Virus record (IMG/VR): IMGVR_UViG_3300040856_003054
Location: 1 to 64,000 of that record
Direction: 5' to 3' (one strand)
DNA: 64,000 nucleotides
Source: a virus
Part shown: positions 1 through 64,000 of the stretch, one piece after another
Layout of the letters: every line of letters starts with the position of its first letter
Numbering within the stretch: position 1 is the stretch's first letter
Notes under the pieces: generated by a model
What the model was told of the DNA's origin: nothing
What the model saw: the letters and a program-made list of their open reading frames with translations, nothing else
The model's database searches: none
Made by a program: the position numbers and the translations under genes

Positions 1-107
1 CCCACGAATGCCCGACTCCTTAATAAACATAAGGATGAAGAGATAGTCTGAACTTACTGGCGACAGTAAGAAGTAAAGAATAAAGAGTCTTTACGATAAC
101 ACAATTG
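1..107 (+). mobile_element. 3' part of a group I intron interrupting psbA
   Basis: P8-like hairpin TCCTTA..TAAGGA; J8/7-P7' motif GAAGAGATAGTCTG; P9 hairpin CTTACTG-GCGA-CAGTAAG; extra hairpin GTAAAGA..TCTTTAC; terminal G107 directly before the psbA His codon. Confidence 0.9.
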
Positions 108-179
108 CACAATTTCCCTCTTGACCTCGCAGCAGCAGAAACCACTCCTGTGGCAATGACCGCTCCTTCCATCGGTTGA
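108..179 (+). CDS. psbA: Photosystem II D1, last exon (HNFPLDLAAAETTPVAMTAPSIG*)
   Basis: Manual translation gives the D1 C-terminus with its processed extension. Confidence 0.97.
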   Translation, partial: HNFPLDLAAAETTPVAMTAPSIG

Positions 180-204
180 ATTTTCTAAAAACTGAATAAA
201 CAAG

Positions 205-230
205 AAAGGAACCTTCGGGTTCCTTTTTTT
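205..230 (+). terminator. Intrinsic terminator after psbA
   Basis: AAAGGAACC-TTCG-GGTTCCTTT followed by a T tract. Confidence 0.9.
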
Positions 231-275
231 ATGCTATAATGTATAAATAGTTATGGAAAGTTATGAGCAACTTAT

Positions 276-869
276 ATGGATTTACACCAACTAGTAATAT
301 CTGAATGTGAAAGAAGGGGATTGGAACTTATACATCTTCCAGAAAAACTTGTTCGCCGTTCTACTGATGTGGTTGTTAGTTGTCCTTGCACAGGCCAAAG
401 AACTATGAGTATAAGAAACTTTATTGTTACCTATGAAAAGGGTGGGGAAGCATTCTGTTGCAAAAGAAAATCAAAAGTTGGAAAAAATAATCCTGCATTT
501 GGAAAACCAACTTGGAATGCTGGAACTGTTGGAGTATCAAAAAGTTATGGATTTTTTGGATTTAAAGAAGAGTGGTCTGATAGAGAAGATTACTTATATT
601 TTATTGAAACCATATATGGAACTTATAAGATTGGTAGGTCTTTTCATGGAATAAAATATCGCTTCACTGAAACTGTAAAAGAACTTGGTGAATGGAAGGC
701 GTCTCATAAGGAAGTATTTGACTGCGAAAGATATATTTTGAATACTTATAAACAATATCAAAAAAAGATTGATGGTATAATTGGTGGGTCTGAGCACTTT
801 ACAAAAGATTTGCCCATTCAAGAAATTATGGAATATGCTAATCAATATTTAAGCACTAACACCTATTGA
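276..869 (+). CDS. Putative free-standing homing endonuclease (C-terminal GIY-YIG/T5orf172-like domain)
   Basis: YLYFIE..YKIGRS motif, NUMOD3-like KNNPAFGK, Cys pairs; late promoter TATAAATA at 242; lies between psbA and psbD. Confidence 0.65.
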   Translation: MDLHQLVISECERRGLELIHLPEKLVRRSTDVVVSCPCTGQRTMSIRNFIVTYEKGGEAFCCKRKSKVGKNNPAFGKPTWNAGTVGVSKSYGFFGFKEEWSDREDYLYFIETIYGTYKIGRSFHGIKYRFTETVKELGEWKASHKEVFDCERYILNTYKQYQKKIDGIIGGSEHFTKDLPIQEIMEYANQYLSTNTY

Positions 870-894
870 CTCTTATTGTAAACTAATGTAAACT
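866..894 (+). promoter_or_regulatory. Sigma70-type psbD promoter with overlapping HLR1 (RpaB) site
   Basis: TTGACT-N17-TAAACT; the minus strand at 875-892 reads TTTACATT-AG-TTTACAAT. Confidence 0.75.
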
Positions 895-919
895 AAATAT
901 GAGAAATACATAGGAGGAT

Positions 920-1981
920 ATGACTTCTTCAACACTTTCACAACCTATTCAATCACGGGGGTGGTTTGATGTCCTGGATGACTGGCTTAAACGAGATCGC
1001 TTTGTATTTGTGGGTTGGTCTGGACTACTACTTTTTCCCACTGCTTATCTTGCCCTTGGTGGCTGGCTTACTGGCACAACGTTTGTTACAAGCTGGTACA
1101 CCCACGGGTTGGCGTCTAGTTACCTTGAGGGGGCTAATTTCCTTACGGCAGCTGTGTCAACGCCTGCAGATTCTATGGGTCATTCTCTTCTTCTACTTTG
1201 GGGTCCTGAGTCTCAAGGGGATTTCGTCAGGTGGTGCCAACTTGGGGGACTCTGGACTTTTGTGGCGCTCCACGGGGCCTTTAGTCTGATCGGATTCATG
1301 CTTCGCCAGTTTGAGATTTCTAGACTGGTGGGTATCAGACCATATAACGCAATCGCATTCTCTGGTCCTATCGCTGTGTTCGTCAGCGTGTTCCTGATGT
1401 ATCCACTAGGACAATCATCCTGGTTCTTCGCACCATCATTTGGTGTAGCAGCGATCTTCAGGTTCCTGCTGTTCCTACAAGGGTTCCACAACTGGACACT
1501 CAACCCCTTCCATATGATGGGAGTTGCTGGTATACTGGGAGGAGCACTTCTCTGTGCAATTCACGGTGCAACAGTTGAGAACACACTTTATGAAGACAGT
1601 GATCAGTCAAACACTTTCAAGGCTTTTGAACCAACTCAAGAGGAGGAAACTTATTCGATGGTTACTGCTAACCGTTTCTGGTCACAGATTTTCGGTATTG
1701 CTTTTAGTAACAAGCGTTGGTTGCATTTCTTTATGCTATTTGTTCCCGTCATGGGTCTTTGGACTTCTTCTATTGGAATCATTGGTCTTGCTCTCAATCT
1801 ACGTGCATACGATTTTGTATCTCAAGAGATTAGAGCGGCGGAGGATCCAGAGTTCGAGACCTTCTACACGAAGAATATTCTTCTGAATGAAGGTCTTCGT
1901 GCTTGGATGGCTCCAGTAGACCAACCCGGAGCAAACTTTGTATTTCCAGAGGAAGTTTTACCTCGTGGAAATGCTTTATGA
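920..1981 (+). CDS. psbD: Photosystem II D2 protein
   Basis: [22 protein letters not shown]...[10 protein letters not shown]; SD AGGAGG. Confidence 0.99.
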
Positions 1982-2010
1982 TATAAATAATTCTATCGTG
2001 TGGTAGAATT

Positions 2011-2460
2011 ATGGAAAAGATAGGAATGCTTACCATTCTTGATGAATGGTCTGATAAGGTTCACAGATACTGTAAAGTTCAGTGTGAATGTGGAACTATA
2101 AAAACAGTTCGCAGATCATCTATGAAACCTGGGCAAACAGTATCTTGTGGATGTTATAGACGAGAACTTGATAGAAAGAAGGGGAGAGATCTTCGTTCAC
2201 CTATGTGGTCTCGGGCAAAATATAGAGCAAAGCAAAAGGGTCTGGATTTTAATATCACAAAAGAAGATATTGTTATTCCAGACACCTGTCCTTTGTTAGG
2301 CACTCCTATGGAATCACCATCATTAGATCGTATTGATTCTTCCAAAGGATATATCAAAGGTAATGTGTGGGTCATCAGCAACAGAGCCAATACTCTTAAA
2401 AATGATGCAACTCTAACAGAACTTAAAACTTTAGTGGAGAATCTACAGAGGTTAAAATAA
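2011..2460 (+). CDS. HNH/His-Me family putative homing endonuclease
   Basis: SLDRIDSSKGYIKGNVWVISNRANTLK motif, N-terminal CECG/SCGC; late promoter at 1982. Confidence 0.85.
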   Translation: MEKIGMLTILDEWSDKVHRYCKVQCECGTIKTVRRSSMKPGQTVSCGCYRRELDRKKGRDLRSPMWSRAKYRAKQKGLDFNITKEDIVIPDTCPLLGTPMESPSLDRIDSSKGYIKGNVWVISNRANTLKNDATLTELKTLVENLQRLK

Positions 2461-2465
2461 ATATA

Positions 2466-2490
2466 AGGAGTTCCCCGAACTCCTTTTTTT
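2466..2490 (+). terminator. Intrinsic terminator
   Basis: AAGGAGTT..AACTCCTT plus T tract. Confidence 0.8.
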
Positions 2491-2610
2491 ATGACTGGTA
2501 TTCTAGTATTCTTCATAACCTTTGGCATCTTTCTAACTGTACTATCACTCACAGATCATTATCATTATTGATAAGACGTGATATAATATTTTAAGTAGTT
2601 ATTTTGAATT

Positions 2611-2868
2611 ATGGTTAACTTTAATATTGGTGACATTTGTAGAATAGATAATCCTCTTCAGAAAAAACATGGAAGAGAATTTGAGATTATAGGATTCGTT
2701 TATGACAAAACTTTGGATATGCATAACCATTTTCCATGTAGGTTAAAAGTAAGATATCTTGATACTAATCGTAAAGGAACATACTCTAATTCATTTGATT
2801 CCTTGGTAAAGGTTGGCGAATCTGAAAATCCAAATAAAAAGGATATTATTGAAGTTCTTCACTACTGA
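2611..2868 (+). CDS. Hypothetical protein
   Basis: 85-aa ORF preceded by TATAAT. Confidence 0.6.
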   Translation: MVNFNIGDICRIDNPLQKKHGREFEIIGFVYDKTLDMHNHFPCRLKVRYLDTNRKGTYSNSFDSLVKVGESENPNKKDIIEVLHY

Positions 2869-2946
2869 GAATTTTGTAGAAATCAAGACAAAACTTATAT
2901 CAAATATCTGGTACAATTTCTAAATAATTTTTTACAATACTTAAAG

Positions 2947-3612
2947 ATGCTTTTAGACTTAGCACACACAATTGCTGACTATACTATTTGTGGTGAAGGT
3001 AATGTATCGGAAAGACATACTGAGGATACATTTCTAATCAAAGCAAGTGGCACAAGTCTTCATACATTATCAGAAGAAGATTTAGTTCTTGTAGATACAG
3101 ACGCGCAACAACTTAATCCTGAACATAAGAAACCAAGCATTGAGGTATTGTTTCATGCTTGGATTATGAAGCACTTCCCAGAAATCAATTATATTGCTCA
3201 TACACATCCACCTAAGACAACTCAGATACTCTGCTCTCCTGCTGTAAATGATTTTGCCTGTCAGAGGTGGTTCCCAGATCAAATCGTAAGGAATGGTGTA
3301 CTGTCCTGTTTGGTCCCTTATGCGCCTCCTGGGGCGCGACTACTTGCCAATGTGGAGAAGTATGTTGGTGAGTTTGTGGATTATCATGGATACATTCCCA
3401 AGTTGATTCTTCTAGAAAATCATGGTATCATTACAGCATCACCTTATCAAAAAGATTGTGCTGCTGCTACATTAATGTGTGAGAAGTCAGCAGAAATCTT
3501 TGTTGGTGCCAAACTTCTTGGTGGTGTCAACTTTCTTCCTGATGAAGAGATTGAGCATCTAGAAAACTGCCCAGGTGAGCAGTATCGTCGTCGTATGTAT
3601 TTTGTAAAATAA
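2947..3612 (+). CDS. Class II aldolase/adducin family protein
   Basis: EGNVS, IKASG, KPSIE..H, HTHP and LENHG motifs. Confidence 0.9.
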   Translation: MLLDLAHTIADYTICGEGNVSERHTEDTFLIKASGTSLHTLSEEDLVLVDTDAQQLNPEHKKPSIEVLFHAWIMKHFPEINYIAHTHPPKTTQILCSPAVNDFACQRWFPDQIVRNGVLSCLVPYAPPGARLLANVEKYVGEFVDYHGYIPKLILLENHGIITASPYQKDCAAATLMCEKSAEIFVGAKLLGGVNFLPDEEIEHLENCPGEQYRRRMYFVK

Positions 3613-3635
3613 ATACTCATAAGTCGCAAGCACTT

Positions 3636-4007
3636 ATGGGACCTCTCCAATCGCCCGAAGAATACTTGTTCAATCTACATGCAACAAGTCAATCAGAAGC
3701 AAAACGATTATGGAGGAAACAAATAAAGGAAAGTTGGGATCATAAATGTGCTTACTGTGGTTCGGAAGAAGATTTAACTCTGGACCACGTTATTCCACAG
3801 TCAAAAGGTGGGTTAGATATTACAAGGAACGTTGTATGTTGCTGTAAGTCATGTAATCAATCCAAAGGACATGATCACTGGAAATTGTGGTATGTTCAGC
3901 AAGATTTTTATTGTGAAGAAAAGTTTTATATTATAGAAGAGTGGATGAAACCACCAAAACCAGCCAATCTTTTTGCTTATCGTCCAAGGAAAAATATTAG
4001 ATACTAG
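3636..4007 (+). CDS. HNH endonuclease
   Basis: CAYCG..LTLDHVIPQSKGG..NVVCCCKSCNQSKG. Confidence 0.92.
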   Translation: MGPLQSPEEYLFNLHATSQSEAKRLWRKQIKESWDHKCAYCGSEEDLTLDHVIPQSKGGLDITRNVVCCCKSCNQSKGHDHWKLWYVQQDFYCEEKFYIIEEWMKPPKPANLFAYRPRKNIRY

Positions 4008-4315
4008 TAATTTTATACATATAAGAGTTGCAAAACTAAAATGAAAACTTTAACACTCACAGAAGACCAGGTTAAACTTCTGGCGGATGCGGTATGGATG
4101 CGTCAAAGATGTTTTATTGCAGGTGATAAAAGATTTAAAGAGTATGGTATAATCTTGGAAGATATTCTTGGAGACCTTGAGTATACACCATCAAGATATT
4201 AAAATGATTACTTCTGAGACACCTTATAAACTTGCAGAAATTATTAGAGATACTTGGCCAAATCTTTACAGACCATCAAAAGAAACTTATAATACAAAAA
4301 GTCAGAAGAAAAAGA

Positions 4316-4600
4316 ATGTATGATTATTGGGTGGTGACAGATAAAATCGCAGGTAGAGTTATAGCTCACTGTGGTGAAGAACATGACGCATTGTTGATGG
4401 TTAGTTTTGCTCCTGATAAAAGAACATACAGGAAGCAAAAGTTTATTATGGACCAAGTGATTACAGTCACATCAACAACAGACAAACAACTTTTTGGTCA
4501 GCAAGGATTGCCAGCAGCAAAAGAAGAACTACCTCCAATAGAACTTCAGCAGCAAGTATGGCTTCCCGAAGGTCAAGGAATTCCAGTTAACGCTAAATAA
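4316..4600 (+). CDS. Hypothetical protein
   Basis: ORF; start MYDYWV chosen by overlap with an upstream small ORF. Confidence 0.6.
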   Translation: MYDYWVVTDKIAGRVIAHCGEEHDALLMVSFAPDKRTYRKQKFIMDQVITVTSTTDKQLFGQQGLPAAKEELPPIELQQQVWLPEGQGIPVNAK

Positions 4601-4620
4601 CTTTCAGTTTTATACCAATT

Positions 4621-4857
4621 ATGAAGTTTACAGTTTATTCGAAAGACGGTTGCCCATATTGCACAAAAGTTCAACAGGTGCTAGATTTAGCAGAACTACA
4701 ACACGTAGTTTATAAACTTGGTGTGGATTTTAGTCGTGAAGAATTCTATGCAGAGTTTGGTAATGGTTCTACATTCCCTCAAGTGATTGTAGATGAAAAA
4801 CCCATTGGAGGTTGTACAGATACTGTTCAATATCTCAAGGAGCAAAACCTAGTTTAA
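4621..4857 (+). CDS. nrdC: Glutaredoxin
   Basis: CPYC active site, TFPQV, IGG. Confidence 0.93.
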   Translation: MKFTVYSKDGCPYCTKVQQVLDLAELQHVVYKLGVDFSREEFYAEFGNGSTFPQVIVDEKPIGGCTDTVQYLKEQNLV

Positions 4858-5216
4858 TGATTAACAATTTTCACGAAGTTTACAATGACGTTGAAAAAGC
4901 AATTGACTATGCTTTTAATGGACAATTTGTGTTAAAATTTTATGACTATCTAAAGGTTCGTGGAACAAAAAAAATTGAGGTTGACGAGTTTATTGAAAGC
5001 GCAACTGCTAAAGAAATTGATAGTTTAGTAGTTGACCTTAATGAATATCTTGAAGGTGGTTCAGATGAAGTTCATAAACAACTTCGTGAAGGATACGGAC
5101 ATATTCCAAAACCACAAGCAAGAAAAATTAGAAATTACCTTCACGGAATACTAGAGGATGCCCGAAAGTACAGTTATGACAAAAGACCAGGGCGAAGGAA
5201 AAAGCAAACTAAATAA
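4857..5216 (+). CDS. Conserved cyanophage hypothetical protein
   Basis: TAATG coupling to glutaredoxin; LREGYGHIPKPQARKIRNYL. Confidence 0.75.
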   Translation: MINNFHEVYNDVEKAIDYAFNGQFVLKFYDYLKVRGTKKIEVDEFIESATAKEIDSLVVDLNEYLEGGSDEVHKQLREGYGHIPKPQARKIRNYLHGILEDARKYSYDKRPGRRKKQTK

Positions 5217-5382
5217 CAGTGAACCCCAGATTAATCGGGGCGTTGAGTTATTACTACGCAATAGGAGGAGAAAATCTGAAAGACCAAAAACTTTTCAAGT
5301 GAAGTTTGGTAAGATGATTTCTCTCTTCCACAGAGAGTTTCATTTCTTTATTGATCTTCACTTTGATATAAAGAAAAAGTAA
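5158..5382 (+). CDS. Hypothetical protein
   Basis: ORF in the operon; start uncertain. Confidence 0.55.
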   Translation: MPESTVMTKDQGEGKSKLNNSEPQINRGVELLLRNRRRKSERPKTFQVKFGKMISLFHREFHFFIDLHFDIKKK

Positions 5383-5400
5383 ATTCTCTGGAGAAGACAA

Positions 5401-5631
5401 ATGCTAGCAGTAGCTCTAACCATAGGAACATTAGTTTCAATTATGTTCTTTTTTGTAGGAGGAGTAGTAGGATGGTTAGCAAAGGAACACTTCTACCAAA
5501 CTCAACCAGTTTACACTCACCCAGAGATGTTTGATTCAAATGGGAATGTAATACCCGACGAAATTTTAGCTGTGAGATTTGAAAACGATTATGACTACGA
5601 CTACGACGAGGAAGAAGAAGACAACGACTGA
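5401..5631 (+). CDS. Small membrane protein
   Basis: N-terminal TM helix, HPEM motif, acidic tail. Confidence 0.75.
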   Translation: MLAVALTIGTLVSIMFFFVGGVVGWLAKEHFYQTQPVYTHPEMFDSNGNVIPDEILAVRFENDYDYDYDEEEEDND

Positions 5632-6166
5632 AAAACCAATCGAAACTCTTCCTATCAATCCATTTGTTTATGAAATTTTAGATCTTGCATCAAAGCAAAG
5701 ATCTAATGCAAAGAAAGTTGAAGTGCTTAAAACTTATGAGCATGATTCTCTAAAGACCATTTTTATTTGGAATTTTGACGAAACTGTAATTAGCCTTCTT
5801 CCAGAGGGTGATGTTCCTTATGCAAATGCTGAAGAGCAAACAGTTTATTCTGGCACTCTTTCTGAAAACTTGTCTAAAGAAGCATCAGGTGGAGAATCTG
5901 CTACTGGTCAAGATCTAGATGGACGAGGACGCACATCTCTACGTAGAGAGTATCAAAATCTCTATCACTATGTAAAAGGTGGCAATGCGGGTCTCAATAC
6001 AATCCGTAGAGAGATGATGTTTATTAATCTTCTAACAGGTCTTCATCCTAGAGAAGCGGAAGTATTAATTCTTACAAAAGATAAAAAGTTAACTGATAAA
6101 TATAAGATAAGTTTTGAAAATGTCAAAGAAGCATATCCCGACATTCAATGGGGTGGGCGTTCATGA
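5591..6166 (+). CDS. Conserved T4-like hypothetical protein
   Basis: LPEGDVPY and RREMMFINLLTGLHPREAE motifs. Confidence 0.8.
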   Translation: MTTTTTRKKKTTTEKPIETLPINPFVYEILDLASKQRSNAKKVEVLKTYEHDSLKTIFIWNFDETVISLLPEGDVPYANAEEQTVYSGTLSENLSKEASGGESATGQDLDGRGRTSLRREYQNLYHYVKGGNAGLNTIRREMMFINLLTGLHPREAEVLILTKDKKLTDKYKISFENVKEAYPDIQWGGRS

Positions 6167-6501
6167 CGGTCGCTGTAAGTACGGAGAAAAGTATGGCAGA
6201 AAATGGAAGAGAAGAAAAAAACATTCTGCCAAGTAGTTATGGGTGTGATATCCTACTTCAGGACACTGCACTAAACAATGTAAAAGATCCTTCTTTTCCA
6301 AATGATGCATACTTGATTTGGTACAACAATGATGGAACTGAACGTCTTGATTTAGTAAGAGGGTCTAGAGTTCGTATCTTTGATATGTACTATGACAAAT
6401 ACGGTCCAGGAGTTATTCAAAAGATTGACTTTGGATATGGAAGAACTAACCCTAAACTGTGGGGATATAAGCAACCTGAGAAGAAAAAGAAAGGAAGATG
6501 A
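6163..6501 (+). CDS. Conserved cyanophage hypothetical protein
   Basis: ATGA overlap; IFDMYYD..GRTNPKLW. Confidence 0.75.
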   Translation: MTVAVSTEKSMAENGREEKNILPSSYGCDILLQDTALNNVKDPSFPNDAYLIWYNNDGTERLDLVRGSRVRIFDMYYDKYGPGVIQKIDFGYGRTNPKLWGYKQPEKKKKGR

Positions 6502-6716
6502 GTGAAGGTTTTAGAGGTTTTGCTAAACCAGCAAAAGATAAAGAATTTAAACTGTATATTAAAAACAGAGAAGTAGAAAAACTTATTAAAGAATATAAGA
6601 AAATTAAAAAGTATCAAAAGTCATCTATTTTCGAAATAGAAAAACTATCAGGACAAGAAACCAAGATAGATAAATTACTAAACGAATATGGAATAGACCC
6701 CGAAGCAATTGAATAA
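6498..6716 (+). CDS. Hypothetical protein
   Basis: Translationally coupled ORF. Confidence 0.7.
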   Translation: MSEGFRGFAKPAKDKEFKLYIKNREVEKLIKEYKKIKKYQKSSIFEIEKLSGQETKIDKLLNEYGIDPEAIE

Positions 6717-7042
6717 TGGGAAAACATTATCTCCTTAATTTGTATGGATGCTCGTTTGTTCTTTTGGACGACGAGCGTTGTCTTATAGATCTGCTGGAAA
6801 ATGCTGCAGCAGCAAGCGGTGCTACAGTGGTTCAAACTATATCAAAAAAGTTTGAACCACAAGGAGTTACTGTTATTTGTTTACTTTCAGAAAGTCACAT
6901 TAGTATTCATACTTGGCCTGAAGAAGGTAAGGCGGCAGTTGATGTTTATACTTGCGGCGATTGTAATCCAAAAATTGGATGTGATATTATCATTCAACAA
7001 CTCTATGCTCAAGATCATACCCTAAGTTATATTGAGCGTTAA
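6716..7042 (+). CDS. speD: S-adenosylmethionine decarboxylase proenzyme
   Basis: FEPQGVT, LSESHISIHTWPE, DVYTCG. Confidence 0.95.
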   Translation: MGKHYLLNLYGCSFVLLDDERCLIDLLENAAAASGATVVQTISKKFEPQGVTVICLLSESHISIHTWPEEGKAAVDVYTCGDCNPKIGCDIIIQQLYAQDHTLSYIER

Positions 7043-7069
7043 CTAAATACACTATATTTGGAGAATTCT

Positions 7070-7387
7070 ATGCTCTCTACACAATATCGTTTGCGCCTTG
7101 AAGCAATCTGTGAAAGAATTGTTGCAGGCGAATCCGTAGAGTTAAGTGAAATGATTTGGGCAGAAAAACTTGCCAAAGCAAATCGTTCTGCAGCAACTAT
7201 TCTAAGACAAGCAAGACGCCGTGCATCTAATCCTAATATGCAGGAAGGTGGTCTAGATGACTTTATGAATGCGTTGGACCTTGGTGATCCTGATCCATCA
7301 AACCATAGAAGCAGATTTAATGGTGCTGATGATATCATTGATTTCTTTACAGGAGATAAACCAGAGGACTGGAGACAGAGAGATTAA
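7070..7387 (+). CDS. Conserved cyanophage/cyanobacterial hypothetical protein
   Basis: MLSTQYRLRLEAIC...DWRQRD. Confidence 0.75.
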   Translation: MLSTQYRLRLEAICERIVAGESVELSEMIWAEKLAKANRSAATILRQARRRASNPNMQEGGLDDFMNALDLGDPDPSNHRSRFNGADDIIDFFTGDKPEDWRQRD

Positions 7388-7402
7388 GAAATAATAAAAT
7401 TG

Positions 7403-7453
7403 GTATAACGTTTTACAAACTTACTTGCATAACTATATTGATAGGTCTATAAT
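7403..7453 (+). promoter_or_regulatory. NtcA box plus sigma70 promoter
   Basis: GTA-N8-TAC at 7403-7416; TTGCAT-N17-TATAAT at 7425-7453. Confidence 0.7.
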
Positions 7454-7460
7454 GACCTTA

Positions 7461-7555
7461 CGTTCATCGGAGAAATCCGACGCAAGTAGGACGGCGGAAC
7501 GGAACGTTCATTCGCTATTTGCAAATAGCGAACGCAAACCGCCCAAAGGAACGGG
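7461..7555 (+). ncRNA. Tandem glutamine riboswitch aptamers (glnA/Downstream-peptide class)
   Basis: Two CGTTCA-[hairpin]-ACGCAA...GGAACG units starting at the predicted TSS, upstream of a YRG-motif peptide. Confidence 0.8.
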
Positions 7556-7586
7556 AATTAAAACTCTCATTCTGGAGGAAACCCCA

Positions 7587-7724
7587 ATGTCTAAAGTAGT
7601 ATATCGTGGTGTTGAGTATGATACCCAGAAGCGTCTGGAGTATCAACAACAGATGATGCAACAACCCCAACAATACAACGAAAACTATCGTGGTGTTCGT
7701 TTTGTAAAGGAGGGTCATAAGTGA
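7587..7724 (+). CDS. DUF4278-like small protein
   Basis: MSKVVYRGVEYD...YRGVRF (two YRG motifs); SD GGAGG. Confidence 0.85.
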   Translation: MSKVVYRGVEYDTQKRLEYQQQMMQQPQQYNENYRGVRFVKEGHK

Positions 7725-7822
7725 TGAAGAAACTCAACGTGCTCCAACTCATTAAAGAGCAGAAGCAAAAAGAGAATCGTCGTTATCAAGCACTTCTAGC
7801 AAACGCAGGAGCAGGTAAGTGA
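7724..7822 (+). CDS. 32-aa basic peptide
   Basis: TGATG coupling; MKKLNVLQLIKEQKQKENRRYQALLANAGAGK. Confidence 0.65.
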   Translation: MKKLNVLQLIKEQKQKENRRYQALLANAGAGK

Positions 7823-8048
7823 TTGCTACTATCGCGGCTATTATGGGCGCATCAACAGCATTCATTTATCTCATATATATTGAAGTTCTATTACTTAATA
7901 GGTAGTGGAAAATTACCGTTATCACTATGATGATATGGACAAGGACAATAGAGGTCCCGCTTGTTATCTTTTAACATATCGTGGTTGTCGCTATTGGTCT
8001 TGTTATCGTATTCATCTAGTGGAATGGTTTGAGAAAATGTTTAATGTA

Positions 8049-8085
8049 GAGGGTTCTTGACGAACCCTCTTTTTTTGTGTATAAT
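8049..8085 (+). terminator. Terminator overlapping a sigma70 promoter
   Basis: AGAGGGTTC-TTGAC-GAACCCTCT plus T tract; TTGACG in the loop and TATAAT downstream. Confidence 0.8.
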
Positions 8086-8108
8086 TAGCTTTGTCAGCGT
8101 TCAATTTG

Positions 8109-8282
8109 ATGGATAGAGAAAAGCTTAAGCTAATTGTCAGAAACCTTGAATCTCTGGTAGAATGTCTAAAGTCAGAGATTTATTCTGATGTAGATTCGTA
8201 CAAACCAAACTATGAGGAAGTTGTTCCTTATCTTGCCGACTATGATGAAATCTTTGAGGATAGTGATTTAGATGACTATTGA
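8109..8282 (+). CDS. Conserved cyanophage hypothetical protein
   Basis: MDREKLKLIVRNLESLVECLKSEIYSD. Confidence 0.7.
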   Translation: MDREKLKLIVRNLESLVECLKSEIYSDVDSYKPNYEEVVPYLADYDEIFEDSDLDDY

Positions 8283-8994
8283 GAACTATACAGAATTTGA
8301 GTTTATGAAACCAGAAGTTAAACTCATCAGTGTTACACCCGATGCAGAGAAGCATATGGCTTACTGCGCAAGGGTGAGTAATCCTGCTAATCAAGAGAAT
8401 GAAAAGTTCTCTGGACTTCTTAAGTATTGTATCCAGCATCAACACTGGAGCATCTTTGAGCAAGCAACGATGACTGTAGAAATCAATACTACAAGAGGTA
8501 TTGCGGCTCAGATTTTGCGTCATAGGTCTTTCACATATCAAGAATTTTCACAACGATATGCTGATACCAATCTTCTAAACAAAACTATTCCTCTTCCTGA
8601 ATTGCGTCGTCAGGACGATAAGAATCGTCAGAATAGTATTGATGACATTCCTGCCTATTTGGCTCTGACACTAACAGAAGATATTCGCGTTCATTTTGAG
8701 AGCGCTCTGCGACTCTACAACCGACTTCTAGAGAAAGGTGTAGCAAAGGAGTGTGCAAGGTTTGTACTGCCTCTAGCGACCCCTACACGACTCTATATGA
8801 CCGGTTCTGTAAGGTCATGGATACACTACATCGATCTTCGCTCTGCACACGGGACTCAGAAGGAACACATGGAGATTGCAGAACTTGTTCGTTGTATCTT
8901 TACCTGTCAGTTTCCTGCGGTATCTGAAGCACTTGGTTGGACTCGTGAAGGGTGCTCTGAGTGTACTGACGCACCTTCTATTACTATCGAATAA
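8272..8994 (+). CDS. thyX: Flavin-dependent thymidylate synthase (alternative start 8305)
   Basis: HWSIFE, RHRSFTYQEFSQRY, ARFVLP. Confidence 0.97.
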   Translation: MTIENYTEFEFMKPEVKLISVTPDAEKHMAYCARVSNPANQENEKFSGLLKYCIQHQHWSIFEQATMTVEINTTRGIAAQILRHRSFTYQEFSQRYADTNLLNKTIPLPELRRQDDKNRQNSIDDIPAYLALTLTEDIRVHFESALRLYNRLLEKGVAKECARFVLPLATPTRLYMTGSVRSWIHYIDLRSAHGTQKEHMEIAELVRCIFTCQFPAVSEALGWTREGCSECTDAPSITIE

Positions 8995-9022
8995 ATATCT
9001 GCATATAGAATGGAGGTTTAAA

Positions 9023-9271
9023 TTGCCCACGTATCCTGTAGTTAATAAAGCAACTGGTGAACAGAAAGAAGTTAAAATGAGTGTCCTTGATTGGGATCAA
9101 TGGAAACAAGACAATCCACAATGGGAAAGAGATTGGTCTGATCCATCAACTTGTCCTTCATCCGCAGAAGTCGGTGAAGTTTATGACCGACTTCGTAAAA
9201 CTCATCCAGGTTGGAATGATGTTCTTCATAAAGCATCAAAAGCACCCGGTTCAAAAGTAAAACCAGTTTGA
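9023..9271 (+). CDS. FmdB-like small protein
   Basis: TTG start after GGAGG; MPTYP..TGE..GWNDVL; usual position upstream of phoH. Confidence 0.7.
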   Translation: MPTYPVVNKATGEQKEVKMSVLDWDQWKQDNPQWERDWSDPSTCPSSAEVGEVYDRLRKTHPGWNDVLHKASKAPGSKVKPV

Positions 9272-9277
9272 TAAATT

Positions 9278-10036
9278 ATGCCCTCTAAGAAAAGAAACAC
9301 TCCTCAAAATCCTGTTCCTTTTGGAATGAGTAATCGTCAGATGAAGAGGAAGAAGCCAATTAATCTTGACTTGATGAGGACAGTTGAACCTCTGACAGAT
9401 AACCAAGAATTGCTATTCAAATCTTATAAGAAAGATCAGAATATCGTTGCATATGGTGCCGCTGGTACAGGTAAAACTTTCATCACTCTTTACAATGCAC
9501 TAAGAGATGTACTTGACGAAAAATCTCCTTACGAAAAAATTTATATTGTAAGGTCTCTTGTTGCAACTCGTGAGATTGGTTTTCTTCCTGGAGACCATGA
9601 GGATAAGTCCTCTCTTTATCAGATTCCATATAAGAATATGGTAAAGTATATGTTTGAGATGCCTGATGACTCTGCATTTGAGATGCTTTATGGTAATCTT
9701 AAAACTCAGGGAACAATTAGTTTTTGGAGTACTTCTTTCATTCGTGGTACAACTCTTGACAATTGCATTATTATTGTCGATGAGTTTCAGAATCTAAATT
9801 TCCACGAACTTGATTCTATTATCACTCGTGTTGGTGAAGATTCTAAGATTATGTTCTGTGGTGACGCGACACAATCTGACCTAGTGAAAACCGCAGAAAA
9901 GAATGGTATTATTGATTTTATGCGAATTCTAAATGTTATGCCCTCCGTGGATGTAATTGAATTTGGTGTTGATGATATTGTTCGTTCAGGTCTCTGTAAG
10001 GAATATCTAATTGCAAAATCGGAATTGAATCTATGA
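9278..10036 (+). CDS. phoH: PhoH family ATPase
   Basis: GAAGTGKT, IGFLPG, RGTT, DEFQN, GDATQSD. Confidence 0.97.
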   Translation: MPSKKRNTPQNPVPFGMSNRQMKRKKPINLDLMRTVEPLTDNQELLFKSYKKDQNIVAYGAAGTGKTFITLYNALRDVLDEKSPYEKIYIVRSLVATREIGFLPGDHEDKSSLYQIPYKNMVKYMFEMPDDSAFEMLYGNLKTQGTISFWSTSFIRGTTLDNCIIIVDEFQNLNFHELDSIITRVGEDSKIMFCGDATQSDLVKTAEKNGIIDFMRILNVMPSVDVIEFGVDDIVRSGLCKEYLIAKSELNL

Positions 10037-10713
10037 CATTTGTTCATCATAATTTTTTAGGTGATATTGAACTAGAATGTAAAACAACAGAAAGCATCCG
10101 TCTCTATAACATTCCTAATGGAGATTGGGTGCCTTCTATTACTTCAGTTACTTCATTTTACAATCGTCAGATTTTTGTAAAGTGGAGAGAAAGAGTAGGA
10201 CTTGAAGAAGCAAATCGTATTACAAAAAGAGCAACAGCAAGAGGAACTGATTTTCACCAGGTATGTCAGGACTATCTTGAAAATAAAGAGTTGAACTGGG
10301 ATGATTATCAACTCCTGACAAAACACATGTTTCATCATGCAAAACCATATCTCGATAAGATAAATAATATTCATGCAATTGAAAGAACTCTTTATTCAGA
10401 ATATCTTGGACTAGCAGGTAGAGTAGATTGCATTGCAGAATACGAAGGTGAACTTGCTGTTATTGACTTTAAGACATCAGAAAAAATTAAACCAGAAGCA
10501 TGGATTGAAAATTACTTTGTTCAAGAAACATTCTATGCAGCTGCATATTATGAACTGACTGGTAAGGTAGTTAAAAAACTCATCACATTAATGGTTACTC
10601 CAGGTGGAGAAGTCAAAGTATTTGACAAAAGAAACAAAGACGACTATATTAGATTATTAGTTCGTTATATCAAAGAATTTGTACATCACAATACTGGGTC
10701 AAATGGAGAATGA
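10033..10713 (+). CDS. PD-(D/E)XK exonuclease
   Basis: PSITSV, RGTDFH, AGRVDCIAE..IDFKTS. Confidence 0.9.
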   Translation: MTFVHHNFLGDIELECKTTESIRLYNIPNGDWVPSITSVTSFYNRQIFVKWRERVGLEEANRITKRATARGTDFHQVCQDYLENKELNWDDYQLLTKHMFHHAKPYLDKINNIHAIERTLYSEYLGLAGRVDCIAEYEGELAVIDFKTSEKIKPEAWIENYFVQETFYAAAYYELTGKVVKKLITLMVTPGGEVKVFDKRNKDDYIRLLVRYIKEFVHHNTGSNGE

Positions 10714-10960
10714 GTTAGAGAAAGTACTTGAAAGTAAATTCTTTTGTCCTTCCAGGTTTGCACAAGAGATTGAATCTTTAGTACAAACAAATGAAGATAT
10801 GAACTACATCGATGCGATTGTTCATTTCTGTGAAAAGAACAACATCGATGTAGAATCTGTTCCTAAACTTATTTCAAAACCACTGAAGGAAAAGATTAAA
10901 TATGAGGCAATGGAACTTAACTTTCTAAAGAAAACTTCCCGTGCTAAATTGATTTTTTAA
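10703..10960 (+). CDS. gp33: Late transcription coactivator gp33
   Basis: YIDAIVHFCE..LKEKIKYEAMELNFL; synteny with gp59 and gp32. Confidence 0.9.
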   Translation: MENELEKVLESKFFCPSRFAQEIESLVQTNEDMNYIDAIVHFCEKNNIDVESVPKLISKPLKEKIKYEAMELNFLKKTSRAKLIF

Positions 10961-11557
10961 ATGATGCCAGTAGATGCTTATAGACAGTATCTTGCACTGA
11001 AGAATCACTTTACTAAAGATAGTTACGATTATCATAAGTATTGTGGTAAGAGTCGTGCTACAGTCCAATCTTTCTACAAACGGAAAGATAGATTCTGGTT
11101 CGAAAAAGTAGCAAGACAAAAATCAGATCAAGAGATTGTTGAATTCTTTGTTGCAAATTTTGTATCCTGTCCCGATCCAGAAACACTCTGGATTGGCGAA
11201 ATGATTAAAGAAGGAGAGGAGAGATACACGAACTGGAAGAGAAAGGTTCAATCGCTCTCTTATGTTTTTAAAGAAGAATCAGAGGAACTCTTCGGTCAAA
11301 CTAAAGTAGACGAAGTATTTCAGTGTTCAAAAGGTCATCCTTTGATTCTTAAAAAGTTCCTGAGCGGTAAAATTAGCTTGGAAACTATGGTCATTTACAA
11401 TAGAATATTCCTGTTCGGGAATGACTATGACCAAAAATTACAAGACCCGGTGTGGCAAACCGTCAGTCGTAAAATTAGAAAGTACAATCCTTTTCTAAAT
11501 ATTGATGTATTCCGTTATCGTAAAATTCTAAAAGAAATTATTCTAGGAGATGCATGA
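10961..11557 (+). CDS. gp59: Helicase loader gp59
   Basis: YLALKNHF..YDYHKY..FYKRKDRFWF. Confidence 0.92.
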   Translation: MMPVDAYRQYLALKNHFTKDSYDYHKYCGKSRATVQSFYKRKDRFWFEKVARQKSDQEIVEFFVANFVSCPDPETLWIGEMIKEGEERYTNWKRKVQSLSYVFKEESEELFGQTKVDEVFQCSKGHPLILKKFLSGKISLETMVIYNRIFLFGNDYDQKLQDPVWQTVSRKIRKYNPFLNIDVFRYRKILKEIILGDA

Positions 11558-11898
11558 GTTTCTTTAAATCTGAAGTCGTCCGTGCAGAGATGACTGAAAT
11601 CTCAGAAATGCAAGAACAAATTTATAAAAATGTTTTTGATTTTCCTCGTATGACTAAAGAGGAAAAGATGTTTCATGTAAATCTTCTTGGACAACTTTTA
11701 GAAAAACAAAAAGTGCTTTATACTCGCCTGAGTTTATCAGATGATCCTGAAGCACAAGAAATGAAAAAACGTATTGCTGAATCAGCGTCAATGATGGGTC
11801 TTCCATCAAACGTTGATATGAATGTGATTTTTAACAACATGAGCAAGATGCTTGAAGCAATGCGCGAAAGGATTGACGAAACAGGTTCAGACCTGTAG
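11554..11898 (+). CDS. Conserved cyanophage protein (DUF1825-like)
   Basis: MSFFKSEVVR..RLSLSDDPEA. Confidence 0.75.
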   Translation: MSFFKSEVVRAEMTEISEMQEQIYKNVFDFPRMTKEEKMFHVNLLGQLLEKQKVLYTRLSLSDDPEAQEMKKRIAESASMMGLPSNVDMNVIFNNMSKMLEAMRERIDETGSDL

Positions 11899-11948
11899 AA
11901 TAACGAGGTACACACAAGCCAAATCCGTACAAATACGAGGTAATCCGA

Positions 11949-12893
11949 ATGTCTTTTAACGATCTTAAAAAGCAATCTTCTCTTGGTTCGCTCACTGCAA
12001 AACTGGTAAAAGAAGTAGAGAAGATGAGTACAACTTCTGGTAGCGCAGATGAGCGTCTCTGGAAACCTGAAATGGACAAAACTGGTAACGGTTTTGCAGT
12101 GATTCGCTTCCTTCCTGCACCAGAAGGTGAAGAACTTCCCTGGGCAAAACTCTATACTCATGCCTTCCAAGGTCCTGGTGGTTGGTACATTGAAAACTCT
12201 CTGACCACTCTTGGTCAGAAAGATCCTGTGTCCGAGCACAACCGCGAACTCTGGAATAGTGGTCATGATGCAGACAAAGAAACTGTTCGTAAGCAGAAGC
12301 GTAAACTGTCTTACTACTCTAACATCTATGTTGTAAAGGATCCCACTAATCCTCAAAACGAAGGTAAGGTTTTCCTGTTCAAGTATGGTAAGAAGATCTT
12401 TGATAAGATCATGGAAGCAATGCAACCTGAGTTTGAGGATGAAACTCCTATTAATCCTTTTGACTTCTGGCAGGGTGCTAACTTTAAACTCAAAATCGTA
12501 AAGAAAGATGGGTATTGGAACTACGACAAGTCAGAATTTGACCGCGTTGCACCACTCCTGGATGATGATGATGCTCTTGAAGCCGTCTGGAAGAAGCAAT
12601 ACTCGCTCGCAGCGGTAACTGCTCCAGATCAATTCAAGTCCTATGAAGATCTTGAGAAGCGTCTGAAAATGGTTCTAGGTCAGAAGAGTGCTCGTGCTGC
12701 AGTTCAGGAGCAAGAGGAACAGTATGAATCCTATGTTCAAACTCCTTCTAAAGAAGAGAATGTGATTGCTGAACTGGAACAATCCTTTGCTCGCTCTAAG
12801 TCACCTTCACCTTCACTTCCTGTAGTCAACAAGCAAGTTGATGAAGATGAAGATGACGCACTCTCATACTTTCAACGTCTAGCAGAAGAGTGA
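11949..12893 (+). CDS. gp32: Single-stranded DNA-binding protein gp32
   Basis: DERLWKP, GFAVIRFLP, WYIENSLTT, GANFKLK, acidic tail. Confidence 0.98.
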   Translation: MSFNDLKKQSSLGSLTAKLVKEVEKMSTTSGSADERLWKPEMDKTGNGFAVIRFLPAPEGEELPWAKLYTHAFQGPGGWYIENSLTTLGQKDPVSEHNRELWNSGHDADKETVRKQKRKLSYYSNIYVVKDPTNPQNEGKVFLFKYGKKIFDKIMEAMQPEFEDETPINPFDFWQGANFKLKIVKKDGYWNYDKSEFDRVAPLLDDDDALEAVWKKQYSLAAVTAPDQFKSYEDLEKRLKMVLGQKSARAAVQEQEEQYESYVQTPSKEENVIAELEQSFARSKSPSPSLPVVNKQVDEDEDDALSYFQRLAEE

Positions 12894-13565
12894 TTATTGG
12901 AATAATCTAATATTATCTCCTCTCTTCAAGGTAGCATTCACATATTGAGTGCTACCTTTTTTATATGGCATAATATCTTCTAGGTCATTGAAGATAACAT
13001 TTAGATATGTTGGTTTCAGAATGAATATGTTTCTCTTATTATCTTGAATTTTTTCTTCATAATCATAGTTAGTTACTTCAACAGTAATGTTTGTATTGGA
13101 TACTGTCTGACCAGTGTTTGAATCGAAGTAAGAGATGCTATAGTCAGATGGAACAGTGAGACCTGCAGGAACTACTATAGCACCATCAGATGTTTTGACC
13201 TGAATAGTTTCATAGTGATGAACTTGATTTAGAACTTCCTCTGAACCATACTTATCAATTAAGTAATTGTAGAATGCTTGTTGACTTAATGGCCATTCTG
13301 TTTGAACATTGATAATGTTATTGGAAAGTAAAATAATCCAATCTAGTGTTGAATCATTATAGAACTTATATGCAACACTATCTGGTCTTTCATTGCCAAG
13401 AATAGAATACTTGGTAAAGAAACTTAAATCAGAAAAAATATCATCACGAAGTTTTGCTCTCTTGAAAAGATTTTTTACTTCTGTGTAGTTTGATATAGTT
13501 TGATCTCCTGTAGACCTATCAACATATTGGAAGTTAGGAACTTGTCTGAAATAAGGTTTTGTCAT
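12894..13565 (-). CDS. gp53: Baseplate wedge protein gp53
   Basis: YFRQVPN, ERPDSVAYKFY, WIILLSNNI..EWP. Confidence 0.85.
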   Translation of the reverse strand: MTKPYFRQVPNFQYVDRSTGDQTISNYTEVKNLFKRAKLRDDIFSDLSFFTKYSILGNERPDSVAYKFYNDSTLDWIILLSNNIINVQTEWPLSQQAFYNYLIDKYGSEEVLNQVHHYETIQVKTSDGAIVVPAGLTVPSDYSISYFDSNTGQTVSNTNITVEVTNYDYEEKIQDNKRNIFILKPTYLNVIFNDLEDIMPYKKGSTQYVNATLKRGDNIRLFQ

Positions 13566-13566
13566 C

Positions 13567-14892
13567 TTAGTAATCCATTGTTTCTGACTCAAGATCTTGA
13601 GAAATATCTTCATTGTATATTGGTTCTAGTTCATCAAACTGCATGTCAACTGTATATGATGTCATTGAACCATCTTGATATGTCATATAACTTCCGTCTG
13701 GTGCATAGTTTACATTAAATCCAGTTAATGCACATGGTTTTAATTTATTTAAGAAAGGGTGATCACCTCCACCATTGTAGATATATCTTATCTGATAAAC
13801 CGCAGGAACTCCTAAAAATAGAGATCCTGCGGTTTTTCTTGGAGCCATTGTTTTCTTTAATACTTTAATTATTCTTCTTATCTCTTTTGCTTCTTCTTCA
13901 TCTCTAGGTGTGAATGTATAGTTGTATCTAAAACTTCTAAGTTTTGGTCCTTGGAAAAGAAGTTCTAGATTTGGATTAAGAACTATACCAGATCTACCAA
14001 GAAAATTTGCACTAACTGCTTGACCAGCAAAATAAATTGCAGCAGCATTTGCTAGTTGTGAATCATTTAAAACTGTTTGGGCCGCATTGATTATATTTGA
14101 AGCTGCTTCTCTCATTCCAGAAAGTGGATTTGATGCAATGGCATTAATTGAATTTGCAGCTGCTTGTCCAAATGCCATTTGAATAGGATTTAGTTCATCG
14201 GAACCCCATCCAATAGAATTGGTTTCTGATATACTTGTGGACATTGGAAGATAAATGGTTGGATATGATCTAGTATCTTTTATCCTTTCAGTAACAGATG
14301 GTACTTGAGTTGTTGGATCACGACCGATATTAAAACCTGCAACATATTCTACAGGTTGAATTTGCATATAATCATATTGCTCAGAACTTTGATTAAGAGG
14401 ATATCTCAATAGTGGTTTAGTATCTGAATAAAATCCTTGTTTTTCTGTTATTTTTGTAAGTTCTTCTGCAGAGAAAGGAACAACAGTTGCACCACTTGGA
14501 TCTGTTCCAACTTGTGGAGGAACTCCATCCTGTATAGGTTGCGGTGTTGATGCTAAGTTGGTTCCTAAAATTTCATTTACTTTTACATTTCCAGAATCAT
14601 TTGGTTCTCCAATACCTCTTCTAAGAACTGGAATTGCTTGTTCTGTTATAATTTTATTTTTGTTTGATGAGATGAATTGAATTTCTTCTCTACTAGCATT
14701 TCCTGTATTATTAAAGTTTCCTTTTTTAGGTATTTCTCCTATGTTTGTGATTTGATTATCTTTTGTTTTTCTAAAAATAGTTGTTATTCCAGTATCAGTT
14801 ACTGTAACATAGTAACCACTTACATTTTTGACAGAATTGTTTGGAATATTTAACGGAAAATATTGTGGATTTGCGTCTTGATAAGTAACCAT
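13567..14892 (-). CDS. gp48: Baseplate tail-tube cap gp48
   Basis: NPNLELLFQGPKLRSF, CALTGFNVNYAPDG, FDELEPI. Confidence 0.85.
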   Translation of the reverse strand: MVTYQDANPQYFPLNIPNNSVKNVSGYYVTVTDTGITTIFRKTKDNQITNIGEIPKKGNFNNTGNASREEIQFISSNKNKIITEQAIPVLRRGIGEPNDSGNVKVNEILGTNLASTPQPIQDGVPPQVGTDPSGATVVPFSAEELTKITEKQGFYSDTKPLLRYPLNQSSEQYDYMQIQPVEYVAGFNIGRDPTTQVPSVTERIKDTRSYPTIYLPMSTSISETNSIGWGSDELNPIQMAFGQAAANSINAIASNPLSGMREAASNIINAAQTVLNDSQLANAAAIYFAGQAVSANFLGRSGIVLNPNLELLFQGPKLRSFRYNYTFTPRDEEEAKEIRRIIKVLKKTMAPRKTAGSLFLGVPAVYQIRYIYNGGGDHPFLNKLKPCALTGFNVNYAPDGSYMTYQDGSMTSYTVDMQFDELEPIYNEDISQDLESETMDY

Positions 14893-14979
14893 CAGAAATC
14901 CTCCTTAACTACAAGAGGATTGAGTATCTCAATTTTTTGTAGAGTATGAGACATTTATAGTTCTTTTTTATTTATTTAG

Positions 14980-15363
14980 TTAGGGTTTCTTCAAGAACCT
15001 GGCATATGGAACAGAACGTAAGTAGTCAATCTCATTGTTCTTTATAATATGCAATGGTCCTGCTACCTCTTGCCATGTATAATTTCTTACAGTTCCCCAG
15101 TGAAAGTTTAATCCTTTAAATCCCCATCTTTGAATATCAATACATGCAATCAATGGGTGAACATCAAAAGTGATTCCTGGTGTCTTTGCAAGATATATGA
15201 AGGTATAATATTTTCCAACGTCTGGTATGAATTCAGTTTCACGAAACACATCTAAAATTTCCATCATGATAGAATCTGGATCAGTAAGACCTCTGACTCT
15301 TCTTTTAAGTTGATTCACTCTTGATGAAGAAGATCTAATATCCTTACCAAAACCTTCTGCCAT
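14980..15363 (-). CDS. DNA end protector gp2-like protein
   Basis: GKYYTFIY..HPLI..GFKGLNFHW; adjacent to gp4. Confidence 0.6.
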   Translation of the reverse strand: MAEGFGKDIRSSSSRVNQLKRRVRGLTDPDSIMMEILDVFRETEFIPDVGKYYTFIYLAKTPGITFDVHPLIACIDIQRWGFKGLNFHWGTVRNYTWQEVAGPLHIIKNNEIDYLRSVPYARFLKKP

Positions 15364-15815
15364 TATTTGATACCTAATTCAGATTCGGTTATCACACGAA
15401 AACCTATCATGCGGTCGTCACACCATTCTTGAATTGATTTCCATTTTGCTTGATTCACCATATAAGTTTTCATTTCATTTAGGTATGTTTGTTTTCTTTT
15501 GTTTCCTTTTACTGGAGGTATAGTTTGTTTTTTTGGTTTTATTTCTATAATATATTTTCTTACTTTATTATCATTTTCCAATACCTCAATAATAAAATCT
15601 GGAAAATATCTACAAACTTTATTTTTCACTGGATTGAAATATGGAACAAAAAATTCCTCCGAACCATATCTCAATACACTCGGTGTTCTATCACACCATC
15701 TCATAAACTTTAATTCCCAAGAACTTCTGTATACTATATTTCGCGGATTTCCAATATATTTTTCTGGATTTTGTGGATGGAAAAACCCTTGATGATACTT
15801 TGAATCACGCGGCAT
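15363..15815 (-). CDS. gp4: Head completion nuclease gp4
   Basis: YRSSWELKFMRWCD, RYFPDF, EIKP, NQAKW. Confidence 0.93.
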   Translation of the reverse strand: MPRDSKYHQGFFHPQNPEKYIGNPRNIVYRSSWELKFMRWCDRTPSVLRYGSEEFFVPYFNPVKNKVCRYFPDFIIEVLENDNKVRKYIIEIKPKKQTIPPVKGNKRKQTYLNEMKTYMVNQAKWKSIQEWCDDRMIGFRVITESELGIK

Positions 15816-15866
15816 TTTTTTCTCCCATATCCTTACTACATAATATATAAGCAAAAATATTTATAA

Positions 15867-16685
15867 ATGGCAGGTCCATCTCCAAATACGCTTTCGGTTA
15901 GTGAACTTAAGAGTAGAGTTTTAAACCTCGCTCAAACTTCAGTATACCTTGTAAAATTAGGACCTTCTCCTGGGTTGCCGTCTTTCGGTGATTTTAGAGG
16001 AGTTACTAGTGGAGATATTTCCAATCTGGAACTTTTGTGCTCAGAAACAAATCTTCCGGGTTCATCATTAGCAACTCATGATGTAACCAATGATTATCCT
16101 GGAGTAACTGAAAAGTTTGCCTATAGGAGAATATATGATGACACTATTGATTTTACTTTTTATGTAGATAGTGAATACAAAGTAATTGAATATCTAGATA
16201 CTTGGATTAATTATATTACTGGACAAGGAAGCACATTTAGTACCACAGAATATGTTGATAGAACTCGTTATTATAGGATGAATTATCCTAGAAGTTATAA
16301 GACAGACAATCTCTATATCACAAAATTTGAGAAGGATAATAAAAATTCAATGACTTATCAGTTTATTGGTGCATTTCCTATAAACATAATTTCATCTCCT
16401 ATATCATATGAAGCAAGTGGTATTTTAAAATGCACAGTTTCATTTTCCTATATGAGATATGTTAGAACTAGATCTATTACATCAAATCCGACATTATTAC
16501 AAAATCCAAATTCTCCTGGAAATCCCAATATTCCTTTTTTAAATACTCTTTCAGAAAGAAATACAATAACCAACCAATCTACCTCATCTGATGAAATAGT
16601 TGACTATTCTGTATTTCAACCACAAAGAGTTGAAGCTGGACTTCCCTATGTTGGTAGAAACATTGGACCAATTGCTCCATTTTAG
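15867..16685 (+). CDS. Tail tube/baseplate initiator (gp54/gp19-like)
   Basis: LCSETNLPG, FTFYVD, GAFPINI..VSFSY. Confidence 0.75.
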   Translation: MAGPSPNTLSVSELKSRVLNLAQTSVYLVKLGPSPGLPSFGDFRGVTSGDISNLELLCSETNLPGSSLATHDVTNDYPGVTEKFAYRRIYDDTIDFTFYVDSEYKVIEYLDTWINYITGQGSTFSTTEYVDRTRYYRMNYPRSYKTDNLYITKFEKDNKNSMTYQFIGAFPINIISSPISYEASGILKCTVSFSYMRYVRTRSITSNPTLLQNPNSPGNPNIPFLNTLSERNTITNQSTSSDEIVDYSVFQPQRVEAGLPYVGRNIGPIAPF

Positions 16686-16727
16686 ATACTAAAATAAATA
16701 ATAATACTGAAACTTCTATAGGACATT

Positions 16728-17447
16728 ATGCCTTTACCAACTATTGCGACTCCGACTTATGAACTTGAGTTGCCTTCATCTGGACAAACGATTAAGTATA
16801 GACCTTTCCTAGTAAAAGAGGAAAAACTTTTAGTTCTTGCGTTGGAAAGTGAAAGTACAAAAGATATATCCAACGCAATTAAAACTGTACTAAAAAATTG
16901 TATTCAAACAAAAGGTATTAAAGTTGAAACACTTCCTACTTTTGATATTGAATATCTATTCTTAAATATTCGCGGCAAATCCGTTGGAGAAGAAATAGAA
17001 GTTAATATTATTGCACCTGATGATAGTGAAACGACCATTCCTGTAAAAATTAATATTGATGATATAAAAGTTCAGACGAAAGAAAATCATAGTAAACAAA
17101 TTAAACTAGATGATCATTTAATGATGGAAATGAAATATCCATCACTTGAGCAATTTATCAAGAGTAATTTTGACTTTTCTGGTGATTCTGGATTGGATCA
17201 ATCTTTCGAATTGATTGCTACATGTATTGACAAAATTTATAATGAAGAGGAAGTTTGGACAACTGCCGATTGTACAAAAAAAGAAATAATAGAATTTTTG
17301 GAGCAGATGAATAGTTTGCAGTTTAAACAAATAGAGCATTTTTTTGAAACAATGCCAAAACTTTCTCATGAAGTCGAACTTACAAATCCAAAAACTAAAG
17401 TAAAAAGTAATGTAGTTTTGGAGGGATTATCCAGTTTTTTCGGATAG
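16728..17447 (+). CDS. gp26: Baseplate hub assembly protein gp26
   Basis: MPLP..YRPFLVKEEK, FDIEYLFLNIRGKSVGE, FFETMP. Confidence 0.92.
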   Translation: MPLPTIATPTYELELPSSGQTIKYRPFLVKEEKLLVLALESESTKDISNAIKTVLKNCIQTKGIKVETLPTFDIEYLFLNIRGKSVGEEIEVNIIAPDDSETTIPVKINIDDIKVQTKENHSKQIKLDDHLMMEMKYPSLEQFIKSNFDFSGDSGLDQSFELIATCIDKIYNEEEVWTTADCTKKEIIEFLEQMNSLQFKQIEHFFETMPKLSHEVELTNPKTKVKSNVVLEGLSSFFG

Positions 17448-17449
17448 GT

Positions 17450-17623
17450 ATGGTCCATATGGACCTTGAGAGTTTTTATAAAATTAATTTTGCTTTGATG
17501 CAGTTCCATAAATATTCATTAACAGAGATTGAAAATATGATACCTTGGGAGAGAGATGTTTATGTTTCTCTACTTCAGCAACATTTAGAAGAAGAAAAAT
17601 TAAAACAACAGCAAAATGGATGA
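17450..17623 (+). CDS. gp51: Baseplate hub assembly catalyst gp51
   Basis: Manual translation: NFALMQFHKYSLTEIENMIPWERDVY. Confidence 0.88.
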   Translation: MVHMDLESFYKINFALMQFHKYSLTEIENMIPWERDVYVSLLQQHLEEEKLKQQQNG

Positions 17624-19709
17624 TAAAGGAACAAATACTACCGAAGAAAAAAATGCTCCTTCTTCAGGAGGAGCATTGGTTGTTGTTCCTAAAAACAGAG
17701 ATGATTTTGTAGAGGAAGAAATAAATTCACAAATTCTTTCAATCATTGGGTTGGAAGATATATTTGATCTTACCTATGAAGAATATGCAACTCTTTTGAA
17801 AGAGGCTGCAGTTAGAGGTAGAATGTCAAGTAGTCAAATGACTACTGAGTCAATTGAACTAGTTACAAACGAACTTAAAAGAGTAAGAGGAAAAACGGGA
17901 AGATTTAAAGTTAAAAGAGGAAAGATTAGCATCGATAAGGTGATGAATCGTAGAACACCATCACCACAAAGAATTCTTCCACAGAACTTGACTCCACCTG
18001 ATGAAGAGAAAGAAAACAAAAAAGTTAAAAAGTTTTTGATGGGAAATCTTCTTGATAGATTATCTCTTGTTGCAAATTCTTTAGATAATATTAATAGGAC
18101 ACTTCAACAACAGCTTGGTATAGAAAAGAAAGTTTCTGAAGAGGAAAGAAAATCAGAATCAAAATCAAAAAAAGCACAGAGAGAGAGTGAAATAGAAAAG
18201 AAAGATAAAAAGAGATCCGATGAAGGAATCAAAAAACTTAAAGGTCCAGTAACTGGATTTTTTGATACTATCAAAAGATATTTTGGAAATATCCTTGCAG
18301 GATCCATTGTTGTTGGTTTAGTTAATTGGTTTCAAAATCCTGCCAATAAAGGTGCGATTGATAATTTTGGAAATTTTATAACTGATAATGCACCATTAAT
18401 TTTGGGTGGTATACTTGCACTTGCACTACTACCAGTTGCTTCTACTTTGATTGGATTTACTGGAAGTATTCTTGGTGGAATTGGAATGCTTACAAAAGCT
18501 ATAGGTGGTCTAGGTGGATTACTATTAAAAATACCTGGCCTTGGAGCAGCTGCCACTGCCGTTGCTCCTGCAGCCGCAGCAATTGGAATAAGTGCAGTTG
18601 GTGCGGTTGGCACTGCTTTACTTATGAAAGCAACTTATGATGCCATTCGTGGAGAAATAGCTGGTGGTGGAGATTTTGCTAAAGTTGATGAACAACTTAG
18701 AAATAAACTTGCTGGTTATGGAATAACAGAAACTGGAATGGCTTTTAAAAAAGGCAGTAGAAAACAGCAAAAATTATCAGCATCTCAGCAAAAAGTTTAT
18801 GAAGAAATTCAAGGAAAAAGAGATGCTTTGAGAAAGCTAAAGGAAGAAAGAGATTCTGAATTGGCAAAACATTATACTCAAAGATCTCCAAGATCTGCTA
18901 GAGTATTAACTCAAAAGGGTAAAGAAATAAAAAGAAAATACGATCAAAAAGCATTGGAGTTATTCGGACAAGAACAACCACAAGTTCAACCACAAACACC
19001 AGCAGTTTCTGATTATGTAAGTCCTTTTGCTGGAGCAAGGGATAGAGAAATGCTAAAGGCAAGTAAAATAACTGGAAATGCTCCAATAACTGTTGGTGAA
19101 AGAGCAGGATATAGTGCCTCTAGAGGAAGAGTGCATAGAGGAAGAGACATCGCTGCACCATCAGGTACAGGTTTAACAGTTCCTTCAGAATCTGTAATTA
19201 CTGATAAGGGAACCGAGGGAACATATGGAAATTATGTTGTATTTAAAGACGCTAACGGAGTGGAACATTTTTATGGTCATATGATAGAACCATCTCCACT
19301 TAGTATTGGTGACAGTGTAACTCCTGGAGATATTATTGGTAGAGTTGGATCTACAGGACGAAGCACAGGATCACATCTTCATTGGGAAGTATCACGTGTA
19401 ATGGGTGAAGTTGGAAGACCAAGAGAAAATGTTATAGATCCAATAGAAGTTGGATTTTCTGCACAGACACCTTTCACTGGTAAAGTTGAAGCAGCACAAC
19501 TTGCAAAGACATCTCCATCAATTCCTACAATATCTTCTCCAACGGGCAGGAGTGGAATAGGTGGATTTGTTCCTGTACCTATTGGGGGTCAACAGCAAGT
19601 TACGAGTGCTTCTTCTGCATCTCAACCATCAATTCCTGCTTTTTCTCCAGAAGATCCTAATAATACAAATATTATGACAATAAAGGCAATTTATAATTTG
19701 GTAGGATAG
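17616..19709 (+). CDS. Tape-measure-like virion protein with C-terminal M23 peptidase
   Basis: Coiled coil, hydrophobic Ala/Gly segment, HRGRD, YGH, GSTGRSTGSHLHWE. Confidence 0.85.
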   Translation: MDDKGTNTTEEKNAPSSGGALVVVPKNRDDFVEEEINSQILSIIGLEDIFDLTYEEYATLLKEAAVRGRMSSSQMTTESIELVTNELKRVRGKTGRFKVKRGKISIDKVMNRRTPSPQRILPQNLTPPDEEKENKKVKKFLMGNLLDRLSLVANSLDNINRTLQQQLGIEKKVSEEERKSESKSKKAQRESEIEKKDKKRSDEGIKKLKGPVTGFFDTIKRYFGNILAGSIVVGLVNWFQNPANKGAIDNFGNFITDNAPLILGGILALALLPVASTLIGFTGSILGGIGMLTKAIGGLGGLLLKIPGLGAAATAVAPAAAAIGISAVGAVGTALLMKATYDAIRGEIAGGGDFAKVDEQLRNKLAGYGITETGMAFKKGSRKQQKLSASQQKVYEEIQGKRDALRKLKEERDSELAKHYTQRSPRSARVLTQKGKEIKRKYDQKALELFGQEQPQVQPQTPAVSDYVSPFAGARDREMLKASKITGNAPITVGERAGYSASRGRVHRGRDIAAPSGTGLTVPSESVITDKGTEGTYGNYVVFKDANGVEHFYGHMIEPSPLSIGDSVTPGDIIGRVGSTGRSTGSHLHWEVSRVMGEVGRPRENVIDPIEVGFSAQTPFTGKVEAAQLAKTSPSIPTISSPTGRSGIGGFVPVPIGGQQQVTSASSASQPSIPAFSPEDPNNTNIMTIKAIYNLVG

Positions 19710-19710
19710 T

Positions 19711-21438
19711 ATGTTACCTTTACTCGCTGGCGCTGCATCTAAACTACTATTACCTTCTGTAAAGAAGAAAAAGTCCGGTGCAGAAGTAGCTTCTGCAATA
19801 ACTAAACGACAATCTAAACAAAGTGATGGTGAAAATGGTTCTACTACAAAACCTTCAACATTAATAAAAACTATATCTACTACCAAACTACTTGATCTTA
19901 AGATTCCAGATTCTAGAGAAAATGCAACTGTTAGAGGTGAAAAAAGTGATGGTGATTTTGAACTTATTGATGATGTTTTGGATAAAATAGATGATATTCT
20001 TTCTAGCATTAAAAGGACTATAATCAGCACTAATAAATTTAAAAAAGATAAACTCTCAAAGGAAAATCAGGAAAAGAAAAGGACACAAAAGAGAGAAAGA
20101 GAGTCACAACTTGAAAGAAAACCTAGAACTTTTGGATTAGGAAAACTAAAACCAAAAGTTCCTGACATACCATTTTTGGATAGAATCTCTCAATTTTTTG
20201 GAGCAATATTGATAGGATCTCTTGTTTCATTTCTGATTAACAAATATGAGGAAATAGTTTCTTTCGTAACTAATATTTTTGAGAAAATAAAATTATTTTT
20301 TGATTCATTAAAACCTATTTTTAATCCTATTTGGGATGGACTTAAATGGATTGTTGGTGAAGGTGCAAAATTGATTGCTAAAATTATAGGTGTTCCTTCT
20401 ATAGATGCTGATAAAAATACTATTCTTCAAAATCTTAGTGAAATTACAAAGAGTATTCCTATAATAGGTAATTTGTTCAAAGGAATTGAAGATATTGTTA
20501 AGGGTCTTGGATTTGGTGGAACTCCTGGTCAACTTCCAGGACAACCTGGTGGGCTTCCTACTGCTAGTGGTGATCTATTTGAGATAATTGCTGGTGGGGA
20601 AGGTGGATATAACTCTGTAAACAGAGGAAATGCTGGAGATACTCCAGGTGGTGCTCAATCAGTTTTTGGAAAACCTTTAACTGAAATGACAGTTGGAGAA
20701 GTTAGAAGAGCTCAAAAATCTAGAAGAGTTTTTGCAGTTGGTAAGTATCAAATCATTCCTGATACCATGGATGGTTTTGTAAGAGTAATGAAAATCTCCG
20801 ATTCTGATAAGTTTGATGCAACCACTCAAGAAAAATTCAAGGAGTATGTAATTAACTATAAAAGACCTGCAGTTGGTAGATATATTCGTGGTGAATCTTC
20901 TAACAGAGCATTAGCTGCTCAAGAATTAGCAAGAGAGTTTGCTTCTGTTGGACTTGCTTTTCCTGAGGCAGGTAGAGTTAGAGGCGAATCTAGATATTCT
21001 GGATCTGCGGGTAATCGTGCATCAATATCTCCAGAAAGAGTTGAGGCTGCCTTAGATATCGCTAGATCTGGTAAAGGAGTTTCCACTCCCATTTCTCCTT
21101 CCACTCCTGCTTCTCTTCTACCATCAACACAACCTCCTTCGGTTTCCTCGCAACCAACACCACCAACTTCACAATCTATTCCTTTATCTTCACTTCAACA
21201 AGTTGCTTCAAAATCAAAAAATCAGGATATGATAATCTCAATATCCAATCAAGCAGACTATGAAGTTCCTGGTGGTGCTCAAAAAAATTCTATTATACCA
21301 TTACCAATTAATACACAAACTTCTGTTCCTATGATGGGTGGATCATCATCATTAATTCCTATAGGTTTAAGTAAAGCAGATGCATTAAATAGTTACTACA
21401 GAGCCCAACTTATGGGATTCTTATACAAGCAAGGTTAA
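19711..21438 (+). CDS. Tape-measure-like virion protein with lysozyme-like domain
   Basis: Similar N-terminal architecture to the previous gene; IAGGEGGYN..AVGKYQII..FDATTQE. Confidence 0.8.
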   Translation: MLPLLAGAASKLLLPSVKKKKSGAEVASAITKRQSKQSDGENGSTTKPSTLIKTISTTKLLDLKIPDSRENATVRGEKSDGDFELIDDVLDKIDDILSSIKRTIISTNKFKKDKLSKENQEKKRTQKRERESQLERKPRTFGLGKLKPKVPDIPFLDRISQFFGAILIGSLVSFLINKYEEIVSFVTNIFEKIKLFFDSLKPIFNPIWDGLKWIVGEGAKLIAKIIGVPSIDADKNTILQNLSEITKSIPIIGNLFKGIEDIVKGLGFGGTPGQLPGQPGGLPTASGDLFEIIAGGEGGYNSVNRGNAGDTPGGAQSVFGKPLTEMTVGEVRRAQKSRRVFAVGKYQIIPDTMDGFVRVMKISDSDKFDATTQEKFKEYVINYKRPAVGRYIRGESSNRALAAQELAREFASVGLAFPEAGRVRGESRYSGSAGNRASISPERVEAALDIARSGKGVSTPISPSTPASLLPSTQPPSVSSQPTPPTSQSIPLSSLQQVASKSKNQDMIISISNQADYEVPGGAQKNSIIPLPINTQTSVPMMGGSSSLIPIGLSKADALNSYYRAQLMGFLYKQG

Positions 21439-22802
21439 TGGCAGATAACTCAGCAGCACTCTCTGGTAATATTACTAGGTTTCAAATCTACCAAGCAAAG
21501 AATGGTGGAGATTCTATCGACATGTCTACTGGCACTGTTGAGTTAAATTACTATGAGAGTGTTCTATCAAACTCCGTATCTGCTAGTGTTACGATTGTAG
21601 AAACAGGACTTACTGATAAAAGAATTGGTGGTGAAGTAAAACCAAGAGGAATTATAGATACTCTTCCTATTCGTGGTGGAGAACAAGTTATTCTTGAATT
21701 TGAAGATGCACAAACCACACCAAACAAGTTATCATTTAAAGCAGAGAAGTCATTCTATGTAAATCGTGTTCGTGGAATTGATCCAGGGACTCAGAAAGAT
21801 GTTTATTCGATTGATTTATGTACTCGTGAGTTTATTGTGAATGAACAAACAAGAGTTGTAAAAAGATATGATGGAAAGATATCTGATAGTATTGGAAAAT
21901 TACTTACAGATAAAATAGGATTGAACGTAGAAAAAGATGTTAATATTGATGTGAGTGCAGTAGATTATAATTTTATTGGTAATGATAGAAAACCTTTTTA
22001 TGTTTGTACATGGTTAGCATCAAAATCAATTCCTGAGTTAAGTGTTGATGGTAAAAATAGTATAGGTGGAGCTGCTGGATATTTCTTTTTTGAAAATTAC
22101 AATGGATTTCAGTTTAGATCTTTAGATAAACTATTAGACGAAAAAGGTAGAACTGGAATCAAGAAGTACATATACACTGGTAATCCAGATAAACCTCAAG
22201 AATATGATGGTAAAATCCTTTCAGTAAATATTGAAAGAGATATTGATTTGCAACAAAATCTAACACTAGGAACATATGCAAATCGTAGTTTGTTTTTTGA
22301 CTTTGCAGGAATGAAATATGTTGTGAGAGATTACAACATTGATGAAAACCAGAAAGATAGAATCAAAAATGCAGGTTCTCAGGATATTACTTGGGTTGCA
22401 GAGGACTTCAGAAAAGGTCCATCTAGGTTGATGAATCATATTTTAGATGTAGGTGTTCTTCCTCCAGGAGCAACTCCAGAAGAACAGTTAAATCATTGGA
22501 AGCAGAATAAAGAAAAACCAACATATGATGCTGCTAATACAATGGTTCAGTCCATCATGAGATATAATCAGTTGTTCACAATCAAGACAAATATTATAAT
22601 ACCTGGAGATTTTAGTTTAAGAGCGGGCGATTTAATTCATTGCGACTTTCCAGAACTGACTATTGACCAAAATACAGAAACCAACAAGCAATCTGGCGGT
22701 ATATATATGATAGCAAGTTTGTGTCATCGTATTACACCTGGAAAAACCTATACTAGTTTGGCACTCGTTAGAGACACCTTCGGAAGAAAACCGTTTAAGT
22801 AG
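21438..22802 (+). CDS. Baseplate hub protein (gp27-like)
   Basis: YYES, LPIRGGE, YFFFENYNGFQFRSLD, GIYMIASLCH; directly upstream of gp5. Confidence 0.7.
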   Translation: MADNSAALSGNITRFQIYQAKNGGDSIDMSTGTVELNYYESVLSNSVSASVTIVETGLTDKRIGGEVKPRGIIDTLPIRGGEQVILEFEDAQTTPNKLSFKAEKSFYVNRVRGIDPGTQKDVYSIDLCTREFIVNEQTRVVKRYDGKISDSIGKLLTDKIGLNVEKDVNIDVSAVDYNFIGNDRKPFYVCTWLASKSIPELSVDGKNSIGGAAGYFFFENYNGFQFRSLDKLLDEKGRTGIKKYIYTGNPDKPQEYDGKILSVNIERDIDLQQNLTLGTYANRSLFFDFAGMKYVVRDYNIDENQKDRIKNAGSQDITWVAEDFRKGPSRLMNHILDVGVLPPGATPEEQLNHWKQNKEKPTYDAANTMVQSIMRYNQLFTIKTNIIIPGDFSLRAGDLIHCDFPELTIDQNTETNKQSGGIYMIASLCHRITPGKTYTSLALVRDTFGRKPFK

Positions 22803-22806
22803 TAAC

Positions 22807-23022
22807 ATGGAAAGAAGTATTCAACAGCACATTAATAATAATAAAGATGCATTGGACAATCCAGAACTTTCCTCACAACGTCGTCGTCATCTAGAGGGAG
22901 AACTTGATTCATTGGAAAAGTATCAAGCAAACCATCCAGATGTGGATCATGATCCAACTCCTTTAGAGTTATTTTGTGACGAAAATCCTGGTGCTTCGGA
23001 ATGTAAAATATATGAAGATTAA
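22807..23022 (+). CDS. cp12: CP12 Calvin-cycle inhibitor
   Basis: C-terminal PLELFCDENPGASECKIYED. Confidence 0.92.
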   Translation: MERSIQQHINNNKDALDNPELSSQRRRHLEGELDSLEKYQANHPDVDHDPTPLELFCDENPGASECKIYED

Positions 23023-23024
23023 TA

Positions 23025-25394
23025 ATGATTGAACAAGGTTTATTCAAGAGACATTTTGTAGGTAGAGACGGATTCATTTGGTGGATCGGTCAGATTGCTA
23101 ATGATTCCTGGACAAAAAACCTACAAGGAAGTAAGCCGACAAATACTTTGGTATCAGATCAACCTGGATTTGGTTATCGATATCAAGTCCGTATTATGGG
23201 TTATCATACTGCGGATGATAACGAATTAAAAGATGTAGATTTGCCATGGGCATCTGTAATGTATCCTGTTACCTCTGGTGGAGGTGGTGATGCTTCTTTT
23301 GAAACACCTGCACTTAGAAAAGGTAATTTTGTTTATGGATTTTTCTTAGATGGTGAGGATGCTCAGCAACCTATCATCATGGGAATCTTGGGGTATAACC
23401 AATATCAAGCAATCTATAAAGATTCTCCAAGACCATTTGTTCCTTTCAGAGGATATAATAATACAAATCCTATTGCAGCTTATGGAGTTCTATCTTCTAC
23501 AGAATCTAATCCAACTCGACCAGATGTAACACAAACTCCAGATAATGCAAACAGAGGTGTGGGATCTCCATCTTCTGCTCAAAATAATAATATAGCAAGA
23601 GATCAAGAGTTTGAAAGTGGTAAAAGTAAAGAACCTTTACCACTACCATATACTTGTGAAAAAAGTAAATCTCCTGGTCAGATACAAAAAGATATTCAGA
23701 AGATGATTCAGAATATCCAGAATGCACAAAAAGGATTAAAGAATTTCAAGTATAGTATTACCAATCCAATTCAATTTGAAGGCCAGCAAGTAAGCATTCA
23801 AGAATATATTCAGATACAAATTGATAGAGGTGCAGCAGCAATTAGTGGATGGGTAAGAGATAGAATTGCAGGTGCTCAAGAGTGGATAACTAGGAAAATT
23901 AATAATGGACTGAAGGATCTTTACTTTTTATTATTTCCAGATAAACAATCTGATGCCAAGGCAGCAGTAGAAACTGCGATGGATTTATTAGCATGTTTGT
24001 TTAAAAAAATAATCAAGAATCTTTTAAATATTATTCGTAAAGCACTTCTAACAATTGTCGATACTTTTATTAATGTTCCTTTGTGTGCTGCTGAAAATAT
24101 TCTTGCTGCAATTATTGGTAAACTTTCTGGTTTAATAAATGCAGCGGTTTCTGTAATTCTTGCTCCTCTTAATGCAATATTTGGAGTTGTTGATCTTGTT
24201 GGTGATGTTCTTGGATTCATTGAAGGAATTCTATCTTTCTTATCATGTGAAGAGCAACCAGAGTGCCCTGAGATAGATGGTTGGAGTTTGTGGGATGGCG
24301 CAGATATTCCAGCAGCAAACTTTGATCCTACATCACTAATTAATAAAATCAGAGATTTTGCGAGTAATGTTACTCAAGCAATTGATCCTGACAATTTTGA
24401 TTTTGATCTTGACTTTAGTGACATCTTTAGTGATACTTGTGGAACAGATGCCATTTTCTGTGGACCACCAAATGCTGTTTTCTGGGGAGGATCTGGATCT
24501 GGAGCAACAGGAAATGTAATTGTGAGTGCAGTTGGTGATATCCTTGGAGTTGATATTACAAATTCTGGATTTGGATATGGAACTAGGTCACCATTTTTAA
24601 ATTTTGAAGATTCTTGTGGTAGAGGTGTTGGTGCAACTGGAAGAGTGATACTTGGACCAGTATCATTGCAAGAAGATGGAACATATCAATCCGATTCAAA
24701 TGGAACTGAAACTGGTGTAACAGGTGTAGTTGTTGAAAATTCTGGTTATGGATACCTACCAGTTCCTGATGGTTCTCAAGGTGGTGACGGTAGAGTTTGG
24801 GCAGATGCAAATCAAACCACTGTAAAAAGATCTGATGGAACATGGGATATTCCATATGATCCAGGAGAACTTATTCAAGTATTATCTGGAGATGTTGTTC
24901 GCACTCCTATTGGTTCTATATCAGAGTTGGTTAATTCTGATGGTTCATCTATTTCTATTCCAGGAGGCATAAACTTTAATGTTGACTCTCCAGGAATTGT
25001 AACTTCACCAGAACCAAATCTTACAACGATTAAAACGGGCGATTATCCTATCAAAGATAATCAACAATATCCTGTTATTCTTTATATGTGTGATGCGATT
25101 ATTAAAAATCCTGGTGTTGGATATCAACAAGACGACAAAGTTATCATTGAACCAAGTTATGGTGCAGAAATAACTCCACAGTTTAATGAACTTGGACAAC
25201 TAACTTCAGTCAAAATTATATCTGGTGGAGAAGGATTCCAACAAATTCCTACAATTTATATTGAGAGTGAAACTGGTTTTAATGCAGAAATCGTTCCTAG
25301 ATTCTGTATAGATAGAGTTGGTGTTGATCAAGTTAAAGAACCAACGACACAAGATAAAATTATTTCAGTAATAGATTGTGTAGGTAAAGGATAA
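23025..25394 (+). CDS. gp5: Baseplate hub/spike gp5-like protein
   Basis: GRDGFIWWIGQ, VRIMGYH, LPWA, VYGFFLDGEDAQQPIIMG (gp5 OB fold). Confidence 0.88.
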   Translation: MIEQGLFKRHFVGRDGFIWWIGQIANDSWTKNLQGSKPTNTLVSDQPGFGYRYQVRIMGYHTADDNELKDVDLPWASVMYPVTSGGGGDASFETPALRKGNFVYGFFLDGEDAQQPIIMGILGYNQYQAIYKDSPRPFVPFRGYNNTNPIAAYGVLSSTESNPTRPDVTQTPDNANRGVGSPSSAQNNNIARDQEFESGKSKEPLPLPYTCEKSKSPGQIQKDIQKMIQNIQNAQKGLKNFKYSITNPIQFEGQQVSIQEYIQIQIDRGAAAISGWVRDRIAGAQEWITRKINNGLKDLYFLLFPDKQSDAKAAVETAMDLLACLFKKIIKNLLNIIRKALLTIVDTFINVPLCAAENILAAIIGKLSGLINAAVSVILAPLNAIFGVVDLVGDVLGFIEGILSFLSCEEQPECPEIDGWSLWDGADIPAANFDPTSLINKIRDFASNVTQAIDPDNFDFDLDFSDIFSDTCGTDAIFCGPPNAVFWGGSGSGATGNVIVSAVGDILGVDITNSGFGYGTRSPFLNFEDSCGRGVGATGRVILGPVSLQEDGTYQSDSNGTETGVTGVVVENSGYGYLPVPDGSQGGDGRVWADANQTTVKRSDGTWDIPYDPGELIQVLSGDVVRTPIGSISELVNSDGSSISIPGGINFNVDSPGIVTSPEPNLTTIKTGDYPIKDNQQYPVILYMCDAIIKNPGVGYQQDDKVIIEPSYGAEITPQFNELGQLTSVKIISGGEGFQQIPTIYIESETGFNAEIVPRFCIDRVGVDQVKEPTTQDKIISVIDCVGKG

Positions 25395-26038
25395 TGTCAG
25401 AAAATATTAATTATGACTATAAACGAATAGGTACAAATGATGCTGAAATAACTTTTGGTGAAATAGATCGTTATAATGTGACTTCTGGTGTCACCATGCG
25501 AGTTGGAACTTCAGCGCCAGATGGAATTCCTCATTACTTTAGAATGGATAAGGATGGGGATGCTAAAGAAAAAGCAAGAAGAGGCACTATATTCCAGTGT
25601 CCAGGAGCATTTCAAGTATCAGCAGGTCATTCTGTTAAAAAAGGTATACCTGGAGTATACATTGATTCACAAAATGGTGATCTGATTTTAAAAAGTAATG
25701 GTCGTATCAGAATCATTGCAGAAAATATTGATCTTATTGCAACTGGAGTTCCTAGTGAAGAAGGTGAGAATGGTGTAATTAATATTAATGCTAGTGAAAA
25801 AATTATAATTGACTCTAAAGGTTCAATTGCAGTACAATCTACAGTATCTACTTATATTTTTTCTGAAAAAACTGTAGAAGTAGTGGGAAATTCTATTTGT
25901 AATTTATATGGTGGACTTATGGAAATGCTTGATGGTCCGTCATCGAAGAAAGGATCTAGAACTTTAATACCTTTCTTACCAGCAACTCCTAGAGAAATAC
26001 TTCAAACAGTTAAGAATACCATAGAAACGATAGCATAA
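25394..26038 (+). CDS. Spike/beta-helix virion protein
   Basis: Beta-rich repeats (NGDLILKSNGRIRIIAENIDL); coupled to gp5. Confidence 0.6.
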   Translation: MSENINYDYKRIGTNDAEITFGEIDRYNVTSGVTMRVGTSAPDGIPHYFRMDKDGDAKEKARRGTIFQCPGAFQVSAGHSVKKGIPGVYIDSQNGDLILKSNGRIRIIAENIDLIATGVPSEEGENGVININASEKIIIDSKGSIAVQSTVSTYIFSEKTVEVVGNSICNLYGGLMEMLDGPSSKKGSRTLIPFLPATPREILQTVKNTIETIA

Positions 26039-26976
26039 TGGCAAAAGCAGGAGATTTTTACGTCGGTAGTCAATTATTTTGTGGAGTAGCAGAACATGCT
26101 GGTGCTCCACTTCCTCCTGTAGGACTTGGTATAGGTGGATCTAAAATTCGTGGTGCTGGATTTATTGCAGGTCCTCTTCTAGTAGGTTCTCCTTTTACAT
26201 TTACTAAAGGTCCAAATGTAAATGAAGCAAATTTAATGGTTGCTCGTTGTGGAAATCCCGAAGCACTTCCACCACCACCATCTATTCTTAAGGTTTCGTC
26301 TCTTGGATTTCCTCCAACTCCAATCGATGTAATGCTTGGAGATCCAGCAGGTCCAGTCGGAATAACTTGTGTCGCACTAGTTGTTAATATTACAAGTAAC
26401 ACTTCGATTAATATTTTATCACCTGTAACAACAGGGAATGGAATTTTAAATTGGTTTGGTGCAAAAACTTTAACGGGCGCGGAATCCTTAACGGGAACAA
26501 AAGCGCAAGCTGGCACTGAAGCAAGAAGTAGTTCAAAAGTTTTTAACGGTAATGTTACAATTAATGGCAAACTAACTTGCAGTAATGTATCTCTAATAGG
26601 AACGATTAATGTTCAAGGATGGAAGGAATTCGATATTCCACATCCAACTAAATCAAATCATAGATTAGCACATGCTTGTATTGAAGGTCCTGAAATTGGC
26701 GTTTATTATAGGGGTAAATTAAAAAATAATACATCTATTGATCTTCCGGAGTATTGGAGAGGTCTTGTGGATGCAGAATCAATCACAGTTAACTTAACTC
26801 CACATGGTTGTTATCAAGAGTTATTTGTGAAATCTATTGAGTGGGGAACCAAAATTATTATTCAAAATAATTCTGGTGGTCCTATAAATTGTAGTTATGT
26901 TGTCTATGGTAAGAGAAAGGATGTTCCTGATTTGGAAGTTGAGTATGTTGGAACTGAAATGAAAGGAGGTAAGTAA
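26038..26976 (+). CDS. Virion protein with C-terminal FDIPHP..EGPE domain
   Basis: Chaperone-like C-terminal domain typical of fibre/spike proteins. Confidence 0.65.
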   Translation: MAKAGDFYVGSQLFCGVAEHAGAPLPPVGLGIGGSKIRGAGFIAGPLLVGSPFTFTKGPNVNEANLMVARCGNPEALPPPPSILKVSSLGFPPTPIDVMLGDPAGPVGITCVALVVNITSNTSINILSPVTTGNGILNWFGAKTLTGAESLTGTKAQAGTEARSSSKVFNGNVTINGKLTCSNVSLIGTINVQGWKEFDIPHPTKSNHRLAHACIEGPEIGVYYRGKLKNNTSIDLPEYWRGLVDAESITVNLTPHGCYQELFVKSIEWGTKIIIQNNSGGPINCSYVVYGKRKDVPDLEVEYVGTEMKGGK

Positions 26977-28391
26977 TGACGTTATCTGATAAAATTAAAA
27001 AAGATGTTGCTGAGAAAAAGCAACAAAAACTTGAAAATATTGAATTCTTTAAAGAGCAAATATTATTAACCGATGCTCTTAAGGAAGATTATGATAGTGC
27101 AATAGCATCAATTGATACTGATCTTCTTTCTGATATAACAACTGTCAATGATACTTTATATGCTGTACAGGAAGCATATCAAGATCGCATTGATACTGGA
27201 TGTAGAAGTGATTTATTTTGGAGTGTTGCTGGTTTGGATACTAGCACTGGAGATTATTCACTAATTGTTACAAAACTATCAATCGTTGGATATGGAACTA
27301 CTGTATCTGTAGTTAGTGCTTCTGGAACTTTTACTTCATATCCTGATGGAACGATTGAAATACCTGGTGTAGAAGGTGATAATTTACATGCAATAAAATA
27401 TTACAATGAACCATATACAAAAGATATTGGTGATACAACTCTTGGAAGTTTCATAGGAGTTGTTGGGGCGGCTTCTACGGTTCTATCAATTATTTCAGAA
27501 TCATCTGAAGAACTTATTACTAATTTTGATGTTGGAAATTTAATTATATGTTCAAAATCTGGAGTTTTTCCAAGTGGAAATAATAAAATAGTTGGATTTG
27601 GATCAACTGTATTCACTGGAATCACAACAACTCTTATGGAAGAAGTAGTCGGTATTGCAACTACTTCTATTAACGTATCAACAATACTTTTGGAAACATC
27701 TACTGTTGGGTTTGCAACTTTACCAGAAAGTGATGGTTCTTTTGTTGAGTTTACTGTAGTAACTGATCCCGATACTTTTGATGAAACTAAAACTAGGTTT
27801 AGATACCAAGTTAAGTTTACTAAAAATCCATTCTCTCCACAAACGATTGGAATTATGACATCTGGTGATATTGGAATTGGAACTTATATTGAGTATGATA
27901 ATAGTGCAAAACCACCAAATGCACAAAGTTGGCGACCTGAATATGAAGGTATAGAAAAGAATGGTGAAAAAATTAAACAACCAAAAGTTGGTGCTGGTAG
28001 AATCTATAATATAGTTGGATTTACAAGTGAACCTACTTATCTTGGTATTGCTCAGACAGAAGGAACCACAATTACAGTAAACCTTCTTACATCATTGTAT
28101 ACACCTATAAGTCCTCCAGGTGGATGCACTGCGATTGAAAATACATTAACTTCTGCAATCTCAGCAAGAGATGCAGCAGAGTCAGCACTTTCTGCTGGTG
28201 GTAATTGTGTTCAGACAAAAGTAGATGCAGCAAATGCTCTTCGGACCGAAAGGAATGATTATTCAATTAAGATTTGGGGAATGAGACAAACTATTGGTGC
28301 AGAAAGTGATAAAGTTGATCAATATGATGCGCTTGAAACTTATATAAATGATACTGAAGAAACATTAGACGGAACAACAACTTGCTTGTGA
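26976..28391 (+). CDS. Virion structural protein
   Basis: 471-aa Thr/Gly-rich ORF in the tail operon. Confidence 0.65.
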   Translation: MTLSDKIKKDVAEKKQQKLENIEFFKEQILLTDALKEDYDSAIASIDTDLLSDITTVNDTLYAVQEAYQDRIDTGCRSDLFWSVAGLDTSTGDYSLIVTKLSIVGYGTTVSVVSASGTFTSYPDGTIEIPGVEGDNLHAIKYYNEPYTKDIGDTTLGSFIGVVGAASTVLSIISESSEELITNFDVGNLIICSKSGVFPSGNNKIVGFGSTVFTGITTTLMEEVVGIATTSINVSTILLETSTVGFATLPESDGSFVEFTVVTDPDTFDETKTRFRYQVKFTKNPFSPQTIGIMTSGDIGIGTYIEYDNSAKPPNAQSWRPEYEGIEKNGEKIKQPKVGAGRIYNIVGFTSEPTYLGIAQTEGTTITVNLLTSLYTPISPPGGCTAIENTLTSAISARDAAESALSAGGNCVQTKVDAANALRTERNDYSIKIWGMRQTIGAESDKVDQYDALETYINDTEETLDGTTTCL

Positions 28392-28395
28392 ACTT

Positions 28396-28731
28396 ATGAA
28401 AATTCCACATCCATCAATTAAAGATTATAATTTAAATCTTGAAAGTTTACTTGGTCCAGAGAATGCAGTATTCTTTCGAGGTAGAGTTACAAGTAAAAAT
28501 GAAATTAATCTTCCAAGTTATTGGGAAGCATTCGTAGAGCAAACAACAATTTCTGTTCACCTAACTCCTATTGGTGCTCATCAGAATGTAATCGTAAAAC
28601 GTATTGGTGAGAATAAAGTGTTTCTTCAAGCAAGCGGTGGTATGCCCATTGATTGCTATTACCTAGTCATCGGTGAGCGCAATGATGTGCCACGTCTCAA
28701 AGCGGAACAGAGGGTTGCCACAGAGGACTGA
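28396..28731 (+). CDS. Stand-alone IPHP..GPE domain protein
   Basis: Clearly similar to the C-terminus of 26038..26976. Confidence 0.75.
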   Translation: MKIPHPSIKDYNLNLESLLGPENAVFFRGRVTSKNEINLPSYWEAFVEQTTISVHLTPIGAHQNVIVKRIGENKVFLQASGGMPIDCYYLVIGERNDVPRLKAEQRVATED

Positions 28732-28769
28732 GAGGTGCTATACTACTAAGGTAATCAAAGGACGACCGA

Positions 28770-28952
28770 ATGCAAGACGAGTACCTGACACGCTGCGTGG
28801 TAGATCCAATCAAGCGAACCGTCTACCTTTACTCTAGTGAAGGAGATGAAAAGCAAGTCACCTGTGATACGGTAGAAGAGTTTATGAGTGTGTTGGACTT
28901 TGTTCGTGCTACAGTAGATGCAGAGACACTCTCATACGCAAATCCACTTTAG
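28770..28952 (+). CDS. Conserved cyanophage hypothetical protein
   Basis: ORF after TTGCCA-N18-TATACT. Confidence 0.7.
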   Translation: MQDEYLTRCVVDPIKRTVYLYSSEGDEKQVTCDTVEEFMSVLDFVRATVDAETLSYANPL

Positions 28953-29011
28953 TTTCCAAAAAGGACCGAAAAAAATCCCGGTAAATTTTTACGCACGATA
29001 CTTTTTTTAAA

Positions 29012-29218
29012 ATGAATCCTTATCGCATTAGCTACAAAGCACTGAAAGAAGAACCAGTGAAAACCACACCAGAGAATGTAAAGGAAGCAAATGAAAACTT
29101 GTTTTGTGCGAAGTGGAATCTTCCTCAAGCAGCAAAACACTGCGGAATGTCACATAAAGAAATGAAGTTGACATTCTGGGAGTATCTGAAGTATAATCCT
29201 GTTACTTACAAAGCGTAA
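29012..29218 (+). CDS. Hypothetical protein, possibly HTH
   Basis: WNLPQAAKHCGMS. Confidence 0.7.
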   Translation: MNPYRISYKALKEEPVKTTPENVKEANENLFCAKWNLPQAAKHCGMSHKEMKLTFWEYLKYNPVTYKA

Positions 29219-29225
29219 GTTTTTT

Positions 29226-29298
29226 GCCCGTGTAGTCCAGCGGCAGAGACAGGGCGCTTAAAACGCCTCCAGGGTCGGTTCGAATCCGACCACGGGTA
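29226..29298 (+). tRNA. tRNA-Leu(UAA), short variable loop
   Basis: Acceptor GCCCGTG/CACGGGT, anticodon loop CTTAAAA, T arm GTCGG-TTCGAAT-CCGAC. Confidence 0.92.
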
Positions 29299-29394
29299 CT
29301 AAATAATAATACCTGTGACCGGCAAACTTACAGGAGGAGGGTGAAAGTCCCTCCATTTTAATATAAATAATAATGCCGGTTACAGAGTAGAATT
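29299..29394 (+). ncRNA. Endonuclease-associated sRNA/leader cassette 1
   Basis: TAAATA; arm 29313-29324 complementary to 29374-29385; GGAGGG/CCCTCC hairpin; TATAAATA at 29362. Confidence 0.7.
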
Positions 29395-30087
29395 ATGTCT
29401 AATAGAAAATATTTTTATGTTTATTATTCTTATGAACCTTGGGGAAGAGGATACATAGGAAAAAGAGAATGTTGGTGTCTACCTGAAGAAGATATAAAAT
29501 ATTTTGGAAGTTTTACTGATAAAACATTCAATCCAAAAGAAAAAATTATATTACAAACTTTTGATACCAGAAAGGAGTCTTATGAAGCGGAAGAAAAATT
29601 GCATAAATTCTATGATGTGAAAAATAATCCACATTTTGCAAACAGAGTAAATCAATTTGCAACTGGATTTAGTCATAGGAGAAAAATATTAGATAAATCA
29701 TATAAACAAAATTTTATTGATATCGTTAAATCTTCATATTCTGTGTATGAAATTTTAATAAAATTGGGTATAAAACCTACCGGAGGAAGTAGTGTAAATA
29801 GAGTAAATTTGCTAATAAAGGAATTAAATTTAGACACTTCACATTTTAAAGTTCGTTCTAGTAAAAAAAGAAAAAAGACTCCCGAAGAAATAGAAAGAAT
29901 TAGACAAATGAATAAAGGAAATAAGTATAATCTGGGCAAAAAAAGAAGTGAGGAATCTAAAGAAAAAATGAGAAAAAGAAGAGAAGGATTGAAATGGTGG
30001 AACAATGGTAAATCAAATGTAATGAAAAAAGAATGTCCAGGAGAAGAGTGGAAACCTGGTAGATTGTATTATTGTAGAACTAAATAA
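29395..30087 (+). CDS. GIY-YIG (Seg-like) endonuclease, YVYYSYE subfamily
   Basis: YVYYSYEPWGRGYIG..YFGS; NUMOD3-like and WWNNG C-terminal modules. Confidence 0.85.
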   Translation: MSNRKYFYVYYSYEPWGRGYIGKRECWCLPEEDIKYFGSFTDKTFNPKEKIILQTFDTRKESYEAEEKLHKFYDVKNNPHFANRVNQFATGFSHRRKILDKSYKQNFIDIVKSSYSVYEILIKLGIKPTGGSSVNRVNLLIKELNLDTSHFKVRSSKKRKKTPEEIERIRQMNKGNKYNLGKKRSEESKEKMRKRREGLKWWNNGKSNVMKKECPGEEWKPGRLYYCRTK

Positions 30088-30098
30088 AATCAAAACCA

Positions 30099-30386
30099 AT
30101 GAAATATAAGATTTCTTTTTCTTATAATTGGTATGAAAGTGAGGAAGGTAGAGATATTATAAAAACATATTATATTAGTGGAGTTGCGTTTACTTTCGAT
30201 AATGTCTCTCCCATTTTTCAAGACCATCCAGAAATAATAATCCAAGCAAATCAAAATCTCACATATACACCAGAGTACTTTTACCAAAAATCATTTTATT
30301 TAATAAGTGAAGAGTGTCATCCACTGTTATTTGAGTTGGATATAGAAAATCCAGAAATGCTTGAAGAACTTGACAGTTTATCATAA
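30099..30386 (+). CDS. Hypothetical protein
   Basis: 95-aa ORF. Confidence 0.65.
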   Translation: MKYKISFSYNWYESEEGRDIIKTYYISGVAFTFDNVSPIFQDHPEIIIQANQNLTYTPEYFYQKSFYLISEECHPLLFELDIENPEMLEELDSLS

Positions 30387-30398
30387 ATACTTTATAAT
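30370..30398 (+). promoter_or_regulatory. Consensus sigma70 promoter for the tRNA
   Basis: TTGACA-N17-TATAAT. Confidence 0.9.
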
Positions 30399-30407
30399 CT
30401 TTTTATT

Positions 30408-30492
30408 GCTGGAGTTAGCGTAGAGGTCGAACGCACCGGTTTTGTAATCCGGATCCGAAAGGGCATCGCAGGTTCAAATCCTGTCTCCAGCT
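30408..30492 (+). tRNA. tRNA-Thr(UGU) with long variable arm
   Basis: Acceptor GCTGGAG/CTCCAGC, anticodon loop TTTGTAA, V arm TCC-GAAA-GGG, T arm GCAGG-TTCAAAT-CCTGT. Confidence 0.85.
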
Positions 30493-30511
30493 TGAGTTCT
30501 TTATAACTCCA

Positions 30512-30670
30512 ATGTCACTTATTTCACAACAAGACCGTCAAATGGTCATTGAAGCACTTGAATATTATGTTCAAAAACTTAAGGACGATAATTGCACAGA
30601 TGCTTCCATTACAGCATTCCAAACACTCCTTAACTGGGTCGAACTTGAGCATTTCAAGCATGAAGATTAA
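30512..30670 (+). CDS. Hypothetical protein
   Basis: Manual translation MSLISQQDRQMVIEALEYY... Confidence 0.6.
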   Translation: MSLISQQDRQMVIEALEYYVQKLKDDNCTDASITAFQTLLNWVELEHFKHED

Positions 30671-30833
30671 TTTATGGTTCTGTCCAGAGATGAATCAGTG
30701 GCGGTGGACGCTAACAGATTCTTCTCGTCCTATTCGTAAACAAGAATCTGGACAGAGACCATTTCTTCGTGATGCAATGAATGATGTTGCAAATACTGTA
30801 GAATATATGTTAGAATGCAAACAAAGTGAGTAA
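30660..30833 (+). CDS. Conserved cyanophage hypothetical protein
   Basis: MKINLWFCPEMNQWRWTL..QESG..AMNDVA. Confidence 0.7.
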   Translation: MKINLWFCPEMNQWRWTLTDSSRPIRKQESGQRPFLRDAMNDVANTVEYMLECKQSE

Positions 30834-30843
30834 AAATACTTAG

Positions 30844-31464
30844 ATGAAATCAGATTTTTATATAGATAGAGTAGGTAAAGAAGAAATCAAAGAACTTCTT
30901 TATACTCATCACTATCTTAAAGACGAATCAAAGGATTTTAAAAGTGGATATAATTACTCACTTTACCGCAAGTCATTCACAGACATCCTTAATATTGGCG
31001 GCAGTATTGGTGCTTGCGTTTTCAGCACTCTCCCAGTTCCAGAAATAGCAGTTGGTGCTTTTGGTTTACAAAGAAACCAGCAAGAGGGTATCTACGAACT
31101 CTCACGTTTGTGTATTCATCCAGATGTTCAAAAAGAAGAGTATAATATTACATCTTGGTTCGTCAGTCGTTGTATAAGGAGATTTAGAAAAGATGCCACA
31201 GTTCGTGCTATTCTTAGTTATGCTGACTTTTCTCACCACACTGGAGTCATATATCGTGCAACAAATTTCAAGTATTACGGTCTGACCGATAAGAAATCTG
31301 ATTTCTGGATTAAGCAATCCGATGGTTCATACATTAAACATTCAAGAGGACCAACAAAAGGTGTAGAGGGTGAGTGGAGAGAGCGTAGTCGCAAACATAG
31401 ATACTTAATGATATTTGATAAGGATCTGAAAAAAAGGTTGACATGGAAAGAAGAGAAGTGGTAA
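30844..31464 (+). CDS. Mom-like GNAT-fold DNA modification protein
   Basis: HHYL, YELSRL, ILSYAD..HTGVIYRATNF..G, KHRY. Confidence 0.75.
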   Translation: MKSDFYIDRVGKEEIKELLYTHHYLKDESKDFKSGYNYSLYRKSFTDILNIGGSIGACVFSTLPVPEIAVGAFGLQRNQQEGIYELSRLCIHPDVQKEEYNITSWFVSRCIRRFRKDATVRAILSYADFSHHTGVIYRATNFKYYGLTDKKSDFWIKQSDGSYIKHSRGPTKGVEGEWRERSRKHRYLMIFDKDLKKRLTWKEEKW

Positions 31465-31489
31465 AATAGTATGGTGTGAAGGAAGTGCG

Positions 31490-31523
31490 AAAGAGGAAAT
31501 CCTTATGGGGTTTCCTCTTTTTT
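31490..31523 (+). terminator. Intrinsic terminator
   Basis: AAAGAGGAAATCC..GGGGTTTCCTCTTT plus T tract. Confidence 0.85.
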
Positions 31524-31566
31524 CTTGTGATAAATAATCTATAATAGAACTTATCGTGCAAGCAAA

Positions 31567-34500
31567 ATGCCATTGTCAAGATTAGATAATTTCCTGAAGA
31601 ATGCGCGTGGAAATATCCTTTATGTAAATCCAAATGATTTAGATGCAACAGATAGCATTGAAAATCAGGGTAATTCACTTGCCCGACCCTTTAAAACAAT
31701 TCAACGTGCTTTAGTTGAGGCATCAAGATTTTCATATCAGAGAGGTCTTGATAATGATAGATTTGGTCAAACAACAATTCTTGTATATCCTGGCGATCAT
31801 TTAATTGACAATAGACCTGGATGGATTCCGGATGGTGCAAGTAGTTTTAAACTTAGAAATGGAACCACGTCAAGTGATTTCCCTCAGTTTGATTTATCGA
31901 CTAACTTTGATCTGACGACTGATGGTAATGCACTCTACAAACTTAACAGTATTTACGGTGGTGTAATTATTCCAAGAGGTACTTCTCTTGTTGGTCTTGA
32001 TCTCCGTAAGACCAAAATTCGTCCAAAGTATATTCCAAATCCTGAGAATGATAATATTGAAAGATCTGCAATTTTCAGAGTAACTGGTGCATGTTACTTT
32101 TGGCAGTATTCAATTCTTGATGGTGATCCAAGTAGCGTAGTATATAAAGATTATACAACTAACACATTTGTTCCTAACTTCTCTCACCACAAACTCACCT
32201 GTTTTGAGTATGCTGATGGAACTAATCCAGTAGATATTGATGATGCTTTCCTAACTTATAGTACAACCAGAACTGATCTGGACATTTACTATGAGAAGGT
32301 AGGACTTGCATATGGTCCTTCTTCTGGACGTGAAATCGAACCAGATTATCCTTCATCTTCACTTGATATTCAACCAAAGATTGATGAATTTCGTATTGTT
32401 GGTCCAACAGGCGGTGAAGTTGGTATCAGTAGCATCAGAGCAGGTGATGGAGTAACATCATCCACAGTGATCACTGTCACAACTACTGATGTATTTGAGC
32501 AACTTGCTGTTGATACTGCAATTCAAGTTAATGGAATTACTGCAACTGGATATGATGGTCAGTATGTTGTAACTGATGTTGTTAGTGCAAATGAATTTAA
32601 GTATCAGGTATCTTCTGCACCTTCAAATCCACTTCCAACACCAACAGGAGCAACAGTAAATCTTTCTGTTGATACAGTTTCTTCTGCTTCTCCATATATC
32701 TTTAACGTATCACTAAGATCCGTTTATGGTATGTGTGGTCTTCATGCAGATGGAGATAAGGCAGATGGATTCAAGTCAATGGTTGTTGCTCAATTCACTG
32801 GAATTGGACTACAAAAAGATAACAATGCATTTGTAAAATATGATCCAAATAGTGGAACATATAAGGATTCCACTTTTGCTGGAAATGAGAACATTCATAG
32901 TGATTCATTAGCAGTTTATAAACCAACATACGAAAACTACCATATTAAGTGTTCAAATAATTCATTCCTACAGATTGTTTCTGTATTTGCGATTGGATTT
33001 GCACAACACTTTGTTGGAGAAACTGGTGGAGATCAATCAATCACCAACTCTAACTCTAACTTCGGTGCTAAATCACTGATTGCATCTGGTTTCAGAAAGG
33101 ATGCATTTTCTAGAGATGATGTTGGTTACATTACTCATGTCATTCCACCAAAAGAACTCACTACTCCAACTACAAACATTGAATTTGATGCAATTGATGT
33201 TGCAGCAACTGTTGGAGTTGCATCAACCAATCGTCTATACTTATATAATAGAACTAACGAAGACGTTAGACCGGATAATGTTATCGAAGGATATCGTATT
33301 GGTGCAAAAGAAAATGATTCTATTCAGTGTCTGATCTCTCAAGGTGGGTCACCTATTGAGTATTCGGCAAGAATCATTATTCCTAATACTCAATTTACAT
33401 CTGATGAAGTAACTTCAGAAAAGAAATTTGTAGTAGGAAGATCTTCAGGTATCAATAGCATTTCTTCTAACGTTATTACTCTTACAAGACCACATAGTTT
33501 TATTGAAGGTGAATCAATTCGCTTCTTAAGTGATACTGGACAACTTCCTGATGGACTTGAGAATAATAGAATTTATTACTCAATTACTAGTGGCATCAAC
33601 ACAGATCAAATTAAGGTTGCAAAGACACTTAATGATGCGCTAAATGACCAAGAACTTACGATTAATAATAAGGGTGGATCAATCAATGTAGTTTCTAGAG
33701 TTTCTGACAAGAATTCTGGAGACATTGGACATCCAATTCAATATGATTCTTTACAAAGTCAATGGTATATTAACGTTGCAACTGCATCAACTGATAATAA
33801 TCTATACTCAACTATTGTATCTCTTGGTTCTTCTGTTCTTGGTGCCGCAACTCCAAGAACTTATATCACAAGACAACCAGATACAAGAAACCTTGCAGAT
33901 ACAATTTATAAAGTTAGATATGTAATTCCTTCTGGTTCTGGTATCACTTCTGCAAGACCTCCAATTGATGGATTTGTTATTCAGGAATCTGGTGATACTT
34001 CAGGAGCAACAAATGCTGAGGTTCAAAGTTACTTCAGTCCAACAACAGTTTCTCTGTCAAATGTAAGTGAGCAAAGAAACTTCAAGTTCATTTCAAATGT
34101 AACTTGGGATGGTACTTTTGCATATTATCAAACTGAACTTCCTCATAATCTATCTGTAGGATCTGTTGTTGAAGTTCTGAATGTAACCAGTACAAATAAC
34201 ACGACTGGTATTGCAAGTGCTGCATTTAACAATACATTTAATGTTGTCGGTGTCAGTAGTGCCAAGTCATTCCAAGTTGCTCTTGGAGAGAATCCTGGAA
34301 CGTTCACAAACGATCTTTCAAGTAGAACAACGTCTCTTCCAACATTTAGACGTAAGAGATTTAACGATACCTATTACATCTATCGTTCTCAAGAGATTCA
34401 ACGATATGTTCCAGGTGAGCAAGATGGTGTCTATCACTTAGTTGTTCTAAATGCATCTAACAAACCAACAGTAACACCATTCTCTGGACAAAACTTCTCA

Positions 34501-37404
34501 CAACCTGTTCAGAATCTATATCCACAAACCAATCGTGATAATCCTGCATCTGATCCACAGGAATCTGTGTCTTATGCAGTAGCAACTCCAGTTGGTCAGG
34601 TTGTAATTGATGATCCAAAGCACAGTGTTACAAAAGAAACAATTAACAAGAATCTAGATGATATTAATGTAGGTTTTGGAATTACTAATATTGTTTCAAA
34701 TGTAGCAGGAACTGCACATACCATCTATACAAATATTGATCATGGACTAAACAGAATCACATCAGTAAGTATTGCAAGTAGTGGTACTGGTTATGGTAGT
34801 GGATCTGCAGTATCACTTTATAATGCACGTCTTGTAGGATTTGCTGGTTCTACAACAGGTAACTATGCAACTGCAAGAATTACTGTTGATGGAATTGGTG
34901 GAATCACTGCTGTCAAGATTATGGACGGTGGTTCTGCATATGGTATTGGTAATACTCTTGCTGTTGTCGGTGTTGCAACCACTGCAGGATTTGTACAAGG
35001 TTATGTTACTGTTACTGATATCTATGATAACACTGGTGATGTAGTCAGAATTACTGGCGTATCATCTGAATCACTATCACACTATAACCAACTCTATAGA
35101 GTCACTTCTGTTCCTGTTGGAGCAACTAAAGAAATCATCGTTGCTTCTGCATCAACAGTTGGTAATGCACATACAACAGGAATCGGTGCAGATTTAACAA
35201 CAGATGCTTTTGGATATCTTACTGGTGAAGCACTCAATGTAACTTCTCTTGTTTATGATAATGTTTCTGGTCTTGCAACAGTTACGACTGCACAGAGACA
35301 TGGACTTCGTGTTGATAACAAGGTTCGTATTGCAGGTGCTGATAATGCCTTCTATAATCGTGATTTTATTGTTACTAGAAATACTGATCTGAATAATTTT
35401 GTAATGAATATTGGTGTCGGAACCAATGTTCCCTCAACTTCTGGAACCATTTATGTTTACAGAAATGGTATTACTTCAAATGAAGGTAATGTGACAATTG
35501 AGAATGAAAATCTTGGTGGTCGTCAGGTTGTAGAATATGCAGGCATTACTACAACACTATCTGCAGTTATCTCAAGTGCATCTACTACTGATATTGAGAT
35601 TCAAGATATTTCCACACTAGATATCAACATTGGTGATTATCTGTTGATTGATGATGAAATTGTAAGAGTTAAGACAACTGTAACTGCAAATCCAATCTCA
35701 GTGTTCAGAGGTGTTCTTGGAACAAGAGCAACGACGCATGTTATTAATAGTGTGGTTAGAAGAATTCGCGTAAATCCCGTTGAGTTTAGAAGAAACTCTA
35801 TTCTTCGTGCATCGGGTCATACCTTTGAGTATCTTGGTTATGGTCCTGGTAACTACTCAACTGCGCTTCCTGAAAGACAGGATAGACAACTTTCTTCAGC
35901 AGAAGAATTTCTATCACAATCCATCAAGTATGATGGTGGTATCGTCGTTTACACTGGTATGAACAGTGATGGCGACTTTTATATTGGTAATAAGAAAGTC
36001 AGTTCTGCAACAGGTCAAGAAGAAGTATTTGATGCACCAATTCCTACAGTTACTGGTGAAGATATTGCACCAACTGGAGTTAGTGTTGGATTTGATGTTC
36101 TTTCACCACTTGAGGTTTCGATTAGTCGTTCACTCAGAGTTGAAGGTGGTCCAGATAACAACATCATTTCTGAATTTGATGGACCTGTTATTCTAAACAA
36201 CAAACTGACTTCCACATCTGATAAAGGTATGGAAGCGGCGTCAATCTTCCTACAAGGTGATGCTACAGTTTCTAGAAAGTTCACGGTAGGTATTACAACT
36301 CCTTCACTTTCTGGTAATCCTGGTGATGTTGTTTATAATGCAAGACCTGATCGAGGGGGAAATCTTGGATGGGTTTATACAAATCAAAACGACTGGTATC
36401 GTTTTGGATATATAAGTCTATCTCAAGATAAAAATATAGCAATTTTTGATCAGGTTGGTGTTGGAACAACTGCAAGAATTCCTGGTGATAATACTTTCCA
36501 AGTCGGTTCAGGTTCTTCTGAGTTCTTTGTCAGCGGATCTGGTGAGGTTGGTATAGGAACAACTTCAACTCAAGGATATAAAGTATTTGTTGATGGTAGT
36601 GTATATGGAACATTCGTTGGAGATGGTGCAGGATTAACAAATCTTGATAGTATTTGGGCAGAAGATCTAACTTCAAACTGGATATACACTAGAGATAATG
36701 TAGATTTTAAAGTCGGAATTGGTACAAGCATTGGAGTTACAGCACAACTTGAAATTGCAGGAACTGCTGCAACATCACTTTATGTAAAAAATGGATCAAG
36801 ATTTATTTCCACAGCAAACTTTGAATCTGAAGTTTCTATTGGTGGAACTTTAACTGCTACCAAGTTTAGGTTAGATAGTCCTACAAGTGGGTATATTCGA
36901 AGTGGAGTTACTACATCATCAATTATCCATGTTGGAACTTCAGGAACAACATTCAATGCAAGTGTTTCTACTGGTAATGTTGGTATTGGAACTTCTGTTG
37001 CCAGAGCAAAACTTGATGTAGAAGGAACTGTAAGATTTAAAACTTACTTTGAAGCGGTACATCAATTAAGCATAAGTTCTGGTGTGGTTACGGTAGATTT
37101 ATCTAAAGCAAGATCATTTACATTAAATGTAAATGAAAATATTACTCAGTTCACACTAACTAATCCACCAACAGATGCTACATCATTTACACTCAAGATA
37201 ACCCAAGATTCTACTGGTGGTCACAATGTCGGTATTGATACATTCAAGACATCAGGTGGTGTTACTATTCCTGTATATTGGCCAGGTGGTGGTGTTCTAC
37301 CTATTGTTACGACGACAGCAGATAGAACTGACATCTATTCATTCATGACTTTTGATGGTTGTAGTTCTCTCTATGGTGTAATTGGAGGTCAGAACTTCTC
37401 ATGA
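31567..37404 (+). CDS. Large tail fibre/virion structural protein
   Basis: 1945 aa; MPLSRLDNFL..RPFKTIQRAL, VGIGT repeats. Confidence 0.85.
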   Translation: MPLSRLDNFLKNARGNILYVNPNDLDATDSIENQGNSLARPFKTIQRALVEASRFSYQRGLDNDRFGQTTILVYPGDHLIDNRPGWIPDGASSFKLRNGTTSSDFPQFDLSTNFDLTTDGNALYKLNSIYGGVIIPRGTSLVGLDLRKTKIRPKYIPNPENDNIERSAIFRVTGACYFWQYSILDGDPSSVVYKDYTTNTFVPNFSHHKLTCFEYADGTNPVDIDDAFLTYSTTRTDLDIYYEKVGLAYGPSSGREIEPDYPSSSLDIQPKIDEFRIVGPTGGEVGISSIRAGDGVTSSTVITVTTTDVFEQLAVDTAIQVNGITATGYDGQYVVTDVVSANEFKYQVSSAPSNPLPTPTGATVNLSVDTVSSASPYIFNVSLRSVYGMCGLHADGDKADGFKSMVVAQFTGIGLQKDNNAFVKYDPNSGTYKDSTFAGNENIHSDSLAVYKPTYENYHIKCSNNSFLQIVSVFAIGFAQHFVGETGGDQSITNSNSNFGAKSLIASGFRKDAFSRDDVGYITHVIPPKELTTPTTNIEFDAIDVAATVGVASTNRLYLYNRTNEDVRPDNVIEGYRIGAKENDSIQCLISQGGSPIEYSARIIIPNTQFTSDEVTSEKKFVVGRSSGINSISSNVITLTRPHSFIEGESIRFLSDTGQLPDGLENNRIYYSITSGINTDQIKVAKTLNDALNDQELTINNKGGSINVVSRVSDKNSGDIGHPIQYDSLQSQWYINVATASTDNNLYSTIVSLGSSVLGAATPRTYITRQPDTRNLADTIYKVRYVIPSGSGITSARPPIDGFVIQESGDTSGATNAEVQSYFSPTTVSLSNVSEQRNFKFISNVTWDGTFAYYQTELPHNLSVGSVVEVLNVTSTNNTTGIASAAFNNTFNVVGVSSAKSFQVALGENPGTFTNDLSSRTTSLPTFRRKRFNDTYYIYRSQEIQRYVPGEQDGVYHLVVLNASNKPTVTPFSGQNFSQPVQNLYPQTNRDNPASDPQESVSYAVATPVGQVVIDDPKHSVTKETINKNLDDINVGFGITNIVSNVAGTAHTIYTNIDHGLNRITSVSIASSGTGYGSGSAVSLYNARLVGFAGSTTGNYATARITVDGIGGITAVKIMDGGSAYGIGNTLAVVGVATTAGFVQGYVTVTDIYDNTGDVVRITGVSSESLSHYNQLYRVTSVPVGATKEIIVASASTVGNAHTTGIGADLTTDAFGYLTGEALNVTSLVYDNVSGLATVTTAQRHGLRVDNKVRIAGADNAFYNRDFIVTRNTDLNNFVMNIGVGTNVPSTSGTIYVYRNGITSNEGNVTIENENLGGRQVVEYAGITTTLSAVISSASTTDIEIQDISTLDINIGDYLLIDDEIVRVKTTVTANPISVFRGVLGTRATTHVINSVVRRIRVNPVEFRRNSILRASGHTFEYLGYGPGNYSTALPERQDRQLSSAEEFLSQSIKYDGGIVVYTGMNSDGDFYIGNKKVSSATGQEEVFDAPIPTVTGEDIAPTGVSVGFDVLSPLEVSISRSLRVEGGPDNNIISEFDGPVILNNKLTSTSDKGMEAASIFLQGDATVSRKFTVGITTPSLSGNPGDVVYNARPDRGGNLGWVYTNQNDWYRFGYISLSQDKNIAIFDQVGVGTTARIPGDNTFQVGSGSSEFFVSGSGEVGIGTTSTQGYKVFVDGSVYGTFVGDGAGLTNLDSIWAEDLTSNWIYTRDNVDFKVGIGTSIGVTAQLEIAGTAATSLYVKNGSRFISTANFESEVSIGGTLTATKFRLDSPTSGYIRSGVTTSSIIHVGTSGTTFNASVSTGNVGIGTSVARAKLDVEGTVRFKTYFEAVHQLSISSGVVTVDLSKARSFTLNVNENITQFTLTNPPTDATSFTLKITQDSTGGHNVGIDTFKTSGGVTIPVYWPGGGVLPIVTTTADRTDIYSFMTFDGCSSLYGVIGGQNFS

Positions 37405-39752
37405 GTCCTATTTCAGTAAATCTATCAAGAAAAATACCAACTGGTTTAGAAATAAATGGTCCAATATTGAGTTTTATTCAACAACCAGAATCTTTTTCTG
37501 CTTGTAGTGGAAATATATCAACCAGTTTTGTTGGATTTGCAACAGCTCTTTTTCCTGAGCAAACACCAGCAAATCCAGCACAAAATATAGGATCAATTGG
37601 TTATCAGTGGTATGAAGTTGGTGTTGGACCACTTTCTGACTCTGAAAGGATTGTTGGATCTGCAACTAGTTTTCTTACACTGGTCAATTTAACAAGCCCA
37701 GATGATAGTGAAAGAGAATTCTTTTTGAGAGCAACTCATAATGGAAGTGGATATGGTATTGGAAGTTCAACTCCAATAGCACAAAATAGTCCACTTGACT
37801 CTAACATTGTATCTCTAACAATTTTTCCAAGCATATCAATATCAACTCAACCTATTGATCTAACCGTTGGTATTGATAGATTTGCTGAGTTTACAGTTGG
37901 TGTTGATCTAAGTGATACTAGACAAGGAAATCTTTCCTATCAATGGACTTTAAATGGAAGTAATTTAGTTGATTCTACAAATGTTCAAGGGTCCAATACA
38001 GACACTCTTAGAATTCAGTCACAAAATGTTGGAATTAATACTGTTCAAGTAATTGTTACTCACCCAACTTCATGCATATCTCCACTATATTCTGAAGTTG
38101 TCTCCTTTAATGTTGTTGAACCTAGAGAAATTCTTAGGTTAGAAGGTATTACAAATTCATCAACTGCTATTGTTCAGGATTATGATTTATCAAATGGACA
38201 ATTTGAGTTTGATTATAGGAACTTTGATTCAAACTTAGTATATCTTTCTTTTTACTCTTTGGAAAAACCCATAGAATTAGAATTAGATCTTTATGGTGCA
38301 AAGGGTACTAATAATGGATCTTATATTGGTGGAAATGGTGGATACTCCAGAATCAGAGTGAATATGGATAAAAATGAAGAATTTATTTTTTCTGGATTTG
38401 CTGGAGGATCTCTTTCATTATATCGAAAATCAAAATTAATTGCTACTGTTGGCGCTGGCGGGGATGCTGGATCTGCAGGGAATGGTGGTTCTGGCGGCGG
38501 CGTAAATCTTTCTGGTATTGCTGGTGTTGGTAAAGATGGTGGTGCAGGAGGTACTCTTAAATCTGCTGGGCAACTAACTCTCAATGGAACTTTTGGATCA
38601 AAATATACTGGTTCGTTGTTACCAAAAGCATCTACACCAAGTGGAGGAGTAACAATTTCATGTAGTAAAGGAGATTATTGGGTAAACAGAGGATTTTCTC
38701 CTTGCACAGATATTGGCACTCAAAAGTTTTATCTGTCATCTGGAACAGAAGTTACAAATACTTCTTCAATCACTAGGGGATTTAAGGCAGGATATACTGT
38801 AACATCTACCGGTGGATTGGGATTAGTTGGTGGAGGTAATGGTGGAAATGGTGCTACTGGAGGAAGTGGGGGAAGAAATGGTGCTGGTGGTGGAGGGGGA
38901 TCAGGATATACTGATGGTTCATCGGAAATTGTTAGAACATTGACTGGAGAGAGTACAAACACGACTCCTTTAATTCTTGTTCGTTCTCGTACATTTGTAT
39001 TTGATGTTGAATTTGATATTGAAATGTGGGGAGGAAAAGGTGCCGATCAAGGAATATTCCCAGACCTTCTCGATCCAAATAGTTCACAAAGAAAAGGTGG
39101 ACTTGGTGGATATACAAAACTATCAATGATTGTTCCTTCAAATTATACCTTACAAGTTAGACCATCTTACTATGCAGGTGGTGCATGGGGAGGTGGAGTT
39201 GCCTCTGGATTTGGAATACAGGATGAATGGATGTCAGTTGTTGGTGGTGGAGGAGGTGCTGGATCTTCAACATTATTCAGTTTCAATCCAGTATTTCCGG
39301 GCCCATTATCTTTAGGAGTCAGTCCTGGAGGTGCTGGATCTGGTGGATATGGATCTGGAGATCCTGCAAAAGGAGAAGATGGATCTGGATGTAGCGGAAC
39401 TGAACCCTCAAGAGATTTACTCTTTGGGGGAAGAGCAACTGGAGGTGGTGGAGGTGGAGCACCAAGAGGATTGGCCAATGGTGAAGTTTCTCCGTGCAGA
39501 GGATTTTGGTATGATCCAGGTGGAAGTGGATCTGGTGGATCGGGTGGTGGAGGAAATATAAGAATCTATAAAGATCAATCAATTCTTGATGGATACTTAA
39601 ATCTATTCTCAGATATTAAAATGACATATGTTACTCATTCAAATGGAGTAAGTAGTGCAGCAAAAGTTAGAATTACCAATAAAGAAACTGGAAATTTTGT
39701 TGACTATACAACTAACTCTGATGTTCCTCTAGTTGATATAAGTAATTTTTAA
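37401..39752 (+). CDS. Ig-like and Gly-rich virion protein
   Basis: Two YQW Ig-like domains, two Gly-rich modules. Confidence 0.8.
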   Translation: MSPISVNLSRKIPTGLEINGPILSFIQQPESFSACSGNISTSFVGFATALFPEQTPANPAQNIGSIGYQWYEVGVGPLSDSERIVGSATSFLTLVNLTSPDDSEREFFLRATHNGSGYGIGSSTPIAQNSPLDSNIVSLTIFPSISISTQPIDLTVGIDRFAEFTVGVDLSDTRQGNLSYQWTLNGSNLVDSTNVQGSNTDTLRIQSQNVGINTVQVIVTHPTSCISPLYSEVVSFNVVEPREILRLEGITNSSTAIVQDYDLSNGQFEFDYRNFDSNLVYLSFYSLEKPIELELDLYGAKGTNNGSYIGGNGGYSRIRVNMDKNEEFIFSGFAGGSLSLYRKSKLIATVGAGGDAGSAGNGGSGGGVNLSGIAGVGKDGGAGGTLKSAGQLTLNGTFGSKYTGSLLPKASTPSGGVTISCSKGDYWVNRGFSPCTDIGTQKFYLSSGTEVTNTSSITRGFKAGYTVTSTGGLGLVGGGNGGNGATGGSGGRNGAGGGGGSGYTDGSSEIVRTLTGESTNTTPLILVRSRTFVFDVEFDIEMWGGKGADQGIFPDLLDPNSSQRKGGLGGYTKLSMIVPSNYTLQVRPSYYAGGAWGGGVASGFGIQDEWMSVVGGGGGAGSSTLFSFNPVFPGPLSLGVSPGGAGSGGYGSGDPAKGEDGSGCSGTEPSRDLLFGGRATGGGGGGAPRGLANGEVSPCRGFWYDPGGSGSGGSGGGGNIRIYKDQSILDGYLNLFSDIKMTYVTHSNGVSSAAKVRITNKETGNFVDYTTNSDVPLVDISNF

Positions 39753-39802
39753 TTATAAATAGTTAAAATTAAAAAAGGTAGGCGCTCTCCTCCTTTAAGC
39801 AA

Positions 39803-40291
39803 ATGTCAAAAAGTAAAAAACATTTTTATGTCTATTATTCCTATGAACCGTGGGGAAGAGGTTATATAGGAAAAAGAGAATGTTGGTGTACTCCAGAAGA
39901 AGATGTAAAATACTTTGGTAGTTTTAGAGATAAGACATTTAAACCAACAGAAAAAATTATATTGGAAACATTTAGTAATGTAAATGATGCACTTAGTGCC
40001 GAATCTATGCTGCATTTTTTTTATGATGTAGATAATAATTCTCATTTTGTTAATACTTCAAAACAAACGACTACTAAATTTTATTTTAGTGCTTCCGGTA
40101 AAGATCATCCAAGATATGGAAAAGTAACTCCAAAAGAAGTTCGTGAAAAGCAAAGTAAAAGTATGATGGGTAAAAACAATCCAATGTATGGGAAAAAAAG
40201 ATGTCATAATGAAGAAACAAGATTAAAAATCAGCAAAAAAGTGAGAGAATATGAATTAAGAAAACTTCAACATCAATCTGGAGGTAACTAA
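39803..40291 (+). CDS. GIY-YIG endonuclease, YVYYSYE subfamily, with NUMOD3
   Basis: N-terminus nearly identical to 29395; GKNNPMYGKK; TATAAATA at 39754. Confidence 0.85.
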   Translation: MSKSKKHFYVYYSYEPWGRGYIGKRECWCTPEEDVKYFGSFRDKTFKPTEKIILETFSNVNDALSAESMLHFFYDVDNNSHFVNTSKQTTTKFYFSASGKDHPRYGKVTPKEVREKQSKSMMGKNNPMYGKKRCHNEETRLKISKKVREYELRKLQHQSGGN

Positions 40292-40293
40292 TC

Positions 40294-42672
40294 ATGTCTG
40301 TCAATAAGAATTTTGCCATAAAAAATGGTTTGGAGGTAAATACCAAACTCATTCTGGCAGATGCTAATACAAATAAGGTAGGTATTGGTTCTACTGGTCC
40401 AAGATTTGAACTAGATGTTGCTGGCGGTATTGGTGCAACAGATCTTTATGTTAGTGGAATTTCTACAGTCATTTATGAGTTTAATGTAGGAACTGATGGT
40501 AACGTTCTTACTGTTTTAGGTGTTGGTGGTTCTGTTGGTGTCGGAACTGCTCTCCCAGGTTATCTACTAGATGTAAGATCTCCTGTAAGCACTGGACAAA
40601 CAGCACTTTACGTTTATGGTGACTTAGGTGTAAGTGGCGATCTTAATATTGATGATATCAATCTAGATCAAGCTAATATTAATAGATTATATGTAGCACA
40701 AAATCTTGACATAACTGGATCAGGAACTCTAAATGTTGGTGGAATAAGTACATTTAATGGTTATGTAGATATAAACTCTAATACTGACATCTTAGGAACT
40801 CTAAATGTTGGTGGAATAAGTACATTTAATGGTTATGTAGATATAAACTCTAATACTGACATCTTAGGAACTCTAAATGTTGGTGGAATCACTACAATTA
40901 CCGATGTTACAGATTCGACTTCTCCAAATAGTGGATCACTTGTAGTAGATGGTGGTCTTGGTGTTGAGAAATCTGTTTATATTGGACAAAATCTTAATGT
41001 TCTTGGTAATGTTTCAGTCGCTGGAACATTTTTTACTGTTAATACTCAAGATGTCTATATTGCAAACAAAGACATCATTCTTGGATTTACAACTAATCCA
41101 ACTCCAAATGATGATACTGCGAATCATGCTGGTGTTGCAATTGCGTCAACTGAAGGAAGTCCTTTAATACCTTTTTCAGCATCTGGAATTAACACACTTC
41201 CAGATACTTACAAACAATTAATGTGGTTCAAGAGTGGAACTCTTGGATTCTCCACTGATATGTTTGGATTTAATTATGGTCTTGCTATTGGAACTACAAC
41301 AGTATCTGATGGTATTCGACTTGCTGTTGGATCTGACATAAGAATTACTGATGATACAATCAATACTGTTAATCTTAATGTCAACGGTATTGTTACATCT
41401 ACCTCAGGTATTGCAACTTATTATGGAGATGGACAATATCTTAATCTAAAGAATAGTTCATATGCTGGTATTGGTATTGGAACCACTGGTGGCACTGTTG
41501 GATATGGAATTACTTTCCTGGATTTTAAAGGTGCGGGTGTTTCTACCACACAATATAATTCAATCACTGGAATTGCTACTATCTTCTTTGAAGGTGGCGG
41601 TGGTGGTGGATCTATTAGTATTAGTACAGTCGCACCAACTTTACCAGGTTCCGGTGACTTGTGGTATAGTCCTGATTATGGAAGAACATTCATTTATTAT
41701 GATGAAACTGCAGTTGGATACGGAACAGATGCATATTGGGTTGATGCTGCTCCATTTAATCAAGGAATTAATGGTATTCTTGCTGGAGTTGCGTTCTCTA
41801 CTGGTAGTGCAACTTCTCCAAGTTTATATTTTGAAGGCGATGTTCAAACTGGTTTCTTCTCACCAACATTAGGGGAATTTACAGTAGTATCTACTGGTTC
41901 TTCCATATTAAATGTAAATTCTGGTGGAATTATTGTAACTGGTATTGCAACTGTTCCTTCTTTGAGTGTAACTAATGATGCGACGGTTGGTGGTGCATTA
42001 ACTGTCACTGGAAACTTTACTGTAAATGGAACTACAACAATTATTGACACAGTAAATTTAGTTATTGAAGATAAAAATATCAGTATTGGTTCAACTTCTG
42101 CAGCAACAGATTTAACAGCTGATGGTGGTGGAATTACAATTTTTGGTTCGACTGATAAGACCTGGACTTGGGAAAGAGATACTGGATGCTTTGAATATTC
42201 TGATCCAAATAAGTTTAAAGGTGTTGTAGAAACTGTAGCAGTTGGTGCAACTTATGACTTAGGTGGTGGTAAAGTTATTCTTGAGTTAGATGTCAGAAAT
42301 GCAACGACATATACTCACAGTTTAGCAAATGGTAGTGTAGGTATTGTATCCTTTAAGAATATGCCTGCTGATACTGGTGTTCAAAACGGTAGTACAATTA
42401 CTGTTTTATTCACTCAAAACGCAACAGGAACTGGCAATACTACTGGAGATGTTGGTGTTGGAACTGATTGTACTGTGATTGGTTATGAAGACGGAGCATC
42501 AGTTGTAGGAGTTACTACAGTTGCATTGGTAGGATCTGGTACAACTGTAACTCTTTCAGAAACTGCAAATGATGTAGATTTTGTATCATTCTTTATTCAT
42601 TATAATGGTGGTACAAATACTGATGATGCAAGTTATAAGATTTATGCCACCAAGAACGGTGGATTCCGCTGA
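40294..42672 (+). CDS. Tail fibre protein
   Basis: KNFAIKNGL start, VGIG repeats, GDLWY..WVDA. Confidence 0.82.
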   Translation: MSVNKNFAIKNGLEVNTKLILADANTNKVGIGSTGPRFELDVAGGIGATDLYVSGISTVIYEFNVGTDGNVLTVLGVGGSVGVGTALPGYLLDVRSPVSTGQTALYVYGDLGVSGDLNIDDINLDQANINRLYVAQNLDITGSGTLNVGGISTFNGYVDINSNTDILGTLNVGGISTFNGYVDINSNTDILGTLNVGGITTITDVTDSTSPNSGSLVVDGGLGVEKSVYIGQNLNVLGNVSVAGTFFTVNTQDVYIANKDIILGFTTNPTPNDDTANHAGVAIASTEGSPLIPFSASGINTLPDTYKQLMWFKSGTLGFSTDMFGFNYGLAIGTTTVSDGIRLAVGSDIRITDDTINTVNLNVNGIVTSTSGIATYYGDGQYLNLKNSSYAGIGIGTTGGTVGYGITFLDFKGAGVSTTQYNSITGIATIFFEGGGGGGSISISTVAPTLPGSGDLWYSPDYGRTFIYYDETAVGYGTDAYWVDAAPFNQGINGILAGVAFSTGSATSPSLYFEGDVQTGFFSPTLGEFTVVSTGSSILNVNSGGIIVTGIATVPSLSVTNDATVGGALTVTGNFTVNGTTTIIDTVNLVIEDKNISIGSTSAATDLTADGGGITIFGSTDKTWTWERDTGCFEYSDPNKFKGVVETVAVGATYDLGGGKVILELDVRNATTYTHSLANGSVGIVSFKNMPADTGVQNGSTITVLFTQNATGTGNTTGDVGVGTDCTVIGYEDGASVVGVTTVALVGSGTTVTLSETANDVDFVSFFIHYNGGTNTDDASYKIYATKNGGFR
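40722..40889 (+). repeat. Perfect 72-bp tandem repeat (~2.3 copies) within the fibre gene
   Basis: Units start at 40722, 40794 and 40866; encodes GTLNVGGISTFNGYVDINSNTDIL. Confidence 0.95.
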
Positions 42673-42684
42673 TAAGAGGTAGAT

Positions 42685-43857
42685 ATGGCTCCTATTTTTA
42701 CTGGTTTTAGATTTGGGTTTGGTTCTGGTGGTGATGCAATTGTAAATAATTATTTTGGTGATGGTAGTGATGGTGCATTAAACACTAGTGGAAATGTCAC
42801 ATATACTGTATCAAATAAATCTGGAAGTTATGATGGAGACACCGTTGTATTACAATATTCTTCATTAACTGTCAATACTGGTCACATTTTAACAGTTGAT
42901 CAACCTTGCAGGGGATTAGTAATTTATGTTAATGGAAATTGTACTATAAATGGTACAATTAGTATGACATCAAAAGGTGGAAAATCCGATCCGACTTTGA
43001 GTGGGGGTAGTGATTCGTCAACAGTAAGTCCACTAGGTCTCAGGTGGATATTTAAAACACCTACACCAAATGGAGATTCTTTAACCATATCACCAGATCT
43101 TTATTCTGGTTGTGGAAACTTACTCAGAAGTGTTGCAGGTTCTGCTACTCCCATTTCTGATGGAACTATAATGGGAATATCAAGAGATGGATATGGACAA
43201 CCATCTAGACCAGGTGGAGATTCTGGTGGTTTTAATGGAGTATCTTGGACATTTACAAATCCATTTATAGTTGGGTCCGGTTCTGGTGGTGGTGGTGCTT
43301 CACTTCAAAATGGAGCTCCTTATCCTGGAACGGCTGGTGAAGGTGGTCTTGGTGGATGTTTTAGTGGAGGTGCTGGCGGCGGTGCTGCTGGTGGTCCTCC
43401 CTTTCCTGGACCTCTACCAGGCGGTGAAAACTATGGTGGGGCCGGCGGAGCTGCTTATGTTGGAACTAGTTATGCTCCTGCTTATGGTGCAGGTGGTGTT
43501 GGAAATCCTCCTGGAGCTAATGGTGGAGGAACTCCATCTCCTGTAACATCTTATGGAACGGGTGTTGGTGGAATGATAGTTTTAATTGTAGGCGGCACTT
43601 TGACACTTGGTGCATCTGCAAGTATTCAGGCAAAAGGAATCAGAGGACAAACCGTAAATCCTCCTGTTTATTATGGGAAGCCAGGTGGAGCGTCTGGAGG
43701 TGGAAATATAATGATAGTTGCAAAATCTTTCAGTGGTGCAACAGCAGGATCTTATGTTGGTGCAGACCCAACAAGTAAAATTGATGCCGATGGAGGTAGT
43801 GGCAATCCTGGCGGTAATGGTGGTAATGGAGGAATTTTGCTAGCGGAAGTTACCTAA
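42685..43857 (+). CDS. Gly-rich virion/fibre-tip protein
   Basis: FGDGSDG start, poly-Gly segments. Confidence 0.8.
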   Translation: MAPIFTGFRFGFGSGGDAIVNNYFGDGSDGALNTSGNVTYTVSNKSGSYDGDTVVLQYSSLTVNTGHILTVDQPCRGLVIYVNGNCTINGTISMTSKGGKSDPTLSGGSDSSTVSPLGLRWIFKTPTPNGDSLTISPDLYSGCGNLLRSVAGSATPISDGTIMGISRDGYGQPSRPGGDSGGFNGVSWTFTNPFIVGSGSGGGGASLQNGAPYPGTAGEGGLGGCFSGGAGGGAAGGPPFPGPLPGGENYGGAGGAAYVGTSYAPAYGAGGVGNPPGANGGGTPSPVTSYGTGVGGMIVLIVGGTLTLGASASIQAKGIRGQTVNPPVYYGKPGGASGGGNIMIVAKSFSGATAGSYVGADPTSKIDADGGSGNPGGNGGNGGILLAEVT

Positions 43858-43876
43858 GATAAATGTAAAAATTATT

Positions 43877-43905
43877 TGACACTTCTAGAAAGTTTCTATA
43901 TAATA
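43877..43905 (+). promoter_or_regulatory. Consensus sigma70 promoter
   Basis: TTGACA..TATAAT upstream of the oxygenase genes. Confidence 0.8.
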
Positions 43906-43937
43906 GCGTTGAAGACATTATAGGGAGATGAAATCCG

Positions 43938-44558
43938 GTGGCGATGCAATCAATCTGGTACTACACTGACTTAAATCCAGAAATCATAGATATTCTGGAA
44001 CGAGACCTTTCAGAAAAGTTCGAAGAGCAAATGGCGGACAGTCGTTTACACGGCGACGCATTAAACAAAGATAAAAGAAACTCACAAAACGCCTGGATTC
44101 CAACAACTCATTGGGTTGGTGGATTTGTATGGCATTATATTGAACGAGCAAACCGTGAGAACTTCCTGTATGACCTCCGTTGTATTGATGGAGAATCTAT
44201 GCAGTTCACTAAGTATAGTGAAGGGCAGTTCTATGGTTGGCATAATGATGCAGGACTTGCGACTCAATACAAACCTGTAAGTGTCGGTAATCGTCAAGAT
44301 GGTCTTGCACAAGATTTCTTGAATGAGAACATTGAACTTGTGCGTAAACTTTCATTTGTGGTACAACTAAGTGACCCTGATGATTACGAGGGTGGCAACC
44401 TGCAACTTCTTGATGAGGCAGGACAGAGTTACATTGCACCTCGTAAGCGTGGCACTGTGATTCTGTTTGATTCTCGCACACAACATAGAGTTCTTAAAGT
44501 TACAAAAGGAACCCGTAAGTCACTGGTTGGCTGGACGGTGGGCTCGCGTTGGAAATAG
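43938..44558 (+). CDS. 2OG-Fe(II) oxygenase (prolyl-hydroxylase-like)
   Basis: YGWHND, RKLS, YEGG, HRV..VTKGTRKSLVGW. Confidence 0.92.
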   Translation: MAMQSIWYYTDLNPEIIDILERDLSEKFEEQMADSRLHGDALNKDKRNSQNAWIPTTHWVGGFVWHYIERANRENFLYDLRCIDGESMQFTKYSEGQFYGWHNDAGLATQYKPVSVGNRQDGLAQDFLNENIELVRKLSFVVQLSDPDDYEGGNLQLLDEAGQSYIAPRKRGTVILFDSRTQHRVLKVTKGTRKSLVGWTVGSRWK

Positions 44559-44594
44559 GACCCCGATGGAAGTAACACTATAAGAGGTTAAATT

Positions 44595-45317
44595 ATGGCA
44601 GAACAAATGAGCGAACTGCAACTGATGATGCAGGAAAGGATGAATACGGGAACTGCATGGACTCGTAACGAATCCTTTGAAAAGAATGGATATTTGGTGA
44701 TTAAAAATCTGTGGGACCCAGAAGAACTTTATCATCCTCTTCCACAAGAACGTGGACAGATGAACTGGTGGGGTAAAAAAATGGACCAGTTTACTCATAG
44801 TGAAGTGGAAATGCAAGTTGAAGGTTCACTTGCGCGTTATTGGCACCCACAATACCGTCAGATTCATTGTGGTATTCGCACAAAACTAGAAGAAGCACTG
44901 GGTCGTAAACTTTATAATACTTATTATTACGATCGCTACTACTTCCCAGGTCAGGAACTTACACGTCACGCAGACCGTGATGCTTGTGAGATTTCAGTAA
45001 CAGTTCATATCAGCACTAACCTAGAAGGAAATGATGGTGATTGGCCTATCTGGATTAAAACTCCCGATACCTATGCTGATAAGAAAAAGACACAAGTTCT
45101 AGTTCCTGGTGAGAATCGCTCTGTGATTCTGAAAGCAGGTGACGGAATGGTTTACAAAGGTTGCGAACGCCCACACTGGCGTGATGTGATGCCTGATGCA
45201 AAAAGACGTAAGAAACTGTTTGGTAAGAGTCCTGAACTTTACTATCACCAAATCTTTTTTCATTATGTCTTACAAGATGGCCAACGTGCTCAATGTGCTT
45301 GGGATCGTGCCCGGTAG
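44595..45317 (+). CDS. 2OG-Fe(II) oxygenase
   Basis: HADRDACEIS, GDGMVYKGCERPHWR, QIFFHY. Confidence 0.88.
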   Translation: MAEQMSELQLMMQERMNTGTAWTRNESFEKNGYLVIKNLWDPEELYHPLPQERGQMNWWGKKMDQFTHSEVEMQVEGSLARYWHPQYRQIHCGIRTKLEEALGRKLYNTYYYDRYYFPGQELTRHADRDACEISVTVHISTNLEGNDGDWPIWIKTPDTYADKKKTQVLVPGENRSVILKAGDGMVYKGCERPHWRDVMPDAKRRKKLFGKSPELYYHQIFFHYVLQDGQRAQCAWDRAR

Positions 45318-45392
45318 AGATAAATAATATGACTGACTGGTTGTCACTATTGTAGTCGAATAAATAACTAAAAGAGATTATAGCGAAAAGAA

Positions 45393-46148
45393 GTGGCACT
45401 TAATTTTCCTAGTTCTCCTACCATAGGAGATGTTTATACCGATACAACATCAGGGTTCTCCTATGAGTGGGACGGTACTGTATGGAAGAGTTATACACCA
45501 GCAAGTTCAAGTAATATTAGAGTATTAGATGATATTTCTGGTTCTTTTAATGGAAGTCAAAATACATTTTCACTTACTGTTTTAGGAACAGCATTAACAC
45601 CAACAAATGCACAACAACTTAGAATAGTTCTTGGTGGTGTTGTGCAGGGCCCAGGTACTGATTACACCGTAAGTGGTTCAAGTATATCTTTTACAACACC
45701 TCCAACAGGAGGTCTTTCTTTCTCTGGAGTATCTTTAGGACCTTCAATTCCTGTAAGTGTTCCTGGTGATGGAACTGTAACACCTGCAAAATTATCAACA
45801 GGTGGACCTTTTTGGAATACAAATGGGGATCTTTACATTGCTGGTATTAATACTATTCAGACATTAGATGTCAATGGTTCCGCTGATTTATCGCAATTAA
45901 ATGTAACTGGAGTTTCCACCGTTGGTATTGTCACTGGTGCGACTTATTATGGTGACGGATCAAACCTAACTGGTGTCATCAGTGGTGTAGGAATTGCAAC
46001 CGAATCCGGACTTGTAGGATCTGGAGCAACAGTTCTTGACTTTAGGGGAGCAGGGATTTCTACAGTCACTGTTTCTTCTGGTATTGCAACCGTTAATATT
46101 GAGGGTGGTGATGTTGGAATTAATCCTATTAATTATATTATATTTTAA
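45393..46148 (+). CDS. Tail fibre-like protein
   Basis: ALNFPSSPT..WDGTVW, LDDISGSFNG, YYGDGSNLTG. Confidence 0.8.
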   Translation: MALNFPSSPTIGDVYTDTTSGFSYEWDGTVWKSYTPASSSNIRVLDDISGSFNGSQNTFSLTVLGTALTPTNAQQLRIVLGGVVQGPGTDYTVSGSSISFTTPPTGGLSFSGVSLGPSIPVSVPGDGTVTPAKLSTGGPFWNTNGDLYIAGINTIQTLDVNGSADLSQLNVTGVSTVGIVTGATYYGDGSNLTGVISGVGIATESGLVGSGATVLDFRGAGISTVTVSSGIATVNIEGGDVGINPINYIIF

Positions 46149-46174
46149 TTCTAAATAAAATAAAGTAGAAAAAA

Positions 46175-46549
46175 ATGGCAGCACCAAACATAGTTAGAGT
46201 ATCTTCAATTATTGGGATGACGACAGCAGTAGGATTAAGCACTACTACAGATGTTGTTTTTCTTTCAAATGGAGCTTCTAGTGGGAAGGTTTTTAAAATT
46301 AATACGATAACAGCAACAAATATTGATGGAACAGATAATGCAGATATTACTGTGAGATATAATTTATCTGCAGCGGGTGCAGGTAGTTCTGTTCCTATTG
46401 CATATACTATTAGCGTTCCTGCAGATTCTTCTCTTGTTATTATTGGAAAAGATACACCAATGTATCTTGAAGAAAATAGGTCACTCACTGCACAATCATC
46501 TGCAATAGATGATATTGCTATTATGTGCTCGTATGAAGAAATTTTTTAA
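46175..46549 (+). CDS. Virion-associated protein
   Basis: MAAPNIV..ISVPADSSL..YLEE..SYEEI. Confidence 0.7.
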   Translation: MAAPNIVRVSSIIGMTTAVGLSTTTDVVFLSNGASSGKVFKINTITATNIDGTDNADITVRYNLSAAGAGSSVPIAYTISVPADSSLVIIGKDTPMYLEENRSLTAQSSAIDDIAIMCSYEEIF

Positions 46550-46570
46550 TATAATTGAGGAAATAAAAAA

Positions 46571-47440
46571 ATGACCAAATATGTAGGAAATTATATTGGA
46601 TTTTCTAGTAATCCAAGCTTATATCAAGCTAGTGGTATTTGGAATAAATTTAATCAATATTTTTATAAAAAATTAAAGAGTTGGCCATATGCTGATGTTT
46701 ACATTGGTGGTGGTGAAGTTGGAATAACTTCTTCTGTCGATAATTATAATTATATTGCATTTAAATCTCCTGGATTTTTAAATGTAGCAAACATAAATCC
46801 CCAGGTTTCAATTGATTATTATGTTATAGCTGGAGGTGGTGGTGGTTCAGGTGGCGGTGGTGGTGCAGGTGGTGTTATATCTGGAACTATTCCAGGAGCA
46901 TCTATTGGAATAGGATCCTATCCGGTAACAGTTGGTGCTGCAGGAAATCCTAGCACCATAATTATTGGAACTGCATTTACCGCAACTGCTGGAGGTAGTG
47001 GAGGATCATATGGATGCGGTGGTAACGGAGGGCCTGGAGGTTCTGGAGGGGGTGGTAGGGCATATTGTGGTGGTGGCCCAAACCCTGCAGGAGCAGGAAT
47101 TCCGGGGCAGGGCAATCCGGGAGGAGATGGGAATACTTCACCACCTTATGGTGGAGGTGGCGGTGGTGGAAAAGGTGCATCTGGTCAGCCTGGAGGAAGT
47201 CATCCTTTAGGTGGAATTGGTGGTGCAGGTATTGGATACACTCAATTTCCTGCGTCCGTTGGTACTCCAGGACCAGATCCAAGCAGAAGATATTTTGCGT
47301 CTGGTGGAAGTGGAAGATCTGATTCTGGCGCTAGAAGTCCTGTTGGTTATGGAACTGGACCAAATAGTGGGGGTGGTGGTAGTGCAGGAGGCGAAGCTGC
47401 AGGATCTGGTATTGTTATAATTAGGTGGTATTTTAATTAA
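46571..47440 (+). CDS. Gly-rich domain protein
   Basis: VIAGGGGG..GSGIVIIRW. Confidence 0.8.
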   Translation: MTKYVGNYIGFSSNPSLYQASGIWNKFNQYFYKKLKSWPYADVYIGGGEVGITSSVDNYNYIAFKSPGFLNVANINPQVSIDYYVIAGGGGGSGGGGGAGGVISGTIPGASIGIGSYPVTVGAAGNPSTIIIGTAFTATAGGSGGSYGCGGNGGPGGSGGGGRAYCGGGPNPAGAGIPGQGNPGGDGNTSPPYGGGGGGGKGASGQPGGSHPLGGIGGAGIGYTQFPASVGTPGPDPSRRYFASGGSGRSDSGARSPVGYGTGPNSGGGGSAGGEAAGSGIVIIRWYFN

Positions 47441-47813
47441 AATATATTGGTTTCCAGTTGTCTAATTCATTATCCCAAATATAATCAGTAGCACCTTCTT
47501 TTGGTTTTTCTATAGGTGGTTCCCATTCTTTTTTCTCCGTATTTAGAATCCAAGAATCGTCCTGTTTTGGTGGAATAAACGCATCTAATTCATCACTATA
47601 AGAGTAACCAGGCCAAGCAAACTTACTTCTAAAATTGTTATTAAAACTTGTTTGTATCCAACGATCACCTACTGATTCTGAAATTGTAGAATAAAGATGT
47701 GGTAATGCTCTTTCTTCATGTTCTACACCATTCTCATCAGTAATCATCTCATTTGGAATTGGAGTTACATAAGTAACAATATTGTCAGCATTAACTCTTG
47801 CGTAGTGTGCCAT
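47433..47813 (-). CDS. MAHY/FA-family fibre-associated protein
   Basis: WIQTSFN..DAFIPP..W..P; paralog of 48660. Confidence 0.8.
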   Translation of the reverse strand: MAHYARVNADNIVTYVTPIPNEMITDENGVEHEERALPHLYSTISESVGDRWIQTSFNNNFRSKFAWPGYSYSDELDAFIPPKQDDSWILNTEKKEWEPPIEKPKEGATDYIWDNELDNWKPIYFN

Positions 47814-47858
47814 ATTTAAATATAATGCATATAAATTTCTAAAAATTATTTAGACCCC

Positions 47859-48548
47859 ATGTTACTTTATTCATATAAAGGAAAAGAACCTGCTCCTTTA
47901 CCAAATCGTATTCGCATGAAAGATGGATCTACAAAGACCTCATTGAATAAATTAAGCAAAAAAGAACTGGAATCTATTGGTTTTTTTGGTCCAATTTTAA
48001 AACCAGAGTATGATAAAGACACTCAAAGATTATATTGGAATGGAAATGAATATGAAATTTCTGACTTAACTAAAGAAGAACTTTCAATGAAAATAGAAAA
48101 TATTAATTATATTAATTTTTGGGAAAAATTTATTAAAACTAATTTTTTTCAAAAACTTCGTAGAGAATCATTAGAATCATCCTTTAAAAATATAATATAT
48201 ACGGAATTAATTTCTATTTTTTGTGAAGCAAGATTTGGAACTCCAAATATTAAAGAAATTCAAAAATATATAGATATTCTATTCTTTGTTTATGAATTTA
48301 CAGAAGAAGAAATTGAAGATCTAAAAAAAAATTTAAAAGAAACAAATTTGAGTTTTCAATATGAAATACCAAGTCAAGAATATATTCTATCAAATACTTA
48401 TAATGTAAGTTTAAATAAAATTATACCAATATCACCATTTCCTTCCTGGATTTTTATAAATGATAAGTGGGAAGCACCAATTCCTTATCCCAATGATGGA
48501 AAAATTTATAAATGGAAAGAAGAGTATAAAAGTTGGATAGAATTGTAA
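47859..48548 (+). CDS. Hypothetical fibre-associated protein
   Basis: LPNRIRMKDGS start; PFPSW..WEAPIPYP..YKW end. Confidence 0.7.
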   Translation: MLLYSYKGKEPAPLPNRIRMKDGSTKTSLNKLSKKELESIGFFGPILKPEYDKDTQRLYWNGNEYEISDLTKEELSMKIENINYINFWEKFIKTNFFQKLRRESLESSFKNIIYTELISIFCEARFGTPNIKEIQKYIDILFFVYEFTEEEIEDLKKNLKETNLSFQYEIPSQEYILSNTYNVSLNKIIPISPFPSWIFINDKWEAPIPYPNDGKIYKWKEEYKSWIEL

Positions 48549-48659
48549 ATAATTACCTTTTCTTTTTATTAGATATGCAAAATAAGTAAAATAATAAATT
48601 CTATCAGAACTTCATAGTTCTAAATACTTTCACGCTAACATTTATTCATATAGAGGACT

Positions 48660-49079
48660 ATGGCCCATTTTGCCCAGATTGATGAAAATAATGTAGTTAC
48701 TCAAGTTATCGTTGTGAGTAACGAAGATACTTCTGATTCTAATGGAGTAGAAGTAGAAGAAATCGGAGTTGCATTTTGTAAGAAACTCCTAGGTGCTGAT
48801 ACTCGCTGGAAGCAAACCTCATACAATAACAGTATTAGAGTTCGCTATGCTGGTATCGGTTATATCTTCTCAGAAGAACTCAATGCATTTATCCCACCAC
48901 AACCTTTTGCTTCGTGGATTCTAAATGAAGAAACTGCTGATTGGGAATCACCACTCGGAGCAGCACCAGAACTCACAGAAGCAGAGATTGAAGCTCGTTC
49001 ATTCTATAAGTGGGATGAAGAAAATCTGAAGTGGGTTCTAGAAACACCTCCAGCACCCGAAGAAGCACCTGCTGAATAA
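48660..49079 (+). CDS. MAHFA-family fibre-associated protein
   Basis: WKQTSYN..YAGIG..AFIPPQPFASW. Confidence 0.8.
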   Translation: MAHFAQIDENNVVTQVIVVSNEDTSDSNGVEVEEIGVAFCKKLLGADTRWKQTSYNNSIRVRYAGIGYIFSEELNAFIPPQPFASWILNEETADWESPLGAAPELTEAEIEARSFYKWDEENLKWVLETPPAPEEAPAE

Positions 49080-49085
49080 GAATCA

Positions 49086-49112
49086 AAAGGAGGTCTTAAA
49101 CCTCCTTTTTTA
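49086..49112 (+). terminator. Intrinsic terminator
   Basis: AAAAGGAGGT..ACCTCCTTTT plus T tract. Confidence 0.85.
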
Positions 49113-49138
49113 TTATCTAAATATTTAAAAAAAGACAA

Positions 49139-49474
49139 ATGGCAGCAGTCATAGCAGAAAACTTTGTAATGCAACAAGGAGAAGATTTCTTTAAGGATTT
49201 CGTTTTAACAAATCCGGATAAATCTTTAGTTGGAGTATCTTCATATACATCATCTGCATATATGGCAAAGTATGCAGGGGATACTACAACATATCCATTT
49301 ACCGTTGGTATTACAACAAGTACAAGCACCATTCGTATTTCAATGGCAAATACAGTGACTGCTGCTCTTGATTCTGGTAGATATTATTATAATGTCTTTA
49401 CTGTTGATGGTAGTTCTCAAAAAGTCAAACAAAGAGAGGGTAGTATCATTGTCAATGCGTCTGTTTTGAGTTAA
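49139..49474 (+). CDS. Virion structural protein
   Basis: QGEDF..GRYYY..EG. Confidence 0.7.
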   Translation: MAAVIAENFVMQQGEDFFKDFVLTNPDKSLVGVSSYTSSAYMAKYAGDTTTYPFTVGITTSTSTIRISMANTVTAALDSGRYYYNVFTVDGSSQKVKQREGSIIVNASVLS

Positions 49475-49761
49475 AATAAATATCTAAACAGTAGTTAAAT
49501 TATATAAGTGGCACTTAAGACACTTCAAAAACTGGCACACCAACCTTCCAGAACACCACTGGAAGGTTTTATAGTATCTGGAGACACACAAAGACCGATG
49601 AGGTACTCCACACTAGACAGATTGATTTTTGTCACATCCTTCGTCTGGATGATCCACTGGGGTGTTAAAGTATCCGAAGTGGCAATCAATGCTCTGATGT
49701 TGCCTTGACTCTACATAAAAGGACTTGATGATGCTTTCATTATACACCAGCGGGTACAACT

Positions 49762-50190
49762 ATGTACTCCCTTGACATCACTGGTTATGGTGCTCGTAAG
49801 AGACGCTGTGAGGACGCTGTAGCATGGTTCCTACAGAAATACCTACCCAGACATCATATCTACATTGAAATGCTTCACAGAGGTCTCCGTAGAGAGCAAT
49901 CCTATGGGTATTGTTCTGTGTCTGGTGCTATCTACAAACCAAGAGAGTTTCTGATTGAGATTGATCCTAAACTTGATCTTGAACTTTATACAAAAACAAT
50001 TCTACATGAAATGATTCACCTACGTCAATGGGTATCAGGAACACTCAAAGAGCGTAGGGGAAAGATGTACTACAAAGACATCAAGTGTGAGGATCTGGAT
50101 TACTGGGAACAACCTCATGAGATTGAAGCACATGGTCTTGAGGAATCCTATTACCACGACTACTTGACAGATACCCATCAATCCGTCTAG
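49762..50190 (+). CDS. HEXXH metallopeptidase-like protein
   Basis: TILHEMIHLRQW..PHEIEA. Confidence 0.8.
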   Translation: MYSLDITGYGARKRRCEDAVAWFLQKYLPRHHIYIEMLHRGLRREQSYGYCSVSGAIYKPREFLIEIDPKLDLELYTKTILHEMIHLRQWVSGTLKERRGKMYYKDIKCEDLDYWEQPHEIEAHGLEESYYHDYLTDTHQSV

Positions 50191-50249
50191 AATCACCTTT
50201 GTGAGGGTTGATAGAAAAGCTTTAAGAACCTTTAAGACACTTTAAAACA

Positions 50250-51861
50250 ATGATGAAGACCAAGAAACAACTGATTAATGTTCAACCCAAGAGTTCCAAG
50301 GCACGCAATAGGTTCATCAACCAAATGGATTCTCTTCACGCAATGGAAGTGGAGCAGGAAACTGATAGTCAACTCTTTGTCGTTTCTATCAATAAGAAGT
50401 ACTGTTTCTGGTTGAATAAGGAGAATGATTCTAACTGGGAAATTATCAAATAGATAGTATGATTGGATTACTTGCCACAACTATTATCAGTTGCAGTGAT
50501 GCTGTAAGAATTATCAACCGAATTTCAAATGTAATTGGTCTTTCTTATCAACAAAAAATTGAACTGATTCAAGTTATCAATCAACATATTCCAACTTGTC
50601 CCATTAAAATTATTTCTGATGAAAGACCAGAATCCAGTACCTGATAACGAATCCAAAGATGTAAAGTGGAATCGTGGATTGGACCTTTTTATAGAATCAG
50701 TTCATAAACCTGATAGTGAGCTTCGCCAAGCAGCCCACGACCAACGCTGTTACAATGAACTCCTAGAAGTTCGTGGCACAGTGCTAGAGTACCTTCATAC
50801 ATTAAGAAGGTATGAGTGGCAATGACAACGCAATACATTTACCTGATTATATTTTTTTGTATAGGATATTTGATTGTTACTGATGCGTCAGTTGCTAAAG
50901 GTTTTTATTTACTCATACAAGTCTTAAAGATTCAGTATGAGAAATACAGATGGATTATTATACATCATCCAAAGACACCTTGGGCGCGTTATTCAATGCA
51001 TCGACGTTCTATGAAACTTGCAGAAGAACTGATGAAAGAACTTGAGGACAGACAATAAACTGTCACAACACCACTTGATTTTCTTGTCAAGTGCTCTTAT
51101 AGTATAAACATTGAAACACCTTTAAAAATGTCTTATTCTGCTGAAGTCAAATTTTCTTTTGACGCTACTTGGACACCATCTTATAGTTCTTCATTTAATG
51201 ATGAGGATTTTATTCCCGAAGAACACTATCTGATTACTGCACCTGCTGCGGATTTGAACGCAAAGCAGTATTTCAAACTGTTTGAGAAGTTCATGCTCTG
51301 TGTGGGTATGAATCCTGCCAGTATTCGTAGTGGTGCAATGTCTCTGGTGTTTAATGATTGGACCAGTGAAGAAGAACAACGCAAGGTTTGTAAGGAATAT
51401 GAACTGACGATGGATGAAGACCTTGATAAGAAGTTTGAAGAATGGAAAGTGCGTGAAGAAGAGATTGCTCGTCTTCAAAAGATTACTGAGGAAACGATTG
51501 CTAAACACTATCAACAATCAGAACCAAAAGTTAAAGGTGATTGGGAATATACTGATGAAGAAGTGAAGCAAATGAACATGGAGAGTGGACAATGAAACTG
51601 ATTTCCTTTAAGCATCGTGAGGATTATGGTGATGAGTGGTATGTTCAAATCCTTCATAACAAACGCTGGGCACTACTTCAAGCATCAGTTTCTTGGAATG
51701 AATTTGCTGCTTGGCCTTATATTCAATTAAAATCAGGTAATGGCAGTCTATTGAATCTTATGTTCTGGGCTTATAAGTTTGGATTTGATATTGATGTTTT
51801 TTCTAGGACCTGGAACTTTGAATACCTTAATGAACTTGATGAGGAAGAAGAAACTAAATAG
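50250..51861 (+). other. Cluster of small hypothetical early genes (50250, 50459, 50619, 50816, 51128, 51592)
   Basis: Tightly packed co-oriented ORFs. Confidence 0.7.
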
Positions 51862-51956
51862 AAGTGCCTTAACTGACCGCAATCTGTAAGGTGGGAGGAG
51901 AGAAATCTCCTCCTTTGTAATATAAATACTAATGCGGTTAGTTTAAGAGTAGAACT
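51854..51956 (+). ncRNA. Endonuclease-associated sRNA/leader cassette 2
   Basis: TAAATA; arm 51868-51881 complementary to 51933-51947; GGAGGAGA-GAAA-TCTCCTCC; TATAAATA at 51921. Confidence 0.7.
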
Positions 51957-52853
51957 ATGGTAAATCCATATAGATTTTATACCTATGCCTATTTGCGTGA
52001 GGATAGAACTCCTTACTATGTTGGTAAGGGCACTGGAAAGAGAATATATTCAAAAGAAAAAAATATAAATCTCCCCAAAGATAAATCAAGAATAATCTTC
52101 CTCAAACAAAATATAACAGAAAAAGAAGCATTTAAGCACGAAATCTATATGATTGCCGTGTTTGGTAGAAAAGATTTAGGAACTGGTATTCTTTATAATA
52201 GAACTAATGGTGGTGATGGAATAAGTGGATTTAAACATAGTCAAAAATCTAAAAATGAAATGAGTGAAAAAAGAAGAGGTAAAAATAATGCATTTTATGG
52301 TAAAAAACATTTACCAGAAACAATAAAAAGATTAAGTGAAAATAAGAAAGGAAAATATGTTGGAGATAAAAATCCTTTGTTTGGTAAAAAACATTCACAA
52401 GAAACAAGAAATAAAATAAGTGAAGCAAATGCTGGAAAATATGTTGGAGATAAAAATCCTTTTTATGAAAAAAATCACTCACAAGAAACAAAAGATAAAA
52501 TAAGTAGAGCAAATAAAGGAAGAGTTCTATCTATTGAACTAAGAAATGAAATGAGTAAAAGAGTAAAAGGTGAGAATAATCCTATGTTTGGAAAAAATCA
52601 CTCACAAGAAACAAAAGATAAAATAAGTAAAGTAAGTAAAGGAAAAACTTGCTCCGATGAAATAAAACAAAAAATATCTTCCACACATAATAAACTTCTG
52701 CGTTTTATATCACCGACTGGAGAAGTTATAGAGGAATTCACTACAATTACTAAATTTTGTAAAAAATATAATTTACATAAATCCAATTTGATTAAATTGA
52801 TGAAAGGAAAAAGTAAAACTTGTAAAGGATGGACACTTTACAAACTGGAATAG
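51957..52853 (+). CDS. GIY-YIG-like endonuclease, YTYAYLRED subfamily, with NUMOD3 repeats
   Basis: YTYAYLREDRTPYYVGKG..LYNRTNGGDG; repeated NP.FGK.HSQET..KIS. Confidence 0.88.
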   Translation: MVNPYRFYTYAYLREDRTPYYVGKGTGKRIYSKEKNINLPKDKSRIIFLKQNITEKEAFKHEIYMIAVFGRKDLGTGILYNRTNGGDGISGFKHSQKSKNEMSEKRRGKNNAFYGKKHLPETIKRLSENKKGKYVGDKNPLFGKKHSQETRNKISEANAGKYVGDKNPFYEKNHSQETKDKISRANKGRVLSIELRNEMSKRVKGENNPMFGKNHSQETKDKISKVSKGKTCSDEIKQKISSTHNKLLRFISPTGEVIEEFTTITKFCKKYNLHKSNLIKLMKGKSKTCKGWTLYKLE

Positions 52854-52914
52854 GACACACCAAAATCTTGTATGAATGTCCTATAATGACTTCATATACA
52901 ACAAAACCAATCCT

Positions 52915-53184
52915 ATGAGATTTAGAAACATAGAATTTAGATGGAGTAAATGCAACAACAAGTATGAACTCGTCAAGTGGAATACTCCAACAGAAGATAG
53001 TTTCTTCAAAGATCCAACTTGTTATGTGATTGCCTTCTTTGATAAAGACAAAGAGGGTTATAATATGAGAACTATATCTTCAAGATTTTTTGAAGATAAA
53101 GATGCATTCGTAGTGGGAAAATACGCAATTGAGTTTCTCAACGAAACTTTTGAAATTGAAAGACAAGAAGAAGAACTTAAATAA
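52915..53184 (+). CDS. Hypothetical protein
   Basis: MRFRNIEFRW; follows an early promoter. Confidence 0.7.
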   Translation: MRFRNIEFRWSKCNNKYELVKWNTPTEDSFFKDPTCYVIAFFDKDKEGYNMRTISSRFFEDKDAFVVGKYAIEFLNETFEIERQEEELK

Positions 53185-53285
53185 ATAAAGATGCTTATGT
53201 GTGTCGCAACCAGAAGCAAAGATGGGGTGCTTTCGGGCACCTTTTCTTGTATAAATAGTATTGCGACACAACATAAAGCAGAACT
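53181..53285 (+). ncRNA. Endonuclease-associated sRNA/leader cassette 3
   Basis: TAAATA; arm 53192-53209 complementary to 53261-53280; GGTGCT-TTCG-GGCACC terminator; TATAAATA at 53250. Confidence 0.7.
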
Positions 53286-54014
53286 ATGGAACTCAAAGAG
53301 TATCATTATGTCTATTATTCCTATGAGGAATATGGTAGAGGATATTTTGGTAGTAGAACTTGTAAATGCCTACCAGAAGAAGATATAAAGTATTTTGGTT
53401 CTTTTAGTGATAAGACATTCAAACCAACTCAAAAAATAATACTCAAAAGTGATTATGCTACAAGAGAAGAGGCATATGCCGATGAGATTATTTTACAACA
53501 ATACTACAAAGTAGTGGAAAATCCACACTTTGCTAATAGAGCATATCAAACTTCTTCAAAATTTCATAATGGAATGACGACAGAAAAAGCAAAAGAATTG
53601 GGAAATAAGACAAAAGAACTTGGTGTAGGTATTCATTCACTTACTTACGAACAAAGGAGTGAATATGGTAAAAAATCAACCGAAATAGCAAAAAAACTTG
53701 GTGTTGGACTTTATGGTTTTACAAAAGAACAAAGAAGTGAAAATGGTAAAAAATCAAAAGAACTTGGTGTTGGTATTTTTTCTTATACAAAAAAACAATT
53801 GAGTGAAAATGGGTTTAATGGTGGAAAAAAAGCATATGAAATGAAAGTTGGGGTTCACGCACTTACCAGAGAACAAATGAGTGAAAATTCTAAGAAAGTT
53901 GCCTCGCAAAAATGGAAATGTCTTGAAACTGGTTTCATTTCTAATGCTGGGGGACTTGCTTGTTATCAAAGAAAAAGAGGAATAGACACCTCCAAAAGAA
54001 TAAGATTATCATAA
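53286..54014 (+). CDS. GIY-YIG endonuclease, YVYYSYE subfamily, with four C-terminal repeats
   Basis: YVYYSYEEYGRGYFGSR..YFGS; LGVG..T.EQ.SE repeats. Confidence 0.85.
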   Translation: MELKEYHYVYYSYEEYGRGYFGSRTCKCLPEEDIKYFGSFSDKTFKPTQKIILKSDYATREEAYADEIILQQYYKVVENPHFANRAYQTSSKFHNGMTTEKAKELGNKTKELGVGIHSLTYEQRSEYGKKSTEIAKKLGVGLYGFTKEQRSENGKKSKELGVGIFSYTKKQLSENGFNGGKKAYEMKVGVHALTREQMSENSKKVASQKWKCLETGFISNAGGLACYQRKRGIDTSKRIRLS

Positions 54015-54092
54015 GACACTTGGGAAACTGGCACAAGGGCATCTCCACAGGTGCCCTTTTTGGTCTATAATGACTTCATAAGAAACAAACCG

Positions 54093-56108
54093 ATGATTGA
54101 AATCACATTTACAAGAGAAGAACTCCGTCATCTTTATGATGTTCTTCTTAGAAATAATCTTCAAGTCAAGCAATCAGTAATGAATAAAATTGATGAAGAA
54201 CTTATTGCCGATGAAATCTATGAACTTCTTGGTGATCTTGAGTGTTTGGATCCTACTCTTGATGAGGAATGGCAGAACAAACTATGGTATGATGACCCAG
54301 AAGATGAGCACACTATTGCTGTGAAACGAAACCGTGACCTGTGGAATCGTCAAACGATTGCTGAGCTCAAAACTCTTATTGGTAAACTTGAAGAAAAATG
54401 AACTACCTCTGCCTTGTTGATGGTCTTGTAGAATACGCCAGCACTTCTGAAAGTTCCTTTGCTCATTACCAACTGATGTATGCCGAAGAACACCAAGATG
54501 CTGATGTTCAGTATCTCACACTGACTGATGAAGAGTATGATGCCATGTTCCCTGTGGAGGATGAAGAATGACTAACTGGAAAAAACTTATTCAACTAGAA
54601 ATGAATAGTTTTGATGAAACCTTTGATGATGTTGTGAGTTCTACTCTTACAAAAGAAGAACTCCTTGAAAATTTTGATGATGGTTATGGAGGAAGTGAAG
54701 GAGTTTCATTTACTCTTTGGACTACTAATCGTGTTTATTTCCCTGCGGTCTATGATGGTGCTGAATGGGTAGAAAGTGTATCACGCAATCCTGACGGAAA
54801 ACCAACACCTCATATTGGAGGACAATAAAAATGAAACTCTTTCAATACGATAAAAAAGTTTGGGAAAATGGTGAAACTGACCGCACTTGGCAGTTTGGCA
54901 TCTTCAACAATCGTTCATTACTTTGGGTGAATTATGAAAATCCCAGTAGTTTAGTTCATAGTAATGGTGGATTTCACATCATGCTCTCATTTTTTACTTC
55001 TTCTTCTCTTTTTGGAGTAGATTTTCAAGTTGGTAAATTTGGTTTAAGTTTTCATTTCTTTACTGAATACTGTTGAGGAGTGGGATGAATGAAAGTTTAT
55101 GATTACCGAATTGTAGAGAAACTTAATGTGGATACTATGAAACCTTATTTCATAATTCAAAAATACAATCTTCTTACACAAGAATATAACCTCCACTCAA
55201 ATGCACGTATTCAAACACTTGAAGAAGCACAAGAAGCAATACGACTAATCAGGAAATACAAAGAACCTATCTATCATTATGTGAAATGACTAACACCGCA
55301 TACCAAATCTGGGAAGCATTCAAAGCAGAACTTACACAACCAGCAACAGATGATATGAAAGAAGCACTGGCATCTTCTATTCGTACTCTTGCAGAATTTG
55401 AAGACATCAAACCAGTTTCTGTTGGACCTTGTGATGATACTTATGGTAGATGGGATAGAATAGAAACTATATCTCAGCAAGATTATAACTACGAAAAAGC
55501 ATTAACAATAAAAAAATCACAAGTATCTACTTACAGAAAAATTCTTAGTATTGCTGATGAACTTGAAAACCTAAACACTTTGGAGATTAACTAATGAAAT
55601 TTAATTATTATACAGAAGTTTTAAAAAATACATACTGTGAAGAATATAATTTTCACTTCATTTTAACCGAAGATGAAATTAGAAGGAATCTTCATACACG
55701 AGGACTTACTCTTAATTCTATATATGGTTTATTTCCACCAGATTCTCCTGATGATTATAGAATGAGAGCATCCATAGAAATTATTAGGGACTCTCTTTAT
55801 GGTGAGAATGTTGATTTAGGTATTGACTATAAGAAGAAGTATGAGGAACTTGTAGAACTTCTTGAACCATGTAAAATTGATGATATGCCCCCAAAAACAA
55901 CATTAAAAATGATTCTAAAATATAACAAATGAGTTATCGTTGGTTAAAAACAGAAGACCTAGAAAATGCTATTAGGCATCAAAACATTATTAATTCCAGA
56001 GTGAAACGAGGAGAGATTGAACAACCGACAGAATATTCTTATGTTGTGTGTGGTTGTGGTGATCCAGGATGTGGATTTATGAGTATTCATACAAAAGACA
56101 ATCCTTGA
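54093..56108 (+). other. Cluster of small hypothetical early genes (54093, 54398, 54568, 54831, 55089, 55286, 55594, 55929)
   Basis: Overlapping start/stop codons. Confidence 0.7.
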
Positions 56109-56175
56109 ACTGCCCACTGACCTCCCAAAGGTCGGTGATTTTCCTGTATAATGATTTCATACACAAATAACCCAA

Positions 56176-56667
56176 ATGAAGCACAAACTTCTCCAGAACA
56201 TCACTGAATATCGCAACTGGGCATGGTATGTCTATCAGTATTGGTATAACCATAAAAGTACCTTAACTCTATCAATTCTTGCGACTGATAAGGATCGTGA
56301 TGTTCGTTGTTGGGTTGCAAAACACCCAAACACAACAACAGAAACTTTAACAGTTCTTGTGACTGATGAGTATTGGGATGTTCGTTATTGGGTTGCACAA
56401 CACCCAAACACATCACAAGAAACTCTAGCAATTCTTGTGACTGATGAGGATTGGGTTGTTCGTTGTGCGGTTGCACAACACCCAAACACATCACAAGAAT
56501 CTCTAGCAGTCCTTGCGACTGATAAGTATCCTGTTGTTCGTATTTGGGTTGCACAACACCCAAACACATCACAAGAAACTCTAGCAATTCTTGCGACTGA
56601 TATGGATTCTGTTGTTCGTCGTTGTGTTGCAAAACTCCCACCCACATCACAAGAAACAGACTCTTGA
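56176..56667 (+). CDS. HEAT/LRV-like repeat protein
   Basis: Five 26-aa (78-bp) repeats LATD....VR..VA.HPNTS.ETL. Confidence 0.85.
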   Translation: MKHKLLQNITEYRNWAWYVYQYWYNHKSTLTLSILATDKDRDVRCWVAKHPNTTTETLTVLVTDEYWDVRYWVAQHPNTSQETLAILVTDEDWVVRCAVAQHPNTSQESLAVLATDKYPVVRIWVAQHPNTSQETLAILATDMDSVVRRCVAKLPPTSQETDS

Positions 56668-56825
56668 ACTGAATATGAAACAGTATGATGTCCCGAAGAA
56701 ACTCATTGAGTCTTCACAAGATGAGTCTCTTAAGGGTATTATGTGACACCTAAAGAACCGACCACTGACCTCCCAAAGGTCGGTGATTTTGTCGTATAAT
56801 ACTCTCATACACACAAACAACCCAA

Positions 56826-59800
56826 ATGACTTCCAAAATTCCTGCTTGTAAGAATTGTAAGCATTTTCAAGAAAGTCCTGATGAGATTTTCAGCACTTGT
56901 GCCCTTTATCAGTATGAGAAGGTTGATTACTTCAACGGCAAAGTGAGTGAGTATAATTGTCTTGCTCTTGCTATGAGGGACAGTGAAGACCATTGTGGTC
57001 GTGAAGGTAAGGACTTTGAGATGAAAGAGTTTGTAGAAGAGGAAGAAGATATTTCCTTCTGGGAATACTTCAAAGGATTTTTCACAAAGAGTTGGATGTT
57101 TTGATTATGACTGTTGCTGAAATCATTGAGAAACTCCATCAGTATCCACCTGATATGAGAGTTGAAATTACTGATGGATATAAGCTTCATTTCTATAGAG
57201 GTGATTTTGCTTTTCAACTCTTTGAGGGTGATGATGGAGAAACTTTTGTAGATATTGGTATTGGAGGATTTGATTATGACTGAACAACAAGAAACATTTC
57301 TCATTAACAAACTCAAAGAAATTGCAGGTCAAAAAACTTGCTATGAGATGTATGGAGACTTTTATGATGCTGTTCCACAAGCATCAACAAGAATTTTTAC
57401 TGATGGAATTGATTATGGTAAAATCAATCTTTGTAGAGAACTTTTGAAAGATTTGGGTGATGATTGACTTTCTCAAAGGATACCTATCCGTCATTATACT
57501 ATCTCTACTGATAGGCAAAGCAATTGTTCTTTCCACACCACCAGAATCTAAAGTTCATAATTGTATTCCAGCACAAAAAACTATTGTAAAATGACTAACG
57601 AAAAAATACTTGAACTTGCTGATGAATTGGAGGCACTCTAAATGAAAAACCTTGCTAACACTATTTTTATTTTAGTTTGGGTTACGGGTATGGTATTATC
57701 TCCCAATCTTCTTCTTAAAGGTGTCGCATTCTTTTTCCCACCATATTCACTTTGTGTTGTGGTTGAAAGAGTGATTACAACTTATGCTCCAGAACTTCTC
57801 AAATAATATATGAATAACCAAGAAGCAACAGCATCATTAGTTGCTACATTTTTTGCTATACTTTGTCTTGTTAGTTCTGCCTTTGGACTTCTCAATATGG
57901 GTTCTTATTTTGGAGCAAAAGAAGCAAAAAATCAAACCACAATTGAATGTATAGAAACACCTGAAAAATGTAAGCAAAGGTATGAGTATCTTAAACTTCG
58001 TGAAAAACTTGGAGAAAACTGATGAACTGGATGTGATGTTTAATGCTGGATGGGATGAATGTCTCAAAGAGATTGATGCTATTTGTGATGAATTGGAGGA
58101 ACTATGAAAGAACAAGCACAAATAATAAGAGAAGTAGCACGACAAGCACTTTACAGCACTCCTAACGACCAAGAGTGTGAAGTCCCCATTATGGTTGCTA
58201 CTCTTAAAAATCTTCGTGAGCAACTTACCCTCCCATACGGTGCTAGTGTTTGGAAGGATGAAAAAGGTATGTGGTATGATGCTGGACGAAAAGATTGCCT
58301 AAAAGAAATTGATGGTATTATTGATGAATTGGAGGCACTAAAATGACAAAACTCTACAATCGTCCTATGAACTTCTTTGAGAAACTTCATAGTGGTTGGT
58401 GGTGGATTGGGCAAATTTTTGGGGAATGGTGTTATACTATGTTTGACAAAAATGGAGAAGAGTTTGGAGGTTTCTTCTTTTATCTTCAAAGTGATTATGT
58501 TGCTTATGAACAGGATATGTATTACCAGGACACTTTCTAAACTGGTACAAGACCTCACCACAAACCCTGTGAGTGCCTTATAATACTCTTATACACACAG
58601 AAACCTGATGACTGAACTTACTCCCGAAGCACAAACAGTTGTGGATGCTTATGAGCAAACTACTGATAAGTATGCTGCTCTTGCTGCTGTTCTTTGTGCT
58701 GCTATTGATATTGTAGTTCCTGAAGAAGCAGAGGCACCGAAGGCACAGTTTGATTGTCCTCCCCATAAGTTATACAGTTTTAGAAAAGATGAGGAAAGGT
58801 GGGGATATGACCATAAAGACTATTTGAGGAGGCAATTTGCTCAAAACAAACTGGATATTCGTTGGGAACAACGGCAACAAACTCGTGCTTTGATGCTTGC
58901 TATTATTACTGAACTTGAGATTAAGTGAATGACTAATGACTGACGCAGCATACAAAGTTTGGGAAGCATTCAAGGCAGAATTGATTGTAGAACCCACAGA
59001 TGATATGAAAGAAGCACTAGCATCTTCTATTCGTGAGGTTGTTATTGAAGTAATACTTAAGTATATGCAGTATGCCGAATGGGAAATAGTCAATAAAATT
59101 ATGGAAGATATTAATGAACTTGCTGATGAATTGGAGGCACTATGAAATTTGACCCAGATTGGATACTTTTGACTATCCCTGTTTGTGTAATCGTTGCTGC
59201 TGGTGTTCTCACCTATGATGCTCAACAACAACGAGTAACATTCCAACAAACATACAACAAGAACCTGGAGTGTCGTCAATCACTCAAAGGACAAACGATG
59301 GCAAGAGTGAATGAAATTTGTGGTCCTGTTCCACAAATCAAAGATTTTACTGGGGGAAACTGAAATGTGTAAGGTTGAATTGGATGAACTTATTTGTTTT
59401 ATTGTTATTCCATTCACTTTTATGGGTATGATGGCATTTGCTAGCTGGCAAGGATACAAAAAAGGAATGAATGAAACTCTTATTTTGTGTGTAGAAAATC
59501 CCCAACAGTGTAAAACAATTTATGATCATTTGAAGTTGGAGAAAACTGATGTACGATAATGATAATGGTAAAAGCACTTTTATACTATTTCTTATTTTAG
59601 TCCCTGTAGTCGGTATATTTCTTGTGGGTTCGTCACTAGGTTATGATAATGGTAAGAATACTACCATTAAGTATTGTATTGAGCAACCCAAAGAATGTAA
59701 AACCACTTATGATTATCTAAAACTTCAGGAGAACCAGAAATGAAAGGATGGAAAGACATCTCACAAGAATTAATGGGAGCATACTACACAGACATTGATG

Positions 59801-60543
59801 AAGTGAGATTGGGCACGGATAGACCTGCAATTGCGAATGTCCTTAATGAATTAATCAATCAATTCAAAGAGGTTTATGAAATTGATGATCTTCTTGACGA
59901 TGATGGGGATTATCCAGTTGATTTTGTTATTGATGTGCGAGACATTAGAAAACTTATTTGGGAACTCGAAAAATGACCATCAATACCACACAAGTTCTTG
60001 AATTTTTATTTAAATTGCAAAAACTTCGTCTCTGTCCAGAAATAACTATCTTTGATGGAAATTTTATTATCCACTTTGATGATGTTCATGGTCGTGATAT
60101 GACTGAAAGTGTTATTATCACAAAAGAAAGTGTTTGGAATGGGTACGGATCGAGTTTTGATAAACTTATCAGTGTTCTTGATAAAAAAATAATGGAGCAA
60201 GAAAATGAATTACATTATACTTAAAACTGGTTTTGGTAAAGGTATATCTCTTTTCAAATCCACAGAACTAAAAACTTACCACAAAGACGAACTCCCAAAA
60301 GTTCTTTTAACTGTAGGTCAGGAGCTTCTTGATGAAGGGGGATATAATAATGTATATGATTATGAAAGAGATTGCTACCCAGAACCTATTCAAGATAGGA
60401 TTTTGGTTTGTGGAATCTCAACTACTATTGATGGGGAATATATTGGGAATTACATTAGATATCATATCGTTGAAGGTAAAATCAAACAATCTAATGGGGA
60501 ATATGAACTTTACCTCAAACTGAAAGAAAAGTTTGAAAAATAA
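56826..60543 (+). other. Cluster of ~20 small hypothetical early genes with internal paralogs
   Basis: Tightly coupled ORFs, several with TM helices. Confidence 0.7.
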
Positions 60544-60545
60544 CT

Positions 60546-60836
60546 ATGAGAAACTATAAGTTAGAAAAACTCCAAAATGGAGAAACATTCATCACGAGTG
60601 AGAAAGGAAACTCTATGGTTCCTCTTATTCATTCAGGACAAGAACATAAACTATCTCCCGCATCTGTTGAGGATGTAGAAGTCGGAGATATTGTGTATTG
60701 TAAGGTGAATGGAAAGTTTTATACTCATCTTGTAAAAGCAGTAGATACTAACAAAGGTTGCTTGATTGGAAACAATCGTGGTAGGATAAATGGATGGACT
60801 AAAAATGTGTATGGGAAGGTGGTGGAGGTTTTATGA
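60546..60836 (+). CDS. Peptidase S24/S26-like protein
   Basis: GNSMVPLI..GDIV..HLVK. Confidence 0.7.
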   Translation: MRNYKLEKLQNGETFITSEKGNSMVPLIHSGQEHKLSPASVEDVEVGDIVYCKVNGKFYTHLVKAVDTNKGCLIGNNRGRINGWTKNVYGKVVEVL

Positions 60837-60881
60837 TTGAACTGCGGATAGTTGAACCAAAAGATGATATATAAGAGTTGG

Positions 60882-60990
60882 TATAAATAATAATGCTCTA
60901 ATGAGTTCGCATCCATAAGAGTGGAAAAGGTGTCTTCAGGCACCTTTTCTTGTATAAATAGTATTGCGAACTCAATTTAGAAGCAGAACT
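60882..60990 (+). ncRNA. Endonuclease-associated sRNA/leader cassette 4
   Basis: TATAAATA at 60882; arm 60894-60911 complementary to 60965-60985; GAAAAGGTGTC-TTCA-GGCACCTTTTC; TATAAATA at 60953. Confidence 0.7.
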
Positions 60991-61638
60991 ATGGTAAATT
61001 CTAATAGGTTTTATACCTACGCATATTTGCGTGAGGACAAAACTCCTTACTATGTTGGTAAAGGTAGTGGGGATAGAGCATATAAAAGAAATAGGAAAGG
61101 CATTAAACCACCAAAAGATAAATCAAGAATAATTTTTCTAAAACAAAATATAACCGAAGAAGAAGCATTTAAGCACGAAATCTATATGATTGATGTGTTT
61201 GGTAGAAAAGATTTGGGGACAGGTATTCTCATCAATAAAACTGATGGTGGAGATGGTGCTTCTGGTGCTATAAGAAGTGAAAAATTTAAAAGAAATGTAA
61301 GTCAAGTAAAAACAGGAAATAAAAATATGTTAGGTAAAACTCTTTCAGAAGAAACTAAACAAAAAATAAGTGAAGGGAATAAAGGTAAAATTCCTCATAA
61401 TAAGGGTAAATCGCATTCTGAAGAAACTAAAAGAAAACAAAGTGAAGCAAAGAAAGGTAAAAAAAATTATCTTTCCAAATTGTGGAAAATAACTAAAATT
61501 ACTGGTGAAGAAATTTTAGTATGGGGATTATATGGTTGGGGTAAAGAAAATAATTATCATCATAATGGTTTGTATAGTGTATATACGGGGAAATATAAAA
61601 AGCATAAAGATGTTATAAAAGTTGAAGTTGTGGGATGA
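60991..61638 (+). CDS. GIY-YIG-like endonuclease, YTYAYLRED subfamily, with NUMOD3
   Basis: N-terminal ~100 aa highly similar to 51957; HSEETKRKQSE. Confidence 0.88.
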   Translation: MVNSNRFYTYAYLREDKTPYYVGKGSGDRAYKRNRKGIKPPKDKSRIIFLKQNITEEEAFKHEIYMIDVFGRKDLGTGILINKTDGGDGASGAIRSEKFKRNVSQVKTGNKNMLGKTLSEETKQKISEGNKGKIPHNKGKSHSEETKRKQSEAKKGKKNYLSKLWKITKITGEEILVWGLYGWGKENNYHHNGLYSVYTGKYKKHKDVIKVEVVG

Positions 61639-61723
61639 GGACACTTGAATAACTGGCACAAGAGGGCATCCAGAGGGTCTGTGATGCCCTATGATAGTAG
61701 GACAAACAAAGGAGGAACTCCAA

Positions 61724-64000
61724 ATGACTGAACTTCAAACAAAAGTTTTCAATGCTGTCAAATCAGGAACTACCGATGAAGAAAAGACATTTCTTGCTAT
61801 TGACGCATTGAGAATGTGGTATTATGAGCAGGGATATTTTGCTCGTGCTTATAGTCTTGAATCGGAGAACCCACAATGATTGGATCAAATATGTTTAACA
61901 AAATTAAAAATGGATTTTATTGGTATAATAATGCTTTTCAATCTTGGAAAGAATTAATGGTCATTGATAAAAATAATACAGAAAAAATTAAAATCCTTTC
62001 AGACCATATTTTTAGCAATATGAATATTATGACTGGATCTATGAAAGTTTCTAGTAAGGATTGGAAAGAAAAATATATTGCAGAGACAGAATTAAGAAAT
62101 AAAGTGTTTCAAGAACAAGTAGTTCAAAAAATTGAAGCCAATAAGAATATCTCGACAAATGAAACTCACAAGAAATGATAATGATTGATGTATCTTCTCT
62201 TTCCTATGAGGAAGTCCAAAACTTGGAAAAACAAATTAAAGAATACTATGAGTCCAGAAAAGGACTTCGTGGTTATAAGGTGACTTTCTGTGTCCTTTAT
62301 AATCCAAAAAATCACGAAGAAGATATGCTTGTGAATGTAGAGGATTTTGATGAATGGTTGGTAGATGCTATTCCCGACCAAATTATGGGTCCTTTCAACC
62401 TCAAAAACCCAGAAGAAGTGTTTTTGAAGTCGGTTGAAATTATGAACGATAAAGAAATTGAGGTATTCCAATGACTAAATGTATTCGTGACGGAAAACTT
62501 GCCCTTATGTAAAATACGAAGAGATTGAAAAGTGAGTATTCTTGAAGATTTTAGAACTTGGTTGTGGATTATGAAAAATAACTATAATCCACATATGAGT
62601 GAATATTTTTTCAATCGTGTTGGTTCTAACCTTCCAGAACAAACATTTATAAAAGCAGAGGAGATTGAAAATGATTGAAATCAAAAAATCTTATGTCTTG
62701 GAACTAACAGAACAACAAGCAAAAGAACTCTATTGGATTTTGAGAGATGTAGATTTAGAAACTGATAATACACTAAATCTTGTTCATAACGAACTAAAAA
62801 AATTATTTGATACGGGGGTACGATGACTGAACAAAAACTTATTGAACTCTGGGGAGATGGAAGTGAGTTTGGAATGAATACTCTTGGTGCTGGTGTTATG
62901 ACTGGTGCTCTCAATAATGCCTTTCGTGAGGTTGCTGTAAAGTTTGCTCAACGAGTTGCTGAAATTGAATATGAAAGAGGTTATAATGATGGATGGGGTA
63001 GAGAAAAATATTCTGGACTTGTAGGAGACCCACAATGACCCTTGTAGCAATCTTTCACCATCACTCTCAAAATCTTCCTATTGTAATGGAAGTATCTTCA
63101 ACTGAAAAGTTTCGTGATTGTTGCGATACAATTCCAACTGATTGGGCATACCTGATGAATAAAGAAACTGGAGAAATTACATACACTTATAGGAATAAAC
63201 TATGATTGAAGTCCAAAAGAATTACAAAATTACATTCACCGAAGACCAAGCACGACAACTCTATCGTCTTTTACAATCATCATCAAAAGAATTCTCATAT
63301 GGGGAACGATTTGATGAACTGGGATTTCTTCACGATGAACTACAAAAACTATTTGATACGGGGATACGATGAAAGTTTATTCACTCTATAATAAAGAAAA
63401 AACATTTCTGGGAGCATTTCCTTCTAGAGATATGTGTGTAACTTATGCAAAGGTTCTACATCCTAATGCAGATGGTTGGGACTACGACATCCTTGAAGAG
63501 TATTTGAATAGGACACCTTATCAAATGTATACTCCTCCTTATACTACACCTAATACTATTCCTTGCGTTTCTCCTAATTCCACAAAGATTGTTCATAACT
63601 CTCATCCTAATGACCCAAAACCTCATTTTGATACTTATGGTGGAGTGAAAGCAGAACCTTATAAAGATGTGAGTTTAAGTTGGTATGGAGGTTATAGGGA
63701 CCATTTGGGATTATGAACGAAACACTTAATAAGAACCTCACACTCATTCAAGAGGTTGCTACAAAGGCACTTGAAGAACACAAGAATTCCACAGAACGAT
63801 TTGGTGGTGTAAATTATGCTAACTTACGAGTGGTGGATGTATGGGTGAAGTATAGTATTCACGAAGAGGATTTGGAGTATGGTGTGTTGATTGAAGAATG
63901 CTCACCAACTGCTCACGATTTGGAGAGTTATATGGTATTATATCTTGTAGAAAATCTTCCCAAACACTTGGGATTGAATATAGCAGTGGAGTTGGATTGG
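61724..64000 (+). other. Cluster of small hypothetical early genes (61724, 61876, 62175, 62671, 62823, 63202, 63369, 63713 partial)
   Basis: Coupled ORFs; 62671 and 63202 are paralogs. Confidence 0.65.

Follow-up and report, generated by a model that had tools for sequence, protein, structure and literature searches.

Each of four sites in the window, the stretch of 64,000 nucleotides that was analysed, probably carries one copy of a mobile cassette of ~105 nt that accompanies free-standing homing-endonuclease genes, insulates them and limits their translation. We give this reading a probability of about 0.7. The cassette elaborates a control logic known from phage T4, and it may also release a putative small antisense RNA.

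The mechanism that we propose would operate in S-SRM01-like T4-type cyanophages. Arm A would be an anti-leader, able to pair with almost all of the nuclease mRNA leader (17-27 nt). The helix would terminate 2-9 nt ahead of the AUG, and a Shine-Dalgarno-like stretch of purines at -9 to -6 would lie within the masked portion. Most transcripts arriving from upstream would terminate at the second hairpin, SL2, and those reading through would carry both arms, form the long-range helix and have their translation masked. Late transcripts started at TATAAATA, between the arms, would be translatable because arm A is absent from them. Such a logic would correspond to the I-TevI/segB/mobE scheme with a terminator added inside the loop. 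With an efficient terminator at that place, read-through RNA may be rare, so that a purely cis-acting mask would be partly redundant. From the first box, SL1 and SL2 we infer that the anti-leader would also exist as a free two-hairpin RNA of ~50 nt, produced by a start at the first box and/or as the 3′ end of upstream transcripts. With the 3′ half of arm A exposed in the loop of SL1, that RNA could contact the late mRNA at its 5′ terminus; SL1 would then open, and the ribosome site would be masked in trans.

Cassette architecture and the associated nuclease genes

The four sites have a common layout: [A/C]TAAATA-N4, SL1 with arm A, the GC terminator hairpin SL2, TATAAATA, the arm A′ leader and the ATG (Table 1). 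This architecture, described in the original prediction, was recovered at the predicted places by a covariance model, with matches at 29298-29395, 51853-51957, 53180-53286 and 60882-60991, all on the + strand (E 3e-10 to 1e-16). The predicted number of four copies is right for the window; the whole 136-kb record, however, holds nine full cassettes, all on the transcribed strand. Likewise, TAAATA is present in the first box of all four sites but the full TATAAATA at site 4 only. The motif TATAAATANNANTGC occurs five times on the + strand, at the four window sites; including one one-mismatch match on the - strand, the count is 6 against 0.70 expected, and 0/100 shuffles reach 6. A fifth related nuclease gene of the window (39803-40291) has TATAAATA and lacks the arms.

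Table 1. Components of the four cassettes, in window coordinates
Cassette	Feature	Position	Strand
1	First late-promoter-like box, CTAAATA; directly adjoins 3′ end of tRNA-Leu (29226-29299)	29299..29305	+
1	SL1, CCTGT...ACAGG stem	29312..29334	+
1	Arm A CTGTGACCGGCA, in SL1 5′ strand and loop	29313-29324	+
1	SL2, GC-rich terminator hairpin GGAGGG...CCCTCC and T-run	29336..29359	+
1	Second late promoter TATAAATA	29362..29369	+
1	Leader: arm A′ TGCCGGTTACAG (29374-29385), then spacer to ATG	29374..29394	+
1	Homing-endonuclease-like gene, 230 aa, N-terminal family 2, NUMOD3	29395..30087	+
2	First late-promoter-like box, CTAAATA; overlaps TAG stop of preceding ORF (51592-51861)	51854..51860	+
2	SL1, GCCTTA...TAAGGT stem; arm A CTTAACTGACCGCA at 51868-51881	51866..51892	+
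2	SL2 terminator hairpin and T-rich tail	51893..51918	+
2	Second late promoter TATAAATA	51921..51928	+
2	Leader: arm A′ TGCGGTTAGTTTAAG (51933-51947), then spacer to ATG	51933..51956	+
2	Homing-endonuclease-like gene, 298 aa, N-terminal family 0, GIY-YIG-like fold, four NUMOD3 motifs	51957..52853	+
3	First late-promoter-like box AATAAATA; overlaps stop of preceding ORF (52876-53184)	53180..53187	+
3	SL1, TGCTT...AAGCA stem; arm A TGCTTATGTGTGTCGCAA at 53192-53209	53192..53218	+
3	SL2 terminator hairpin (core 53224-53243) and T-run	53219..53248	+
3	Second late promoter TATAAATA	53250..53257	+
3	Leader: arm A′ TTGCGACACAACATAAAGCA (53261-53280), then spacer to ATG	53261..53285	+
3	Homing-endonuclease-like gene, 242 aa, N-terminal family 2	53286..54014	+
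4	First late promoter box, full consensus TATAAATA	60882..60889	+
4	SL1, GCTCT...AGAGT stem; arm A TGCTCTAATGAGTTCGCA at 60894-60911	60894..60922	+
4	SL2, 12-bp terminator hairpin with T-run	60923..60952	+
4	Second late promoter TATAAATA	60953..60960	+
4	Leader: arm A′ TGCGAACTCAATTTAGAAGCA (60965-60985), then spacer to ATG	60965..60990	+
4	Homing-endonuclease-like gene, 215 aa from ATG 60991, N-terminal family 0, NUMOD3	60991..61638	+

Beyond this record, the covariance model finds 129 cassettes across 100 sources. The second promoter is TATAAATA, positioned between the arms, in 118 of 119 unique model matches, and in the fetched loci, which contain 151 nuclease N-termini that could be classified, 139 of these have the full cassette (136 scored, plus three truncated in the extracted segment); prevalence figures of this kind are biased upwards, since the pattern used to fetch the loci demanded the T-tail and the second promoter, though not the TAAATA first box. 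Three related, type II cassettes possess the arms and the second promoter without the first box, and simple hairpins with a late promoter in the loop are also found on related nuclease genes.

Among the downstream ORFs of at least 100 aa, 112/113 are homing-endonuclease-like, 110 by similarity and two by an HNH-type N-terminus recognized by eye. They fall into six multi-member N-terminal families, two of them of HNH type, and two singletons. For the genes that had been called GIY-YIG, the fold and the motif agree with this name: predicted N-terminal models match the I-TevI catalytic domain (Z 6.2), the gene of cassette 3 has this domain as its best match, and the best 12 Foldseek rows are GIY-YIG domains (E 0.07-0.95). 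Pfam, however, gives only NUMOD3 and sub-threshold GIY-YIG matches. The idea that each nuclease has a dedicated element is argued against by identical arms ahead of different nuclease families (12/58 leader cores occur with more than one N-terminal family), by two pairs of cassettes of this genome having a common specificity, and by cassettes of the same contig being no more orthogonal than random pairs: cross-reacting cassettes are not depleted within contigs (10/82 pairs, against 1179/9098 between contigs; permutation P 0.52). The cassette is thus neither GIY-YIG-specific nor dedicated to one gene.

Pairing of arm A with the leader

The predicted pairing of arm A with arm A′ holds within each of the four copies. 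When each region is folded as one RNA, the A:A′ stem encloses SL2 and TATAAATA, and the whole-region folds have z values of -4.8 to -6.8, equalled by 0/200 shuffles. Compensatory changes, on both sides, affect 16/16 pairs of this stem, in which 96.9% of cells are paired. With 0.600, its covariation score exceeds that of shuffles (0.216; 0/500 reach 0.600) and that obtained with the partners slid (at most 0.079). Alignments A2 and A3 are model-derived and lean to the fitted structures; RNAalifold recovers the A:A′ stem from an unfitted MAFFT alignment too. In an alignment-free comparison, the duplex of domain and leader has a mean energy of -23.3 kcal/mol for cognate partners versus -11.0 +/- 4.3 for non-cognate ones, and 29 specificity groups are distinguished among 83 unique cassettes. 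Within the helix, G-U cells far outnumber A-C cells (105 vs 12), hence the constraint acts on the + strand RNA. Together with the strong covariation, this bears out the suspicion that the arms pair at the RNA level.

Where a row includes the ATG (74 of 119), the leader measures 17-23 nt, the A:A′ helix stops 2-4 nt 5′ of the ATG, and a purine run is found at -9 to -6. For 9/9 cassettes of the record, the start region is predicted to be less accessible in the read-through RNA (0.24-0.56) than in the late transcript (0.38-0.78); the AUG itself is outside the helix in most copies and the predicted shift is moderate. Pairing, covariation, the position of the promoter and the linkage to nuclease genes are seen in silico; the proposed repression of translation by the helix and the late activity of TATAAATA are inferences.

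The first box and the question of a free RNA

TAAATA occurs as first box in a fixed register in 104/104 cassettes; among the 119 unique model matches, none of its six positions is conserved in fewer than 118. The preceding base, exactly where conservation begins, is A in 70 cassettes, C in 34 and never G or T, and the predicted +1 after the box is a purine in 101/104. The register between first box and arm A equals that between second promoter and arm A′. The CTAAATA variant (34/104 first boxes) is a single step from the consensus NATAAATA given in the consulted text of PMC2984593; in this genome it occurs 16 times on the + strand versus four on the - strand (ATAAATA: 45 vs 2) and, like ATAAATA, is found 17-21 nt 5′ of the ATG of ordinary genes. 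The first box contains the stop codon of the preceding ORF in 64/111 cases, so that part of its conservation may have another cause; in the other 47/111 that stop is upstream of the box and TAAATA is nonetheless kept.

The segment that follows folds as exactly two hairpins in 104/104 cassettes, with the first paired base of SL1 at offset 10-12, the predicted start at 11, and a gap of 0-2 nt between SL1 and SL2. SL1 has double changes at 5/6 pairs (91.1% of cells paired), and its loop seed is accessible (>=0.6) in 86/104. Two further points of the original prediction are upheld: the part of arm A that pairs with the leader 5′ end is exposed in the loop of a conserved local hairpin, and a two-hairpin RNA of ~50 nt is outlined by the late-promoter-like box in its fixed register, the start predicted at the SL1 base and the terminator next to it. 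Judged from these sequence features, a discrete RNA of this size is plausible.

Whether trans action of such an RNA would be the main function of the cassette, as the original prediction proposed, may be considered. In that case, the first box would be a working late promoter yielding a stable ~50-nt RNA made of SL1 and SL2 alongside the nuclease mRNA; its loop seed would bind the mRNA 5′ end, SL1 would open and the Shine-Dalgarno-like run would be masked, setting a threshold that keeps the nuclease dose low late in infection. Trans action as the main function is tentative, with somewhat less than an even chance, and it can coexist with a cis mask. It is favored by the first box being conserved as strictly as the second, by the matching registers, by the predicted start at the SL1 base, by the exposed seed, and by the covariation of SL1, for which a cis mask has no need. 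In this genome, cognate partners gain -10.4 to -14.9 kcal/mol net on dimer formation, and others mostly 0 to -7.9. Moreover, an RNA begun at the first box would be untranslatable for the nuclease, so selection on the box implies use of a short RNA. On the other hand, cross-reacting cassettes are not depleted within contigs, some cassettes have no first box, CTAAATA, a step off the published consensus, is a putative promoter, and the overlap with stop codons offers another reason for part of the box conservation. The latter overlap would rather suit a control acting in cis only, as would the tight SL1-SL2 spacing, the simple late-promoter hairpins and type II cassettes of related genes, and the interpretation published in PMC2677866 and PMC2988022, as far as the text of these sources goes. 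The first box would then supply a stop codon, serve as an AU-rich RNase E entry site, or provide a site at which polymerases, on terminating at SL2, would block the second promoter; SL1 would shield terminator folding from arm A or stabilise the 3′ ends of upstream mRNAs. However, neither a stop codon nor AU-richness would demand that G and T be absent before TAAATA, the box persists where the stop precedes it, and the constant N4 interval between the box and a purine at the SL1 base resembles promoter-start geometry. We hold a cis-only role to be unlikely.

It may also be imagined that the arms act as a DNA-level inverted repeat, with no RNA helix. They would then be a protein operator, of the kind through which I-TevI contacts its own promoter, or else a site of recombination or hairpin formation that serves the mobility of the cassette. 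The promoter is indeed flanked by the arms, and T4 intron endonucleases are described in the available text of PMC2988022 as repressing their own late promoters via homing-site-like operators. But the excess of G-U over A-C reflects strand-specific RNA selection, the arms contain bulges, all nine cassettes of the genome lie on the transcribed strand, and identical arms serve unrelated nucleases and so cannot be each enzyme's own target site. This reading is disfavoured and very improbable. The original prediction had further envisaged an RNA cofactor or guide bound by the nuclease, an idea whose one argument is the adjacency of RNA element and nuclease gene. It fails to fit a cassette that serves unrelated catalytic domains, with six N-terminal families including the HNH types and leader cores that recur across families, and the sole complement found for arm A is its own gene's leader; we regard it as extremely improbable. 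Returning to the proposed mechanism, no additional assumption is needed for the cis read-through stem to explain both the helix and the second promoter.

Relation to known control systems

A late promoter between the arms of a leader-masking helix is on record for T4 I-TevI, I-TevII, I-TevIII and segB and for Aeh1 mobE, and the same source, in the text available, establishes for them the alternative named in the original prediction, a stem formed in cis by read-through RNA and absent from late transcripts (PMC2988022). As described there, these systems resemble the present one in that an RNA helix masks the ribosome-binding region of upstream-started transcripts, TATAAATA is placed so that late transcripts lose the 5′ arm, and the target is a free-standing or intron-borne homing endonuclease. 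In contrast, the arms are here separated by ~60 nt, within which an intrinsic terminator lies; the 5′ arm has a conserved local hairpin of its own and follows, in fixed register, a second late-promoter-like box. Here, too, the element is a sequence-conserved, shuffled module (129 matches, 100 sources), instead of a gene-specific hairpin. One cassette lies within a tRNA cluster, and segB of T4 is also located in such a cluster.

The claim that this arrangement had no description is only partly true because similar hairpins were reported by Dassa et al. (2009), in 15/16 endonuclease 5′ UTRs at 'fractured gene' loci of ocean metagenomes; ten include TATAAATA, and they were read as cis translational control (PMC2677866). 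The consulted portion of that text does not mention an upstream promoter box, an internal terminator, a local hairpin or a free RNA. Compared by description, those hairpins likely belong to the present cassette family.

Another cyanophage non-coding RNA tied to a homing endonuclease gene is CfrI of S-PM2, according to the accessible text of PMC2984593 and PMC12197685 an opposite-strand antisense transcript of ~225 nt spanning the endonuclease gene and psbA. The element studied here differs from CfrI, as described there, in that it lies upstream on the strand of the gene, measures ~50 nt and has complementarity to the leader only. A search of S-PM2 for the cassette found none.

Type I toxin-antitoxin sRNAs (hok/Sok, tisB/IstR-1, zorO/OrzO) act on the toxin 5′ UTR from a nearby separate gene. 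The likeness would be that a small folded RNA, complementary over a limited length to the leader of a potentially harmful neighbouring gene, has a translational action, putative here. However, the target is a nuclease of 215-298 aa instead of a small membrane peptide, the RNA gene is in tandem on the same strand, both RNAs would be late phage transcripts, and addiction or killing logic is not evident. The cassette does not belong to this family.

Finally, the PeSL cassettes of T4-type phages are likewise small conserved terminator/promoter composites, recurrent in hyperplastic regions and subject to modular shuffling (PMC4122927, PMC2839356, in the text available). They differ by their early sigma-70-type promoters and lack of anti-leader pairing, as far as PMC4122927 describes them; 'late promoter' and 'cyanophage' have 0 occurrences each in its searched text. 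A PeSL-like early-promoter hairpin is present downstream of several of the nuclease genes here.

Architecture and distribution of the cassettes

The source of the window is a T4-like cyanophage. With a GC content of about 35% and long ORFs nearly all on the + strand, the window corresponds to the first 64 kb of a record of 136,140 bp, and it has patchy nucleotide similarity to the Synechococcus myoviruses S-PM2, S-WAM1/2, S-RIM50 and S-SRM01. Of the ATAAATA late-promoter motifs of this genome, 45 lie on the + strand and 2 on the − strand.

At four sites, each upstream of a nuclease gene, the architecture is exactly that of the original prediction (see the table). The cassette starts with an [A/C]TAAATA box followed by 4-5 bases. 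Then comes arm A, whose 5′ portion lies in a local stem of 5-7 bp (SL1) and whose 3′ portion, ending with GCA, lies in the loop. SL1 is followed by a GC-rich hairpin with a T-run (SL2), by a second, predicted promoter, TATAAATA, with four further bases, and by arm A′, which starts with TGC and is separated from the ATG by a short purine-rich spacer. Folded as a single RNA, each region forms a long-range A:A′ stem enclosing SL2 and the promoter (z −4.8 to −6.8), and none of 200 shuffles folds as well as the real regions. The pattern TATAAATANNANTGC has 6 matches versus 0.70 expected, and four further copies are found in the record outside the window. With a covariance model, 9 cassettes are recovered from the record (E 3e-10 to 1e-16), each of them on the + strand; the leader of the ninth does not start with TGC.

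Coordinates of the cassettes and of neighbouring features (window numbering unless otherwise indicated)
Feature	Position	Strand	Remarks
tRNA-Leu(taa)	29226-29299		ends exactly at the start of cassette 1
Cassette 1	29299-29394	+	
Nuclease gene	29395-30087		N-terminal family 2
tRNA-Thr(tgt)	30408-30492		320 bp 3′ of the first nuclease gene
Fifth nuclease gene	39803-40291		162 aa, phrog_314; different local hairpin (39754-40291)
Cassette 2	51854-51956	+	
Nuclease gene	51957-52853		N-terminal family 0
Post-nuclease element	52854-52900		
Cassette 3	53180-53285	+	
Nuclease gene	53286-54014		N-terminal family 2
Post-nuclease element	54015-54075		
Paired hairpins	56115-56137; 56763-56785		identical, terminator-like, 9-bp stem, 5-nt loop
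Segment skipped in contigs of related phages	58606-61641 (~3 kb)		junctions 58606/58613 to 61636/61641
Cassette 4	60882-60990	+	
Nuclease gene	60991-61638		N-terminal family 0
Post-nuclease element	61639-61700		
Post-nuclease elements	genome 67855 and 69745 onward		
Second cassette type	genome 88340-88460		outside the window
Second cassette type	contig L026, ~2000-2110		
Second cassette type	contig L059, ~7940-8050		
CTAAATA before ordinary ATGs	892, 2919, 4592, 7042, 46150, 48619, 49116		15-33 nt before the ATG

Since the tRNA-Leu gene ends where cassette 1 starts, SL1-SL2 forms the 3′ trailer of this tRNA, and the tRNA-Thr gene further downstream places the first nuclease gene within a small tRNA cluster. 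As judged by eye, cassettes on four other contigs (L036, L086, L065 and L105) also follow apparent tRNA 3′ ends.

The spread of the family was studied by an exact-pattern scan of IMG/VR that required only the T-tail, the second promoter and TGC, the first box being left free. At least 119 stretches matched. The matches numbered at least 121. Sufficient flanking sequence was available for 113 of them, from which 98 unique contexts of 240 nt were obtained. Together with eight copies from the present genome, the arms are present in 104 of 106 contexts, their duplex energies ranging from −19 to −30 kcal/mol. The two exceptions (L082 and L113) are chance pattern matches without arms and were dropped. 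The MAFFT, RNAalifold, cognate-duplex and SL1-swap analyses exclude five cassettes whose 240-nt context has no open ATG, and alignment A1 lacks the cassette at 99694 of the present genome. Two covariance models, derived from a 98-sequence MAFFT alignment, found 129 and 131 cassettes in the 100 sources searched out of about 130. Many contigs carry several cassettes, with a maximum of 7 in one locus and up to nine in one genome.

Among five named phages scanned with the model, the isolated freshwater phage S-SRM01 has 6 matches, and Syn9, P-SSM2 and P-HM2 have none. The lone match in S-PM2 (E 0.0055) is a terminator and late promoter before a head gene; having no arms, it is not a cassette. When cassette 4 was compared by BLAST with a collection of named phages, only S-SRM01 was retrieved (two records of one phage), and none of the checked phages with a published transcriptome has the cassette. 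An E-value scan of 7 loci with 7 cassettes against Rfam 15 returned no family for the element, the output consisting of two tRNAs and a chance miRNA row (E 0.35). The cassette, absent from Rfam, could become a new family.

Constraints on the arms, the hairpins and the promoter-like boxes

In the alignment derived from the model, double changes occur at all 16 pairs of the A:A′ helix and pairing holds in 96.9% of the cells. Covariation scores 0.600, versus 0.216 after shuffling (0/500 reach the real value) and at most 0.079 with slid partners. Because such an alignment is biased toward the fitted structure, two independent checks matter. RNAalifold, applied to the unfitted MAFFT alignment, picks the same A:A′ stem, with compensatory changes in 17 of 19 predicted pairs. 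Alignment-free duplex energies average −23.3 kcal/mol for cognate partners versus −11.0 ± 4.3 for non-cognate ones; the cognate leader is the best partner in 55 of the 83 unique cassettes and is among the best six in 78, and these 83 cassettes fall into 29 pairing specificities. Within the helix, G-U cells outnumber A-C cells by 105 to 12. This fits an RNA of the + strand and argues against a palindrome acting at the DNA level, a reading that was rejected. Thus, the proposal that the arms pair as RNA is borne out by the G-U excess, the covarying pairs and the cognate preference. The complementarity is indeed kept by covariation among homologous upstream regions, and the same pairing also serves a control in cis. 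The helix starts at the predicted first base of the leader and stops 2-9 nt short of the AUG, taking in the purine run at −9 to −6. In the 74 rows with an ATG, the leader itself measures 17-23 nt; it is a few nucleotides longer in the GAACTATG type.

Between the predicted start of the first box and the second promoter lie 51-72 nt (median 58), which fold as exactly two adjacent hairpins in 104/104 cassettes. In SL1, 5 of 6 pairs show double changes and 91.1% of the cells are paired. Swapping its 3′ strand between specificity groups weakens the stem from −6.7 to −3.7 ± 2.5 kcal/mol; 14.8% of the swaps are as good as the cognate combination because SL1 stems share sequence types. Judged from these sequence comparisons, the local hairpin SL1 is under selection too. 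SL1 and the full A:A′ helix are mutually exclusive, the 3′ strand of SL1 mimicking the 3′ part of the leader, and for the loop portion of arm A an accessibility of ≥0.6 is predicted in 86/104 cassettes. SL2 (mean −15.3 kcal/mol) and its T-run directly follow SL1 in 104/104. A simple terminator scan of three sites calls SL2 at sites 2 and 3 and not at site 4; over 51000-62000 as a whole, such a scan performs no better than on shuffled sequences (41 versus 40.3 promoter-like and 8 versus 5.3 terminator-like calls).

The second, predicted promoter reads TATAAATA and lies between the arms in 118 of 119 unique model hits, and arm A′ starts at its predicted transcription start. As to the first box, TAAATA is present in 104/104 cassettes in one register, though the fetch pattern did not constrain it. 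The preceding base is A in 70 cassettes and C in 34, never G or T; sequence conservation starts exactly at this base, the next one upstream being unconserved. The predicted +1 is a purine in 101/104, and the first paired base of SL1 lies at offset 10-12 in all 104, the predicted start being at 11. In the 119 unique model hits, the box reads NATAAATA in 86 and NCTAAATA in 33. The published cyanophage late-promoter consensus is NATAAATA, which leaves CTAAATA outside (PMC2984593). In the present genome, CTAAATA is strand-biased (16 versus 4) and stands 17-21 nt upstream of the ATG of ordinary genes, as does ATAAATA. This suggests that the phage may use CTAAATA as a late-promoter variant beside the consensus form. 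Against a purely promoter reading of the first box, it should be mentioned that in 64 of 111 cases the box contains the stop codon of the upstream ORF; where the stop lies further upstream (47 cases), the box is still kept. Only the folds of sites 1 and 2 show an extra pairing of the box with the AUG region, which was rejected as a general explanation of the box. No −35/−10 pair is required or conserved in the cassettes. Both boxes are of the late type (TAAATA), so that the cassette differs from PeSL elements, modules in which an early, sigma-70-type promoter accompanies a stem-loop.

For five of the seven CTAAATA sites in the table, the distance to the ATG is 17-21 nt; the genes that follow include, by eye, psbD-like and glutaredoxin-like ORFs.

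The nuclease genes and their surroundings

An ORF of at least 100 aa lies downstream of 113 of 129 cassettes. Similarity, mainly in NUMOD3-type DNA-binding parts, links 110 of these ORFs, and two more have an HNH-type N-terminus as judged by eye, which brings the endonuclease-like products to 112/113. The N-terminal domains form six multi-member families and two singletons, several being GIY-YIG-like and two HNH-like. Of 58 leader cores, twelve are shared by two or more N-terminal families, one of them by four. The cassette is therefore an independent module, not tied to one nuclease, and the idea that the arms are dedicated to each nuclease is not supported. For a related reason, the proposal of an RNA guide bound by the nuclease was rejected: the cassette precedes six N-terminal families, including two HNH types.

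All four window genes had been predicted to encode GIY-YIG nucleases. PHROGs names three of the four as "homing endonuclease" (phrog_314) and Pfam finds NUMOD3 in three; the gene at 53286-54014 has neither and was placed by the family 2 alignment and by its fold. For GIY-YIG itself, Pfam at relaxed threshold gives sub-threshold matches only, LEM-3 GIY-YIG scoring 17-19 bits (cut-off 27) in two of the four genes, with nothing for the other two. A sequence search of the PDB returned nothing for 53286-54014 and, for 51957-52853, a single row with the DNA-binding domain of I-TevI (E 0.053). Among the predicted structures, the family 2 model (pLDDT 78) matches the catalytic domain of I-TevI (Z 6.2, rmsd 2.6 Å over 76 residues), PD-T4-3 (Z 5.6) and the GIY-YIG domain of UvrC (Z 4.8); Foldseek gave no row at E <= 0.001 for it. 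For the family 0 model (pLDDT 75), Foldseek places GIY-YIG domains in each of the first 12 rows (probability 0.47-0.97). Alignments show invariant Y8/Y10, Y20-x-G22, E67 and N79/N84 with near-invariant R24 in family 2, and invariant Y8/Y10, Y20, Y21, G23 and E62 with near-invariant R29 in family 0, catalytic roles being assigned by eye. The modelled folds support, with middling scores, the GIY-YIG assignment of the N-termini, for which no Pfam match rises above threshold.

In the fetched loci, a biased sample, 153 nuclease N-termini were counted, 151 of them classifiable. The full cassette accompanies 139. A "type II" layout, with arms and second promoter and no first box, occurs in three, and simple hairpins with a promoter in the loop occur in at least two. 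A few nuclease genes, including the one at window 39803, lack any such element. The product of the latter belongs to the N-terminal family of 29395 and 53286, and its gene lies among large structural-type ORFs; TATAAATA is found 41 nt upstream, without arms or first box. The second cassette type reads GTGGGCAGCAA..arm..GCGTAAGTCCCAC, TTTTAT, TATAAATA, complementary arm, ATG. Here arm A is located in the loop of the terminator-like hairpin, and the upstream TAAATA box is absent. Directly 3′ of the stop codon of 5 of the 9 nuclease genes of the genome, another, conserved element is observed, GGACACTT..AACTGGCAC..GC hairpin..TTTT..TATAATGACTTCAT. In this PeSL-like element, a hairpin resembling a terminator seems to be coupled to a sigma-70-type −10 box (TATAAT), and early transcription could restart here after the insert.

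Probable control of the leader in cis and possible control in trans

Homing endonucleases are selfish genes, whose expression must allow spread without harming the carrier phage. We consider it probable (about 70%) that the cassette masks the leader in cis, arm A pairing with arm A′ on read-through RNA and being absent from late transcripts. This reading rests on the precedent of I-TevI, I-TevII, I-TevIII, segB and Aeh1 mobE. In these genes, the ribosome-binding site of early and middle transcripts is sequestered by a stable RNA structure, and the position of a late promoter keeps this structure from forming on late transcripts (PMC2988022). The likeness is threefold: the helix would cover the ribosome-binding region on transcripts started upstream; the predicted late promoter stands between the arms, so that late transcripts lack the 5′ arm; and the regulated gene is a homing endonuclease (phrog_314, NUMOD3). 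Predicted accessibility of the start region is 0.24-0.56 in read-through RNA versus 0.38-0.78 in late transcripts; it is lower in the former for all nine cassettes of the genome, the drop being only moderate. The predicted terminator inside the loop would halt most incoming early transcription and, together with the putative restart element downstream of several of the genes, makes the unit look like an insulated insert. The cassette may thus be regarded as the T4-type solution turned into a portable, sequence-conserved module with its own predicted terminator, common to at least six nuclease families, and it helps to explain how nuclease genes settle in early cyanophage operons without disturbance.

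The core logic, a late promoter bypassing a leader mask, is already known from the T4 cases. Hairpins preceding endonuclease genes were also reported from ocean metagenomes by Dassa et al. (2009); TATAAATA is present in ten, two conserved motifs are complementary on the stem, and the hairpins were read as cis control (PMC2677866). These hairpins probably represent the same or a sister family. Hence, the original statement that no description was known has to be restricted to the first box, SL1, the internal terminator and the free RNA, for which the literature searched gave none. In the sections considered, a 2025 review of phage sRNAs mentions for cyanophages only CfrI and Rfam motifs (PMC12197685), and the S-CREM1 paper contains nothing on the cassette (PMC9964418). 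CfrI is described as a true antisense RNA (PMC2984593), unlike the RNA predicted here. The cassette is therefore a variant of a known control, with one sharp prediction, the free RNA.

This free RNA goes beyond the precedent. SL1 and the first box are both clearly constrained, although a cis mask could do without them. An RNA begun at the first box would either end at SL2 or read through in masked form, so that selection on the box would imply that the short RNA has a use. Upstream transcripts ending at SL2 would in any case, first box or not, carry SL1-SL2 as their 3′ end. The only complement found for the short RNA is the late leader. In this genome, net dimer energies are −10.4 to −14.9 kcal/mol for cognate pairs versus 0 to −7.9 for the others, the exceptions being one identical pair and one pair differing by a single compensated base pair. 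On the other side, cross-reacting pairs make up 10/82 within contigs versus 1179/9098 between contigs (permutation P 0.52, with low power). This comparison carries no signal in either direction; that cassettes of the same contig are no more orthogonal than random pairs may speak against a designed set of private regulators. The proposed likeness to a type I antitoxin falls, the targets being nucleases of 215-298 aa with NUMOD3 and not small hydrophobic peptides. Considering these points, a functional trans-acting RNA from the cassette is conceivable, at somewhat under even odds; it is compatible with the cis mask. In its full form, the SL1 loop would dock on the mRNA 5′ end and then open to mask the ribosome site, and a large family of late, toehold-like RNAs of about 50 nt, with at least 29 natural specificities among the 83 unique cassettes examined, would act on nuclease mRNAs in trans. 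This picture may be held tentatively, with a slight lean toward doubt.

If the trans reading were true, this would be, to our knowledge, the first class of trans-acting sRNA described in T4-like phages. It would amount to an RNA dose limiter that selfish nuclease genes carry along when moving, and to a ready-made set of orthogonal riboregulators. The conserved first box and the covarying SL1, which shows an anti-leader in its loop, make a new phage sRNA class a testable prediction, for which S-SRM01 with its six copies is a possible test system. Practical interest also attaches to the natural arm/leader pairs as orthogonal RNA regulators, since they are numerous and their predicted cross-talk is low.

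Five metatranscriptome runs, present as assembled contigs that cannot show RNA starts, ends, strand or level, contained 0.05-0.37 of the sampled words. Contigs of four runs gave fragmentary, low cover of window 51000-62000, and among the pieces listed none bridges a cassette. Contigs from related phages connect the two sides of the ~3-kb segment directly; the skipped part contains cassette 4 and its nuclease gene, and its right edge is the nuclease stop codon. With a likeness threshold of 90% and short flanks, this is only a hint of a presence/absence polymorphism. Finally, the two identical hairpins of the table are 648 bp apart in a region of small ORFs.
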